From positions 59,387 to 123,386 of the forward strand of contig CAVVNL010000003.1 of assembly GCA_963749565.1 (NCBI GenBank): a DNA stretch of 64,000 bases. Reading direction: 5' to 3'. The translations under genes and the position numbers were made by a program. How positions within the stretch are numbered: position 1 is the first letter of the stretch; every line of letters begins with the position of its first letter. The DNA comes from an uncultured Acidobacteriota bacterium. GTDB lineage: Bacteria; Acidobacteriota; Vicinamibacteria; Vicinamibacterales; CAVVIG01. Below the pieces are notes generated by a model, which did not search any database, was not told where the DNA came from, and worked only from the letters and a program-made list of their open reading frames with translations. This document shows, in pieces, positions 1 to 64,000 of the stretch.

Positions 1-1384
<1,384 letters not shown>

Positions 1385-1452
1385 CTACCTGTTTCCTGAG
1401 AGCAGGCGCCGCGACATTCGGGCACCTGGCACCCTGGGAGTCTAAAACGCAA

Positions 1453-1467
1453 TCGTCATGATTATCA
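1453..1467 (-). promoter_or_regulatory. Possible Fur/PerR-like box upstream of katG
   Basis: Minus strand TGATAATCATGACGA partly matches the 7-1-7 Fur motif TGATAATnATTATCA, about 90 bp upstream of katG. Confidence 0.3.
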
Positions 1468-1606
1468 AACCTGGTCAAGAAAGTCCGGAAAGTCCTGCCG
1501 GCCGTCTCCCCTGCGACCGTGTATCGCAAGGATTGGGCTTGAGCGATCGTGAGCTTGCGTGTAACGTGTCGCTGTTTCGCAGCAGCGTTGGATGATGGAG
1601 GGGTTA

Positions 1607-2641
1607 GTGGCGCTACGCTCTTACGGTGTGTTGAAGGGGAAGGCAATCGAGGTCCGGTTGGGCGCCGGGCAGAGCCCTCACTACCAGGTGCGCATCGTTG
1701 ACGACACGACGGACTACCGGATTGCGGTCAACGTCAAGTCGCAGCTGCCCCCCTCCGATGTCGAATTCATCGTCATCGAGCACTTTCAGCATCCGATCAC
1801 GCCGATAGTCGAGCGGCTCCCGCAAGGCTTCACCGCGCTCGAGCGGAAGCCCGGCTCAGGAGCACTCGACTTCATCAGAGGCAATCTCTTCGACCGCGCG
1901 CAGATGCGGCCGCTGCCCTTCAGTGTCCCTGGCTTCGACAACGACCTCAACGAGAAGCTCGATCGGGTGATGCAGCGCGCGGTTGCCGACGAGGGCGCGC
2001 TGGTGTACGCCTTCGGTGAGCGCTGGGGACCGGAGCCGGGCAAGAAGGACAAGTACTTCGGTTTCCTGCCGGGCAACGGCATCCACGATATCCACATGAA
2101 CCAGGGCAATGCCGCCCAGTATGCCGCCGATGACGGAGTGTTTCAGGATGGCGGCGTCGTGGTGCACTTCCCGGACCAGCAGGAATGGACCGCCATCTTC
2201 CTGAAGTTCCAGTCGCAAAGCTGGCACACCGACGACAAGACCGGACACTCCGTTACCGGACCTGTCCCTCCCCCGGCCCCGGGTCCTCCGCAGCCCCCAG
2301 GTCCACCCACCTCCGACGATCCGGATGGTCTCGTCCGTATCGTGGCAGCACTTGTCAATCCGACACAGTCGCCGGAGATCGAGGTGGTCACGCTGCTGAA
2401 CACTGCCCCACACGACGTCGACCTGTCGGGATGGGCGCTGCTCGATACCCAGAAGAAGCGACTGCCCCTCTCGGAGGTGCTGAGCGCCGGCACCACTCGC
2501 GTCGTGCGCGTCAGCCAGCCGTTGGCCCTGTCGAACGAAGGCGGCGTCATCACGCTGGTGGATGAGAGAGGCCTCAAGGTGCATGGCGTGTCGTACACGA
2601 AGGAGCAGGCACGCCACCCGGGATGGACGATCGTGTTTTGA
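1607..2641 (+). CDS. YukJ (DUF2278) family protein with C-terminal lamin-tail domain
   Basis: YGVLKG, LDFIRGNLF, GIHDIHMNQGN and FQDGG motifs; Pro-rich linker; LTD-like VRIVAALVNP..EVVTLLN..VDLSGWAL..LSNEGGVITL. GTG at 1607 after GGAGG. Confidence 0.85.
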   Translation: MALRSYGVLKGKAIEVRLGAGQSPHYQVRIVDDTTDYRIAVNVKSQLPPSDVEFIVIEHFQHPITPIVERLPQGFTALERKPGSGALDFIRGNLFDRAQMRPLPFSVPGFDNDLNEKLDRVMQRAVADEGALVYAFGERWGPEPGKKDKYFGFLPGNGIHDIHMNQGNAAQYAADDGVFQDGGVVVHFPDQQEWTAIFLKFQSQSWHTDDKTGHSVTGPVPPPAPGPPQPPGPPTSDDPDGLVRIVAALVNPTQSPEIEVVTLLNTAPHDVDLSGWALLDTQKKRLPLSEVLSAGTTRVVRVSQPLALSNEGGVITLVDERGLKVHGVSYTKEQARHPGWTIVF

Positions 2642-2686
2642 ACCCGTAAATTTTCTGAGTGGGGGCGAGCGAATGCGCCCGAGGAG

Positions 2687-3526
2687 GTGTCGGCTATGAT
2701 GCGCTCGCTTTCGAACCGGCTGCTGAATCCGTCTCGCTCAAAGCAAGTGTTCATTCTGTCTGCAAGCATCGCCTATCTACTGCTGTTCGCGTCCCAGAGC
2801 TCCTCTAGCGCCCAAAGCCCCAGGGCCACCGGGCCCGTGGTGCGTATCGTTTACCTGGTCCCGGCAGACCGGGCGGTGAGCGACGCCTACGTAGAACGTC
2901 TGGAGGCGGCAATCCAGCATGTGCGGATCTGGACTCGGAACGAAATGGGTGATGGCACCACGTTCAGCACTAACAGGCGTGTTGTGGAAGTCGTTCACAC
3001 GTCCCAGGTGGCCGCATGGTACAGCACCAATCCGAGCGGTGATTACGCACTGTGGTTCTGGACCAACGTTCTGACGGAAGCGTTCGCACTCACTGGGGCG
3101 AAGTTCGCCGACCCAAACAACACCTGGGTCTTCTACATCGACAGCGACCCAGGTTGTGAACAGGCGGCCGGCGCAACGTTAGGAGTGGTTCTACTCGGTG
3201 CGAATGATTTGCGTGGACTCGCCGGAGAACCATACGTCCCTCCTTGCGCAGGCGCTCCGCCAGACACTGCGGGGGTGTGCCGGTGGGTTGGTGGGCTTGG
3301 GCACGAGTTGGGTCATGCGTTCGGCCTGCCGCATCCTCCGGAATGCGAGGACTCGGACCCTAATACGGTGTGTCCGCTCAACACGTTGATGTATCTGGGA
3401 TATATCACCTATCCGCAGACTTTCCTCCTGGAGACGGATAAGGAGACGCTTGCGCAGAGCGGATTCTTTTCGCCCGTTCGCTTACGCCAGTCGTTGCCGG
3501 AGTGCTCCGGGGAGCGGAGGCGCTAA
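2687..3526 (+). CDS. Secreted zinc metallopeptidase (metzincin)
   Basis: Hydrophobic N-terminus; HELGHAFGLPH fits HExxHxxGxxH; Met-turn-like TLMY downstream. Confidence 0.8.
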   Translation: MSAMMRSLSNRLLNPSRSKQVFILSASIAYLLLFASQSSSSAQSPRATGPVVRIVYLVPADRAVSDAYVERLEAAIQHVRIWTRNEMGDGTTFSTNRRVVEVVHTSQVAAWYSTNPSGDYALWFWTNVLTEAFALTGAKFADPNNTWVFYIDSDPGCEQAAGATLGVVLLGANDLRGLAGEPYVPPCAGAPPDTAGVCRWVGGLGHELGHAFGLPHPPECEDSDPNTVCPLNTLMYLGYITYPQTFLLETDKETLAQSGFFSPVRLRQSLPECSGERRR

Positions 3527-3592
3527 CCCCGCATCTGTATAGCGAGACGAGTCGGAACCACCTTCGCGATTCTCAGGGGATCGACCGGCCCG

Positions 3593-4012
3593 ATGCGCAC
3601 GCACGTTTTCCTCTCGTTCGCGAACGAAGACGTGGAGATCGTACGCCGGTTCGCGAATCGATTACGGGCCGCTGGTGTCGCCGTCTGGACAAGCGCCGAA
3701 CAGATGGTCCCAGGGACGCTGGATTGGGAGAAGGCGGTCAGGAACGCGCTTGACGCCAGCGTCGCGGTGGTGCTGATCGCTTCGCCCGCCGCCGCACGAT
3801 CGGTGTACGTGCGCGGTGAGGTCGGCATCGCCATCGCACGCGGATTGCCGCTGTTCTCCGCGTGGACCCACGGCGATGCGTGGGAAGACTGCGCACCGCT
3901 GATGTTGACATCGTCGCAATACGTGGACTGCCGCGGAGAGGAATTCGAACGGGGCACGTCCCGGCTGGCGGAGGTGCTTCGACCGCTCGCCGAACAAGCG
4001 GGTACTCAGTGA
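3593..4012 (+). CDS. TIR-domain protein (probably N-terminal part of a frameshifted gene ending at 4646)
   Basis: HVFLSFA..D, AGVAVW, PGTLDWEKAVRNAL and SVYVRGEV (catalytic-Glu position), then YVD.RG. Confidence 0.85.
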   Translation: MRTHVFLSFANEDVEIVRRFANRLRAAGVAVWTSAEQMVPGTLDWEKAVRNALDASVAVVLIASPAAARSVYVRGEVGIAIARGLPLFSAWTHGDAWEDCAPLMLTSSQYVDCRGEEFERGTSRLAEVLRPLAEQAGTQ

Positions 4013-4646
4013 TTTTGCGCACCCTCTGCTCGAACCGTTTCCACCGTCATGCGTCTCGGTCGCTCTGCCGCCCACCGCCACCGCGCATGACCCCGCCAAC
4101 AGGTCGGCGGCGATACTGAAAGTCGGCGCCTACGCCTCGCTCGAGGCGCTGCTCGACGCGCTCTTCGCGAATTACCTGAAAGAGCACTTCGAGCCGCTCA
4201 CCTACGGAAAGAGCTGGATGCTCGTGGAGGCACGAGAAGGTGGGTTCGGCTTCGTTGTGGCGCCCTGGTCCTGGCTGACTGGCGCAGCCATCGACCGGCG
4301 CTGGGTGCGCGGGCAGTCGCCTGCGGACTGCCATTTGCTCCCGGGTACCCGATGGGCGGTCACGACCACACCCGCAGACGTGTATGGACTGGCGCTGTCC
4401 GACCCTCGCGTCGTCGGCGCCTTACGGGCAACCGCCAAAAGCGATCTGGCGTGGCGGCGCGATGGCTACCTTGCATTTCGGCCCGGTTCGGAAGTGGATG
4501 CGACCGCGTTCTCCTGCACAGCCGTCTGCCGGGGACGCTCACCCTTCTGGCGCGACGATGAGATGGCGCGGCAGATGGCTCTGGTGCAGATCAAACCGGT
4601 GCCCGAGGACGAACTCCACTGGTACCTGGCTGATCCAGTGCCTTGA
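3999..4646 (+). CDS. Hypothetical domain, likely the C-terminal continuation of the TIR gene
   Basis: The frame of ORF 4218..4646 is open back to ~3999 with protein-like sequence (SLEALLDALFANYLKEHFEPLTYGKSWML); it is +1 relative to the TIR frame. Confidence 0.55.
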   Translation, partial: RVLSDFAHPLLEPFPPSCVSVALPPTATAHDPANRSAAILKVGAYASLEALLDALFANYLKEHFEPLTYGKSWMLVEAREGGFGFVVAPWSWLTGAAIDRRWVRGQSPADCHLLPGTRWAVTTTPADVYGLALSDPRVVGALRATAKSDLAWRRDGYLAFRPGSEVDATAFSCTAVCRGRSPFWRDDEMARQMALVQIKPVPEDELHWYLADPVP

Positions 4647-4692
4647 CGGGAACGATCACGATATTCTTTAGGCTCGAAAAAGGAGTCGTCAC

Positions 4693-5043
4693 ATGAGTTA
4701 CGTGGACGGATACGTGCTGGCAATCCCGAAGAAGCACCTCAAGGCCTACCGACGGATGGCGGCGTTGGGAAGGAAGGCGTGGATGAAGCACGGCGCTGTG
4801 GACTACAAGGAGTGCGCGGGCGACGACCTCGCCGCGAAATGGGGTACGCCGTTCACCCGCGTGATGAAGCTGAAGCCGGGCGAGACGGCGGTCTTCGCCT
4901 ACATCGTGTTCAAATCGCGCGCGCATCGCGACCGCGTCAATGCCAAAGTGATGAAGGAAATGGCTGCGATGGGCGCCCCGAAGGACATGCCCTTCGACAT
5001 GAAGCGCATGGCGTACGGAGGCTTCAAGACGATCGTCGAATGA
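4693..5043 (+). CDS. DUF1428 (YbaA-like) protein
   Basis: MSYVDGYVLAIP..YKECAGDDL..FKSRAHRDRVNAKVM..MPFDMKRMAYGGF; AAGGAG RBS. Confidence 0.93.
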   Translation: MSYVDGYVLAIPKKHLKAYRRMAALGRKAWMKHGAVDYKECAGDDLAAKWGTPFTRVMKLKPGETAVFAYIVFKSRAHRDRVNAKVMKEMAAMGAPKDMPFDMKRMAYGGFKTIVE

Positions 5044-5075
5044 ATACGCAGAATCCGCAAAGAGGGAATTTCAAG

Positions 5076-5420
5076 ATGGCCGTTCACTACCTGGAGATCG
5101 TCAGTAACGACGTAGACACCCTGACTGCGCTCTACCAGCGCATGCACGGTCTCTCGTTTGGTCCCCCAGACCCCGATCTCGGGCAGGCCCGTGTGGCGAC
5201 TCGAACCGACGGAACTCTGGTGGGCATCCGGAAGCCGTTGGCGGCGCATGAGCAGCCGATCGTGCGAACCTACCTCGCGGTCGAAGACATCCAACAAGCA
5301 GTGAAGAAGGCCGACGACTCCGGCGCGATCATTGCCTACCCCCCGACCCGACAGGGACAGCGGGGCACCTTTGCAATCGTGATCCAGGGCGACGTGCAAC
5401 ACGGACTATGGCAACGCTAG
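5076..5420 (+). CDS. VOC/glyoxalase-like protein
   Basis: VHYLEIVSNDVD...RTYLAVEDIQQAV...GTFAIV. Alternative start at 5040 overlaps the DUF1428 stop (ATGA). Confidence 0.8.
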   Translation: MAVHYLEIVSNDVDTLTALYQRMHGLSFGPPDPDLGQARVATRTDGTLVGIRKPLAAHEQPIVRTYLAVEDIQQAVKKADDSGAIIAYPPTRQGQRGTFAIVIQGDVQHGLWQR

Positions 5421-5438
5421 GTCGAGTGCGGAGACCGT

Positions 5439-7835
<2,397 letters not shown>

Positions 7836-8084
7836 GTCCCTCTACTGCCCTGTATACGATGGTTCACTACCGACGACGACGATCAACCGGGTCCCCAGCG
7901 CGGCAGCCGCGCTGGGGGCCCCGTCGCAGAGCTCGCTGAGCACGCAGAGACACGAACCCGTCCCGCTGGCATTACACACAAATCAGTACCACGAACGACA
8001 CAGCGCAAACCGAAAACACAGGGAAAACAACCTTGAATCCGTGACCTCCGTTTGTCTCCGCTACCTCCGTGGTGGAGCTTGTCT

Positions 8085-8125
8085 TCTCTGCGATCTCTGC
8101 GGTCTCCGCGTTATACGTTGTCCTT
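8085..8125. repeat. CTCTGCG 9-nt-period intergenic repeat, copy 1
   Basis: 33/41 identical (by eye) to 12251..12291. Confidence 0.7.
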
Positions 8126-8162
8126 GATACGGTACTGCTTCAGCAAGGACACGGCACTCGTC

Positions 8163-9128
8163 TCAGTGTCTCGCGAGCTGACCCGCCAGGAAGTCCACCA
8201 CACGTTCGAACGGATCGAAGCCGAACGCCTCGGCCACGGACGGCCGCAGGTTGGAGTTGGCGTTGATGTCGTAGAACACGCGTCGGCCGTCGACGGTCTC
8301 GAGATACTCGATGCCGCCGACGTCCAGTCTTGCCGCTCGTGCGATCCGCTGCGCCGTGTCGACGGCGTCCTGGGGAACCTCGCGGAACGGATAGAACTCG
8401 ACAGGCGGCGCCGATATCGGCGTCGGCTCACTCGGCAGCTCGCACGAGCCGGCGCCGTCGTCGGGGTTGCAGACCGGCGAGGGGCACAGGTTGAACCGCC
8501 CATGGGTGACGACGCGCATCGCGTACAGCAGCTCGTCGCCGAGAAACTCGAGGCGGGTGATGCCGCGCTCGGGATCGTGCGGGAGATACTCCTGAAGCAG
8601 GAACAGATTGTCGGGCAACCACATGCCAGGATCGCGTGAAAAGATCGCTTCGACGTGCGCCTGCGAATCGACCATCTGAATGCGCGCGCCGCTGCCTCCC
8701 TGGTCCGGCTTCAGCAGTGCGGGCCAGCGGATCTCCGCCGCGTAGGCGTGCAACGCACGCGGGTCGTTGAACGTGATCGAACGTGGGCAATCGATCCCGA
8801 GAGTGCGCAGGAGCGTCGCCTGCGCGCTCTTGCTCAATTCGAGTGCGAAGACATCTGCGCCGTTGAGGACGCGCGCGCCGCGCAGCTCGAGCGAGCGCAT
8901 GTACGCCAGCGCCAGCGGCACTGCGCGGGTGTTGCCGCGGAGATACGCACTCGGGCTCGCCTGGTTGAAGTAGACCGGTGCGCGCAGGGCCTCGACGTTG
9001 CTGAACGCAGCCTGGGTCAGGTCGAACGGCTCGAACGAGACGCCGCGCCGCGTGAGCGCCGCAAAGAGCGGCTTCTGCCACTCGGGGTGCTCGTGAAGGA
9101 CGATGAGATCTGGCGTGTTACTTGGCAC
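8163..9128 (-). CDS. ATP-grasp ligase (RimK/glutathione synthase-like)
   Basis: PALLKPDQGGSGA, LLQEYLP, GGIEYL and FYDINANSN. Confidence 0.88.
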   Translation of the reverse strand: MPSNTPDLIVLHEHPEWQKPLFAALTRRGVSFEPFDLTQAAFSNVEALRAPVYFNQASPSAYLRGNTRAVPLALAYMRSLELRGARVLNGADVFALELSKSAQATLLRTLGIDCPRSITFNDPRALHAYAAEIRWPALLKPDQGGSGARIQMVDSQAHVEAIFSRDPGMWLPDNLFLLQEYLPHDPERGITRLEFLGDELLYAMRVVTHGRFNLCPSPVCNPDDGAGSCELPSEPTPISAPPVEFYPFREVPQDAVDTAQRIARAARLDVGGIEYLETVDGRRVFYDINANSNLRPSVAEAFGFDPFERVVDFLAGQLARH

Positions 9129-9132
9129 TCGC

Positions 9133-10224
9133 TCACCGCGCCGCGGCCGCGGTCGTCCGCTGCGCCGGGAAGAGGAGCTTCTGCACGCGCCAGTTCGATG
9201 TCTCGGCCACGTAGACCTCGGTCTCGGAGCGGCAGGCGAGCTGGTGGGCGCCGGAGAACTGTCCCAGGTTCCGCCCTGAACGGCCGATCACACCCAGCAC
9301 CTTGCCCTCGAGCGTCACCTTGAACACCCGGCCCGGAAACGTGCTCTCGCCGACGAACAGCACCTGGTTGGGTCCGGGAGTGATGCAAATCGAGTTGGGC
9401 GCGCCGATGGTCTGCGCCAGGCGTTCGCCGGTCGGCGTGTTGCCGTTGACCGCCTTGGTTCCCGGAGCAGGAGGCACGTCGATGCTGAACAGCCGGAGAA
9501 ACTTGCCATCAGCGTCGAATACCTGGATGCGCCGATTCCCCCGATCGCCCACATAGATTTGGTTGTTGCGGTCGACCACGATCGCGTGCGGGGTGTTGAA
9601 TTGTCCAGGCCCGGTGCCGTGGGCGCCCCACGACTTCACCCAGTCGCCGTTCTTGTCGTACTTGGCCACCCTCGCGTTGATGTAGCCGTCGCTGATATAG
9701 ATGTTGCCGTCCGAGTCGAATGCCACGTCGGTCGGCTGGCGGAACAGGCCGTCCACGTGTGGCAGCGGAGGATCGACGTGCTCCCACGGTTCGGCTTCCT
9801 CCGCAGATTCTTTCCTGCGCCCGAACACCCAGACGACGCGGCCCGCCTGGTTGAACTTGATGATCATGTCGGAGCCCTTGTCGACCGCCCAGATGTTGTC
9901 GTCCCTGTCGATGCGCACCGTATGAGCGAACGACCAGCCGTACAGACCGGCGCCGATCTCTCGGATGAATTCGCCCTTGGGACCAAACTCGAGCAGTTGC
10001 GAGGCGGCAGGTCCAAACGCGGGACCATGCGCGCTATTCGAGCGCGTGAACACGAAGACGTGGCCCCTCGAGTCGACGGCCACGCCCGGAACCTCGCCAA
10101 AGTTCAAGCCGGCCGGGAGCTTCAGAAAGTCGGGCACCGATTCGAACGGCAGGTTCGGCACGGCTTCCTGGCCGAAGGCCGGCGCGACCATGAGCACGCA
10201 CAACACGAGGACACGCGCTTTCAT
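9133..10224 (-). CDS. Secreted NHL-repeat protein, peptidyl-alpha-hydroxyglycine alpha-amidating lyase (PAL)-like
   Basis: Signal peptide; FAHTVRID, FRQPTDVAFD, ISDGYINARVAK, GQFNTPHAI and DRGNRRIQVFD. Confidence 0.88.
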   Translation of the reverse strand: MKARVLVLCVLMVAPAFGQEAVPNLPFESVPDFLKLPAGLNFGEVPGVAVDSRGHVFVFTRSNSAHGPAFGPAASQLLEFGPKGEFIREIGAGLYGWSFAHTVRIDRDDNIWAVDKGSDMIIKFNQAGRVVWVFGRRKESAEEAEPWEHVDPPLPHVDGLFRQPTDVAFDSDGNIYISDGYINARVAKYDKNGDWVKSWGAHGTGPGQFNTPHAIVVDRNNQIYVGDRGNRRIQVFDADGKFLRLFSIDVPPAPGTKAVNGNTPTGERLAQTIGAPNSICITPGPNQVLFVGESTFPGRVFKVTLEGKVLGVIGRSGRNLGQFSGAHQLACRSETEVYVAETSNWRVQKLLFPAQRTTAAAAR

Positions 10225-10384
10225 AGAAGCCTCCTATCAGACGACCCGCTGGAGTCGCCATCCTAACCGAGTTCGCGGCTCACGCTTTAGGGATTGACAG
10301 CTGCTGACGAGCATTTCAACATGAGCGTGCTGCGAGTTCCGGAGCACGTGAGGTCATGGCTCGAAGCGAAGAGGAGAAACCTGT

Positions 10385-11626
10385 ATGGGTTCGCACCGCC
10401 ACTCCGATCGCCGGAAGTTCCTGACGGAAAGCGCCGCGTTGGCGGGCCTGGCTGTAGGGGCGCTCCAGACGGCCGATGTCGATGCCCAGACACCCATGTC
10501 TGCGGCACGTCTCAAGGAGACCCTGGCCTACGGACAACCCTCGCAGTTCGACAACACGGTGCGGAGGGCTACCAGTTCCGGCACGCCTATCACCGATAGT
10601 GCGCTGACGACACCGCTGCAGGATCTCGATGGGATCATCACGCCATCGGGCCTGCACTTCCTGATGGACCACGTCAACGGCATTCCGGATATCGATCCGC
10701 AGCAGCATCGCCTGCTGATGCACGGCATGGTCGATCGACCCCTCAGTTTCACGATGGACGAGTTGAGGCGCTTCCCCTCGGTCTCGAAAGTCTATTTCCT
10801 CGAATGCAACGCGAACAGCCGCCCGCTTCGTGGTCCGAACGGCGATTCGGTGCAGTTGGTGCACGGCCGAACCAGCTGCAGCGAATGGACCGGGGTGTTG
10901 CTCTCGGTCCTGCTCAAGGAGTGCGGCGTGAAGGCCGGCGCGAGCTGGGTGGTCGCCGAAGGATCGGAATCCAACAAGTACACCATGAGCATTCCGTTGG
11001 CCAAGTGCATGGATGACACGCTGGTGGCGTACGCCCAGAATGGCGAGCCGGTCCGCCCGCACAACGGGTATCCGCTGCGACTGGTCGTCCCGGGCTGGGA
11101 AGCGATTCGCGCCGTGAAGTGGTTGAGCCGCATCGCCGTCGTCGATCGGCCCGCCATGGCCTGGCACGAAGCCGGCAACAACGCCGACACCAACGCTGAG
11201 GGCAAGGCGCTCGGTTTCCGATTTGCGCTGGGCCCGAAATCGGTGATCACTCGCCCGTCCGGGGGCCAGCGCCTTCCCGGCCGCGGCTTCTACGAGATCA
11301 CGGGGCTGGCGTGGACCGGTGGAGGCTCCGTGCGGAGAGTCGACGTGTCGATCGACGGTGGCCGGACCTACAAGGAAGCGCAGCTTCAGCAGCCGGTGCT
11401 TCCGTACGCGCACACACGGTTTCGCTTCGCGTGGGAGTGGAACGGCGAAGAGGCCGTGCTGCAGTCGCGCTGCACCGATGAACGGGGCGAAGTGCAACCG
11501 ACCATCGCCGAGGCGGCGAAGATTCTCGGCGTGACGCCGGAGTATTTCCTGCAGGCCGATCACTTCAATGGCATTCAGCCCTGGAAGGTCAACCGGGACG
11601 GAGGCATCCAGAGTGCGATGTACTAG
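10385..11626 (+). CDS. soxC: SoxC-like molybdopterin oxidoreductase (sulfite oxidase family), Tat-exported
   Basis: DRRKFL Tat motif; TPLQDLDGIITPSGLHF, FLECNAN (Mo-ligand Cys), SCSEWTGV, YAQNGEP..GYPLRLVVPGW and PKSVIT. Confidence 0.88.
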   Translation: MGSHRHSDRRKFLTESAALAGLAVGALQTADVDAQTPMSAARLKETLAYGQPSQFDNTVRRATSSGTPITDSALTTPLQDLDGIITPSGLHFLMDHVNGIPDIDPQQHRLLMHGMVDRPLSFTMDELRRFPSVSKVYFLECNANSRPLRGPNGDSVQLVHGRTSCSEWTGVLLSVLLKECGVKAGASWVVAEGSESNKYTMSIPLAKCMDDTLVAYAQNGEPVRPHNGYPLRLVVPGWEAIRAVKWLSRIAVVDRPAMAWHEAGNNADTNAEGKALGFRFALGPKSVITRPSGGQRLPGRGFYEITGLAWTGGGSVRRVDVSIDGGRTYKEAQLQQPVLPYAHTRFRFAWEWNGEEAVLQSRCTDERGEVQPTIAEAAKILGVTPEYFLQADHFNGIQPWKVNRDGGIQSAMY

Positions 11627-12167
11627 GCTGCTGGCAGCGGCGATCGTGCTCTCTGCGTCTGCGACAGCACTCGCGCAGGGGCCGACCTATCGGCTGGGAA
11701 CAACCCCAAGCGAAGCGGAAATCAAGGCGCGCGACACCGCGGTCTCGCCTCTGGGGAAGGAATTGCCGACCGGTAGCGGCTCGGTGAGCGAGGGTTCAAC
11801 CGTGTATGCACGCGAATGCGTCGCGTGTCACGGACCGAATGGCACGGGAACGAAATTGCATCGCGGGCTCATACCGCTGGGCAATGCGAAGCCTGTGAAA
11901 ATCGAGGGGAGTCTGGTCCCGTTCGCGACGACGGTCTGGGACTTCATCAACCGGGCCATGCCGTGGACGAAACCGGGAACGCTCACGCCGGACGAGGTCT
12001 ATGCGGTGACCGCCTACGTGCTCTTTCTCAACGGCATCGTCAAGGAGACCGACGTCCTCGATGCGACGACGCTTCCCAAAATCCGGATGCCGAACCGCGA
12101 CAGATTCGTCACCGTCGAGATCGGCTTGAAACCCGGGGAGCGACGCCCGCTCGGACACTATCCCTGA
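11613..12167 (+). CDS. SoxD-like monoheme cytochrome c
   Basis: GTG at 11613 after GGAGG; signal peptide; CVACHG; ATTVWDFINRAMP..PGTLTPDEVYAVTAY..MPNRD.F. Confidence 0.88.
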   Translation: MRCTRLLAAAIVLSASATALAQGPTYRLGTTPSEAEIKARDTAVSPLGKELPTGSGSVSEGSTVYARECVACHGPNGTGTKLHRGLIPLGNAKPVKIEGSLVPFATTVWDFINRAMPWTKPGTLTPDEVYAVTAYVLFLNGIVKETDVLDATTLPKIRMPNRDRFVTVEIGLKPGERRPLGHYP

Positions 12168-12250
12168 TCGCAAGTGGATGAGGTCGGCGCTTGGCCGTAT
12201 CACGGCATCGTTGGTCGCTCAGGCGCTAATCGAAGACACTACTTTCTTCC

Positions 12251-12291
12251 TCTCAGCGGTCTCTGCGCGCTCTGCGGTGTACGTTGTACTT
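12251..12291. repeat. CTCTGCG 9-nt-period intergenic repeat, copy 2
   Basis: Same orientation as and similar to 8085..8125. Confidence 0.7.
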
Positions 12292-12303
12292 GTTAGTCCT
12301 CGC

Positions 12304-14034
12304 TCAGGGCAACGCGAAGACGTACAGCGCGTTGTAGCGGCGCGTCGGCTGCAGCTTCGCCTGCGTAATCAGGCCGCCGGTCATCAATCCTTCTCCCGTC
12401 AGCACCGCGATGTACTGTTTACCGTTCACTGCGTACGTGATCGTGCTGTTCTGAATGGTTCCGCCGAGCGTCGTCTCCCAGACCATCTCCCCGCTCTGGG
12501 CATGGAAGGCTCTGAACTTCTGATCGAGATCGCCCCAGAAGATCAGATCGCCGGCCGTCGCCAGCACCGCGCCATTGCCGGGAGCGCGTCCCTTGTAGAT
12601 GTGCTGGATCTGGCCGGTCGCCACGTTGATCTTCGCGAGGCCGGCGAACTCCTCCGGCTTCGATCCGGGGCGCGGAATGCCGTCGCGACGCTCTGCGATC
12701 GCCGGCTGCCCGTCCGATGCGGGAGCCGCCGCCGTCATGTCGAGGCAGTTGTCCGTGTACGGCACGAAGAGCGAGTTGACGCCAGGATGGTACGCCATCG
12801 GCCAGTAGCTCTTCGTGTTCCAGAAGCACACCGTCCGCCGCTTGCCGGGCGCGTCGACGAGCACGCTCTCGTTGATATACGTCTTTCCTGTCTTCACGTC
12901 GATCTTCGAGATGAGGAACTCGGGCGTGTCGTAGGGGAACGGATTCGCCCACAGGAACTGGCCGGTCGTTCGATCGAGCGCCCAGATGCCGCCGCCCTCG
13001 CCGACCGTCAACGCGATGTCACGCTGCTCGCCCCGGGGAATGTCGGGATTGATCCACTTGACGAACTTCGGATCGGGGCTGACCGCGGTCCGGACCAGCA
13101 CGCGTTCGTTCGTGTAGTCCAGGTCCCAGTCGTCGCCAGGCAGATGCTGGTAGTACCAGACCAGCTTCCCGGTATCGGGATTGAGCGCCACGGTCGAATT
13201 GCTGTAGAGATCCGCGGGCGACGAGAGCCCCACCGCCCGCGCGTCGCCGCCGTGGCGGGCCGCCCGGGTATTCGGCATCGGGTTGGCGACCCCCCAGAAA
13301 ATCAGCCGCCGCACCGGATCGTACCCGCCCGCCAATCCCCACGGTGAGGCCAGCCGTCCTCCGGGAGGCGACCCTCCCCATGTTTCGTCCCCCGGCTCGC
13401 CGGCCGCCGGCACGGTGTAGAAGCGCCACGCCTCTTTTCCAGTTCTGGCATCGTGCGCCGAGATGTAACAGTTGTCGCGCTCGGTTCCACAGGCGCGCCC
13501 GGATAACACCTTGCCGTCGGCGACAATCACACCAGAGGTGAGATTTCCGCTCGACTTCGTTTCCCATTTCACCGCACCGGTGCGCGCGTCGAGCGCAACG
13601 AAAAAGCCGTCCGGCGACGCGTAGAAGACCATGTCCTCGTAGATAGCGATCGCCTTCGTCCTGCTGGCGCCCGTCGGCCGCTTGTGCTCCCAGATCGTCG
13701 CGCCGGTTGTCGCATCGACCGCCAGAACGCTGGCGCCAGGAGCCGCAAGATACAGCACGCCCTGGTGCACAATCGGAATGCTCTCCTGGTTACCCGTCCC
13801 CAGTTCCTTCTTGAACACCTCGCGAAGCTGCCCGACGTTCTGCCGGGTGATCTGCTTCAGCGGGCTGAAGCGCTGCGCGTCGTAGGTCCGGCTGTACATC
13901 AGCCAGTCGTCCGCGCTCGGATTCGCCAGCATCTCTTGCGTCACGGGGGTGAAGTTCTGGACGTTGTTCTGTGCGACCGACGCCGACGAAAGCGCCAGCA
14001 GAGCAACCGACGTCACGAGGAACAGATGGCGCAT
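12304..14034 (-). CDS. Secreted PQQ-dependent dehydrogenase (beta-propeller)
   Basis: ATG at 14034 with AGGAGA RBS and signal peptide; DWLMYSRTYDAQRFSPLKQI, LYSNSTVALNPDTGKLVWYYQ, DDWDLD, LATAGDLIF and ITYAVNGKQYIAV. Confidence 0.92.
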   Translation of the reverse strand: MRHLFLVTSVALLALSSASVAQNNVQNFTPVTQEMLANPSADDWLMYSRTYDAQRFSPLKQITRQNVGQLREVFKKELGTGNQESIPIVHQGVLYLAAPGASVLAVDATTGATIWEHKRPTGASRTKAIAIYEDMVFYASPDGFFVALDARTGAVKWETKSSGNLTSGVIVADGKVLSGRACGTERDNCYISAHDARTGKEAWRFYTVPAAGEPGDETWGGSPPGGRLASPWGLAGGYDPVRRLIFWGVANPMPNTRAARHGGDARAVGLSSPADLYSNSTVALNPDTGKLVWYYQHLPGDDWDLDYTNERVLVRTAVSPDPKFVKWINPDIPRGEQRDIALTVGEGGGIWALDRTTGQFLWANPFPYDTPEFLISKIDVKTGKTYINESVLVDAPGKRRTVCFWNTKSYWPMAYHPGVNSLFVPYTDNCLDMTAAAPASDGQPAIAERRDGIPRPGSKPEEFAGLAKINVATGQIQHIYKGRAPGNGAVLATAGDLIFWGDLDQKFRAFHAQSGEMVWETTLGGTIQNSTITYAVNGKQYIAVLTGEGLMTGGLITQAKLQPTRRYNALYVFALP

Positions 14035-14055
14035 TGTCCTTCTCCTGGGTTTCTT

Positions 14056-14299
14056 CATTGCTTTGACGGCGCGACGAAGGGTCCTGCTCGGGCTTGCCTT
14101 GCGTGTTGGCCAGCGGACCGAGCTCCGCGGCCACGCCGCGCGCGATGGCGGCCGTCTCGCTGCCGGCCTGGAAACTGGGATTCTGGCGATTTCGTCGGCG
14201 TTCTTGAGGCCCTCGAGCGTCTCAATCATCACGACCAGCACCACGTTGTCGTTCGCCGTGTTGCGGTACCCGCCCGGCACGCCGCCCCACATCGCCGCG
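14056..14299 (-). pseudogene. Remnant of an HpcH/HpaI-type aldolase gene (5' and internal deletion)
   Basis: YRNTANDNVVLVVMIETLEGLKNADEIARIP is the aldolase core motif; it jumps into a different-frame tail FQAGSETAAIARGVAAELGPLANTQGKP and has no N-terminus. Confidence 0.6.
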
Positions 14300-14306
14300 T
14301 AGCCAG

Positions 14307-14338
14307 GAAGGCCCGCCCTCTTGTGAGAGCGGGCCTTC
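14307..14338. terminator. GC-rich hairpin downstream of the TonB receptor gene
   Basis: GAAGGCCCGC..GCGGGCCTTC 10-bp stem; no clear U-tract. Confidence 0.4.
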
Positions 14339-14396
14339 AGGAGAGGCGCACGAGAGATCCGAATCTACCGGCGCATCGACTTCGGTTTTTGTCGCA

Positions 14397-17300
14397 TCAG
14401 AAATCGAACTGCGCGCTCACTTTGATGTAGCGCGGCTGCAGCACCGAGGTCGGCGTCAACCAGGTCGAGACCGCCTGGTTCGGAATGAACGTCTCGTTGT
14501 AGGTGAGCACAGGCGCCGCGTTCGTGATGTTGGAGATGTCGAACCCGACGTTGGTCCGCGTACGCCCGAATCTGAGAATCTTGGCCACACGGAGGTCGAT
14601 CTGGTTGACCCGATCGCCGAAGAACGTGCCCGGCTCGATGAGGTTGACCGTCACCGTCTGGCCCCCGACACCCGCGAAGGGCCGGTTCAGCCCCACCGTG
14701 GCCGAATTGGGCGCGGCCCAGTTCGCGTCCAACTCTCCTCCCTGGTCGCTCCTGAACGTCCCCGCCAGCTGCACCTCAATCTTCGGGATCATGTACGACC
14801 CGAAGCCGGTGAACCGCGTGACGTACCCGGTCGACGTGTCGCACCAGGGGTTGACCGGGTTCTGCGCACCGGCCACGGTCCATTCGGGCAGCTGGCTCCG
14901 AATCTCGCAGTAATCCGAATGGGTATTCGAGGTGTTGAAGCCGGCCTGCAGCGACAGTCCGCTCGCCGGCCGCGCGGTGACCTTGAAGTTGATCGAGTTG
15001 GCCACCTGCGTCTGGTCGCCGTAGGTGCTCGCGGTCGTGACGAAGTTGTTGGCGCCCTTGGCGGCCGCGTCTGCGGTCACGTTGTACAGGCCGCCGAACA
15101 CGTACCCGCCGCCATTCGGCAGCCGCGCATCCGTGGGCACGTTGAGGCCGAACTCCGTGTGGTCTTGCACACTCCGGTTGAGGCTGTCGCTGGCGTAGAA
15201 GTTCACGAGCCAGCGCCGCTGATAGCCGAACTCGACCGACACGCGAGGCAGCAGTTGCTGTTCGATCGCCATGCCCACCTGCCAGTCACCCGACCGGATC
15301 CCCCAGCCCGAGAACAACGCCGGGTCCTGCGTCGTGTCAAAGTTCGGCGTGCCAAATGCCTGGTTCGGCATTCGGGCCGCAAAAATCTCCGTTCTTGCTC
15401 CGCAGGTCCTGCTGCGCGGGATTCAACAGGTCGCAGTCGGCCACGAAGTCCTTGTCCTGATCCGTCCAGGCCCTGGTCGTCGTCGTCACCAGGCGTCCGA
15501 CCGGTCTCGAGTCGGTGAAGAGGCCGCCGTTCTGGGCGGCTTCGAGATACCGGCCCACATTCCCCTTGATCGCCGTTTTCCCGTTGCCGAAGACATCGAA
15601 CGCGATGCCGCCGCGTGGCGTGAGGTCGTGATAGCCCGTCACGCCCTCGGTGTGCGGGTAGACGACCGGATCCGGGAAGAACCGGACGGGGCCGACCTGC
15701 ACCTCCGGGAAATAGCTCCACGCGTGGTCGTACCGCAGCGCCCCCTGCAGCGTCATCCGGCCGCGCGTCCACTGATCCTGCGCGTAGAAGGAGTCGGCGC
15801 GGACGCGCCCGCCGAACGAATAATTGCCGATCGTCATGGTCATCTGATCCGGCACACCGTTGTTGAAGCGGTACTGCAGGTACTGGGAGTTCGTGAGGGC
15901 GTTATTCTGCTGATACAGGAACGCGCCCTGGTACCCGAACTTCAGGCTCTGCGCGCCCAGGACGTAGGTGGCGGCCGCCGCCCAGTTGACCGACATGTTG
16001 ATGTTCGAGGACCAGTTGCCCGACCGGTACGTCAAGCCCGGGATGTTGCCGTTGGCGAGGCAGCCTCCCGCACATTGCTCGACCACCCGAATCAAGTCGG
16101 TCGTGCTCGAGCCCGGCATCGGGATGCCGCCATACCGGCTCCAGTAGGCGCCGCCGCTGCTCTCGAGCAGCACGCGGTTCGTCACCGGCGAGGTCCACTT
16201 CACCTGCCGGACCCGCTGCCCGAACTGGCGATACGCGGCAGTTTCCGGCGCCAGCGTCGCGCTGGCGCGCGGCGTGGGCGCCGCCGTGCCGCCGGCAAAG
16301 TACTCGCCGTCGCCGGAGCTCCGGCACGTGGACACGTCCGACGCCACCTGGGGAGTCGCTCCTCCCTCACACGGCGCCTGCTCGTCCCAGAACACATTGA
16401 ACTTGTTCCGCGGCGTCGCCTGCACGGTCAGGCGCAGCGACAGGTTGAAATACGAGGCGGCGTGCACCGCGGGCCGGGACGTGTCCGCCACGTACGTCCA
16501 CTTGTTCGGATCGCCGGCGTTGGCATTGGCGAACATGCCGGGCACCGACCGATGACTGCCTTCATCGCGGATGCCGGCGAAGTACCAGAGGCGGTCTCGG
16601 ACGATCGGCCCGCCGATGCCGAGATTGAGGTCCCAGAGCTGCTGGAGCTCGCCCGGCGTGGTCAGGCCGCGGTCCTTCAATGACTGGGAATAGTTGCTGC
16701 CCACCATCCCCTCGCTCGTGGCGGCGGCATAAAATGAACCGGCGATCGTGTTGCCGCCCTCTTTCGGCACGATGTTCATCGTCGGGCCGCCGACTTCGGC
16801 TTCGCCGAGGCCGCCCGACGAGACCATCGAGATTTCCGCCGCGTTCCCGATGTCCGGGATGTACGCGGACACACCGGCGCCGTTGAACGCCGAGCCCACG
16901 CTCAAACCGTCGAGCTGGAGACGTCCCTCGTTGCCGCGGCCACCGGCGCCGCCGAACACCACCATGCCGGGAACCGTCTGCGCATCCGAGGCGGCACCGC
17001 CGGCGGCCACCGCGTTGGGCATCAGCGTCATCAGGCTGTTGTAGGCCCGCGAGGTCGGCAGCGCGCTGATCATGTCGTTGTTCATCACCGTCTGCAGCCG
17101 CACGCTCTGGACATCGACGATCGGCGTCTCACCGGTGACGGTGACCGTCTCTTCGAGCGTCCCGACTCGCATCTCGCCGTTCACCGTGGCGACGAAGGCC
17201 CCGGTCAGCTCGATGCCTTCGCGCTTGACGCTGCCGAACCCGGGCAGCGTGAACGTCACCGTGTAGGTGCCGGCGCGAAGGTTGACGATGCGGTATTGGC

Positions 17301-17487
17301 CGGCGCCATCAGCGACGGCGCTGCGGACTTTCTCGATCAGCACCGGGCTGGAGGCTTCGACGGTGACACCTGGGAGCACGGCTCCCGACGAATCCCTGAC
17401 GATACCGGTGATCGAGGCCTGAGCAAAGGCCGCGGACGGGAATACGACCAGCAGTACGACGATGCACGCCCCGAGCAGTCTCTTCAT
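14397..17487 (-). CDS. TonB-dependent receptor-like outer-membrane protein with N-terminal carboxypeptidase-regulatory-like domain (one frameshift at ~15367)
   Basis: ASITGIVRDSSGAVLPGVTVEA..LRAGTYTVTF, YAQDQWTRGRMTLQGALRYD and C-terminal AQFDF. ORFs 15337..17607 and 14397..15371 join if one base is removed at AAT GCC G AAC. Confidence 0.9.
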
Positions 17488-17629
17488 GAACTGACTCCTT
17501 CGTAGTCGTAACGTGATTGAGCTCCGGACGTCGCAAATCGACGCCGAAGTTTCAGTCGCTGTGCCTGAGTGATCCCCTTTCAGAAAGTCGCCGAGTGAAC
17601 GCCGCACGCACTTTCTGTCGTGTTATCGG

Positions 17630-18708
17630 CTACCCGGGGCAGACGTCGCCGAGGTAGCCGCCGCCGCCACAGTACTTCGTGTCCTGAAGCTGGATCGCCA
17701 GGCCGTCGGGATCGGTGAAGTACAGCTCGGGCGTGCCCGTGACGGGCGCCCCGCCCCGGTTCTCCATGCGGAGCGAGATATAGGTGACGAGCGCTCCATC
17801 CGACCGGGCTCCGGGCTTGATGCCGAAGCCGGTCAGCGTTTTCGTGACCGCCTCCGGGACGAAGCCGTCCATCCCCAGGCAGGCGTGATCGATGGTCGGA
17901 ACGGCCGGCGCACCGCCGCCGCGCCGCCCGTCTCCGGAGCACCGCCGCGCCCCGCCGCCGCCGCTCCACCGCCCGGTGCTGCCCCGCGGCCCCCGCCGCC
18001 GCCTCCGGTGAACATCAGGAAATGAACGCCCGGTCCGACGCCGTATGCGGGCGTCGTCGCCTGCATCGCCTGCACCGGCATGCCAAACACTGCCGGGTAG
18101 AACTGGGCGCTCGGAGCGGAGATCGTGAAGTGACTCATGTCCTTCACCGCCAGCAGCCCCTTGGTCGGCGCCGGCTCCGGCTGGCACATGTTGCCGAGGG
18201 GTCCGTTGCCCCCGCAGTAACTCACATCGTGCAGTTGGAACACGATGCCGGCCGGATCGCCCACGAACATCTCGCGCGTGTTGCCGCGCGTCATGACGCG
18301 GACCTTCATCGGTCCGCCGCTCGCACTCGTGGTGTTGGCGGGATCGGCGGGCGTCACGCCATGCTGCGCGAGAATCTTGAGGATGGTGTCGACGTCGAAC
18401 GGCTCGACCCCCATGCCGAAGCGGCTGATGCTCGGCCGCTCGCCAGGCCCCGCAGGCTCAATCGCGAGGAACCGGGGACCGGCGCCGATTCTCAGGTACG
18501 TCGTCGTCCCCTGCCGCGCCTGAACAGGCATGCCGAACAGCCCCTGGTAGAACTCGATTGAGCGCTTGGGATCCGACACCGTGAGGGTCAACTGGCTGAG
18601 TCCGTTCACACGTATCTGCGGCGGGCCCCCCTGTGCCATCAGGCGGTGGGCAGCGAGCACAGCCGGGAGGGATACCAGAAAGCCTCGACGATCGATCGGC
18701 ACGGTCAT
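17630..18708 (-). CDS. Tat-exported tandem VOC/glyoxalase-domain protein (frameshift at ~17935)
   Basis: DRRGFL Tat motif; LTLTVSDPKRSIEFYQGLFG..FVGDPAGIVFQL, then IDHACLG..ELYFTDPDGLAIQLQD in the next frame; the shift lies in a Gly-rich loop. Confidence 0.82.
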
Positions 18709-18845
18709 GAGCGGCCCTCTCGGAAGATCAGGAGTCTCCAGTCCCAATAGGGGTAAATCATCACCGTACCGTTTTCTCCCTTAATATGGAGCCGGTGGGG
18801 CAGACGCGCATAGAGTGGACTTCTCCAGTTGATTGACGCGGCGCG

Positions 18846-18894
18846 ATTGTACGGTCAAGCAGCGAGTGTGGGCGGCACAAAAAACCGTCAAAAA
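18846..18894 (-). promoter_or_regulatory. Conserved promoter element TTGACG-N4-TTTG plus TACAAT -10
   Basis: TTGACG at 18891-18886 and TACAAT at 18851-18846; same architecture at four other promoters. Confidence 0.6.
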
Positions 18895-18915
18895 CCTGCA
18901 CAATAGTCGGCCTCA

Positions 18916-20160
18916 ATGGAGTACTCCTTCGGCCCGTTCCTGCTCGACACCAGCGCGTCGCGTTTGGCGCGTGAGGGCGTCGAGATCCGGCTCAGGCTGC
19001 GGGCGTTCCACAGCCTGCGCGTGTTGCTGCAGCATCACAGCGAGTTCGTCGGCTACGAGGCGATGATGGCGGAGGCGTGGGAAGGCATTCATGTGTCGCG
19101 CCACACCATCGACGTGACACTCGCCGACGTCCGAAAATGTCTCGGCGAGTACGGCCGCTGGATCGTCCACCGCCCCAAGTTCGGGTATGCGCTCGAGGTG
19201 CCGCGATCCGACGAGCTCGTCCGTCAGGGATGGCATTTCTGGAGCCAGCGGACGCGCACCGGCTGTGAGCGCGCGATCGAGTGTTTCAAGCGCGCCATCG
19301 GGGAGAGTCCATCGGATTTCCGCGCGTTCGAGGGTCTCTCGGCCTCGTACCTGGCGCTGGCGATTTTTGGGATTCGGCCACCGCTCGAGGTGTATCCGCG
19401 CTTTCTCGAAGCGCACGAACAGGCGGCGATCCTCAGCGGCCTTCGCCCCGAGCTGCGCTGTAACCGCGCCTTTGGTCTGTGCGTATTCGAGCGGCGCCAC
19501 GCCGAGTCGGAGGCCGAGTTCCTGCGGGCGCTCGAGGAAAAACCTGCGCTGGGATCGACGTATGTGCGGCTCGGCATACTGTACGGCGCGCGTGGCCGGT
19601 TCGATGAGGCGCTCGACATTCTCGGCCGCGGCCGCCAGGCCGACCCGCTGCTGCCAACGCTCGCGGGCGCGGAAGTCCTGGTCCGTTGCTGGAAGCGCGA
19701 CTTCCAAGCGGCCGTTTCGGTAGGCAGCAAGTCCGTCGAGTTGCACCCGTACCTTCACATCGTGCGGGTCGATTACGCGCAGGCGCTCCAGTGTGCCGGA
19801 CGACTCGAGGACGCGCTCGCGCAGTATCAGGTGGCGTCGATCCTGTCGCTTGGCCTGCCGTGGCAGCGGGCGCTTGAAGGCGCGTGTCGAGCCAGGTTGG
19901 GCCAGGACGGCGACGCGCGCGCGATTTTGGAAGGTCTGGAGACCCTGCGCCGGTCGGAGTACGTGGACGCGTACCACATGGCAGTGTTTCGCCTGGCGCT
20001 CGGCGAGCGCGATCGAGCGCTCGACGAGCTCGAGCGTGCGTCGGCCGAGAACTCGGCGTGGATATACGCGATGGACGTCGATCCAAAGTTGGATCCGCTG
20101 CGCGGCGCCGCGCGGTTTCGCCGCCTCCAGAAGCGCGCTCGTGAATTTGCGATCCCATGA
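18916..20160 (+). CDS. Transcriptional regulator, OmpR/PhoB-type winged-helix plus TPR repeats
   Basis: YSFGPFLLD..L.R.G.EIRL..LRVLL..AW.GIHVS...IDV..ADVRKCLG....I.HRPKFGY, followed by TPR-like helices and the DPKLDPLR tail. Confidence 0.88.
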   Translation: MEYSFGPFLLDTSASRLAREGVEIRLRLRAFHSLRVLLQHHSEFVGYEAMMAEAWEGIHVSRHTIDVTLADVRKCLGEYGRWIVHRPKFGYALEVPRSDELVRQGWHFWSQRTRTGCERAIECFKRAIGESPSDFRAFEGLSASYLALAIFGIRPPLEVYPRFLEAHEQAAILSGLRPELRCNRAFGLCVFERRHAESEAEFLRALEEKPALGSTYVRLGILYGARGRFDEALDILGRGRQADPLLPTLAGAEVLVRCWKRDFQAAVSVGSKSVELHPYLHIVRVDYAQALQCAGRLEDALAQYQVASILSLGLPWQRALEGACRARLGQDGDARAILEGLETLRRSEYVDAYHMAVFRLALGERDRALDELERASAENSAWIYAMDVDPKLDPLRGAARFRRLQKRAREFAIP

Positions 20161-21881
20161 CGAGCTGCTTTTTCCTGGTCCGGCCGACGGCCCCGCAGGA
20201 CGTTTTCACGCCAGAGGACCTGCGCGAGGAGCACGTCGCGATCGTCCGGATGATCGACGAGTTCTGGACGCGGGATATCTCGCCGAATCTAGCGGCGATG
20301 CATCGCAAAGAGCCCGGCGTTCTGGCGAGACTGCTGCGGAAGGCCGTCGAGCTGGGGCTGCCGGGCATTTCCATTCCCGAGGCCTTTGGCGGAATGGAGC
20401 TGGACCTCGCGTCGGTGATGGTGGCAGAAGAGGCCCTGGCTCGCGATGCCTCGTACTCCGTGACCCTGGGCGGTCAGGCAGGGATTGGCGCATGGCCGAT
20501 CGTTTACTTCGGCAGCGACGACCAGAAGGGAAGGTATCTGCCTCGCCTCGCTGCCGCAGAGATGATCGCTGCGTACGCACTGTCGGAACCTCAAGCTGGA
20601 TCGGACGCCTTGGCGATTCGGACGCGTGCACAGCTCACGCCCGACAGCACGTGCTACATCCTGAACGGACAGAAGGCGTGGATCACGAACGGGGGCATCG
20701 CGGATCTCTTCATCGTCTTCGCCAAGGTCGAGGACACTCACTTCACGGCGTTCATCGTCGAGAGGGGTTTCGCGGGCGTGAGCACGGGCGCCGAAGAAGC
20801 GAAGATGGGACTCCACGGGAGCTCGACGACTCCGCTTTTCCTCGACAACGTAGCAGTCCCTGTCGCGAACGTCCTCGGTGAAGTGGGCCGCGGTCACGCG
20901 ATCGCGTTCAACGTCCTCAATCTCGGGCGGCTGAAGGTCGGTTCTTACGCGGTCGGCGCATCGAAGGATGTGCTGAGCACGTCCCTCAGGTACGCGAAAT
21001 CACGAGTGGCATTCGGTGGTCCGATCGGCGCTCTCGGCCTGATACGCCAGAAGCTCGCTGATATGGCGGTCCGGCTCTATGCCACGGAATCGATGGTCTG
21101 GCGGGTCGTCGGGCTGATCGAAGGAGCCTCAGCGACCACAAGGAACGGTGAACCAGGTCGGCTCGAAGCCGCCAGGGAGTTCGCGGCCGAGTGTGCGATG
21201 GTCAAAGTATATGCCTCGGAGGCGCTCGGGTATATCGTCGATGAGGGCGTGCAGATTCACGGCGGCTACGGGTACCACCGTGACTACCTGGTCGAGCGCG
21301 CCTACCGAGATGCACGTGTCTATCGGATATTCGAAGGAACCAACGAGATCAATCGGCTGCTCATCGGGAGGGCGCTGCTGAAGCGCGCCGCCTGCGGCGA
21401 ATCGGAGTTGATGTCGACGGTCCAGGAAATCAGACGAGGATCGACACCCGACGCTATTAGGGCGCGAGAGGATCGAGCCTCGAACGATCCGGTGACAGCA
21501 GGAAAGGAGCTGTTCCGGCTGGCGCTTGGCGCCGCCCTCGACGTCTACGGAAGTGGGCTGGAGAGAGAGCAGTCACTGCTGGCGACTCTTTCTGATATGG
21601 CGATAGACGTCTTTGCGATGGAATCGAGCAGCCTCCGGCACCAAAAACTCTCCCGATCGGATAGGGGCGCCAATGCCGCCGACATGACGAGTGTGCTCGT
21701 TCGCGAGTCTCTTCGCCATCTCGAGACCGCGGCCCTGACGATCCTGAGCGCATGCCCGGGGGTCGACCCGGCGTATCAGACAAAGGTTCGTCTGCTCGCG
21801 GCGCGCGAGATGGTCAACGTCGTCCGGTTGCAGCAGAGTATTGCCGGGCGACTCCTGACCGCCGAGCGGTTCGTCGTCTGA
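20157..21881 (+). CDS. Acyl-CoA dehydrogenase (long, FadE/AcdA type)
   Basis: AYALSEPQAGSDA, LNGQKAWITNG, KMGLHGSST, VQIHGGYGY and RIFEGTNEINR; ATGA overlap with the regulator. Confidence 0.95.
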   Translation: MTSCFFLVRPTAPQDVFTPEDLREEHVAIVRMIDEFWTRDISPNLAAMHRKEPGVLARLLRKAVELGLPGISIPEAFGGMELDLASVMVAEEALARDASYSVTLGGQAGIGAWPIVYFGSDDQKGRYLPRLAAAEMIAAYALSEPQAGSDALAIRTRAQLTPDSTCYILNGQKAWITNGGIADLFIVFAKVEDTHFTAFIVERGFAGVSTGAEEAKMGLHGSSTTPLFLDNVAVPVANVLGEVGRGHAIAFNVLNLGRLKVGSYAVGASKDVLSTSLRYAKSRVAFGGPIGALGLIRQKLADMAVRLYATESMVWRVVGLIEGASATTRNGEPGRLEAAREFAAECAMVKVYASEALGYIVDEGVQIHGGYGYHRDYLVERAYRDARVYRIFEGTNEINRLLIGRALLKRAACGESELMSTVQEIRRGSTPDAIRAREDRASNDPVTAGKELFRLALGAALDVYGSGLEREQSLLATLSDMAIDVFAMESSSLRHQKLSRSDRGANAADMTSVLVRESLRHLETAALTILSACPGVDPAYQTKVRLLAAREMVNVVRLQQSIAGRLLTAERFVV

Positions 21882-21899
21882 GTGCCTCCGCGACTTGCA

Positions 21900-22760
21900 C
21901 TACAGCCGGAACAGCCGCATCGCGTTTTCTTTCAAGATGAGCGGCCGCACCTCGTCGCGGATGCCGATCTTCTCGAAATCCGCCAGCCAGCGATCGGGCG
22001 TCAGCAACGGGTAGTCGGAGCCGAACAGCACCTTGTGCTTGAGAAGCGTATTCGCATACTGGACGAGCGTCGGCGAGAAGTACTTCGGCGACCAGCCCGA
22101 AAGATCAATGTACACCTGCGGCTTGTGCAAGCAGATGGAGATCGCCTCGTCCTGCCACGGGAAGGACGGATGCGCCATGACGATCGGCATGTCGGGGAAA
22201 TCGACCGCCACATCGTCGATCGGCATCGGATGGCCATACTTCAGCCTGACGCCGCCGCCGCCAGGCATGCCGGTCCCGATCCCGCTGTGCCCGGTGTGAA
22301 AGAGGACGGGAAGGCGCGCTTCCGCGAAGACTTCATAGAGCGGATACGCGACGCGATCGTTCGGAAAAAACTGCTGCAGCGGCGGATGAAGCTTCAAGCC
22401 CCGAACGCCGCCCCCCGCAACCAACCGCCGCGCCTCGCGCACCGCATCACCGCCTCGCGTCGGATCGAGGCTGACGAACGCCATCGCGATATCTGCGTTC
22501 TGCGCGGCGAACTCGATGACGGCGTCGTTTGAGACCTGGGGCCGTCCGGTGAGCTTCTCGTCGACCGTGAACACGACACAGCCAGTCTGGCGCGAGCGGT
22601 AGTAGTCGGCGAGCGTGTTCCAGTCGCGATCGCCGCCCGCGCCGAAGTACTTCGCGGCCGCCTCGTCGGCGTCCACGCGGCTGCCGGTGTGTTCGAGATG
22701 GACGTGGACGTCGATCGCCGACAATCGTTCGACGTCAAACCCGGTCGGAGTCGATCTCAT
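21900..22760 (-). CDS. couO: Amidohydrolase-2 family, 4-hydroxyphenyl-beta-ketoacyl-CoA hydrolase (CouO-like)
   Basis: AIDVHVH, GLKLHP, FHTGHSGIGTGMPGGGG.RLKY, AHPSFPWQDEA, DLSGWSPKYF and LFGSDYP; ATGA-coupled to fcs. Confidence 0.85.
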   Translation of the reverse strand: MRSTPTGFDVERLSAIDVHVHLEHTGSRVDADEAAAKYFGAGGDRDWNTLADYYRSRQTGCVVFTVDEKLTGRPQVSNDAVIEFAAQNADIAMAFVSLDPTRGGDAVREARRLVAGGGVRGLKLHPPLQQFFPNDRVAYPLYEVFAEARLPVLFHTGHSGIGTGMPGGGGVRLKYGHPMPIDDVAVDFPDMPIVMAHPSFPWQDEAISICLHKPQVYIDLSGWSPKYFSPTLVQYANTLLKHKVLFGSDYPLLTPDRWLADFEKIGIRDEVRPLILKENAMRLFRL

Positions 22761-24587
22761 GCCGCGATGACTCGCGATGACGGCGGCGACGCGAAAAGCT
22801 CGTCGACCCACTGCCTTCGATTCTGCAATACCGCTTTTTGATTCAAGGAGCCCTTGTCAGTCATTTCGCGGGCGTCGATGGATGGCGGCAGGTCGAGGAG
22901 AAGCGCGCGCGCCACGAAGGTCGAGCTGCCTGTGCTTTGAGCGGCGAGCTCCGTCAGTAGGCGCCGGAACACCGTCTAGCACGCGCGGATCGTCGAGCAC
23001 GCGACGAACGGGCGCGTCGCCGGGCATATCAGGGCACAGGCCGCGACAGAGCTGGACGTTCGGAAACACGAGGGCCGCGACACACTCATGATCGTGGCCC
23101 GCGATCACCACGTCCTGCACGTAACCGCCTGCATGCGCGAGCATGTTGGCGCGCAGCGGTCCCACGCTGACCCACGTCCCGGTCGACAGCTTGAAGTCCT
23201 CGGCGAGCCGTCCATCGAAGATGAGGCCCTTCGCAGGATCGTCGGGATCGACGTACCGCATCGCGTCGCCCATCTTGTAGAAGCCTTCTTCATCGAACGC
23301 CTCATCGGTGAGCGACTGATCGTGCCAATATCCCGGCGTGATGTTCGGCCCGCGGACGCGCGCCTCGATCTTGCCGCCGGCCGGCGCCAGCTTGAGCTCC
23401 ATGCCGGGAGCCGGGAAGCCCACGAACCCGGCCCACGCGCCGGCCTGCCCCGTGCACAGCGCGAACGGCGCGGTTTCGGTAGCGCCGAGTCCGGTCACCC
23501 AGAGGAGCTCGTCGCCGCACGTTTCAACGGCCAGTTCCTGCAGCTCGTCGAACACGCGCTGGGTCATTCCCGCCGCGGCATAAAAGAACAGCTTCAGCCT
23601 GGAAAAGAACCGCTCGCGCAGAACCGCGTCGGCGCGCAGGTACGGCAGGAGCATGATGTAGGTCCGCGGCACGGTGAAGTGCGCCGTCGCGGCTATCTCG
23701 CGCAGGTTCCGCACCGTCGTCTCGAACGCGCCCGGCACAGGACGTCCCTCGTCGATGTAGAATGTGCCGCCGTTGTAGAGGACCAGCCCGAAGTTGTGGT
23801 TGCCGCCAGCCGTGTGGTTCCACGGCAGCCAGTCGCAGAGCACCGGCGGCTCGTCGGCGAGGAACGGCATCACGCTGCGAATCATCTCCTGGTTCGAGCA
23901 CAGCATTCGCTGCGTGTTGATCACGCCCTTCGGCCGGCCTGTCGACCCCGACGTGAAAAGGATCTTGGCGATCGTGTCCGGGCCCACCCGCGCGTGCGCC
24001 TCGTCGACGGCGGCGGTCGCAGGCGTGCGCTCGATCTCGGCAAACGGCGTGGCGGGCAATCCGTCCGGCGCCGACGCTGACACGATCAACTCGGTGCCGG
24101 ACGGCAGGACCGAACGAAGGGCCGCCTCATACGAGGCGCCTTCCGCCGCGAATACCAGGCCGGGTTTGACGCGATCGAAGATCTGACCGAGCGTACCGTA
24201 CTCGCGCGCCTGCAGCGAGTACGCCGGAGCGATCGGCGCGTACAACACGCCGGTGTGCATGGCGGCAAGCGCCAGCAGCGCATGTTCGATGCTGTTGCCC
24301 GACAGAATCAGGAGCGGCCGTTCGCTGGACAGGCGCCGGGCGAGCAACGCCTGCGACACGCGGCGCACCATGCCCAGCGTCTCCGCGTAGGTCAACGAGC
24401 GCCACTGGCCGGAGGGATCTCTCTGTGCGAGAAACGCGCGATCGCCCGCGCGATCCGCCCAATACTCGAGACGCTCGGTAAGACTCACGGGATACGCGTC
24501 CAGTCGATCACGTGATTGCAGGTAGACGATGCCATCCGGGCCGTAACGGACCGCCACGTTCGCGGACGCCATTCTGACCGATCTCAT
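22757..24587 (-). CDS. fcs: Feruloyl-CoA synthetase (frameshift at ~22973)
   Basis: LFTSGSTGRPKGV, DWLPWNHTAGGNHN, GLGATETAP, DGRLAEDFKLSTGTWVSVGPLR; the C-terminus STGSST..EMTDKGSLNQ is in the next frame. Confidence 0.9.
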
Positions 24588-24615
24588 TCGCCTTGTGTCG
24601 CGTGCGGAATCGCCA

Positions 24616-26772
24616 TCAGGATCGGCTCGCTGGCGTCTCAATCGCCTTCGGCATGGCGTCAAACTCGCGGAAAGTCGACCCCTCGTGCGCAAGTCGCACG
24701 AGCAGCGGCGCCGGTTTCCATCGGGGGCCGAGCTCGCGATGAAACGCCGCGATCCGATCGTGAATTCTGGCAAGGCCAATGGTGTCCGCGTAGAACATCG
24801 GGCCGCCCCGATGGGCAGGAAAACCATATCCGGTCAAGTAAATGACGTCGATGTCGGGCGCCCGCGATGCGACGGCTGCTTCAAGCACGCGCGCGCCCTC
24901 GTTGATGAGCGCGTAGATTGTCCGCTCGAGGATTTCCTCGTTGCTGATGTGCCGGCGGCGAATACCCGCGGACGAAGCGACCGACTCGATCAGATCGAGT
25001 ACCTCGGGATCCGGAATGGGCCTTCGATCGTCGCCGTAGCGGAACCACCCCTTGCCGGTCTTCTGTCCGAGCCGGCCAATCTCGACGAGCTTGTCCGCCG
25101 CGAGTGGTTTTCGCGCGCCGGGCTCCTCGAACTGGTGGAGCTCCTGCCGGACGCGCCAGGCCACATCGAGTCCGCCCATGTCGTCCACGGCGAAAATGCC
25201 CATCGCCATGCCCCAATCCGTGAGCACGCCGTCCACCTGCTCCGGCGTGGCGCCTTCCTCGGCCAGAAACTGCGCCTCGTACATATACGGGAACATCATC
25301 CGATTGCCGACAAACCCCGGACCATTGCGAACGACCACTCCGACTTTGCCGAGGCGCTTCGCAAACGCCAACGCGGTCGCCAGGACCTCGTCCCCTGTCG
25401 CATGGCCTCGAACGATTTCGAGCAGGCGCATCACGTGCGCCGGGCTGAAGAAGTGCAAACCGACGACCGACGCCGGCCGGTTGGTTGCCGCCGCGATTTG
25501 ATCGATATCCAGCGTGGATGTGTTTGTCGCCAGCACGCAGCCTGGCCTCGCCGAGCGATCGATGTCCGCAAAGACCTGCTGTTTCAACGCCAGGTTTTCG
25601 AACACGGCCTCGATGATCAAGTCGGCCGTCGCACAGCCGTCGTATCCGACACAACTGTGAATCAACCCGAGACGCTCGCCGACGGCCTCGGCGGACAACC
25701 GGCCGCGCGTGACCGACGACTCGTAATTCCGCCGAATGGCGGCGAGCCCTCGGTCGACCGCTTCCGGCGTGATGTCGCTGAGTGTGACTCGAAAGCCAGC
25801 GTTGGCGCAGGCCATGGCGATGCCCGCCCCCATGGTCCCCGCTCCAATGATCGCGACTGCCTTGATATCGACTACCTGCGCGTCTTTCCGAAGGCCGGGC
25901 ACTTTGGCGACGTTCCGCTCAGCGAAAAACGCGTGTACAAGCGCCCGCGCCTGATCCGAACGCACGCATTCGAGCGAGATCGCGCGCTCGCGGCGGCACC
26001 CCTCGTCGAACGGAAGCGTCACTGCCGCTTCGATCGCCTCGATGGCCCGCAGTGGCGCCGTTTGATGGCGCCGCGTGTTTCGCGCCATATCGCGGCCCTT
26101 CGCAAAGAGCGGCGCGTTCGATTCAGCCGTCCCCAGTTTGTCGGCGCGGTCGCGGGTTTTGGGATGCGGCGCGCCGAGGCGAACGACGTCCCGCGCAAAC
26201 GCGACGGCGCCGCTTGTCAGGTCTCCTTCGATCACCTGATCGATCAATCCGGCTCGCTTCGCGTCCTCGGCGCCAATCGGCTTGCCGGTCACGCACATCT
26301 CGATGGCTTTCTCCACGCCCACGAGTCGCGTCAGCCGCTGCGTCCCTTCTGCCCCTGGAATGATTCCGAGATTGACCTCTGGTTGACCCATCCGAGCGTC
26401 CGGAACCGCGACACGATAGTGCCCGGCCATCGCAAGTTCCAGCCCGCCGCCGAGTGCGCTGCCGTGTATCGCCATGACGATCGGTTTGGGAACCTCTTCC
26501 ACGAGGCGCAGCAGATCGTGAAGGTCCGGCGGTTCGGCGGTGCTCCACGCGGCCTGTTCCAGCTCCTTGATGTCGGCGCCGGCGACAAACGTCCTGCCGG
26601 CGCCCACGACGACGATGGCATCGATCGCCGCATCGTCGGCGAGCCGTGCGACGACGGCCGGCAGTTCCTCACGGACCTCGCGGCTGAGGGCGTTGACCGG
26701 CGGATTGTCGATCTGCACGACGGCAATGCCGTCCATGGTTGTGACGGAGACTTGCTTCATTTGCGCGGACAT
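24616..26772 (-). CDS. Bifunctional enoyl-CoA hydratase / 3-hydroxyacyl-CoA dehydrogenase (FadB/PimF-like)
   Basis: NPPVNAL, FVAGADIKE, ALGGGLELA, PEVNLGIIPG; GAGTMGAGIA, LATNTSTL, GLHFFSPA and GFVGNR. Confidence 0.95.
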   Translation of the reverse strand: MSAQMKQVSVTTMDGIAVVQIDNPPVNALSREVREELPAVVARLADDAAIDAIVVVGAGRTFVAGADIKELEQAAWSTAEPPDLHDLLRLVEEVPKPIVMAIHGSALGGGLELAMAGHYRVAVPDARMGQPEVNLGIIPGAEGTQRLTRLVGVEKAIEMCVTGKPIGAEDAKRAGLIDQVIEGDLTSGAVAFARDVVRLGAPHPKTRDRADKLGTAESNAPLFAKGRDMARNTRRHQTAPLRAIEAIEAAVTLPFDEGCRRERAISLECVRSDQARALVHAFFAERNVAKVPGLRKDAQVVDIKAVAIIGAGTMGAGIAMACANAGFRVTLSDITPEAVDRGLAAIRRNYESSVTRGRLSAEAVGERLGLIHSCVGYDGCATADLIIEAVFENLALKQQVFADIDRSARPGCVLATNTSTLDIDQIAAATNRPASVVGLHFFSPAHVMRLLEIVRGHATGDEVLATALAFAKRLGKVGVVVRNGPGFVGNRMMFPYMYEAQFLAEEGATPEQVDGVLTDWGMAMGIFAVDDMGGLDVAWRVRQELHQFEEPGARKPLAADKLVEIGRLGQKTGKGWFRYGDDRRPIPDPEVLDLIESVASSAGIRRRHISNEEILERTIYALINEGARVLEAAVASRAPDIDVIYLTGYGFPAHRGGPMFYADTIGLARIHDRIAAFHRELGPRWKPAPLLVRLAHEGSTFREFDAMPKAIETPASRS

Positions 26773-26787
26773 GGGCTTTAGAAGATA

Positions 26788-28131
26788 TTAGGGCATCGCC
26801 GCGGAATCGGTCCTGTACGGCCGGCAGGTGAACAGGAACGCGAGAAGCATCAGCGTAGCCGCCATCGCGGTCGAGAGCGCGAGAGACACGCCAATCATCA
26901 GCTCCGACCGCCACACGTTGTCGCTGATCCAGGCGGGCACGAAGGGGCCCAGCGTCTGGCCGCCCAGGTTCAGGATCAGCAGAAACAGCGCGGAGATCTG
27001 GCCGCGCACCTGGTTGGGCAGGATCCACTGCAGCGCCGCATAGACCACCCCCATCGGGAGTCCGAGGAAGAACAGCGCCGGCGCGAACCAGATCAACATC
27101 ACGTCACTTGTCCGCGCGGTCAGCGCCAGAGTGAACAGCACGCCGATGCCGATGGCGCTGATGATTCCGACCCGCATCGGCGCGTCGGCGATGCCGAGCT
27201 TCCGCCAGCGGTCCGTCAGCGCGCCTCCGGCAAACATGCCGAGACAACCGAAGCAGACGATCAGAATGCCCAGGCGATTGCCCGCCTGGCTCGGCGTCCA
27301 ACCGTGAACCCGCTGCAGCACTGAGGGTGTCCAGAACAGGATGCCGTATGCGCACATCGACTGGAAGACCATCGCGATCGAAATACCGATGATCGACTGC
27401 CATCGTGCGCGTCCCTGCTCGACCACCTGACGCATCGTGAGCGCGGACGGACGCCCCTCGCGGTCGAGCAGCAGATCGCGGCGCGCCGGCTCGCGCAGCG
27501 TCGCCACCCACGCGGCGATCAACAGGCCCGGGAGCCCCACGATGAGGAACGTCAGGCGCCAGGAGGCAACGGTGCCGAAGACGGGCAGGTCGATCGTGGG
27601 GACTTGGGTCGTCGCCTGCACCACGGTGCCGCCCACAAGGAGCGCAAGGCCGGAGCCGATGAAGATCCCCATCGAGTACACGCTCATCGCGCGCCCGAGA
27701 TGCCTTCTCGGAAACGAATCCGCAATCATCGAAAAGGCCCCCGGCGCCAGCGTCGCCTCGCCGACTCCGACACCCATGCGCGCGAAGAACAGCGACCAGA
27801 AGCTCTTTGCGCCGGCACACGACGTGGTCATGACCGACCAGACCAGCACGCCCACGGAAATGAGCCGACGCCGGTTCCATCTGTCGGCGATGCGCCCCAT
27901 CGGCAACCCGAGTGTTGTGTACAGGAGCGCGAACGCGAGCCCCTGCAACACCGATACGCGCGTATCGCTGATGCCGAGATCCCGCTTGATGGGCGCCACG
28001 AGCAGGCTGAGGATCTGGCGATCGACAAACGCCAGCGTGTAACAGACCATCAGCACGAAGAGCACGTACACGGGGTATCCAAGACGCAGCGGCTCGTCGA
28101 TTCTCGTCTCTGAGACTGGTGACGGCAACAT
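26788..28131 (-). CDS. MFS transporter (spinster-like)
   Basis: AFVDRQILSLLV, motif A GRIADRWNRR, RMGVGVGEA and ~12 hydrophobic segments. ATG at 28131 lies 7 nt after TAGAAT, suggesting a leaderless mRNA. Confidence 0.92.
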   Translation of the reverse strand: MLPSPVSETRIDEPLRLGYPVYVLFVLMVCYTLAFVDRQILSLLVAPIKRDLGISDTRVSVLQGLAFALLYTTLGLPMGRIADRWNRRRLISVGVLVWSVMTTSCAGAKSFWSLFFARMGVGVGEATLAPGAFSMIADSFPRRHLGRAMSVYSMGIFIGSGLALLVGGTVVQATTQVPTIDLPVFGTVASWRLTFLIVGLPGLLIAAWVATLREPARRDLLLDREGRPSALTMRQVVEQGRARWQSIIGISIAMVFQSMCAYGILFWTPSVLQRVHGWTPSQAGNRLGILIVCFGCLGMFAGGALTDRWRKLGIADAPMRVGIISAIGIGVLFTLALTARTSDVMLIWFAPALFFLGLPMGVVYAALQWILPNQVRGQISALFLLILNLGGQTLGPFVPAWISDNVWRSELMIGVSLALSTAMAATLMLLAFLFTCRPYRTDSAAMP

Positions 28132-28138
28132 GGCTGCG

Positions 28139-28182
28139 ATTCTACCGGCGCAGGCAGTCCTCTTCGAACAAAGTTTCGGCAA
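28139..28182 (-). promoter_or_regulatory. Conserved promoter element TTGCCG-N4-TTTG plus TAGAAT -10
   Basis: Element begins 38 nt upstream of the -10 start, as at 35835 and 44805. Confidence 0.55.
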
Positions 28183-28244
28183 TCCCGGACGATAGGCCGC
28201 ATTAGCGGGGTGTCGGCGGTTAACGGACGGCGGCCGCGGGCCGC

Positions 28245-28520
28245 GTCGAACGATCGATCGCGAACTCGCTCTGTTTTGGCGGCTCCATCAACGGACGGCA
28301 GGTCGCCTTCGGCCGCGTGGTGAGCGATTACGCGGTCTTCGGCTATCTCTCTGACATCTTCGTGATTCCGGAGTGTCGCGGCCAGGCGATCGGCCGGCGG
28401 CTCGTGCGCGCGATGCTGGAACATCCGGATGTGGCGGGACTCAAAGTCGTGCTGCTGCGCACCCGCGACGCGCACGGGGTGCACCGCCCGTTCGGCTTCA
28501 AGGAGCTGCCTGACGCCTCT
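28245..28520 (+). pseudogene. 5'-truncated GNAT acetyltransferase
   Basis: VERSIANSLCFG..RQVAFGRVVSDYAVFGYLSDIFVIPECRGQAIGRRL..LLRTRDAHG..FGF; no start codon or N-terminus, and it reads on into the next gene. Confidence 0.7.
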
Positions 28521-28643
28521 ACGAAACTCGCCACTCGTCTGAAGGTCTGCCTCTCCGATCCTGGGGCGGTTCGCCTCACTTCCGTTCTGGCCGGACTCGG
28601 TGTACCCTCGTCGCGTCAGAACATGCCGGTAGGAGGAATAGTG

Positions 28644-29420
28644 ATGCGGAAAGCCTTGTGCGCCGCTCTCGGATGCGTCTCCTTTGTCGGCCTCGCGGCC
28701 GGCTTCGCGGCCGCGCAACAGCCGGCGGCGGTGCGGCCTGTCGACGCTGCCCGGGACAAGCCCGACTTCACGGGTGTCTGGACCAACTACACCGCGCCCG
28801 GCCAGGCCGGCGGCGGCGGGCGTGGCGCCGGCGCCGGCGCCGCCCTGCCGTTCACCGAAGAGGCCAGGAAGAAGATCGCCGCGTATCGCGCGCTGGTCAC
28901 CCCCACCAGCGAGACGCCCGGCGGCTACTGCCTCGGCACGGGGATGCCCGGCTCGATGCTCGGATCGGGAGGCTATCCGATGGAGATCCATCAACGGCCC
29001 GAGCAGATCATGATCGTCTACGAGGCGCACAGCGAGATCAGGCGCATCTACCTCGGCGACCGTATCCCTCTGGAAGAAAACCGGCTTCCGGGCCGCAACG
29101 GCACCTCCACCGCCCGTTGGGAAGGCGACACTCTGGTGGTCGAAACGACCCATCTCAGGGAGCAGGTGGACCAGCAACGTGCGCACAGTGACCAGGCGCG
29201 CATCGTCGAGCGCTATCGTCTCGAGCAGGGGGCGAAGGGTGAGAAGGTTCTGTTTGCCGAATTGACGATGACCGATCCTGTGTTTTATACCGAGCCGCTG
29301 AAAGCGGAAAAGCGCTGGGCGTTGGTGCCAAACGGCCACCTGCTGCCGTACGAGTGCAACGAGGAAGTCTGGATCAAGCGCCTCGAAGAGCTCGAACGGA
29401 AGGCAGCCACGGGTAAGTAG
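28644..29420 (+). CDS. Secreted hypothetical protein (DUF6152 partner domain)
   Basis: AGGAGG RBS; signal peptide; KPDFTGVW, YCLGTGMP, RWEGDTLVVETT, HSDQARIVERY, DPVFYTEP and YECNE. Confidence 0.8.
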   Translation: MRKALCAALGCVSFVGLAAGFAAAQQPAAVRPVDAARDKPDFTGVWTNYTAPGQAGGGGRGAGAGAALPFTEEARKKIAAYRALVTPTSETPGGYCLGTGMPGSMLGSGGYPMEIHQRPEQIMIVYEAHSEIRRIYLGDRIPLEENRLPGRNGTSTARWEGDTLVVETTHLREQVDQQRAHSDQARIVERYRLEQGAKGEKVLFAELTMTDPVFYTEPLKAEKRWALVPNGHLLPYECNEEVWIKRLEELERKAATGK

Positions 29421-29464
29421 AGGGAAGGGCGCCAAGCCGTTCCGGGAGACTGAGAGGAGAAGCC

Positions 29465-29878
29465 ATGAAACGGTTCACGATCCTGGCAATCGCGGTAATG
29501 CTCGGCGCCGCAGGCAGCACGCTCACGGCGCACCACTCGGCGGCGCAGTTCGACTTCGGCAAGTCAGTGGCGGTCAACGGCGTCGTGGTGAAGTTCCTCG
29601 CGATCAATCCGCACATGCAGCTCGTGCTGCGCGTCACGGATGCCAAAGGGACCCGCGACATCGAGTTCGAAGGCCACAGCACGAACAACATGTTTCGAGC
29701 CGGCTACCGCGACAAGATGATCAAGGTGGGCGACAAGATCACGGTGTTAACGGCGCCGTTGCGCTCGGGCGCAGACGGCGGTTACGTCACGGCGGCCACC
29801 ACGGCAAGCGGGCAGCGTTTCGGCGCGCGGTCGTCCGCCGAAGCCGCAGCCGAGCGGGCGAAAGCGGAAGGCAAGTAG
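29465..29878 (+). CDS. DUF6152 family secreted protein
   Basis: Signal peptide then AHHSAAQFD..V.GVV.KF..INPH..L..KVGDKITV; GAGGAG RBS. Confidence 0.85.
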   Translation: MKRFTILAIAVMLGAAGSTLTAHHSAAQFDFGKSVAVNGVVVKFLAINPHMQLVLRVTDAKGTRDIEFEGHSTNNMFRAGYRDKMIKVGDKITVLTAPLRSGADGGYVTAATTASGQRFGARSSAEAAAERAKAEGK

Positions 29879-29929
29879 GACGGTCCACTAGCTCCGGAAC
29901 CCGTTGCGTGTAGTAGCCTCAGCGGCTGT

Positions 29930-31288
29930 ATGACACGACTGATCACGGCGTGCACGGCCTCCCTCGTGTTGTTGCTGCTCTCGCCCGGACCCTCGGCGCA
30001 GACCGTGTATCCCACCGGGACGACGATCTACGACCCGGATCGGTCCTGGAACGGATTCACGGTGCTGTCGCCGCTCGGGACGCAGGCCGTGCTCGTCATC
30101 GACATGAACGGCACCGTGGTCAAGCGCTGGGACGGCCTCAACAACTCGGCAGGCGGTCCGGCGCGCGTGTTGCCCGGAGGACACGTCGTCGCCGCCAGCG
30201 GAGCGCGTCCGCCGCATCAGGAGTCGCTGGAACTGATTCAGCGCGACTTTGACGGGAAGGTCGTCTGGCAGTTCGATCGCGGCGAGCAGATCAAAACGCC
30301 CCAGGGGATGGTCTGGTCGGCGCGTCAGCACCACGACTGGCAGCGCAATGACTTCCCGGCCGGTTACTACTCGCCGGAGTACACGCCCTCGACCGCGGCG
30401 CGCACGACGCTGATCCTGGCGCACGCCGAGCGGATGCAGCCGAACGTCGCCGACGTGATGCTCGGAGACGACCGGCTCATCGAGGTCAACGAGAAGGGCG
30501 ACATCGTGTGGGAGTGGCTGGCAGCCGACCACATCGACGAGATGGGGTTCGCGCCGGACGCGCGGGCGGTGATCAAGGCAGCCGCCGCATTCAACAAGGC
30601 GCGCGGCAGCTTCGACTGGCTGCACGTCAACTCGGCGACCTACGTCGGTCCGAACCAGTGGTACGACAAAGGCGACAGGCGCTTCGCGCCGGACAACGTC
30701 ATTATCAGCAGCCGCGAGGCCAGCATCATCGCCATCGTCGCTCGGGACGGGTCAATCGTATGGAGGATGGGACCCGACTTCAGCGCGTCGCCGGAGCTGC
30801 GCGCGATCCGGCAGATCATCGGTCAGCATCATCCACACCTGATTCCCAAGGGGCTGCCGGGCGCGGGGAATCTCCTCGTCTTCGACAACGGCGGCTCGAG
30901 CGGCTACGGTTTTGCCAGCCCGATCGCGCCCGAGGGACGGGGCGCGTTCCAGCGCGCGGCCTCGCGGGTGCTCGAGATCAACCCGGTGACGCTGGAGCTC
31001 GGCTGGTCCTACACGAACGCCCGGTTCTTCAGCACCAACATCAGCGGCGCGCAGCGCCTGCCGAACGGCAACACGCTCATCACCGCCGGCGCCGGCGGAC
31101 GGATGTTCGAGGTCACGCGCGAAGGCGCCATCGTCTGGGAATACATGTTCCCGATGTTCAGCGGCGCCAACCAGTCGAACGCGGTCTACCGCGCCTACCG
31201 CCTGCCGTACGCGTGGATTCCACAGCTGCCGATTCCCGCGCCGCGTCGCGTGACCCCTCCGCCGCCTGGCGACTTCAGGGTGCCGTGA
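29930..31288 (+). CDS. Arylsulfotransferase (ASST) family protein
   Basis: VYPTGTTIYDP, ARQHHDWQR, DWLHVNS, IIGQHH, LLVFDNG and ISGAQRLPNGNTLIT. Confidence 0.88.
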   Translation: MTRLITACTASLVLLLLSPGPSAQTVYPTGTTIYDPDRSWNGFTVLSPLGTQAVLVIDMNGTVVKRWDGLNNSAGGPARVLPGGHVVAASGARPPHQESLELIQRDFDGKVVWQFDRGEQIKTPQGMVWSARQHHDWQRNDFPAGYYSPEYTPSTAARTTLILAHAERMQPNVADVMLGDDRLIEVNEKGDIVWEWLAADHIDEMGFAPDARAVIKAAAAFNKARGSFDWLHVNSATYVGPNQWYDKGDRRFAPDNVIISSREASIIAIVARDGSIVWRMGPDFSASPELRAIRQIIGQHHPHLIPKGLPGAGNLLVFDNGGSSGYGFASPIAPEGRGAFQRAASRVLEINPVTLELGWSYTNARFFSTNISGAQRLPNGNTLITAGAGGRMFEVTREGAIVWEYMFPMFSGANQSNAVYRAYRLPYAWIPQLPIPAPRRVTPPPPGDFRVP

Positions 31289-31410
31289 GCTGACGCGAAA
31301 AGTCGGCCGCACGGGCATCTCGAACCGCTCGCGAATGCGGTTTGCCGTTGTCGCCGTTGTAGACGTCGAAGGTGTGCCGCACGTCGAGGTGCCGCAGCGC
31401 GTCGGCGCGA
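31285..31410 (-). pseudogene. Degenerate C-terminal remnant of an esterase-like gene
   Basis: Frame-broken ADALRHLDVRHTFDVYNGD / NRIRERFE / FSRQL resembles a catalytic-His C-terminus. Confidence 0.35.
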
Positions 31411-31428
31411 GACTGGTCCGGTGACACG

Positions 31429-31478
31429 TTTTGACGGTTTTTTTGCGGCTCTTCGTCACGGGCGCCGCGGATTATGAT
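31429..31478 (+). promoter_or_regulatory. Conserved promoter element TTGACG-N4-TTTTG plus TATGAT -10
   Basis: 15-nt exact reverse-complement match to 18879..18893; TATGAT at 31473. Confidence 0.6.
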
Positions 31479-31575
31479 AGGACGCCATTCATGAGGGGAA
31501 ACAGGGCATGTTGAACGTCGTTTTGAAGTCCGCTGCGGGAGCGTTGGCGATCGCGCCGCAGCCGGCAGCCAATAA

Positions 31576-33339
31576 ATGAAAAAGACGGCCGGGATCGGCG
31601 CGTGTGCGGCCGCCGCGGTGGCACTCTTCGCGTGGCAGGCGGGCGCGGCCGCGCAGGAATTTGGAGCGAACGCATTCGTGACGGCTGCCGAGTGCACGGC
31701 CGCCAGAGTGGGGACGTCGATCGCGCCATCTGCAATTGGTGAACCGGTCAGAGCCGTCACGCTGTCTGAGCCGACCTGGGTCGACGCCACGAACACCGCT
31801 CCGGCGCACTGCCGCGTGAATGGGTCGATGGCGCCGATCGACGCGACTCCTACCTCGCGGCATATCAACTTCAGCGTCGCGCTGCCGGCGTCGTGGAGCC
31901 GTCGCGCGGCGCAGCTTGGCGGCGGCGGCTTCAACGGCGTCGTGCCGAATCTGACCGGCGGGAACTCGCCGCTCGCGCGCGGCTTTGCGACTTACGGCAG
32001 CGATTCCGGCCACCAGGCGTCCTTCGGCGGGCGCCGCGGCGGCGGGCCTCCGGCAGCGGGTGCGGACCCCTCGGGGGCGCGGGGGGAGAGACCAGCGTCA
32101 TCCGATGACTGGACGCTCAACGACGAAGCGATCGCCAACCTCGGCTACCTGCAGATGAAGAAGACGCGCGACGCCGCGATGGTGATCATCGAGCGCATCT
32201 ACGGCGCGCGTCCGCGTTTCAACTACTACATCGGCAGTTCGCAGGGAGGCCGCGAGGCGCTCACCGTGGCGCAGCGGTATCCCGCCGACTACGACGGCAT
32301 CTCCGCCACCGTGCCGATTGTCGGCTTCTCGACGCTGATGCTCGCTCCCGAGCTGATTCGCATTCACGAGAAGCCGCTCGCCAACTGGGTCACGCCCGCC
32401 AAGGTCAACGCGATCCGCGGCGAGTTCATGCGCCAGTGCGACGGGCTCGACGGGCTGGCCGACGGCATCATCAACCACTACATGGGGTGCCGCGCGCTCT
32501 TCGACGGTACGCAGATCGCCCCGAGCCGCCGACCGTGGGCCGCGAAGCGCTGTCCGAACAATGTCGACCCGGATCCCGTGGACACGAGCGCCAACGCGTG
32601 CCTGACCGACGGACAGATCTCGACACTGGAACTCACGTATTCGCGCTACCGGTTTGCCTCGCCGCTCGCGCATGGAGCGCAGACGTTCGGCATGTGGGTC
32701 CCGAACACCGACCCCTCGGGCAGCGGGCTGATTCTGAACACGCGATTCAGAGGGCAGGAAGGCGCCGCCGCGGACGCGGCGATGCATTCGCATCTGGGTG
32801 TGCTGGGCGTGACCGGGTTTCTGATGAAGGACCTGTCCGCCAATCCGCTCGACTATGTCGAGGGAGGCGCGTTCAATCGACGCCGGCAGGAGCTCTCGGC
32901 GACCCTCGACTCGACGAATCCGGACCTGTCAGCCTTTCAGAAGCGCGGCGGGAAGCTGATCGTCACGATCGGCACCAACGACACGCTGGCCTCTCCCGGT
33001 GCGCAACTCGATTACTACCAGGCCGTCCTCGATCGCATGGGCCGCGCAAGCGTGGATCGATTCGCGCGCCTGTTCGTGATGCCGCAGGCCGGACACGGCT
33101 TGAGCGGCACGAACTACGGGACGGACGGAGAAGGGCGCACGATCCCCAGCGCCCCGATTCCGAACCGCTACGATCAGGTCGGCCTGCTCATCGACTGGGT
33201 GGAGAACGACACCGCCCCGGGAATGTCGGTGACGGTCACCGCCGGCGAGAGGAGCCTTCCCCTGTGCTCCTATCCGACATATCCACGGTACGTCGGTGGC
33301 GCGCACGGCGCAGCCGGCTCGTATCAGTGCGCCCGATGA
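31576..33339 (+). CDS. Secreted tannase/feruloyl esterase family alpha/beta hydrolase
   Basis: PAHCRVNG, GGGGFNG, LARGFATYGSDSGH, YYIGSSQGGREA, AQRYPADYDG, CDGLDGLADG, NPDLSAF..RGGKLI and PLCSYPTYPRY. Confidence 0.92.
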   Translation: MKKTAGIGACAAAAVALFAWQAGAAAQEFGANAFVTAAECTAARVGTSIAPSAIGEPVRAVTLSEPTWVDATNTAPAHCRVNGSMAPIDATPTSRHINFSVALPASWSRRAAQLGGGGFNGVVPNLTGGNSPLARGFATYGSDSGHQASFGGRRGGGPPAAGADPSGARGERPASSDDWTLNDEAIANLGYLQMKKTRDAAMVIIERIYGARPRFNYYIGSSQGGREALTVAQRYPADYDGISATVPIVGFSTLMLAPELIRIHEKPLANWVTPAKVNAIRGEFMRQCDGLDGLADGIINHYMGCRALFDGTQIAPSRRPWAAKRCPNNVDPDPVDTSANACLTDGQISTLELTYSRYRFASPLAHGAQTFGMWVPNTDPSGSGLILNTRFRGQEGAAADAAMHSHLGVLGVTGFLMKDLSANPLDYVEGGAFNRRRQELSATLDSTNPDLSAFQKRGGKLIVTIGTNDTLASPGAQLDYYQAVLDRMGRASVDRFARLFVMPQAGHGLSGTNYGTDGEGRTIPSAPIPNRYDQVGLLIDWVENDTAPGMSVTVTAGERSLPLCSYPTYPRYVGGAHGAAGSYQCAR

Positions 33340-33415
33340 GGCGCAGCAAGCCGACAAACAGGAGTCCAGCCAGGATCGTCGCCACCAGAAGCCATAGATG
33401 ATCTCCTGTCCGCCT

Positions 33416-33892
33416 TTATCCAACGGCGGCCGCTCCAGCCGCAGCTTCGTCGTGCTTCCAGAGCATGACCGTCAACCAGATGATGAAGACCCGTACGGGG
33501 AGCGGCAATGTCGACGGGAGATCCACGTCCGCTCGTCGCGTGAAGATCCCTTCTGGTGAAAGGGATCCGATACGTGTCGAGCCATCGAGCAGGATGAACT
33601 CCCGCCGCAACGCCGACGTGGCGCGAAGCGTGTACTGGCGGCCCGAGTGTTCGACGATGAGCAAACGGCGCAGCGAGCTCGGCTTCGTCGCACGCGCCAC
33701 GACGCCGGCGGTCGATTCGAGGACGAACGCGCCGCTCATCACGCCTTCGCGACGAGCGGTGTAGGTGACGCCTTGAACCGTGAGTTCCCCTTTGTCAGAC
33801 CACCACGACAGGTCTACCGCGTGCGCAACGGGCTCGGATCCGTCCAAGACCGAGAACGTCCAGGAGAACCGCTTCGGAATCATCTTCAACAT
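33416..33892 (-). CDS. Hypothetical protein (possibly tubby-C/LURP-like fold)
   Basis: ATG at 33892 with AGGAG RBS; beta-rich body with a hydrophobic C-terminal helix. Confidence 0.6.
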   Translation of the reverse strand: MLKMIPKRFSWTFSVLDGSEPVAHAVDLSWWSDKGELTVQGVTYTARREGVMSGAFVLESTAGVVARATKPSSLRRLLIVEHSGRQYTLRATSALRREFILLDGSTRIGSLSPEGIFTRRADVDLPSTLPLPVRVFIIWLTVMLWKHDEAAAGAAAVG

Positions 33893-33940
33893 GTCGGCTC
33901 CTTTTCTTGCACGGGCACTCTCACCGGTGGCGAGGAACAC

Positions 33941-34043
33941 TTATTCCTCGTCCCTGAGGAACACGTCCTCGATCTTGAGCCCGAACTCTTGGGCGATGCG
34001 GAACGCGAGGGGAAGCGACGGATTCGAACTTGCCGTTCTCCAC
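33941..34043 (-). pseudogene. C-terminal half of an XRE-family HTH regulator
   Basis: VENGKF(shift)PSLPLAFRIAQEFGLKIEDVF; the 5' half is missing. Confidence 0.65.
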
Positions 34044-34520
34044 AGGGAGGCCGGCGCCGTCGTCATCGCGCATCGCAACGCGAAGACGCGACTCGAACGG
34101 ATGCGCGATCCCAACACGGTGATTCCGGACGAGGCCGTGGACCGCTCGCGCACCATTCGCCTCGGCGGCACGACGGTGGAGCTAACCTACGCCGGTCTGA
34201 ATCACTCCGACAGCACGCTCGTCATGCGCCTGCCCAGCGAGCGCATCCTGTTCGCCGTCGACTTCCTGAACGGCGGCGCAATAGGCGGCCGCGGCTTCAT
34301 CGACTCCTACCCACTCGAGTGGGAGCAGAGCATCGAGCAGGTGTTGAAAATGGATTGGGACCGGCTGATCCCGGGACATCCCGGTCCTGGCGGCCGGCTC
34401 GGCACACGGAAGGACGCCGAAGACATGCTCGCCTTCCTCTGCTATGCCTCGGCGGAGGTGAAACCGCTGGCACAGGCAGGACAGTGCTGGGACGGCGGCG
34501 TCTGGGGCCGCGGATTCTAA
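34044..34520 (+). pseudogene. 5'-truncated metallo-beta-lactamase-fold hydrolase
   Basis: GAVVIAH..LGGTTVELTYAGLNHSD..ILFAVDF..DRLIPGH; lacks the HxHxDH N-terminus and abuts the HTH remnant. Confidence 0.7.
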
Positions 34521-34526
34521 GCCGCG

Positions 34527-34600
34527 CTACTTGACGTTCTGGAACAGCAGCGGCGCGAACTCGTGGAGCGCCCTCCCCCACGTCGCCACCGCGCGGTTCG
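34527..34600 (-). pseudogene. Esterase C-terminal remnant
   Basis: TWGRALHEFAPLLFQ resembles the HxWxTWRRxLxEFAPLLF ending of putative esterases. Confidence 0.45.
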
Positions 34601-34711
34601 GCTGATTGGCGCACGCTGACGTCATTATGGTTAACGCGCCATGTTGGCAGTGCGACCGTGAGCGAACGCGGCCAAGTACCCGCATCGCGCGTGCTCGTAC
34701 GTGATCACTCT

Positions 34712-35719
34712 CTAATCCTTGAGGAACCGGCGCGCAATCTCGACGTCGCACTTCTGGTTCGAGTGCGGCATGCCCGGACGATACTCGAGCCGTCCGGTCC
34801 ACTCGCCTAGCTGCGCGAGGTAGAGCGGATCCTCGACCGTCCCGGAGACGATCAGGCTCTTGCCGTCCTCGCTGAGGGTGAAGCGCTCGGTCAGCTTTTT
34901 CTGCGTGCTGCCCGGCACGTTCGTCGAGCTTCCCATTGGATGCTCGCTGAAGTTGGTGGTTTCGACGACGAGAGTCTTGCCCTCCCAGCGGCCGACCGAG
35001 TGCCCGTGCAGTGACGTCTGGCTGGCCGGTGGATGCGCACGGCCGTCGAGGTAGACGGTCCGGTCGGTGTCCATCCAGTCGGTCTTGATCAGCACGCGAT
35101 CCTTGTGCACCTCGATCGTCGTCGCGACAGGATAGAAGGTCACGAACGGAAGGCCGATCGGGACGCAGTCCTTCTGCGTCGTGGAGCGCGCATCCATCTT
35201 CGCGGACACCGCCTTCGCCGCGTCGGTGAGCACCCACTTCCGCGCCGAGCCCGTGAAGCCGCCGAAGCCCAGCGAGAACCAGGTCCCGGCGATGCTCGTG
35301 GCCGGCGTGGACACCGTGCCGTCGTAGACGCTGCGCGAGGAGATGTTCAGCGGCACGTACGCGCCGTCGCTCTTGACGAGATCGCGGCCGAGCAGGAGCT
35401 TCTCGGGCTCTCGGCGGCCCGGGTTGCCCGTAATGCTGACCACCTCGCCGACCTTGACCGAGTTGGCGTTGAACCCGAGCCCGTTCAGCACCGACGCGGC
35501 GCCCGCTTCGACTTCCATCGAGGTCACCGTGCCATCCGGTTTCTTCACGTCCAGCGTGAGGTAGACGTGCGGGTTGGCGAACCGGTACCTGGTGACGGTG
35601 CCCGTCACGGTCACCGTCTGCTGCGTGTTGAACGCCGCGGGGCTGTGGTGCGCCAGCACCGGCGCCGCGAGACCCAGTGTCACCAATGCGGCAAACGTGA
35701 ATCGAGCCATCGTGTTCAT
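34712..35719 (-). CDS. Secreted DUF6152 plus partner-domain fusion protein
   Basis: Signal peptide, AHHSPAAFN..ANPH..KVGEVVSITG; then IAGTW, DCVPIGLP, GHSVGRWEGKTLVVETT, LTERF, EDPLYL and QKCD. Confidence 0.85.
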   Translation of the reverse strand: MNTMARFTFAALVTLGLAAPVLAHHSPAAFNTQQTVTVTGTVTRYRFANPHVYLTLDVKKPDGTVTSMEVEAGAASVLNGLGFNANSVKVGEVVSITGNPGRREPEKLLLGRDLVKSDGAYVPLNISSRSVYDGTVSTPATSIAGTWFSLGFGGFTGSARKWVLTDAAKAVSAKMDARSTTQKDCVPIGLPFVTFYPVATTIEVHKDRVLIKTDWMDTDRTVYLDGRAHPPASQTSLHGHSVGRWEGKTLVVETTNFSEHPMGSSTNVPGSTQKKLTERFTLSEDGKSLIVSGTVEDPLYLAQLGEWTGRLEYRPGMPHSNQKCDVEIARRFLKD

Positions 35720-35791
35720 AGTCTGTCCCTTCATCCTTCCCGCCGCAGCCTCGGCGCTGTTGTCCTGATCCCTCTGACGAACTGGCGTCTC

Positions 35792-35836
35792 ATTATCGTC
35801 CGCGCTCGCGACAACGAGCCACAAAGATGCGTCAAA
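35792..35836 (-). promoter_or_regulatory. Conserved promoter element TTGACG-N4-TTTG plus GATAAT -10
   Basis: 38-nt offset between the element and the -10. Confidence 0.55.
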
Positions 35837-36041
35837 TTTTCCCAGGACCGGAGCGTCCCGTGCCGGGCGCACCGCGTGATGTAAACGATCGGCGCCAGGA
35901 GGCCACCATGAGGCGTCGATTCCACCGTCTGCCCTGCTATTCGTTCCTCGCGCTACCGCCTGCCGCGAAGCGGTTTAGTCCAATGTTTCCGATCGTCCGA
36001 GAACAGCACGCAGAGTCGAGCGGCATGCTGATCCACCCTTT

Positions 36042-36175
36042 GGTCCGGCTGAAGCCGGATCTTGCGTACTGTCTTTACAGGTCGATGATCCTGAACGCCT
36101 CGCGGATGCCGTCGAGTCGGGTCCGGCCGAACCTTCGGCCGGACCTCCCACGGTCCGCGTGAAGCGGACACGACG
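36042..36175. repeat. Cluster of degenerate REP-like palindromes (GTCCGG..CCGGAC family)
   Basis: GGTCCGGCTGAAGCCGGATC, GTCCGGCCGAACCTTCGGCCGGAC and GGTCCGCGTGAAGCGGACACGAC. Confidence 0.7.
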
Positions 36176-36189
36176 ACGTACCGTGTTGT

Positions 36190-38367
36190 CTACCGCGCCA
36201 ACGGATCTGGCCGGATCTGGAACTTCACCAGCTTGCCCTTCGTCCCCTTGCCCCCTTCGATATGCCACACGAAATGCGTGCCGTAGTTGGCATACAGCGC
36301 GCGTCCCTTCCATCCCGCGTTCGGGTCGTCGATGCGTCCGTCCATTCCGCGCGAATAGAAGCCCAGCGGATACGGCACCCGCAGCGTCGTCCACTGGCGT
36401 GTTTGGGGGTTCAGCGCGAGCAGCGAATCCGAATTCGATCCCGTGGCAAACGGCGTGTTGGCCCCCAGGCCGCTGATGTCGAACTGGTCCACCCAGTTGT
36501 AATAGTGGAAGTCGGCCGGAATGTCCGTGCCCTTCAACCTGGGGCCGGGCGTTTGATAAAGCGTCCAGCCTTCGGCGCAGCCGGTGCCTTCGCGATTCGC
36601 CGGACCAGTCAGGGACTTGCACTTCCGGCGATCGAAGCTGGCGAGATGGCTGCTCGCGGCAAGCGCGGTCCAGACGACGCCGTTGCGATCGATGTCGATG
36701 CCGCGGGGATCCAGCCCCGGATCCGGCACCTTGTAGACCTCGGCTTTGCACGTCGACGGCGGATTGCTGCCCCGGTCCACGCGCACGATGAAGCCGGGAT
36801 ACTGCTCGCTGGCGCCCCAGATCGCGTCATCCACGGGGCTCGGGATGACCGCGTACAGGTTGTACCTCACCTCGGTGTCGAGCGCCGCGTTGAACGCCGG
36901 CGGGGCCGTCTGTCCCCGTCCCGCGGCGACGTTCCAGGGCCTGGTAATCCGGCCGTCGCCGTTGGTGTCGAGCACCTGCCCGCACCAGCCCACGGCTTTC
37001 TGCTCGTCCTTCGTCTCGTCGTAGATCTTGGTGTCGATCCAGCCGACGATCGGCCCCGAGAGCTCGTTGAAATAGAGCGTTTCGTTGGCGTCGTTGTCGA
37101 ACTGCAGGTGGTGAGTCGCGTAGCAGGTGTCAATCAGCGTGAAGTTCGCCGTTTTCGGATCGTAGAACGACGCCTGCCGGTTGCTGTTGGTCAACGGGAA
37201 CCACTCCGCGAACTTGTTGGCTGGATCGCTACACCACTTGGCGTTCTCGTTCGGGCGGATCTTCGACGTCAACCACACGCGGCCCTTGGTGTCGAGCATC
37301 GGATTGTGAGGATCGGAGGGGACGTAAGGAGGAGCATTGGCCCACAAGTGCTCGTCACCCCAGAAGAGCGACGGCCGATTCGGCGGCGGAAAACGCGACG
37401 GGACCTCCGCCTTCGGCGCCCGGGTCGGGATTTCCAGCTCGTACGTACTGTGCTCTCTAGGATTCAGGATCGTCAGGAAGCCGTGCCCGGACGACACCGC
37501 ATAAATCGGCCCGCCCGCGTTGACTTGCGGGTTGGTCTTCGCCGTCGCGACCTCGTCGTGCATGTAGGACTTATCCGTGCCCCAGTCCCACAACGTGACC
37601 ACGACGTTGCGCTCCACGCCTGTCGGCCTGGGCGGCGCCGGCGGCACCTCGCCCTTGGCGACGCGCTCCGTCCAGTCCGCAAGGGCGCGCAGGGTTCGCG
37701 GCATGCCCATGCCGGTGGCCGTCCCATACATGCCGTTGCCCCGCACACCGGTTCCGAGCCGCCATTCCCACGCGTCCTGATGCGCCTTGATCTCGGGCTT
37801 GGCCTTCATGACGTGGTCGACGCTCCGGGTCAGGGCGTTCCCGAGCTGGTGGCAGAAGTTGCAGCCCGATTTGAGCTGGTAGACCCAGTTGTTCTGCGTG
37901 AGCATCCCGGGCGCGAGACCGTTACCCTTGGGACCGGTGCCGGGAAACTCGGTCTTCGCCGGCACCTCGAGCATCGAAAGCCAGTAGTCGCCCGGGTACA
38001 CCTTCGCCGCTTCCTGCGGCGTCCGCGCGGCCGTCGCGTTGAGCTTCACGCCCGTCGCGTCCGGCTTCAGCGTGAGCGGCTTCGAGTCCACCAGGCCGTA
38101 GCCGCGAACCCACACGCTATAGCTGGCGGCCGGCAGTTCAGGCAGAACAAAACGCCCTTGATCGTCGGTGACGACGATCTTGATCATTTTCGTGGGCAGT
38201 TCGTTCGTCTCCGCGATCACCCACACGCCGGCCTCGGGGCCTTGTGCGCCTTGCACCACTCCGCTGATGGCGCCGTTGTTTGCCGCCTGCCCCTGTACTG
38301 CGTTGCTGGGAAACGATACGAATCCGACACCGACGACGACCGCTAGAATATTGCGTAGGACTCGCAC
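36190..38367 (-). CDS. Secreted protein: carboxypeptidase-regulatory-like domain, c-type heme motif and beta-propeller
   Basis: GTG at 38367 after GAGGAGG; ISGVV..EAGVWVIAET..TDDQGRFVLPEL; CNFCH; PRGIDIDRNGVVW and YSRGMDGRIDD. Confidence 0.85.
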   Translation of the reverse strand: MRVLRNILAVVVGVGFVSFPSNAVQGQAANNGAISGVVQGAQGPEAGVWVIAETNELPTKMIKIVVTDDQGRFVLPELPAASYSVWVRGYGLVDSKPLTLKPDATGVKLNATAARTPQEAAKVYPGDYWLSMLEVPAKTEFPGTGPKGNGLAPGMLTQNNWVYQLKSGCNFCHQLGNALTRSVDHVMKAKPEIKAHQDAWEWRLGTGVRGNGMYGTATGMGMPRTLRALADWTERVAKGEVPPAPPRPTGVERNVVVTLWDWGTDKSYMHDEVATAKTNPQVNAGGPIYAVSSGHGFLTILNPREHSTYELEIPTRAPKAEVPSRFPPPNRPSLFWGDEHLWANAPPYVPSDPHNPMLDTKGRVWLTSKIRPNENAKWCSDPANKFAEWFPLTNSNRQASFYDPKTANFTLIDTCYATHHLQFDNDANETLYFNELSGPIVGWIDTKIYDETKDEQKAVGWCGQVLDTNGDGRITRPWNVAAGRGQTAPPAFNAALDTEVRYNLYAVIPSPVDDAIWGASEQYPGFIVRVDRGSNPPSTCKAEVYKVPDPGLDPRGIDIDRNGVVWTALAASSHLASFDRRKCKSLTGPANREGTGCAEGWTLYQTPGPRLKGTDIPADFHYYNWVDQFDISGLGANTPFATGSNSDSLLALNPQTRQWTTLRVPYPLGFYSRGMDGRIDDPNAGWKGRALYANYGTHFVWHIEGGKGTKGKLVKFQIRPDPLAR

Positions 38368-38380
38368 TTGGCTCCTCCTC

Positions 38381-38677
38381 TTACACGCGAACAATTGTAC
38401 AAGTGCGGATCGACATCGGCGCGCAGTCGTACTTGGGGGCGGCGATCTCGTCGAACGCGGCCTGGAAGCCCCGGGCCCTGCCTGTCAGCAACGGGTCGTC
38501 CGGTTCGATGATCATACAGTTGAAGCCGGTCCCATCCACGCACCGCCCCCAGCCCCAGACTCCGCTCAGATCCGGGATTCTGGACGCAGGGGGTTGTGAA
38601 GAACCGGACAGTCCGATGGCGAGCATCGCGATCGGAACCACGAGAACGACACTCGACGTAATGGCAGGTCGATTCAC
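38381..38677 (-). pseudogene. 3'-truncated secreted protein of the same family as 28644..29420
   Basis: Signal peptide, PDLSGVW..LTGRAR..PKYDCAPMSI, then an abrupt end. Confidence 0.55.
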
Positions 38678-38713
38678 GATCCCAGTCCTCCGGCAAGCGA
38701 CACCGAGGGTGAA

Positions 38714-40267
38714 TTATCTCGCGCTCAAGGTCTCGATCAACGCGATCGAGCTTGGTTTGGGCCTCGAGGGATGTGTGGCGAGGAAGACGCCCTCGGCCCA
38801 GACCATCGGCGTGCGCCCTTCCTTGTCCTTGACGTCGAGCTTCGCGCCCTTGTCCACCAGGAACCGGAGGATGTCGTCCGATCCCCTGTTGGCGGCGCCG
38901 TGGACCGCCGTCAGCCCCATCGAGTTGACGGCATTCACGTCCATCCCGAGCGAGTAGCAGAGCTCCACCGCTTCGAGCAACTTCTCGGCTCCCTCGTCGT
39001 AGGTCTGGTAGAAGACCCAGTTGACGCCCGCAGCGGCCATCAGGGCCGTGGTCCCCGCTACCGTCGGAATATGCGGGTCGGCGCCATGCGCGAGGAGCAG
39101 GCGCATCACGGTGACGTCGCCCGCCAGCGCCGCGGTCAGGAACGGCGTCTGACCGGTGAAGTCCACCCACGACAGCGAACCAACCCTCAGAAAGTGTCGT
39201 TTGAACGGCGGGACTTCCTTCGTTCTCACGTCGAGGTTGGCGCCCCGTTCGATCAGCACCTTGATCAGATCGAGAAACGGCTCGCGATCGATGCTGTTTT
39301 CCAGTGTGCCGGCGTCGAAGTCCTGATTGCGTGTTTCCACGGCCGACCACAGAGGCGTGCGGCCGTACCAATCGCTCGCGTGAATATCCGCCCCGCGGTC
39401 GATCAATAACAGGGCGACGTCGACATGATTATTGACGATCGCCGCGATCATCGGCGAGATACCGTTGGCATCGGCCTGGTTGATGTCCGCCCCGGCCTCG
39501 ACGAGCGTGCGCGCGATGTCGAGACGGCCGTCGCGCGCGGCATAGAGGAGCGGCGACAGCCCGCCTGGAATCGGGTTGCGCAACCCCCGCGCGGGCAATC
39601 CGCCCCGCACGATGCCGACCCCGTGTCCGAATCCCGGCACCGAATTCGGCAGGATCCACGACGGGGTGCCACCGACCCGGGTCGCCTCGTTCGGCTGCGC
39701 GCCATGGGCGAGCAGCAGTGTCACGATCTCGGGATGATTCTCCCGGACGGCCACCATCAGCGCGGTCTGCTGAAACGCCGGATCCCTGTCCTCGACCATC
39801 GCCCCGCGGTCGAGCAGCAACTTCACCGGGCCGCTGCTGCCCAGGCGCACCGCCGCCATCAGCGCGGTCTCCCCCGTCGGATCGGTGGAATTCGGATCGG
39901 CGCCCGCATCGAGCAGCAGCCGGATCATCGCCTCGTTACCGTTCGCGCAGGCGAGAAAGAGTGGCGTGATGCCGTATCGATTGGCGAGTGTGGCGTCTGC
40001 GCCGGCGCCGAGCAGCAGACGGGCGGTCGCGAGATCGTCCTCGCGCACCGACCAGTGCAACGCCGGCGTGCCATCCTTACCGAGCGCGTTGACATCCACT
40101 TTCTGCCCGAGCAGCACCCGGACGGCGGCACCGTCGTGCTTTCTCACCGCGTCCGCGAGCCGCGAATCGTTTTGCCCGGCCGCACTCACGCCGGGCACCG
40201 CCAGCAGCACGCCCACCAGCGACAAAATCGTTCTTGACCGACGGTTCCTCGTGGCTTTGCAGTTCAT
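38714..40267 (-). CDS. Secreted ankyrin-repeat protein
   Basis: Signal peptide; about ten G.TPL/TAL..A..G....LL..GAD repeats. Confidence 0.93.
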   Translation of the reverse strand: MNCKATRNRRSRTILSLVGVLLAVPGVSAAGQNDSRLADAVRKHDGAAVRVLLGQKVDVNALGKDGTPALHWSVREDDLATARLLLGAGADATLANRYGITPLFLACANGNEAMIRLLLDAGADPNSTDPTGETALMAAVRLGSSGPVKLLLDRGAMVEDRDPAFQQTALMVAVRENHPEIVTLLLAHGAQPNEATRVGGTPSWILPNSVPGFGHGVGIVRGGLPARGLRNPIPGGLSPLLYAARDGRLDIARTLVEAGADINQADANGISPMIAAIVNNHVDVALLLIDRGADIHASDWYGRTPLWSAVETRNQDFDAGTLENSIDREPFLDLIKVLIERGANLDVRTKEVPPFKRHFLRVGSLSWVDFTGQTPFLTAALAGDVTVMRLLLAHGADPHIPTVAGTTALMAAAGVNWVFYQTYDEGAEKLLEAVELCYSLGMDVNAVNSMGLTAVHGAANRGSDDILRFLVDKGAKLDVKDKEGRTPMVWAEGVFLATHPSRPKPSSIALIETLSAR

Positions 40268-40811
40268 TCTTGTCCTCCGAGCTGAGCACCTTTGAAGCTG
40301 CGCCCGGCGGCAGCCGCCGGGTAGCCGCTACCTGTGGTCGCCCTTTTCCCTGATTTCGCTGAACAGGCGCCGCATCCAGGGACTGTTTTCCTGGCAGATG
40401 TACTCCTCGACCACATTCGCATCCGAACTTCTCGGGTTGTGGCTGCGCCTTCGCTTTCCCGCCGGCCTGCTCGGGATAGTGCTGCGGGTCGCGGTTGCCC
40501 TCGAGGCACGCGAACTGGTACTGCTCGTAATCCTGCGCCATCCTGCGCCGCGATGCGCCGGAAGGTTTCTACGACCTTCCATGGTCCCGTGTACACCTTG
40601 GGGTCCTCGATGGTCGCCTCATAGCGGATCGTATTCGCGTCAGCGAGCGTGAAGCGTTCGACCACGTGGATGGCGTCGGAATGGATGTTTCCGGCCGTAT
40701 GAACTCCGCCGTGAACGAGTGATGGGCGAATGCCGGCCCACCGATCGACGCGGCCAGAAGCATCCCGACACCGACGATGAATGCAGCCGGTGTCGCAGAT
40801 GTTGTCTTCAC
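40264..40811 (-). pseudogene. Mosaic of DUF6152 and partner-domain remnants
   Basis: Signal peptide plus AHHSFTAEF; then HSDAIHVVERFT..IEDPKVYTGPW, YQFACLEGN and EEYICQEN in different frames. Confidence 0.7.
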
Positions 40812-40884
40812 TGAACTTTTCTCCTGTTGAGGTCCGCCCTCAACACAGACAGTACAGAGCCCCGACCCTCTCGGGTCGGCTTCT

Positions 40885-42204
40885 TCAGATCGTAATCATC
40901 CCGTTGCTATCGCCAAGCTTCGCCGTGGGGACGTCGAACTTATCGAGGATGGCGACCAGCAGATTGCCCATCGGCGTCTTGGTCGGATTCACAAGGTGCC
41001 GCCCGCCCTTCAGCCGGCCCGATGCGCCCCCGGCCAGAACGATCGGCAGGTCGGTGTGATTGTGCTGGTTCCCGTCGCTGATGCCGCTCCCCCACAGCAC
41101 CATCGAGTGATCCAGCAGCGTTCCGTCGCCATCGGGCGTGGCGCGCAGCTTCTCCAAGAAATAGGCAAACAGGGTGGTGTGGTAGGTGTTCAAGACCGCG
41201 AACCGGTCCTTGTTCTCCTGCACGTTCGAATGGTGCGACAGGATGTGGAACGCGTCCCGGATACCGCTCTTCGGATAGACGGCGTTGCTCAACTCCTTCG
41301 CCATCAGCAGGGTCGAGACGCGCGTGATGTCAGCCTGCCAGGCAATCGCCTGAAGGTCGAACATCAACTTCACGTGCGCTTCGACGTCCGTGGGCACGCC
41401 CGTGGGCGCGCTCGGGATGTCGAGATCGTCCGACAGCTGCTCGCCGACCTTCTGCACGCGCCGCTCGATTTCCCGCACATCGGTCAGGTACTGATCCATC
41501 CGGATCCGGTCGCCCGCGGGCAACTTCCGCTGGAGAGACGACGCCTCGGCCGTCACCGAGTCGAGCAGGCTCAGCGACTGCTGCCGCCGCACCGCCCGCT
41601 GGGTCGCGGTGTTCCCGTCGCCGAACAGCCGCTCGAACACGACCTGCGGGTTGTTCTGCATCGGCAGCGGCGACGTGGGCCCCTGCCACGAAATCGTGTC
41701 CCGGTACGAGCAGCTCAGGCCGTCGCCGCAGTTCACGGTCGCCTCTTCGATCATCAACTCGAGCGACGGCAGCGGCGTCTCCTGGCCGATCTTCTGCGCG
41801 ACGAGCTGGTCGAGCGTGACGCCGAGATGCGGCTTCGCGCCGGTCTGCGCATGCGCCGCGCTCAAGAACGACGCGGCCGATCGGTTGTGGTTGGCCGTGG
41901 CGCCGCTTCCGTACGCCTGCGCATGCTCGAGGCCGCTGATCACGTTGATCTGACTGTGGAACGGCTTGAGCGGCTGGAGGATTTCCGAGAGCTCGAAGCC
42001 GGCGCCCTCGGTCGCCGGCGTCCACTTGGGCATGATCGCGCCATGCGGGAAGTAGATGCAGCCGAGCCGGGTTCGCGCCGCCGCCGCCGTCTGGGCCAGC
42101 GCCGCCGCGGCGGGGAGCATCGATTCGAGGAACGGCAACGCCAGCGTAACGCCGGCGCCATGCAGGAACGTGCGACGCGACAGGTGCATTTTCGAGATGA
42201 ACAT
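40885..42204 (-). CDS. DUF1552 (HXXSHH) family protein
   Basis: LSRRTFL..GVTLALPFLESM, IYFPHG, NPQVVFERLFG, DITRVST, HILSHH and DGNQHNH. Confidence 0.93.
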   Translation of the reverse strand: MFISKMHLSRRTFLHGAGVTLALPFLESMLPAAAALAQTAAAARTRLGCIYFPHGAIMPKWTPATEGAGFELSEILQPLKPFHSQINVISGLEHAQAYGSGATANHNRSAASFLSAAHAQTGAKPHLGVTLDQLVAQKIGQETPLPSLELMIEEATVNCGDGLSCSYRDTISWQGPTSPLPMQNNPQVVFERLFGDGNTATQRAVRRQQSLSLLDSVTAEASSLQRKLPAGDRIRMDQYLTDVREIERRVQKVGEQLSDDLDIPSAPTGVPTDVEAHVKLMFDLQAIAWQADITRVSTLLMAKELSNAVYPKSGIRDAFHILSHHSNVQENKDRFAVLNTYHTTLFAYFLEKLRATPDGDGTLLDHSMVLWGSGISDGNQHNHTDLPIVLAGGASGRLKGGRHLVNPTKTPMGNLLVAILDKFDVPTAKLGDSNGMITI

Positions 42205-42246
42205 TGATGGCTCCTCTAAACTGTCACTCCCGGGTCCCGGGTCTCA

Positions 42247-44667
42247 TTACGGTGCGCGTTGAGCCTCGAGCGTTGAAACGTCCTTCTTCATTCTCTTCTG
42301 AAACGGGTCGCTTTCGACGATGCCGAGCAACAGCGACGAGAACCGATTGTCATTCGCGGCGGCGCGCCGGGTAATCGCGCGCACGGTCGGCATGTCGGCG
42401 CCGTGGTCCACCGGGCGGCCGAGCGCGTAAATCAGCAGTTTTTCGGTGATGGTCGTCATCACCGCACCGGATCGGTCGAGCAGCGCTTGGCGAAGGTCAG
42501 CCGGACCGTTGAGCGGCGTGCCGTCGGCGAGCTGGCCGGACGAATCGATCGGCGCCTCGCCTTCCCGATCGCGCCAGGTGCCCACCAGATCGAAATTCTC
42601 CAAGGCGAAGCCCATCGGGTCCATCACCTTGTGGCACGACGCGCACACCGGATTCGCCCGGTGCGCCTCCAGGCGCTGCCGCAGCGTGACGGGCTTGACC
42701 GCCGGATCCTGCTCCAGATTCGTCTCGACGCCCGGGGGAGGCTCCGGAGGCGGCACGCCGAGCAGGTTCTCCAGGATCCATTTACCGCGGGACACCGGGG
42801 ACGTCCGCGTGGCGACCGAGGTCACCGTCAGAAAGCTGGACTGCCCGATCAACCCGCGGCGCGGACTCGCCGGGTCGAGCGGGACGCGACGGAAGTAGCT
42901 GCCCCGGACATCCGGGATGCCGTAGTGACGGGCGAGCCGTTCGTCCACGTACGTGAAATCGGCGTCGATCAGGTCGAGCAGGCTCCGATCCTCGCGGACG
43001 ATCGCGCTGAAGAGCATCTCGGTTTCGCGCCGGAACGCCTCGCGCAGGTTGTCGTTGAAATTCTTGGCGTCGGTTTGCACGCCCTCCAGTTCACGCAGGT
43101 ACAGCCACTGTCCGGCGAAGTTACTGATCAGCGCGTCCGACCTGGGATCCGCCAGCATCCGCCTGACCTGCCGCTCGAGCTCCTGCGGATCCCGAAGCCG
43201 ATTCTTGACGGCCGCGTCCAGCAGTTCGTCGTCGGGAATGCTGCTCCAGAGGAGGAACGACAACCGCGACGCCAGATCCACGTCGCTGATGCGATAGACC
43301 GTGCCGGCGGCAACGTTCGGCGGCTCTTCCTCGGCGCGGAACACGAACCGCGGCGCGACGAGCACCCGCGCGAGCGCCTGCTGAATCCCGTGCTCGAAGT
43401 CTTCTTCCTTGCGGCCCTGCTGATAAAACCCCATCAGGGTGTCGATCTCCGCGGCAGACACGGGCCCGCGATAGGCGCGGCGCGCCAGCGTGGTCACGAT
43501 CTGCCGGGCGCACGCGGTTTCATCAGCGGGCGCCTTGGGACGGCACACGAAGATCCGGCGCCGGCTGGGCGTGTCGCCGACGCCGGTCGCGTTGAACGGA
43601 CCGGTAATCGTGACGGTGTTGACACCGCCCGCCGGCGTGAACGCGGCATCGATCCGGAAGTCCGAGTAGATGTCGTCGACGCCCGCGCCCCGCAGCCGGT
43701 CGACGACCGCGGCGCCGATCACGTGCGGTCCGGCGGTGATCGGCAGGCGGAACGTGCGGGGATTGTCCACCTCGATCGTCTCGCCGTCGAGGGTGACGTC
43801 GATCGCGGCGCCGCCCGCGATCCCCCCGCCGCCTCCGCCGCCGCCGCCCACGTTGAACTCATATTCGGCATCCAGCGGAAACGTGTGCTGAATCAACAGG
43901 CCGCCACGGGTGCCGATCGGCAGCCCCTCGATGTGACGGTCCTGGGCCAGCCGGCCCGGGACTGAATACGAAATCTGGCTCGGGGCCAGGGTGCGATCGC
44001 CCACGGCCTGGCGACTGATCTTCATCGCCGCGGAGACGTACCCCTGAATGAGCGAGGGCGAGACGCTCAAGGCCTCCGCGATGTTGTCGAAGCCTTCGCT
44101 CGAGCCGTCCGCGGGAAGGAGTGTCGTCACGTCCACGTCCAACGCCAGCAGGTCGCGGATCGCGTTGGCGTACTCGTTCCGGTTCAGCCGGTGCAGCGCG
44201 GGGGTGGCGAGGTTCGCGCCCGGCACCGCGGCGCGATCGAGACTGGCTTCGAGCTGCGAGGCGAATCCGTCCAGGACCGCGCGCTCGGGGCGGCGGGCGC
44301 CGCCAGGGGGCATCATCCCCGTTCTGATCTTCCGAACGGCCTTCTCCCACGTCTCCGCGTCAGCGCCTACGCGCGTGATGTCCAGAGCGTCGAGCGCCAG
44401 TCCGGCGGTCTTCAACTGCTGGTTGTGACACGTGATGCAGGACCGCTTGAGAAACGCCGGATCGGGCGACGCGGTCTGTGCCGATGCGTTTTGTGCCGGT
44501 GCGGTCTGTGCCGCCGAGGTCCGGCCAACGCCGGACACGACATACCGACTGTGCGTCGCGTCTGACTTCGTGACCGCCGTAGCCTTGGCGGAGGTGGTTG
44601 GCCAGACCGTGACGAGCGGTACGACAACGAGCCAGGCAATCGCCAACGAAAAAAATCGTCGCATCAC
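42247..44667 (-). CDS. DUF1587/1595/1592/1588/1585 planctomycete-type cytochrome c protein
   Basis: CITCH..GMMPP, HRLNRNEYANAIRDLL, GFDN, LASRLSFLLWSSIPD, TSPVSRGKWIL, CASCH and GFALENFD. Confidence 0.93.
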   Translation of the reverse strand: MMRRFFSLAIAWLVVVPLVTVWPTTSAKATAVTKSDATHSRYVVSGVGRTSAAQTAPAQNASAQTASPDPAFLKRSCITCHNQQLKTAGLALDALDITRVGADAETWEKAVRKIRTGMMPPGGARRPERAVLDGFASQLEASLDRAAVPGANLATPALHRLNRNEYANAIRDLLALDVDVTTLLPADGSSEGFDNIAEALSVSPSLIQGYVSAAMKISRQAVGDRTLAPSQISYSVPGRLAQDRHIEGLPIGTRGGLLIQHTFPLDAEYEFNVGGGGGGGGGIAGGAAIDVTLDGETIEVDNPRTFRLPITAGPHVIGAAVVDRLRGAGVDDIYSDFRIDAAFTPAGGVNTVTITGPFNATGVGDTPSRRRIFVCRPKAPADETACARQIVTTLARRAYRGPVSAAEIDTLMGFYQQGRKEEDFEHGIQQALARVLVAPRFVFRAEEEPPNVAAGTVYRISDVDLASRLSFLLWSSIPDDELLDAAVKNRLRDPQELERQVRRMLADPRSDALISNFAGQWLYLRELEGVQTDAKNFNDNLREAFRRETEMLFSAIVREDRSLLDLIDADFTYVDERLARHYGIPDVRGSYFRRVPLDPASPRRGLIGQSSFLTVTSVATRTSPVSRGKWILENLLGVPPPEPPPGVETNLEQDPAVKPVTLRQRLEAHRANPVCASCHKVMDPMGFALENFDLVGTWRDREGEAPIDSSGQLADGTPLNGPADLRQALLDRSGAVMTTITEKLLIYALGRPVDHGADMPTVRAITRRAAANDNRFSSLLLGIVESDPFQKRMKKDVSTLEAQRAP
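44518..44608. repeat. REP-like element inserted in frame in the DUF1592 gene
   Basis: GGTCCGGCCAACGCCGGACACGAC resembles the 36042/36152 palindromes; the element encodes WPTTSAKATAVTKSDATHSRYVVSGVGRT. Confidence 0.7.
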
Positions 44668-44761
44668 AGCGAACGGTTCCCGGTCGCGTCAATAACCATA
44701 TGGTTGGATCCTCCGCTGCCCCCAGCGCCAGCTAAAGCGAGAAAAAGCAGGCTCCGTCAAG

Positions 44762-44806
44762 ATCCTAGGTCCAGTCCACAGGCGGCGGCTGCAAAAATCC
44801 GTCAAA
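44762..44806 (-). promoter_or_regulatory. Conserved promoter element TTGACG-N4-TTTG plus TAGGAT -10
   Basis: 38-nt offset; lies upstream of the DUF1592 operon. Confidence 0.55.
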
Positions 44807-45090
44807 TCGAAATTCACGAGCGCGTGTCTGACGGTCGCCGGCCATGTCCTGTTCTTGAAGGCTTCAGGCACGCCAACCGCCTGGGTCACGCGTTGGCTCC
44901 CAGCGGATTGATCACTTGTACCGAGCCGTAATTCTGCCCATCGGAATTGGTCGCACAGCGTAGCCAGAGGGTTGTTCACACACTTCTCCACTCCCTCTGA
45001 TTGACTTATCTTCTTCGGACCAAAAAGAAGCGCTACCGGCGAGGTTCACGAGCGTCGCCGACTTCACCGCTCCTCTGTCGCGCAACTAGT

Positions 45091-45744
45091 TCAGACCGGG
45101 CTGAACGACGTTCGGGGCACGCCGGCGCCGATCGGGATGTCCCTCTGGGCCGCCCGCACGGCCGCGCGAAACAGTCCACGCATTTCGGCATGGCTGCTCC
45201 TGCTGAACTGCAGGACGGTCAGCTCGAGGGATTCTGCGGGATCGCGACGCGAGCGACCGACATCCCGCCAGATGGACTCGATCTCGGCCCGCAGTCCGGT
45301 GACGTCATGGCCGGACCCCACCAGCACCAGCACCTTTTGCAGCGGTGCTCGCCGCAGCACCTCGGTGAGCTCGTAGCGCGTGCCCAGTCGCGTGCCGGCA
45401 TACTCGCGCAGGTCCAGCAGGATCACGCCCGCCCGCTCCATCATCTCGAGCACCGTCGGCTGCCACGTGTCCGCCGTGCAATACACCTCGGTCACGCGGA
45501 AGCGACCATCCGGGTCGCGCAGGCGGTCGAGTGTCGCGACGCGTGGCGCCACTTCGCCCGGATCGGCGATGAAGTGCTCGCGCAGGCGGCCTCGCAGGTA
45601 CGTGAAGAACTCGTCCGGCTCCATGTAGGCGCCGGCGAGATCCGGTCCGGCGATCATCCAGACCGGCGCGGCAAACCGCCAGTGAGCGAAGAACCGGTCC
45701 GTGAACGCCTGCGATCGACCCGACGGTTTGAACACTCTCAGCAA
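45091..45744 (-). pseudogene. 5'-truncated paralog of the C-terminal domain of 62147..63865
   Basis: Shared LR.F, W...G..DLAG..EP.E...RGR, DPDGRFRV.E..C...TWQ..V, LD.R and G..(Y/F)E; begins exactly at the duplicated soxC junction. Confidence 0.75.
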
Positions 45745-46100
45745 GCCTTCCCGGCCGCGGCTTCTACGAGATCACGGGGCTGGCGTGGACCGGTGGAGGC
45801 TCCGTGCGGAGAGTCGACGTGTCGATCGACGGTGGCCGGACCTACAAGGAGGCGCAGCTTCAGCAGCCGGTGCTTCCGTACGCGCACACACGCTTTCGCT
45901 TCGCGTGGGAGTGGAACGGCGAAGAGGCCGTACTGCAGTCGCGCTGCACCGATGAACGGGGCGAAGTGCAACCGACCATCGCCGAGGCGGCGAAGATTCT
46001 CGGCGTGACGCCGGAGTATTTCCTGCAGGCCGATCACTTCAATGGCATTCAGCCCTGGAAGGTCAACCGGGACGGAGGCATCCAGAGTGCGATGTACTAG
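45745..46100 (+). pseudogene. 3' fragment of a second soxC-like gene
   Basis: LPGRGFYEITGLAW..IQSAMY; same amino acid sequence as the C-terminus of 10385..11626. Confidence 0.9.
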
Positions 46101-46641
46101 GCTGCTGGCAGCGGCGATCGTGCTCTCTGCGTCTGCGACAGCACTCGCGCAGGGGCCGACCTATCGGCTGGGAACAACCCCAAGCGAAGCGGAAATCAAG
46201 GCGCGCGACACCGCGGTCTCGCCTCTGGGGAAGGAATTGCCGCCCGGGAGTGGCTCGGTGAGCGAGGGTTCAACCGTGTATGCACGCGATTGCGTCGCGT
46301 GTCACGGACCGAATGGGACGGGAACGAAATTGCATCGCGGGCTCATACCGCTGGGCAATGCGAAGCCTGTGAAGATCGAGGGGAGTCTGGTCCCGTTCGC
46401 GACGACGGTCTGGGACTTCATCAACCGGGCCATGCCGTGGACGAAACCGGGAACGCTCACGCCGAACGAGGTCTATGCGGTGACCGCGTACGTGCTTTTT
46501 CTCAACGGCATCGTCAAGGAGAGCGACGTCCTCGATGCGACGACGCTTCCCAAAATCCGGATGCCGAACCGCGACAGATTCGTCACCGTCGAGATCGGCT
46601 TGAAACCCGGGGAGCGACGCCCGCTCGGACACTATCCATGA
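46087..46641 (+). CDS. SoxD-like monoheme cytochrome c, second copy
   Basis: Intact ORF with RBS and CVACH; four amino acid differences from copy 1. Confidence 0.85.
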   Translation: MRCTRLLAAAIVLSASATALAQGPTYRLGTTPSEAEIKARDTAVSPLGKELPPGSGSVSEGSTVYARDCVACHGPNGTGTKLHRGLIPLGNAKPVKIEGSLVPFATTVWDFINRAMPWTKPGTLTPNEVYAVTAYVLFLNGIVKESDVLDATTLPKIRMPNRDRFVTVEIGLKPGERRPLGHYP

Positions 46642-46651
46642 TCCCCTTACC

Positions 46652-47835
46652 CTACCCAGGGAAAGTGGTAACCAACGTCCACATCGGGTTCTTGCCGCCC
46701 TCGTAGACCTCCAAAGCCGTGAGCGTGCCCGTCTCCTGGTTGATTCGGTAGGACGCCACCTTGCCTGATTCTTGACCCGAGACGACCACAAAGGTGCCTT
46801 CCGGGTCGAGGCTGAAGGTCCTGGGAACGGGCTGTGTGGCAAACCAACCGTTCGCCGTGAGCCTGCCGGTGGATGGGTCGACGATGAAGCCCGCGATGCT
46901 GTTATGCCCGCGGTTGGAAACGTATAGGAATTTTCCCGAGGGAGTGATCAGAACCTCGGACGTGCTATTTCGCTCTTTGAAGTTCGCCGGCAACGTGGTG
47001 ATGGTTTGAACAGGCGTCAAAGTTCCTGCGGACGAATCGATGGCGTAAGCTGTCGTGCTGCTGCCCTGCTCGTCCGAGGAATACAGCATGTCCAGGGTCG
47101 GATGAAGGGACACATGCCTCGGGCCCAAGTACCTCCTTGAGCACGACCCTGGGCGGATCGTTCGGTGTGAGGTGCCCGGTCTTCTGGTCGAACTTGTACT
47201 GATAAATAGCGTTGGGCCCGCCTCTATCGGCGGTATGCGGCACGAACACGAACCGGTTGGACCGATCCGCCACGAATGCCATGCGGGCCATGATACGAGT
47301 GACGCCACTCCACGGGTGGAAACGCGATGACGCCGTCGTTGCTCACGGCGTGGACGCCAACGGTGCTCTGATAGAAGTAGACCGAAAGCAAGAATCTGCC
47401 GGTTCGGTCAGTAGCGACCGAAATCGGTTCGCCTTGCAGTGGAATGGTGCCAATCAAAGAGAGTCCACCCGTGCGTGGATCGATACGGTAGCTGGAAAGC
47501 TCGTGGGTAGCTCTGTGTCCCACGTAGAGAAACCTTCTGCGAGGATCGACAGCCAGAGGTGCTGGTCCGCCGGCGACTTTGACCTGCTCCTGCCAGTCGA
47601 GTTTTCCGGTCGCTTTATCCAACGTGAAAATCGAGATTCTGTTTTCATCCTGGAAAGCGACATATCCCAGAAACTTGTTTGCCTGGCTCCCCCCCGCCTG
47701 CGATTGGCCTGCCGCGGCCGCCCGGATGGGCGAGCCCGACGAGCCCGACGAACCCGACGAACCCACCTGGGCGGCGGCCAGCCCGATCGTTCTCCCGATC
47801 GTTCCAATAAAGTCGCGCCGGGTCGGCTGGCTCAT
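46652..47835 (-). CDS. Tat-exported lactonase (6-phosphogluconolactonase/cycloisomerase family), two frameshifts
   Basis: TRRDFI Tat motif; GPHG / DRSNRFVFVP / GPRH..HP..SDEQ..SGKFLYVSNRGHNSI..PRTFSLDP spread over three frames (shifts at ~47278 and ~47122). Confidence 0.82.
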
Positions 47836-47866
47836 GGCTGTTCCCTCCCGACCAACATGATCACGA

Positions 47867-48604
47867 TTACCGCGAAGATCTGGCAATCGAGACGTTGTCC
47901 AGCCTCCATCGGTCCCCATCTCCTTCGGCCGTGAAGCTCAGCGAGCTGAATGGCGTATCCGAAATGACGCCGAAGAAGCTGTTATAGCCGCTGCCCGCAT
48001 ACTCGAAGATCTCGCTGAAATCGAACAAGTGAGCTCGCAGCCGCATGGTCGTGTGGTCATTGCTGGTGGGTCCCCCTCCCTGGCCAAAGCCCTTGCCATC
48101 AACAGAATAGACATCCGCACCCCAGGCGAAGATGGGAGGATCGAATCTCAACTCGAGCGCCGTCGTCACGGGCCCGAGTGTCTCGTATCTGAGCTCCAGC
48201 CCTTGAATGGTCTCGGCGTTCTTGCCGTCTACGGATCCGGTTCCGGTCGTCCCGACGAAGATACCCGTCGGATGAGGATCGGGAGCCGTGTTGCCCGCCA
48301 GCTTGGGGTACCCGCCGGTCTGCGTAAAGAAGACGCTGAAATTCCCCACTGACGTGACCGTATTCACCGGAACTTCAACCGTATTGTTCTGGAAGTCATC
48401 GGTCATGATGGTGCCTTTCCTTGCCGTGACGGCGGCCGCCCACGCCGCGCGTCCAGCCTTGCCGCGCGTAGTCGACGTGGGAGCACGGTCGGAACCATCG
48501 ATGTAAATGGTCAGCATCTCCGCGTGAACGATTGTCGAAATCAGTGCGACGCCGCAAAGTACGCTAAGGACGCTAATTACTGGGAGCTTGTTCTGAATCG
48601 TCAT
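47867..48604 (-). CDS. Secreted hypothetical beta-sandwich protein
   Basis: Signal peptide; FAWGAD..FFGVISDTPFSSLSF..LDNVSI. Confidence 0.65.
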   Translation of the reverse strand: MTIQNKLPVISVLSVLCGVALISTIVHAEMLTIYIDGSDRAPTSTTRGKAGRAAWAAAVTARKGTIMTDDFQNNTVEVPVNTVTSVGNFSVFFTQTGGYPKLAGNTAPDPHPTGIFVGTTGTGSVDGKNAETIQGLELRYETLGPVTTALELRFDPPIFAWGADVYSVDGKGFGQGGGPTSNDHTTMRLRAHLFDFSEIFEYAGSGYNSFFGVISDTPFSSLSFTAEGDGDRWRLDNVSIARSSR

Positions 48605-48780
48605 TGTTGTCCTGATGTCGCCGTCCAGCGCGCCTGCGCTTCCGATAGCGCACTGACGTCGGTGAAACTTCGAACATTATAGATAATTGCGCCCATCGAC
48701 CTCGGCGCACAGCGGCGTGACGCCCGCCGCTCTTCGTCACTACTCCGTGCCCCACCTGGCCCACCGGCGTTGACATGTCA

Positions 48781-49736
48781 TCACCGTCCACATCCTCTCT
48801 GCCCATGACAGATATCGACACACGCCCTCGACCGCGAACTGAAGCGAGGATCGTCGAACTCGAAGACGATGCTGCGGTGATTGCCGGAGCCGGCGAGCCA
48901 CCAGATCCCGTTGCCATCCTCTTCGGCCGTCACGACGATCGCGGGCGGGACCGGCGGCGGCGCCGCCTTGACGGCCTCGGGTGCCGCAAGGTCGACGGCA
49001 TCGCCGTCCACCATGTTCCTCGTCACCTGCAAGTCGAACTGCAGGTACTTGTCGATATTCGTCGTCAGCCGCTTCGGCAGCTTCAGGCCGTTGACGTCCT
49101 CGTAGTCCGAAAACGACGTCGCGATCGTCACGTCGTCCATGTTCGGGTGGGCGGCCATCGAGGTCACACGCGACGGCAGCTTCGTGGCGCTGTCGATCGC
49201 GAGCGTCAGCAGGTCCCCCCTGGCAGTGGTGATGCCGACGAACTGTTCAGCCCCTGCTGCCGGGGATTGGCGAGCCTGGCGGCCGGATCGAGCGCCGCCC
49301 GGACGATCGCCAGGGGATGATGCAGCCCTTCGATTCGCCGATCGCGCGCCGCCGCGTCTCCCTGGCGCGCCGGCTTGCCGTCCTGACCGACGGTGTAGGC
49401 GAATCGCCGTCGAGCCGCTGATCCTGCCGCCGGGTCAAGGCTCCGGCAAAGAGAAACTTCGCGTCGCGGCGTTGCTCGATGCGCATGCGCGCGTTCGCCA
49501 GATCCGTCGTGCGCCTGTACTCCGACACCTGCCACACCGGCAGCTCGCCGTCGGGCATCGTGTTCTGCCCCACGTTCGGCGCCGGTCCGCGCCTTCGATC
49601 GTCAGCGTCTTCGACGCGAGCAGCCGATCCTTTCGCCGAGCGCCGCGGCCGCATCGTCGACCGCTTTCCTTTCGTGTGGCACCTGCGCACAACTCACGGT
49701 CCACGCGATCGCCAGAACGGTCAGGCACTGTCTCAT
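48781..49736 (-). pseudogene. Degraded large secreted hydrolase gene (MBL-fold type)
   Basis: ATG at 49736 with RBS; fragments in several frames (PNVGQNTMPDGELPVWQV, LHHP, FSDYEDVNGLKLP, GIWWLAGSGNHRSIVFEFDD); truncated before the metal-binding motif. Confidence 0.65.
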
Positions 49737-49959
49737 GAGCATCTCCTGTTGAGAAGCGGTGCCGGTATACGGCGACCTGAGAGGGACCCCACGGCACGAG
49801 CCGCTTCAGCTCCTGAGCTCAAATGGACCTCTGGAGGGGACGCGGGCAGCCGGCTCGAGCGTGCGGCGCTTGACGCGACGCCTCGCAGAAACCTGAGACG
49901 TGCGGTATTGAACACATGGCGGAGCAGTTACTGCGCCAAACTGACACAAGGTACTCTAG

Positions 49960-50760
49960 ATGCAGCAGCTCGCGCTCGTCGACCGTGTCGGCACCCGTGT
50001 TCTCGGTCTCTTTGAAGTCGTCGGCGCGATTGCCACCTTTGGCGGGCGCGCTGTCGTCGAGTCCGTTCGTCCTCCCTACGAAGGGCGCGAAGTCCTCAGG
50101 CATCTCTTTCAGTTCGGGTACCGCTCCGCACCGCTGATTCTGACGGCGGGGTTCGCCATCGGCGTCGTGCTGTCGATGCACACGCGCGCCTCACTAGAGC
50201 GCTTCGGCGCCGAGGCCATGATTCCCGCCGGCCTTGCCATTGCGCTGATCCGGGAGACTGGCCCGCTGACCGCCGGCCTCCTCGTCGCCGGGCGCGTCGG
50301 CGCCGGCATCGGGGCAGAAATCGGCGCGATGAAAGTGACCGAGCAGATCGATGCGCTCGAAGCGAATGCCGTCGACGCGTTCAAGTATCTGGCGGTCACG
50401 CGCATCATCGCGCTGATGATCGCGATGCCGCTGCTCACGATCATGATGGACTTCGCCGGCATCTTCGGCGGCTATGTCGCGGAGGCGGCGGTGTCGGGCA
50501 TGTCGTGGCGCGTGTATTTCGAGAGCGCCTTCAGTTACATCGCCTTTTCGGACATCATTCCCGCGACGCTGAAAACCATCGTGTTCGGCTATCTGATTGC
50601 GATGGCCTCCAGCTATCTCGGCTTCACGACGAGCCGCGGCACCGAAGGCGTGGGCGAGGCGTCCACGCGCAGCGTCGTCATGGGATCGATGCTGATCATT
50701 CTGAGCGACGTCATCCTCGTCAAGATCATCTTCTTCTTCTATCCGGCGGTGTCGGGATGA
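49960..50760 (+). CDS. mlaE: MlaE-family ABC permease
   Basis: RETGPLTAGLLVAGRVGAGIGAEIGAMKVTEQIDALE and GVGEASTRSVV. Confidence 0.93.
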   Translation: MQQLALVDRVGTRVLGLFEVVGAIATFGGRAVVESVRPPYEGREVLRHLFQFGYRSAPLILTAGFAIGVVLSMHTRASLERFGAEAMIPAGLAIALIRETGPLTAGLLVAGRVGAGIGAEIGAMKVTEQIDALEANAVDAFKYLAVTRIIALMIAMPLLTIMMDFAGIFGGYVAEAAVSGMSWRVYFESAFSYIAFSDIIPATLKTIVFGYLIAMASSYLGFTTSRGTEGVGEASTRSVVMGSMLIILSDVILVKIIFFFYPAVSG

Positions 50761-51491
50761 ACGCGGTGCGATTCGACCATGTGTCCAAGGCGTTCGGCAC
50801 GCTGACCGTGCTCGACGACATCTCGTTCGACATCCCGGCAGGCCAGGCGTTCTGTCTCCTCGGACGCAGCGGGACCGGCAAAAGCGTGACCCTCCGGCAC
50901 ATCGTCGGGCTGGTGCAGCCGGACAGCGGCAAAGTGTTCGTGGGGGACCGCGACATCACCGCGCTGGCCGGGCGCGAGCTCGCGGAGGTGCGGAAGCACA
51001 TGGGTTTTCTGTTTCAAAACGCTGCGCTGTTCGACTCGATGTCGGTCGGCGAGAACGTGGCGTTTCCAATGCGCCGCCATACGGATTGGAGCGAGACCGA
51101 GATTCACGAACGGGCGACGAAGAAGCTCGCGGACGTGGGCCTCGAAAGGGATTTCGACAAGATGCCGGGGGATTTGTCGGGCGGCATGAAGAAACGGGCC
51201 GGTCTGGCGCGCGCCATGGCGCTCGACCCGCCGATCCTGCTCGTCGACGAGCCGAGCGCCGGCCTGGATCCGATTACCGCCGGCGAGATCGACGAGCTCC
51301 TCGTCGAGACGAAAAAGCGCGGGACCACGCTCGTCGTGGTCACGCACAACATTCCGAGCGCGCGTGTCATCGGCGACGTGTTCGCCGTGCTGCAGGAAGG
51401 ACGAATGCTCGCGAGTGGAACAATCGAGGCGCTCGACGCGAGCGAAGAGCCGCTCGTCCAGGCGTTCATGCGATCACAGGGAGGTGGCTAG
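50757..51491 (+). CDS. mlaF: MlaF-family ABC ATPase
   Basis: GRSGTGKS, FQNAALFDSM, LSGGMKKRAGLARA and DEPSAGLDP; ATGA overlap with mlaE. Confidence 0.93.
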   Translation: MNAVRFDHVSKAFGTLTVLDDISFDIPAGQAFCLLGRSGTGKSVTLRHIVGLVQPDSGKVFVGDRDITALAGRELAEVRKHMGFLFQNAALFDSMSVGENVAFPMRRHTDWSETEIHERATKKLADVGLERDFDKMPGDLSGGMKKRAGLARAMALDPPILLVDEPSAGLDPITAGEIDELLVETKKRGTTLVVVTHNIPSARVIGDVFAVLQEGRMLASGTIEALDASEEPLVQAFMRSQGGG

Positions 51492-52906
51492 TGGCCACAC
51501 CGGCGAGACTGGCGGGAGTGGGGGTGTTCGTGCTGGGGGGGCTGCTCCTGTTCAGCGTCGGTCTGTTCATGATCGGCGACCGGCAGATGCTCTTCGCGAA
51601 GAAGTTCACGGTCTATACGGAGTTCAAGAAGATCACCGGTCTTCAACCCGGGGCTATCGTGCGGGTGTCCGGCGCCAAAGGGGGATCCATCACGGAGATC
51701 CTGCCGCCTAATACGCCGAGCGAGAAATTCCGCGTGAAGCTCGAGATCACCGAAGACCTGCACCAATTGGTCCGCACCGACTCGCTCGCGACGATCGAGA
51801 CGGAAGGGCTGGTGGGCGGGAGCTATCTGGGCATCGGCACGGGAACCGACGCCGCCCCGATTGTCGATCCGAACGCGACGATCGCCGGCAAGGAGCCGTT
51901 CGACATCGCCGATCTCATGCAGCAGATGGGCGACACGGTCAAGAAGGTGAACGACACCTTCGACGAAATGAAGGGCGACGTCCAGAATACGGTCGCTGCC
52001 ATCGGCGACACGGTGGACAACGCGAACGGGCTGATCGTCGACGTCAGCGGCGATCTGAAGAAGATGGCGGCATCGGGCTCGATGCTGGTTGGCGACGCCG
52101 CGCAAATCGCCGAAGGCATTCGCGGCGGGAAAGGAACGATCGGCAAGCTCGTGACCGACGACGAACTATACAACCGCGTCACAGCCGTCGCCACGCAGGC
52201 CGAAGAGATTGCCGTCAACGTGCAGCAGGTGGTCGAGAACGCGCGGAAGACGCTCGCAGGCTTCGAGTCCAAGGACGGTCCGGTCCAGGGCATGGCCGCA
52301 GACGTCAAGCAGACCATGGACGATGCGCGCGCGGCGATGGAGGGCTTTGCGGAAAACATGGACGCCCTGAAGCACAACTTCCTGCTGCGCGGCTTCTTCA
52401 AGGGACGCGGCTACTTCGACCTCGCGCAGGTGTCGCCCGCGGACTACAGGCTCGGTGCGCTCACGAAGGGCAGCGATCGCCGGGTGGCGCGCATGTGGCA
52501 GCGCGCGGACGTCTTGTTCGAGCCCGATCCGGAGCATCCGGAGAACGAGCGGTTGACCGATCCGGGCAAGGGTTTAATCGACGCGGCGATCGCACCGTAC
52601 CTGGAGCACGTCGCGTCGGGCATCGTGATCGTCGAAGGCTACGCCCAGGGTGGCACCCGCGACGAGCAGTACGTCCGGTCGCGTGTGCGCGCGTCGCTTG
52701 TCCGTGACTACCTGATCGGCAAGTTCCATCTCGATCCCCAGGCTACCGGCGCGATACCGCTCGGCGCGGACTCGATCGGCAGCCCGGAGAAGTCGCTGTG
52801 GGACGGCGTGGCCCTCGCGATCATCCTCCCGAAGGCCGCGCTCGAGCGCGCAAATAATCGCACGACGATGCTCGGTAATATCCCAGAACAGCCGGGCAGT
52901 CGGTGA
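51491..52906 (+). CDS. mlaD: MlaD/MCE protein with helical region and OmpA-like C-terminal domain
   Basis: N-terminal TM, GLQPGAIVRVSG, IETEGLVG, GTIGKLVTDDELY and IVEGYA...SRVRASLVRDYL. Confidence 0.88.
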   Translation: MATPARLAGVGVFVLGGLLLFSVGLFMIGDRQMLFAKKFTVYTEFKKITGLQPGAIVRVSGAKGGSITEILPPNTPSEKFRVKLEITEDLHQLVRTDSLATIETEGLVGGSYLGIGTGTDAAPIVDPNATIAGKEPFDIADLMQQMGDTVKKVNDTFDEMKGDVQNTVAAIGDTVDNANGLIVDVSGDLKKMAASGSMLVGDAAQIAEGIRGGKGTIGKLVTDDELYNRVTAVATQAEEIAVNVQQVVENARKTLAGFESKDGPVQGMAADVKQTMDDARAAMEGFAENMDALKHNFLLRGFFKGRGYFDLAQVSPADYRLGALTKGSDRRVARMWQRADVLFEPDPEHPENERLTDPGKGLIDAAIAPYLEHVASGIVIVEGYAQGGTRDEQYVRSRVRASLVRDYLIGKFHLDPQATGAIPLGADSIGSPEKSLWDGVALAIILPKAALERANNRTTMLGNIPEQPGSR

Positions 52907-52981
52907 GCCCGATGACGTGCCAGGCGAGCACAATGGCGAAGCGCTCGACTGAGGCGTGGTTCGAGGTTGGTTGCGGATCTA

Positions 52982-54796
52982 CTACCCTGCCGGCTCGCCG
53001 CCCGATTCTCGCGGCGGGATCCGCGGGATCTCCACCAGCCCGCCCAGGTAGGTGCGCGTCTCCGCGAGGGTCGTGGCCACCAGCGTCGCACCCGCTTCCC
53101 GAAGGGCCTGCGTGCTGTCATCGGCCAGTGCCGGGGGACCCCAGCGCCCGACCACGATTCGCACGTCGGGCATCGCGGCGTGGAGGCGCTTCACCAGATA
53201 GCGCGTCTTGGACGGCGGGCTCGGCGGCAAATCTGCGACGCAGACGACCGCGAGCTTTTCCGCCTGTACGAGCGACACCAGCTCCGAGGCCAGCAGGCGT
53301 TTGTTCGTGATCTCGATCGCAATCGGCAGATCGTCCAGCACATGGGTGAGCATCGCGAGCCCCAGTTCGTCGGCTGCGCCGTTCACCGGATAGCCCAGCA
53401 CGCGCAGCGGTTCGCGCGGTGCGGAGTGTGGTGAGTCATCGAGCGGCTCGGAAGGCGTCGGCTGCAGCCGCCGGATGGACTCCGCGGCATCGGCCATCAG
53501 CTCACGCGTCGCATCGACGACGGCGCCTTCTTCATCGGGCGACAGCCTGCGCTCCAGCCGATCGCGCTCCGCGTAATTGAGCGCCGGCAGCAGCAGGGCG
53601 TCGTAGACAGACATCGGCGGGTCCGTCTTGATGTGTCGCTCGATGAGGTCGGCGGCCTCGCTCTGATCGCGGGCGAGCAGGCGCTGGTAGTAGCCGTACT
53701 CCGGCGCAAGCGCCGGCGTGTCGGCCATCAGGGTCCCGACGAACTCGAGGCCGGGAACGTGCCTGCCAAGCACGACGAGGCACACGGTCAGCGGTGTTGC
53801 CATGAGCAGGCCGAGCGGTCCCCACAGCCACGTCCAGAACGCCACCGACACGAGCAGCGCCACCTGGGAGACTCCCGCCGCCCCCGCATACAGCGCGGTC
53901 TCGAGCACCAGGTTGGTGAACAGCTCGAGCACGATGAACATGCCGACGACGCTCAGCGGACCGAACCAGCCGGGGAGGGCGGCGAGGCTGACGAGAATTG
54001 GCGCACCGGCACCCATGATAGGGCCGACGTACGGGATGTACCGCAGCGCCGCACCAAGCGTCCCCCAAACCATCGGGTACGGAACGTCGAGCAGGTACAG
54101 TCCCAGCCCCGTGACGCCGCCGTACACAAGGTTGACGATCGACTGCATCAGCAGCTGCCTGCTGACACGAGTTCCGGCTTCGTCGAACGCCTTGGTCGTC
54201 ACCGTCAGGCGGCCGTGGCCGAACAGCCCGAGCAGCCGGCCGCGCAGGTCCCGCCGTTCGAGCAGCATGAAGATCACGAGTGCCAGCACAAGCCCGGCAG
54301 TTCCGAGAGGCCCGACGATCGGACCGAGCCACGCGAAGCCCGCCAGAGCGTTGACGTCCTCGGAGGCGACCACGACCGGCCGTGGAGCCGTTCCCTTGGG
54401 CGCCTCGGACTGTCCCAGGTCGGTCTTGATGTCCTCGATCGTTTCCTGCAGCTTCTCGACGGTCCCGCCTTTCCCGGCGCCGCGCACGTCCGCGATCTTC
54501 GCCAGAATGTTGGTGCGGTAGCGGGGCAGATCCTCGGCCAGGCGGTCCATCTGTCGGGTCAGTCCCCAGCCAGCGAGGCCCAGAACGACGAACACCAGCG
54601 TCACCACCGCGAGAACAGCCGGGACCCGGCCCACCCACCGCTCGAGCCAGTTGACGGGAGGCGCGAGGACGAACGCGATCAGCACGGCGAGCGCGAGGGG
54701 CACGAACACCGCTTGCGCCAGGTAGAGAACTACGATGACCAACACGCAACCGGCGAAGGTCACCCACGGTTTCAGGCTCTTCGACGTGTCATCCAT
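52982..54796 (-). CDS. AI-2E family transporter with extended cytoplasmic C-terminus
   Basis: VPLALAVLIAFVLAP, LRYIPYVGP, FWTWLWGPLGLLMATPLTVC and YYQRLLARD. Confidence 0.9.
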   Translation of the reverse strand: MDDTSKSLKPWVTFAGCVLVIVVLYLAQAVFVPLALAVLIAFVLAPPVNWLERWVGRVPAVLAVVTLVFVVLGLAGWGLTRQMDRLAEDLPRYRTNILAKIADVRGAGKGGTVEKLQETIEDIKTDLGQSEAPKGTAPRPVVVASEDVNALAGFAWLGPIVGPLGTAGLVLALVIFMLLERRDLRGRLLGLFGHGRLTVTTKAFDEAGTRVSRQLLMQSIVNLVYGGVTGLGLYLLDVPYPMVWGTLGAALRYIPYVGPIMGAGAPILVSLAALPGWFGPLSVVGMFIVLELFTNLVLETALYAGAAGVSQVALLVSVAFWTWLWGPLGLLMATPLTVCLVVLGRHVPGLEFVGTLMADTPALAPEYGYYQRLLARDQSEAADLIERHIKTDPPMSVYDALLLPALNYAERDRLERRLSPDEEGAVVDATRELMADAAESIRRLQPTPSEPLDDSPHSAPREPLRVLGYPVNGAADELGLAMLTHVLDDLPIAIEITNKRLLASELVSLVQAEKLAVVCVADLPPSPPSKTRYLVKRLHAAMPDVRIVVGRWGPPALADDSTQALREAGATLVATTLAETRTYLGGLVEIPRIPPRESGGEPAG

Positions 54797-54935
54797 GACG
54801 CCCTGTCATCCTTTGACTGTACTCGTTCGGCCGCAGCGCCCCAGTTCAGAATTGAACAGGCCGGCGCCGGCCAGGTACGCCATACTCGGCGCCACTCCGG
54901 CGGACACGGTGTCCACCCGGCTCGAAGGGATGATC

Positions 54936-55832
54936 ATGCGCGCGCCGGCGATCCTGCGACTTCTCGGCTCCGCAGCGCGGGCCTGGTGGGAAGACGACGC
55001 GCTCCGTCTCGGCGCGTCGCTCGCCTACTACACGCTGTTCGCGATCGCGCCGATTCTGCTCGTCGCAACCGCCATCGCCGGCATGGCCTTCGGCGCGGAA
55101 GCAGTCCGCGGGGAGATCGTGGGCCAGCTCGATGGCCTGGTCGGGCGCGAGGGGGCGCGCGCCGTCCAGAGTCTTCTCGAGGGGGCCAGCCAGCGGCGCG
55201 CCGGCATACTCGCCACCGTGATCGGCAGCATCACGTTCACCGTCGCCGCCACCGGCGCCTTCCTCGAGCTCCAAGTGTCGCTCAACACGATCTGGCGGGT
55301 AAAACCCAGGGTGAGCGGACACCTCATGGCGTTCGTGATGGACCGTGTGCGCTCGTTCGGCCTGGTGGTGGCGATCGGCTTTCTCTTGATGGTGTCGCTC
55401 GCGGTGACCGCGGCGATTGCTGCGCTGAACGCGTGGCTCTCCCGCCGCTCCCCCGGCATGCCACTGGTGTGGAGCGCCGTCAGCGTCCTCGTGTCTCTCG
55501 TGGTGACCACGGGGCTGTTCGCTCTGCTGTTCCGCTTTCTGCCCGACGTCGAGCTCCGCTGGCGCGATGTGACGACAGGCGCGCTCGTGACGGCCGTGCT
55601 CTTCACGATCGGTCAACAGCTCATCGGCCTGTATCTCGGGCAGAGCAGCATGGCTTCCAGCTACGGCGCCGTCGGGTCGATGATGATTCTCCTGCTGTGG
55701 GTGTACTACTCGTGCCAGATCCTGCTGTTCGGTGCCGAGTTCACCCGCGTGTACGCCGGCCGCCACGGCGCCCGGCCAGTCCCTGAGCCGTTCGCGGAAA
55801 GAGACCTCGACGCGCTCAACAAGGCGACATAG
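54936..55832 (+). CDS. YihY/BrkB family membrane protein
   Basis: GASLAYYTLFAIAP, LNTIW and YGAVGSMMILLLWVYYS.QILLFGAEF. Confidence 0.93.
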   Translation: MRAPAILRLLGSAARAWWEDDALRLGASLAYYTLFAIAPILLVATAIAGMAFGAEAVRGEIVGQLDGLVGREGARAVQSLLEGASQRRAGILATVIGSITFTVAATGAFLELQVSLNTIWRVKPRVSGHLMAFVMDRVRSFGLVVAIGFLLMVSLAVTAAIAALNAWLSRRSPGMPLVWSAVSVLVSLVVTTGLFALLFRFLPDVELRWRDVTTGALVTAVLFTIGQQLIGLYLGQSSMASSYGAVGSMMILLLWVYYSCQILLFGAEFTRVYAGRHGARPVPEPFAERDLDALNKAT

Positions 55833-55903
55833 AGGCGCCTGGGAGTCTAGGGCGCTCCGGCCACAATTATTGCTATTACGCTCGCGCGGCGTGATGATTC
55901 GCG

Positions 55904-56545
55904 ATGGTGGATTCAACACCTCCTCTCACCGATGGGACACTACGGCTGCCACGCCGTGTCGCCGCGGTGGTGTGTGCGCTCTCGCTGATCCTGCTTGCGT
56001 TTGAGGTCGCAGACGCACAAACGCGCAACGGACCGACGCTGGCAAGACATGACTTCACCGATTCGGCCCAGGGCTGGAGCATCAGCGGCGATTCGGTCAC
56101 CGCCCCCCCCATCTTCACCGCGACCGGCGGACACCCGGGCGGCTGCATTACCGGAAGGGATGAGGCCCTGGGCGAGACCTGGTACTTTCACGCCCCAGCC
56201 GCCGTGCTGCAGCAATTGCCCGCCGCGGTGGATGGGCGGATCGCCTTCAGCTTGAAGCAATCAGGGACCGCGGTAAGCCTGATCGATGACGATATCGTGA
56301 TCGTCGGGCCGGCGGGACGTCTCAGCTACCGGTTCCCGGGGGGTCCGGGGACCGATTGGCGAGACTATTCGGTCCGGCTGTCCGCAAGCGAGGGATGGAC
56401 GTGGAACTGGAACGCGCGGGCGACCCAGATCCAGATCCAGAGCGTCCTTTCCGTGCCAACCCGGCTCGAGATCCGTGGGGAGTATGTGACGGGCGACGAT
56501 GAGGGATCGCTGGACAACTTCATGTTGACGGCGGCCCCGAGATAG
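55904..56545 (+). CDS. Secreted laminin B (domain IV)-like protein
   Basis: TWYFHAP..G.IAFSL..W..Y.V.L..W..IQSVLS..RLEIRGEY..GSLDNFML; the start is uncertain. Confidence 0.7.
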   Translation: MVDSTPPLTDGTLRLPRRVAAVVCALSLILLAFEVADAQTRNGPTLARHDFTDSAQGWSISGDSVTAPPIFTATGGHPGGCITGRDEALGETWYFHAPAAVLQQLPAAVDGRIAFSLKQSGTAVSLIDDDIVIVGPAGRLSYRFPGGPGTDWRDYSVRLSASEGWTWNWNARATQIQIQSVLSVPTRLEIRGEYVTGDDEGSLDNFMLTAAPR

Positions 56546-56670
56546 GCGACCCTTGCAGCTGGCGTCGGGAACCTCGGGAACCGAACCTCGGGAACCTTTG
56601 TCCGCCACGCTCTGTTTTTACCCGGTTTCGAGCCCGAACCAGGAATCGCCGGCGGCGCATTTCGCCACGT

Positions 56671-56730
56671 GCAGGTCTAAAGACCTGCGCTACGCTTGAC
56701 AAAACTTGTAGCGCAGGACTTCAGTCCTGC
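56671..56730. repeat. GTAG-type REP pair (GTAG ends inward)
   Basis: GCAGGTCTAAAGACCTGCGCTAC and GTAGCGCAGGACTTCAGTCCTGC; the same units recur at 62067..62128. Confidence 0.88.
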
Positions 56731-56771
56731 CTGACGCTTGGCACAAACGCCCCTGCGGGAGGATTAGCACG

Positions 56772-57236
56772 ATGGCTTACTCATTAGTTGTGAACGGGCA
56801 GACGCATACGGTTGATACCCCGGCCGAAATGCCGCTGCTCTGGGTCCTCCGGGACAGCCTCCATATGAAGGGGACGAAATTCGGCTGCGGTATCGCCCAG
56901 TGTGGTGCCTGCACCGTGCAGCTGGACGGCGCGGCTGTCCGGTCGTGCCAGACGCCGATTTCGACGGTCGGTGCGAAGAAGGTCACGACGATCGAAGGCC
57001 TGTCCGCCGACGGATCGCATCCGCTGCAGAAGGCATGGCAGGAGCTCGACGTCCCGCAGTGCGGTTACTGTCAGGCCGGCCAGCTCCTGACCGCGGCGGC
57101 GCTCCTCACGAAGATCGCGATGCCCACCGACGCGCAAATCGACACGGCGATGAACGGCAACGTCTGCCGATGCGGCACTTACTTGCGGATTAAGGAAGCC
57201 ATTCACCTCGCGGCCAACGGCGGACGGAGGGCGTAG
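56772..57236 (+). CDS. 2Fe-2S subunit, isoquinoline 1-oxidoreductase alpha (IorA)-like
   Basis: [29 protein letters not shown] and NVCRCGTY. Confidence 0.94.
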
Positions 57237-57238
57237 CC

Positions 57239-59476
57239 ATGAACAAGACAAATACGGCACAGCTCGATCGTCGTTCGTTCCTTCAGGTGACCGCTCTTGC
57301 CGGCGGCGGCGTGGTCATCGGCATGTACGTGCCCGCATTCGGCCAGCAGGGCGGCGCCCCGGCGCAGTCACAGTGGTCGCTCGCGCCCAGCACGTACATC
57401 ACCGTCCACCCCGACAACACGTTCACGATCATCGCGAAGAACCCGGAGACGGGACAGGGCATCAGGGCCGCCCTGCCGCAGATCATCGCCGACGAGTTCG
57501 ACGTCGACTGGACCCAGGTCAAGATCCAGCAGGCCGATCTCGATCCGAAGTACGGGCCGCAGTCCGAAGGCGGCAGCCGCGCCATTCCCGTCAACTACGA
57601 TCCGATGCGGCAGGTTGGCGCCGGCGGCCGATTGATGATGGTGACAGCCGCCGCGCAGCAATGGAACGTGCCAGCCGGCGAACTGACGACGGGAAGCGGC
57701 GTCGTCACGCACACGGCCTCCAATCGCAAGGCGACCTACGCGTCGCTGTCGGCGCGCGTCGCCGCGATGCCGGCGCCCGCGGTCGAGGCCGTCAAGGCCG
57801 CCTACAAGGATCCGAAGAACTTCAAGATCATCGGCAAGCCGATCAAGGGCGTCGACAACGCCGACATCGTGACCGGCAAGCCGGCGTTCAGCATCGACGT
57901 CGAGCCGCCGGGTACGCTCTTCGCGGTCTTCGACAAGTGTCCGGTGTTTGGCGGCAAGGCCGTCAGCGCCAACCTCGACGAGGTGAAGCGGCTGCCGGGC
58001 GTCAAGCACGCGTTCATCGTCGACACGGTCGCCGGGCGCGGCGCCAACTTCCTGGCATCCGGCGTCGCGATCGTGGCCGACGGCTGGTGGCAGGCGAACA
58101 ACGCGCGCCGGACGCTGAAGGTCACGTGGGACGAAGGGCCGGTGGCGACGCAAAGCAGCGTCGGCTACGCGGCGCAGGCGAAGCAGCTCTCGGCGCAGGC
58201 GTCGCAGACGCCCGCGGCCGGGGCCCCAGGCACGGCGCTCATCGGCGACGCCGAGGCCGCGTTCAAGACCGCGGCCAAAGTCGTCGAGGCGGAGTACGTC
58301 TTTCCGCTCCTGTCACATGCGCCGCTCGAACCGCAGAATTCCACGGCGCACTACACCACCGACGGAAAGCTGGAAATCTGGTCGTGCAGCCAGATCCCGG
58401 CTCTCCAGAATCCGGCGCTCGGCGCCGGCATCGATCCCAGCATGGTCACGATGCACCTGGTGCGGGCCGGCGGCGGATTCGGCCGGCGGCTGAACAGCGA
58501 CTACGACATCGAGGTCGGCAAGATCGCCCGCGTCGTCACCGAGGAGCGCGCGAAGGCCGGGCTGCCGAGCGTGCCGGTGAAGCTGCTCTGGTCGAGGGAA
58601 GACGACATCGCCCACGACCAGTATCGACCGAGCGGCTTCCATTACTTCAAGGCCGGCCTCGACGCGTCGGGCAAGCTGGTCGCGTTCCGCGATTTCGTGG
58701 CGAGCATGAACTCCGTCGTTCCCGCCAACGAGTTCCCACGCGGATTCGTGGCGAACTTCTCGGCCCACTCCGCTCCGATCACGCCGTTCGATATCCCGAC
58801 CGGCGCGCTGCGGGCACCCGGCACGAACGGCGTGTCGTTCGTCATGCAGTCGTTCATCGACGAGATCGCCGTCGCGGCCGGGAAGGATCCGCTCCAGTAC
58901 CGCATCGATCTGCTGTCGAATCCTGTTGGCGAAGCCGCCGCGGCGTTCAACGCGTCACGTGCGCGGGGCGTCCTCGAAGCGGTGCGGGACATGTCGGATT
59001 GGAACAACCGGAGCAGCCTGCCGAAAGGCACCGGGAAGGGTGTCGCATTCCAGTACGCCCACGCGGGCTACGTCGCCTACGTGGTCGAGGCGGCCGTGGG
59101 CGCCGACAAGCGGATCGACATCAAGAAGGCGTGGGCGGCGATCGACATCGGGCGCCAGATCGTCAACCCCAGCGAGTCGGTCAATCTCACCCAGGGCGCG
59201 TTCGTCGAAGCGATGAGCCACATGATGGCGTGGGAGATTACCATCGACAAGGGTCGTGTCGTGCAGCGCAATTTCAACAACTATCAGCCCACACGCATGT
59301 CGCAGATGCCGTCGGCGATCGAGGTGAAGTTCCTGGAGACGGACTTCGATCCGACCGGGCTCGGCGAGCCGGCCTTGCCGCCGGCCATTCCGGCTATCAC
59401 CAATGCGATCTTCGCCGCGACCGGCGTCCGCATCCGATCGGTGCCGCTCAATGCGGCGGGGTACGGCTGGGTCTAG
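57239..59476 (+). CDS. Molybdopterin subunit, IorB-like aldehyde/heterocycle oxidoreductase, Tat-exported
   Basis: DRRSFL, ETGQGI, HAPLEPQN, GGGFGRR, WSREDD, GALRAPG and GLGEP. Confidence 0.92.
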   Translation: MNKTNTAQLDRRSFLQVTALAGGGVVIGMYVPAFGQQGGAPAQSQWSLAPSTYITVHPDNTFTIIAKNPETGQGIRAALPQIIADEFDVDWTQVKIQQADLDPKYGPQSEGGSRAIPVNYDPMRQVGAGGRLMMVTAAAQQWNVPAGELTTGSGVVTHTASNRKATYASLSARVAAMPAPAVEAVKAAYKDPKNFKIIGKPIKGVDNADIVTGKPAFSIDVEPPGTLFAVFDKCPVFGGKAVSANLDEVKRLPGVKHAFIVDTVAGRGANFLASGVAIVADGWWQANNARRTLKVTWDEGPVATQSSVGYAAQAKQLSAQASQTPAAGAPGTALIGDAEAAFKTAAKVVEAEYVFPLLSHAPLEPQNSTAHYTTDGKLEIWSCSQIPALQNPALGAGIDPSMVTMHLVRAGGGFGRRLNSDYDIEVGKIARVVTEERAKAGLPSVPVKLLWSREDDIAHDQYRPSGFHYFKAGLDASGKLVAFRDFVASMNSVVPANEFPRGFVANFSAHSAPITPFDIPTGALRAPGTNGVSFVMQSFIDEIAVAAGKDPLQYRIDLLSNPVGEAAAAFNASRARGVLEAVRDMSDWNNRSSLPKGTGKGVAFQYAHAGYVAYVVEAAVGADKRIDIKKAWAAIDIGRQIVNPSESVNLTQGAFVEAMSHMMAWEITIDKGRVVQRNFNNYQPTRMSQMPSAIEVKFLETDFDPTGLGEPALPPAIPAITNAIFAATGVRIRSVPLNAAGYGWV

Positions 59477-59500
59477 ACACAGCGACCGGCGGCCTCTCGA

Positions 59501-59533
59501 GAGTCGGGGCCGGATCAGAATCCGCCCCGACTC
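59501..59533. terminator. Hairpin downstream of the iorB-like gene
   Basis: GAGTCGGGGC..GCCCCGACTC 10-bp stem; no U-tract. Confidence 0.45.
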
Positions 59534-59599
59534 AACCTACCTCGGTACCTGCCTGGAACTCCTGCGCCGGATCTCGTCCTGCCAATACAAGGAGCGAAC

Positions 59600-60565
59600 A
59601 TGAGATTGCGAATATGGATGCTATCGGGTGTTCTGGCGTCGCTCGTCGGCTTACCCGGCGTGTCAATCGCACAGGTCAATGACGCACCGAGCCTCGCGGG
59701 TGTCATCGACATTCACGCGCACGTGGCGCCGGAGACGAAGGCGTTGAACTTCCAGCGCGCATTCGACGCGATCGAAGCGGCCCAGATCGCCAAGATTTAC
59801 GGCATGAGGGGAATAGTGCTCAAGGAGCACCATACGGAGACCGCAGGCTGGGCCTACCTGGTGTCTCGGATGGTCCCGGGCATCGAGGTCTTCGGCGGGA
59901 TCGTCCTGAACCGGTATGTCGGCGGCATGAATCCCGCGGCGGTTGAGGCCATGGCTTTGACGCGTGGTGGCCGGGGTAAGGTTGTGTATATGCCGACGAT
60001 GGACGCGGAATACCGCAATGAGGGCCAGCCCGGCAGGGTCGCGGTCTCGCGCGACGGACAACTGCTGCCGGAGGTGCATGAAGTCCTCAAGGTGACGGCG
60101 AAATATAATCTCGGCTTGTCCACCGGACACGTTAGTCCGGCGGAGGTGATGATGCTGATCCGGGCGGCAAAGGCTGCAGGTGTCAACAACATCTACGTGC
60201 AGCACCCGAACCACTCGGGGCTCGTGATGTCAATGGCGCAGATGAAGGAGGCGGTCAGTCTGGGCGCGCTGATCGAGGTCGTGTTGAGCGGGGACGGCCT
60301 CACGGGAGGACCCGCGGGTAAAGTACCCGCGGTCGTTAATGCTGAGAATCCAACGGTGGATTACGGGCCACAGAAGATTGCGGATATTCGAGCGCTGGGT
60401 CCGGCAAACGTCATCCTGAGCACCGATCTCGGCCAGCCCGGCAGGGTGGACTACGCCCGGTCCTTTCAAATGGCTCTGGCTGTCCTCGCAAAAGAGGGCT
60501 TCAGCCAGGCGGAGATCGACATGATCACCAAGACCAATCCGGCCCGCTTTCTCGGCCTCAAGTAA
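59600..60565 (+). CDS. Secreted DUF6282-like amidohydrolase-fold protein
   Basis: IDIHAHVAP, GMRGIVLKEH, GGIVLN, STGH, QHP, STDLGQ and NPARFLG. Confidence 0.8.
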   Translation: MRLRIWMLSGVLASLVGLPGVSIAQVNDAPSLAGVIDIHAHVAPETKALNFQRAFDAIEAAQIAKIYGMRGIVLKEHHTETAGWAYLVSRMVPGIEVFGGIVLNRYVGGMNPAAVEAMALTRGGRGKVVYMPTMDAEYRNEGQPGRVAVSRDGQLLPEVHEVLKVTAKYNLGLSTGHVSPAEVMMLIRAAKAAGVNNIYVQHPNHSGLVMSMAQMKEAVSLGALIEVVLSGDGLTGGPAGKVPAVVNAENPTVDYGPQKIADIRALGPANVILSTDLGQPGRVDYARSFQMALAVLAKEGFSQAEIDMITKTNPARFLGLK

Positions 60566-60903
60566 ATCGGACGCGCCAGCGCGAATCGAACGATTTCGCC
60601 AGGCCGGGCACGCCGGTTGCGCCAGCCAGCTTCCCCTTCGAACCAGTGACTGGTCCGGAAGCAGAAACTCACCCGTCGAAAGCGGTGCTACGACTTTTCT
60701 CATCATCGGCGAAGGCATCAAGAACAGCAGAGCCAACACCGCGTCAAATGTTCATCTTGAAAATCCCGTCGAGTTTCACTTCGCTTCATGGATCAGGCAT
60801 GCGAACCCGCTTCGGGTTACTCCGCGAAGATTCATCGAAGATTCAATCGGATCGGAACGAAGCCACCGGCAACGCGGGTATTCCGAGTTCATCCATTGCC
60901 GGA

Positions 60904-60919
60904 TGGATCCATGGTTGCA
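60904..60919 (+). promoter_or_regulatory. Possible sigma-54 promoter
   Basis: TGGATCCATGGTTGCA fits TGG-N8-TTGCA, 22 nt before the ATG at 60942. Confidence 0.35.
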
Positions 60920-60941
60920 ATTGCAAGACGGCGGAGGTGAT

Positions 60942-61520
60942 ATGAGAAGACACATCTGGTCAGGAATATCAGCCGCTGTTGTATTGGCCGCGACTATCGG
61001 GGTCGCCGCGCAAGAGCCATCGACGTCGCAGCCTTCGCCTCAGCCGGCACCGCAGCCGCCGGCAACGGCACCGGCCCCCGCCCCCGCCACGCCACAGGCG
61101 CAAAGCAGCGAAGGACAGCGCATCACTGTTGCCGGTTGTCTGCAGGCGGCGCCTTTGGGTCCGACCGGGACGAGTGGCAGCGCGGCGCCGACGCCCGCGC
61201 CTTCCCCAGCGCCCGAAGCGGCAGCAAAGCCTGAGGGGGGAAGCCGGAATGAGAAACTCGTCCTCGCAAACGCCGTCGCGTCTCCGGCGGAGGCGACGGC
61301 AAACGCGTCAAATTCGGCGCCGCAGACCTACCGGTTGATCGCCAACGAAGCAGCTCTGATGCCGCATGTTGGCAAAAAACTGGAGCTCAGTGGTACGATC
61401 GAGGATCACAACAGCCCATCGCGACCCGCGAGCCCGGAATCCAACGATTCGTCGGCCGCGAATGCACCACAACTTCGAGTGGAATCGGGCAAAGTCGTAG
61501 CGGAGACTTGCACGCCGTAG
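60942..61520 (+). CDS. Secreted Pro/Ala-rich hypothetical protein with a small OB-like domain
   Basis: GGAGG RBS; signal peptide; ITVAGCLQ..YRL..PHVGKKLELSGT..LRVES.KVVAETC. Confidence 0.75.
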   Translation: MRRHIWSGISAAVVLAATIGVAAQEPSTSQPSPQPAPQPPATAPAPAPATPQAQSSEGQRITVAGCLQAAPLGPTGTSGSAAPTPAPSPAPEAAAKPEGGSRNEKLVLANAVASPAEATANASNSAPQTYRLIANEAALMPHVGKKLELSGTIEDHNSPSRPASPESNDSSAANAPQLRVESGKVVAETCTP

Positions 61521-61524
61521 ACGC

Positions 61525-61590
61525 GAAACCACAATCACCGAGGACACCGAAATCGGGTTATCGGTGTGCTCGGTGCTCTTGTGGTTATTG
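61525..61590. repeat. Degenerate inverted repeat related to the CTCTGCG/CTCTGTG family
   Basis: AACCACAA..CACCGAG.ACACCGA ... TCGGTGT.CTCGGTG..TTGTGGTT. Confidence 0.55.
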
Positions 61591-61615
61591 GACTTGCAAT
61601 TCGCCGCGGTCTGAC

Positions 61616-62035
61616 ATGGTGAAAATAAATCCGTCGGTGATGTTCTCGGGAACGTGCGGCGAGGCGTTCCGCCGCTACGCATCGCTATTTGGCGGCGAAA
61701 TCGTGAACATGCTGACGTATGCCGAGTCGCCCCTCGCGCGGGAAGTGCCCCCGGAATGGCGTGACAAGGTCTGGTTCTCGCGGCTGCGCGCCGGAGGAGT
61801 CGATGTGACGGGCGGCGACGCACTGCCGCGCGACTATGAAACGCCTCGCGGCTTTTCGCTGGTGCTCGGAGTGGCGAACGCCGGCGAAGCGGATCGTGTA
61901 TTCGCAGGCCTGGCGGAGGGCGGCGAAGTGATCATGCCATTGCAGGCGACGTACTGGTCACCACGCTACGGCCTCGTCCGGGATCCGTTTGGGATCCGAT
62001 GGGAAATCAACTGCGACGCAGAACCGGCTGCGTAA
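61616..62035 (+). CDS. VOC family PhnB/YjdN-like protein
   Basis: INPSVMFSGTC.EAF..Y..LFGG, LAEGGEVIMPLQATYWSPRYG.VRDPFGIRW. Confidence 0.9.
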   Translation: MVKINPSVMFSGTCGEAFRRYASLFGGEIVNMLTYAESPLAREVPPEWRDKVWFSRLRAGGVDVTGGDALPRDYETPRGFSLVLGVANAGEADRVFAGLAEGGEVIMPLQATYWSPRYGLVRDPFGIRWEINCDAEPAA

Positions 62036-62065
62036 AAGGCCCGGCTGCAGCGTTTTTCGAATCGA

Positions 62066-62129
62066 TGTAGCGCAGGACTTTAGTCCTGCCCACGCTGGCC
62101 ATTCAGCAGGTCTAAAGACCTGCGCTACA
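62066..62129. repeat. GTAG-type REP doublet (REPIN-like) between convergent genes
   Basis: TGTAGCGCAGGACTTTAGTCCTGC-N16-GCAGGTCTAAAGACCTGCGCTACA. Confidence 0.9.
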
Positions 62130-62146
62130 CGGAATCGGAAACCGCT

Positions 62147-63865
62147 CTAGGTGCGCATGGGCACGACCGCATGCAGGCTCGAGAACGCAGCAATGATCCG
62201 CTCGCAGACGCGCTCTGCATCTGGATTATCAGATACAAACTCGAGGGCGCTCGTTTCGCTGCCCGCTTCAACGGATGAGGCGTGAGTGGCATTGGCCCAG
62301 ATCTCGCCGATGAAGCCTCGATCCGTCACTCCGTCGACGAGAAACACGATCCGTGACCCGGCGGTTGATTTGGCCAGACATCCAATTTCGAACACACAGC
62401 CCGCCCGGTAGCGGGTGAAGCCCCTGACGTCCATCAAAACGCAATGAGATTCCGCCAATAGACGTCGAACCGCGTGCTGCCAGGTCGCGTCGCCAATGCA
62501 GAAAATCTCGTTGACGCGAAACCGCCCATCCGGATCAGTTGCGTGGTCGAAGGACGCGAGCCTGCGATCGGCGTCGCTCTCACTATGTGAGAAATAACGG
62601 CCAGAGCGGCCTCTGACAAAGTCGAGCAACTCATGCGGCTCCAACGTGGACCCTGCGAGGTCGGCGGCTCCGACCAGTTGGATGCTACCGACGCCTCTCC
62701 ACAGAGTCTCGAATTCCTGGAATAGCCGGTTGCTGCGCTCGCCGAGCGAAAAGGAGCGCAACAGCAAAAGGCGCAAACACGGGCTCTCCGGGCGCGGGAG
62801 TCGCGACCACATGAACCTGACAACGAAGACGAATACAGCTGCGCACGCCAGATTCGCCGCCAAACCAGCGAGCGAAAAAGCGACGGCGACCACAAAGAAC
62901 AACCAAATCGACGCGATGACGAGCCATTGGTCGCTCGTGCGTTTCCGCGTGTAAGAAGTCGTTACCAGGCGCAGAAGCAGACCCCCGAGTAGAACGGAGA
63001 CGAGGAGCCCGGCGGCCGCGCCAACAGCAGCTACCCCAAGCATGCGCGGCAGAAATTCCTGCCCAAACGAGACGAGGGCCCCGGCCCGCTGAGCAGGCTC
63101 CATGTTCCGAAGGGATTCCAGGATCGCCGCCGTTTGCGGGTCTGCTCGCAGCTCCGCTGTCCACAGAAACAGGGCAGATACGGTCGAAACAGCCGAACCC
63201 ACGATTACGATCGAGAAGAACCCAAGCGCGAGTGGGCCCATCGCCCGTACTCTCGGATGCAACAAGAGGGCGAGCAGGGCGGCCATCACGAGGGCGATAC
63301 CAGTCTCGTCGTTCGCAAATGGCAGTGCTCGCGAAAGAACGGCCAGTAGTACAACGACGATCGCCACGCGCACCAGCCAAGGCGCCCAGCGTCCATAAAC
63401 CGCTCGCGCAACCAGTATCAAAGGACTGCTAAAGCAGATGGCCGAGTACAAGAACCGGAGGAGCGGTGCGTCCGAGCGATCGGCAGTCGTGATCGTGCCT
63501 ATCGCGGCGAGCGCGATAGCGAGCCCGACACCGGCAATCGTGTACAACCTCGCCAAACGCCTGCGATGCCCGATAGCTTCGCTAAGGAGTGCGGGCCAGC
63601 GTGAGTCCGGAGGAGTTGGGTCCGGATGAGCGGCAATCGAGCGTTCGCGGATGGTTGGTTCTGCGTCAGTCGCGGCGAACGCCTGGGAATGCTGCGTTTC
63701 CTGGCGCGGTTGTTCGTGTTCCAGCGAGCGCCGAACGCGCCGACGGAAAATCGCCAGGACGAGAAACGATGCGAACACCGCGACCACGAAGATGATCGGA
63801 GCGAGCCCGGCGCCGATACCCGAGAGCTCGGTAAGCCACCCGGTGATTAAGGGATCGTTGGTCAT
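62147..63865 (-). CDS. Multi-pass membrane protein with a C-terminal TIR-like alpha/beta domain
   Basis: About 9 hydrophobic segments, then LLLLRSF..TWQHAV..VLMD..GCVFEI..IVFL; paralogous to 45091..45744. Confidence 0.75.
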   Translation of the reverse strand: MTNDPLITGWLTELSGIGAGLAPIIFVVAVFASFLVLAIFRRRVRRSLEHEQPRQETQHSQAFAATDAEPTIRERSIAAHPDPTPPDSRWPALLSEAIGHRRRLARLYTIAGVGLAIALAAIGTITTADRSDAPLLRFLYSAICFSSPLILVARAVYGRWAPWLVRVAIVVVLLAVLSRALPFANDETGIALVMAALLALLLHPRVRAMGPLALGFFSIVIVGSAVSTVSALFLWTAELRADPQTAAILESLRNMEPAQRAGALVSFGQEFLPRMLGVAAVGAAAGLLVSVLLGGLLLRLVTTSYTRKRTSDQWLVIASIWLFFVVAVAFSLAGLAANLACAAVFVFVVRFMWSRLPRPESPCLRLLLLRSFSLGERSNRLFQEFETLWRGVGSIQLVGAADLAGSTLEPHELLDFVRGRSGRYFSHSESDADRRLASFDHATDPDGRFRVNEIFCIGDATWQHAVRRLLAESHCVLMDVRGFTRYRAGCVFEIGCLAKSTAGSRIVFLVDGVTDRGFIGEIWANATHASSVEAGSETSALEFVSDNPDAERVCERIIAAFSSLHAVVPMRT

Positions 63866-63878
63866 GCCCGCGCTGAGC

Positions 63879-64000
63879 TCAATCCAGACTGTCAGGCGTC
63901 GGCTGACGGACGAGTTGCACGAGGGCCTCGTATGGCTGTGCACCGACGACGCCGCGGCCACCCGAGACGAACGTCGGTACGCCAGTCACGCCGTATTCTC
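63879..64000 (-). CDS. C-terminus of a DsbA/FrnE-family thioredoxin-fold protein (partial)
   Basis: EYGVTGVPTFVSGGRGVVGAQPYEAL...TGA at 63879..63881. Confidence 0.8.
   Translation of the reverse strand, partial: EYGVTGVPTFVSGGRGVVGAQPYEALVQLVRQPTPDSLD

Follow-up and report, generated by a model that had tools for sequence, protein, structure and literature searches.

Does a short sequence element that recurs at a set distance from predicted −10 boxes mark the regulon of one transcription factor, and if so, which protein binds it and which genes does it control? The question arises from the window, a 64,000-nt stretch of contig CAVVNL010000003.1 from an uncultured Acidobacteriota bacterium. 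It encodes a winged-helix/TPR (wHTH-TPR) protein at 18916, flanked by genes for uptake, exported proteins and catabolism (Table 1). The original prediction placed the box at five promoters.

Table 1. Coordinates, strands and descriptions of the features discussed, in positions of the window
Feature	Position	Strand	Description
TonB-dependent-receptor-like outer-membrane protein	14397..17487	-	CarboxypepD_reg N-terminus; split, 15337-17487 + 14397-15371
VOC/glyoxalase-fold protein	17833..18708	-	Signal-like N-terminus; opening gene of the operon behind the 18891 box
Predicted −10 TACAAT	18846..18851	-	Offset 40 from the 18891 box
Box TTTGACGGTTTTTTG	18878..18892	-	Matrix score 26.9; predicted activator site of the VOC-TonB-like operon
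CACAAT, predicted regulator-gene −10	18899..18904	+	11 nt before the ATG, 6 nt from the box
wHTH-TPR regulator, 414 aa	18916..20160	+	OmpR/ToxR-type winged helix 1-97, TPR solenoid 99-410; likely box binder, from sequence
ACAD / amidohydrolase / acyl-CoA synthetase / ECH-3HCDH / MFS cassette	20157..28131	.	Beside the regulator
Doubtful site TTGCCGAAACTTTG	28169..28182	-	Matrix score 3.0; TAGAAT at 28139-28144, offset 38, before the MFS gene
Box TTTGACGGTTTTTTTG	31430..31445	+	Matrix score 21.3; predicted −10 TATGAT at 31473-31478, offset 42
Exported tannase/feruloyl-esterase family protein	31576..33339	+	Boxed in this genome
Exported DUF6152 fusion protein	34712..35734	-	Predicted target of the 35835 box
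Box TTTGACGCATCTTTG	35822..35836	-	Matrix score 21.6; predicted −10 GATAAT at 35792-35797, offset 38
DUF1592 (PSD/PSCyt), DUF1552 (HXXSHH), small ORF, ankyrin protein	38714..44667	-	Recurrent target cluster
Box TTTGACGGATTTTTG	44792..44806	-	Matrix score 27.9, top in genome; predicted −10 TAGGAT at 44762-44767, offset 38
Regulator-gene 3'-end remnant, 21 nt	44810..44830	-	90% match to 20128-20148

The box in the window and in the genome

The pattern TTG[AC]CG-N4-TTTG matched the window four times, always on the minus strand (18878-18891, 28169-28182, 35822-35835 and 44792-44805). Shuffled windows had a mean of 0.26 matches and a maximum of 2, and four were reached in none of 100 shuffles, but this test taken alone is circular because the pattern was derived from the same sites. 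A fifth copy, at 31431 on the plus strand, has an N5 spacer instead of N4. We scanned the 6.1-Mb genome with a matrix (aTTTGACGnyTTTTTG, 11-bp period) trained on 44 regulator-adjacent sites taken from foreign loci only. The top four sites were 44805, 18891, 35835 and 31431, and the reversed control gave no site above 19, one above 17 and five above 15. Two further sites, C16:226733 (score 17.8, −10 at 44) and C11:79579 (16.4, −10 at 42), are candidates only, since reversed controls also reach their score range. The site at 28182 scored at background level and was rejected as a firm site. Hence, four of the five proposed promoters retain their box (scores 21.3 to 27.9), and the one at 28182 does not. 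The −10-like hexamers, when recomputed, fell at the offsets given originally (40, 38, 42, 38 and 38 for 18891, 28182, 31431, 35835 and 44805). The 15 identical nucleotides common to the 18891 and 31431 copies and the ATG 7 nt past TAGAAT at 28182 were also found in the sequence. An Rfam search gave no match.

A direct repeat at a fixed distance from the −10

We located the −10 at 71 dereplicated non-self sites, a set in which the 44805 box is still represented by about five related copies. It was at offset 38 in 23 sites and at offset 39 in 15; altogether, 44 of the 71 had it at offsets 37-43, against a single one at 20-26. The end of the box is 24-28 nt from the −10. None of these 44 sites matched TTGACA at four or more of the six positions, i.e., they have no usable −35. 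Genome-wide, the offset from TTGAC to the −10 peaks at 22-24 (counts of 13, 17 and 21), and the promoters of the tmRNA and of several tRNAs have, by eye, canonical −35/−10 spacing. TTGACG-N4-TTTG has only 10 exact copies in the 6.1 Mb. The box is thus not widespread before housekeeping genes, as a general promoter element would be, and we rejected that explanation.

TTGACG might nevertheless be a true −35, used by an unusual sigma factor or a long-spacer mechanism, or a repressor site at constitutive promoters. TTGAC is the core of the sigma-70 −35 and stands at a distance from the −10 that varies little. Yet an offset of 38-39 is about 1.5 turns longer than the ordinary one here, and neither the second half-site nor the boxes' outward arrangement beside a single gene family (see below) would be explained. 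This makes such readings very improbable and supports reading the box as a regulator's site, not as a −35. Activation fits better than repression because promoters without a −35 would be weak.

In the matrix of 44 sites, TTTG recurs every 11 bp, and the full TTTGAC...TTTGAC is present in G009 and other genomes. We infer that the operator is a direct repeat with half-sites about one helical turn apart. If transcription starts about 7 nt past the −10, the tandem site covers roughly −52 to −35 at promoters with offset 38-39 (38 of 71). TcpP/ToxR, and not PhoB, offers the closest known geometry.

The box accompanies the wHTH-TPR regulator gene

An order-wide search scoring seven candidates per genome found an orthologue of the 18916 protein in at least three of 251 genomes, and a family search was used instead. 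The pattern, fixed before the loci were read, matched at 44 of the 80 metagenome loci encoding wHTH-TPR family members. They contained 65 boxes, against one in the reversed control (453 kb, 80 loci). Sixty of the 65 lay within 200 nt of the regulator gene and were oriented outward (53 upstream, 7 downstream), and 18 of 24 protein clusters (80% identity) had an outward box. Among 118 family genomes, the exact box TTTGACNNNTTTTTG was found in 12 of the 13 with the regulator and in nine of the 105 without it. It adjoined, pointing outward, 12 of 13 orthologue loci and none of 26 distant-paralogue loci, the genomes and loci in all these counts being kin. The box is very probably the operator of the adjacent regulator, judging from this pairing, in line with the proposal that the 18916 protein is its likely binder.

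One genome (G011) encodes the regulator with no adjoining box. Thirty of the 80 loci, mostly of one clade, had no nearby outward site scoring at least 14. This box-poor clade keeps the same recognition helix as the boxed loci, and it has a second motif that, from its sequence signature, we take to belong to a divergent IclR-like gene. Boxes preceded typical targets in G246, G344, G056 and G005 (89-100% complete, 40-510 contigs), where the search found no full-length regulator orthologue; in G286 the regulator gene is only a remnant. The four genomes, the box-poor clade and the many wHTH paralogues of the genomes studied could point to a different factor at the box, a paralogue or a global regulator, with the wHTH-TPR gene only a regulon member or co-controlled. 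We regard this as improbable, given that the box tracks the regulator gene on both sides while neighbouring genes change, that paralogue loci lack it, and that no second regulator recurs among the mapped box-bearing loci. The quick tree of the family has 81 rows, loci with in-frame stops or below 330 aa being left out, and its BOX labels follow the strict pattern, thus missing weaker sites in L078, L080, L090, L091, L096, L129, L142 and L143.

The regulator protein

The winged helix of the 18916 protein begins at residue 2 and is directly followed by the TPR solenoid. It matched PF00486 (Trans_reg_C) with 28.6 bits (cut-off 26.2), and its fold resembles the domains of KdpE, VanR and CpxR (Z about 15). 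No receiver, BTAD or NTPase domain was among the 12 Pfam families matched at E ≤ 0.1. There is no transmembrane helix (maximum 19-residue hydropathy 1.28). The recognition-helix residues W55, H63, T64, V67, T68 and R73 are invariant (62/62). At E ≤ 1e-60, 813 of 7,999 scored proteins belong to the family. Foldseek against the PDB returned generic TPR scaffolds only, and the ESM Atlas only wHTH-TPR clusters with automatic names. Homodimer prediction scored 0.00 twice, which speaks neither for nor against a dimer.

Predicted target genes

The TonB-like receptor is the most frequent target across the family. We found the box at six of 12 TonB-like loci from regulator-bearing genomes and at one of 17 from others. 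The same targets also have boxes ahead of them at a distance from the regulator, 18 kb away in G291, on other contigs in G327, G280, G004 and G324, and 37 kb away in G181, which belongs to another family. The TonB-like, DUF1592/DUF1552 and DUF6152 genes thus recur behind boxes across the family, as expected for the co-regulated set that was proposed. DUF1592 and DUF1552 (PSD/PSCyt) are described as having unknown function in the account of PMC5615132. A second VOC-TonB / ankyrin-DUF1592-DUF1552 cluster of the genome (C17:677154-685341) has no box. The VOC protein behind the 18891 box is shorter than its homologues, probably because of a frameshift. Tannase orthologues had no box within 1.5 kb upstream in any of 12 loci; one of them is the third gene of a box-led run.

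Site 28182 and aromatic-acid catabolism

In the version that follows the original prediction, the 28182 site would let the regulator co-activate aromatic-acid (feruloyl-CoA) catabolism, with ferulate or feruloyl-CoA as its signal. The catabolic cassette does abut the regulator gene, TAGAAT lies exactly at offset 38, and the site is kept in G001 and G003 (DNA about 97% identical). The tannase/feruloyl esterase is strongly boxed here and lies within a box-led run in G323. However, the weakly scoring 28182 site is missing three Ts that 43, 41 and 40 of the 44 training sites retain, and equally weak sites with a −10 number 10 at offsets 38-39 against 3-8 at control offsets. MFS orthologues in G291, G016, G290 and G008 have no box, the duplicate box on the ACAD side has no −10 in the close relatives G001, G003 and L068, and fcs, fadB and ACAD occur in one of 80 regulator loci. 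The claim of co-activation is not supported, and this version of the regulon is unlikely. We infer that the cassette is a recent insertion outside the core regulon; its acyl-CoA synthetase is PRK12582-like, below the cut-off. Ferulate or feruloyl-CoA specifically is a doubtful candidate for the signal.

The regulator's own promoter and the origin of box copies

At 18878..18892 there is also overlap between the box and the promoter predicted for the regulator gene, which lies on the opposite strand. A hexamer similar to CACAAT precedes the regulator ATG in L068, L069 and L070. GTCAAG is present in 20 of 91 sites, at a position where the other strand gives TTGAC-17 bp-CAAATT ahead of the regulator start. 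These features suggest a self-repression class of boxes, which is absent from the original prediction.

The 44805 box seems to have once been the downstream flank of a regulator gene, because the 21-nt gene remnant adjoins it. In a relative (L056/G286), the 35835 box and a collapsed regulator gene stand head to head. The 44805 box and, in a relative, the 35835 box would thus have arisen as flanks of regulator copies, and therefore the five copies are not fully independent. Together with the duplicated gene ends in relatives, and with the two flanking boxes forming an inverted pair around the gene, the remnant might suggest that box copies are non-functional leftovers of duplication or the terminal inverted repeats of a mobile cassette. 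But the regulator protein has no transposase match, and boxes are also found far from any copy of the regulator gene. Moreover, down to 46% protein identity the box keeps its sequence and its −10 spacing, the bases between them being variable. We consider this reading extremely unlikely and rejected insertion-sequence ends.

Proposed mechanism and its implications

From the sequence data, we think it quite probable that the cytoplasmic wHTH-TPR regulator binds the box, activates the −35-less promoters of genes for TonB-like receptors and for ankyrin-DUF1592-DUF1552, DUF6152-type and other exported proteins, and represses its own promoter. Two winged helices would bind head to tail, at about −51..−46 and −40..−37 assuming the −10 at −12..−7. 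Taken by itself, activation of the target promoters by the regulator is likely. The promoter-proximal winged helix would recruit RNA polymerase, most likely via the alpha C-terminal domain as do TcpP and ToxR, a contact that we slightly favour. Boxes of the second class would cover the spacer and −10 of the regulator's promoter, repressing its gene. The TPR solenoid may bind a cytoplasmic small molecule, probably imported or released by the target system; we give such a signal an even chance. Mechanisms of this kind are already known.

Vicinamibacterales-type soil Acidobacteria have many winged-helix/TPR regulators, and term searches of a literature library turned up no reported binding site for these proteins. 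One wHTH-TPR family now gains a precise predicted operator and promoter layout, and the DUF1592/DUF1552 and DUF6152 proteins are placed in a predicted regulon with one family of TonB-like receptors. More tentatively, an unstudied family of cytoplasmic wHTH-TPR sensors might control one envelope pathway of soil Acidobacteria (TonB-like importer, DUF1592-DUF1552-ankyrin module, DUF6152-type proteins), induced by a ligand of the TPR groove, with a regulon that grows by promoter capture. Copies of the regulator flank would land before new operons, the gene would decay and the box would persist. If true, three long-standing DUF families would be tied to one inducible substrate. A box reporter with the regulator could serve as an inducer screen, giving a pointer to the substrate of the DUF systems.

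Comparison with known systems

TcpP and ToxR, as described for the toxT and ompU promoters (PMC12802830, PMC11358694), have a receiver-less OmpR-type winged helix like the 18916 protein. In the account of Vibrio cholerae TcpP on toxT, the protomers lie at −52..−43 and −41..−35 and contact the alpha-CTD (PMC12802830). These positions are those we propose here, and the TGTAA-N6-TGTAA direct repeat given there has the 11-bp period of the present box. The ToxR site TTTTGAT resembles the TTTGAC half-site. W55-S61-R73 has the spacing of TcpP W68-S74-R86 by residue numbers, not by alignment. At the position corresponding to TcpP F72 (W+4, equivalence by spacing only), H stands in 45 of 78 loci, F in 17, V in 7 and Y in 5. 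The alpha-CTD contact would not be of TcpP chemistry, because this residue is His here and F/Y in only 22 of the 78 loci. Unlike TcpP and ToxR, the 18916 protein has a cytoplasmic TPR solenoid instead of a transmembrane helix and periplasmic sensor, and the genes it is predicted to control are those for uptake and for exported DUF proteins.

In SARPs such as Streptomyces AfsR, as in the 18916 protein, a helical repeat domain comes after the OmpR-type DNA-binding domain, and these proteins are described as binding direct repeats where the promoter has a poor −35 (PMC11301090). In that account the repeats stop 8 nt short of the −10, overlapping the −35, whereas the present box ends much further upstream. 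We rejected a SARP-type position given the near absence of −10 boxes at offsets 20-26; BTAD and NTPase matches are missing too.

Among the top fold matches of the TPR part are MalT domain III (1hz4; Z 20.2, rmsd 5.2, 307 aligned) and the phage phi105 Rap with peptide (8rte; Z 19.7, rmsd 4.8, 303 aligned). Both are ligand-sensing superhelices. These fold matches show no function, because identity is 10-14% and they are tied with unrelated TPR scaffolds. HilA, EilA and YgeH carry TPR-like repeats at the C-terminus, and their box is a TTTCAT direct repeat near −45. Like the 18916 protein, Salmonella HilA and E. coli EilA/YgeH are described as cytoplasmic OmpR/ToxR-family activators (PMC7232297, PMC4210603). 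They differ in box, phylum and targets, and no HilA/EilA/YgeH model was among the 10 NCBIfam matches of the 18916 protein at E ≤ 0.05. The best sequence match of its winged helix was the DNA-binding domain of E. coli CadC (PDB 5ju7, E 9.6e-11), and the DNA-binding domain of KdpE aligned to it with Z 15.1 and rmsd 1.9 over 95 residues. CadC is membrane-anchored and KdpE and CpxR have receiver domains; the 18916 protein has neither.

A predicted operator and its likely regulator

The direct-repeat box TTG[AC]CG-N4-TTTG has four exact copies in the window, where 0.26 are expected; the fifth copy, at 31431, carries one extra T. We recovered the -10-like hexamers of all five sites at the predicted distances (see table). 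The source genome (6.1 Mb, GC ~65%; records of close relatives name them Acidobacteriota or Vicinamibacterales) holds only 10 copies of TTGACG-N4-TTTG, and its usual offsets from TTGAC to the -10 peak at 22-24, as counted on genes called with our own rough gene caller. The box is therefore not a general promoter feature.

From 332 confirmed metagenome loci of the regulator (wHTH-TPR) family we took the 80 best and scanned them with a search pattern settled beforehand on the window and a few relatives. The box is conserved there: the pattern matched in 44 of the 80 loci, with 65 boxes versus 1 for the reversed pattern, and 60 of the 65 are no more than 200 nt away from the regulator gene and face outward. 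It occurs in 18 of 24 regulator clusters at 80% protein identity and in 8/8 at 70%, and adjoins orthologues of other genera despite changed neighbours (G009, 56%; G004, 59%; L053, 63%; L054, 66%). A matrix trained on 44 foreign sites (consensus aTTTGACGnyTTTTTG; L068 and L069 excluded as too close) gave its four highest genome-wide scores to window sites: 44805, 18891, 35835 and 31431, in that order. Among 118 family genomes, which include non-independent kin, 12 of the 13 regulator-bearing ones carry the exact box, versus 9 of the 105 others. An outward-pointing box stands beside 12/13 orthologue loci versus 0/26 distant-paralogue loci, favouring the wHTH-TPR protein as the likely binder, as originally predicted. 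Against this pairing, 30 of the 80 loci lack a nearby site scoring at least 14, 20 of the 80 carry a different motif (described below), one genome (G011) has the regulator gene and no adjacent box, no regulator orthologue was found in four genomes with boxes at typical targets, and the additional target cluster on contig C17 has no box. We consider it highly likely that the box is a real, conserved operator with this protein as its probable cognate regulator.

The structure model of the regulator (pLDDT 94.7) comprises a winged helix (1-97) and a TPR solenoid (99-410). Pfam matches are limited to Trans_reg_C and TPR families, NCBIfam adds TPR_END_plus, and no transmembrane helix was found in the sequence. 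CadC is the closest solved winged helix by sequence. In fold comparisons the TPR part came out close to MalT domain III and Rap, although unrelated scaffolds did equally well. Across 62 aligned family members the recognition helix does not vary. A ligand might bind in the TPR groove.

Promoter geometry

We obtained 148 sites scoring at least 18, of which 91 were left after dereplication. The 71 without a GTCAAG tail had the -10 at offset 38 in 23 cases and 39 in 15; overall, 44 fell at 37-43, eight at 47-53 and one at 20-26. None of the 44 agreed with TTGACA at more than 3/6 bases where a -35 would be. Taking the -10 hexamer as -12..-7, the half-sites would lie at about -51..-46 and -40..-37. 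This resembles the placement of the TcpP protomers (-52..-43 and -41..-35), which activate through the alpha-CTD (PMC12802830). A SARP-type placement was rejected, since SARP repeats lie 8 nt from the -10 (PMC11301090) and the box ends 24-28 nt before it. By analogy, the operator-regulator pair may work like TcpP/ToxR, and also like HilA. The protein itself falls outside the ToxR-type membrane regulators, the response regulators and the SARPs.

In the remaining 20 sites the box is followed by GTCAAG, which gives TTGAC-17 bp-CAAATT on the opposite strand immediately ahead of the regulator start; such boxes would repress the regulator's own promoter. The 18891 box, which is 6 nt away from the -10 predicted for the regulator gene, could serve both activation and self-repression.

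Some boxes (L103, L106, L145, L159, L161) have the -10 roughly one helical turn farther away, at offset 49-52 rather than the usual 38-39, which suggests dependence on the face of the helix.

Features of the window and of other contigs of the source genome (G000)
Feature	Position	Strand	Offset of -10	Matrix score	Remark
Box	18891		40	26.9	
Box	28182		38	3.0	
Box	31431		42	21.3	
Box	35835		38	21.6	
Box	44805		38	27.9	
Regulator gene	18916-20160	+			
Dispersed ~45-nt repeat	28184-28240	+			Immediately upstream of 28182 site
GNAT acetyltransferase fragment	28317-29420	+			In frame with downstream exported protein
TonB-like receptor	14397-17487				Frameshifted-looking
VOC	17630-18708				Frameshifted-looking
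Acyl-CoA synthetase C-terminus	22857-24572				Frameshifted-looking
Lactonase	46652-47919				Frameshifted-looking
Weaker candidate box	C11:79579	+	42		Before cytochrome c-Vgb lyase-like gene
Weaker candidate box	C16:226733	-	44		Before formate-dehydrogenase-like cluster
TonB-like copies, near-identical	C16:1-12000				At neighbouring contig start
Second DUF1552-DUF1592-ankyrin / VOC-TonB cluster	C17:677154-685341				No regulator, no box

Likely targets and history of the boxes

Co-activation of aromatic-acid catabolism, part of the original prediction, was not supported. The 28182 site (score 3.0) is indistinguishable from chance even counting its -10, no box precedes the MFS orthologues in four other genomes, and the ACAD-fcs cassette occurs in 1 of the 80 regulator loci. 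In L069, L070, L071, L076 and others, a box and the ankyrin gene come, in that order, directly behind the regulator gene. In G001 and G003, two copies of the regulator 3' end plus box bracket the cassette, the ACAD-side box having lost its -10. We infer that the cassette is a recent insertion. The tannase site (31431) scores strongly in the source genome; a box lies within 1.5 kb in 0 of 12 tannase orthologue loci, and one orthologue is third in a box-led run.

In the 80 loci, 53 genes stand first behind a box. Of these, 25 resemble the TonB-like protein of the window, 7 its ankyrin protein, 4 the DUF6152-associated proteins, 1 VOC and 1 ACAD; 15 match no window protein, and GH10, GH43 and alpha/beta hydrolases are among those of the 15 that were scanned. 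Boxes distant from the regulator precede the recurrent target genes in G291, G327, G280, G004, G324 and G181. Most predicted targets have signal-peptide-like starts, as read by eye.

A 21-nt stretch left over from the 3' end of the regulator gene precedes the 44805 box, and in L056/G286 a collapsed regulator gene is flanked by 35835-type and 44805-type boxes; thus, some window boxes appear to be displaced flanks of regulator-gene copies. A similar origin was not seen for the 31431 box.

Twenty of the 80 loci (L086, L088, L093, L094, L097, L098, L133 and 13 more) have a second motif, GTGCGCTATACGCAAC..GTGTTGCA, no farther than 250 nt from the regulator gene, together with GH10/GH43 genes. A divergent, probably IclR-like gene is present in the 7 loci inspected. 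The motif probably serves as an IclR operator in a xylan locus.

The ~45-nt repeat has ~14 further genome copies, several near transposase-like ORFs, and may correspond to an IS91/ISCR-type end. The GNAT fragment is likely a pseudogene remnant, the true start of the exported protein probably being 28644. The genes that look frameshifted relative to homologues may reflect either assembly indels or decay.
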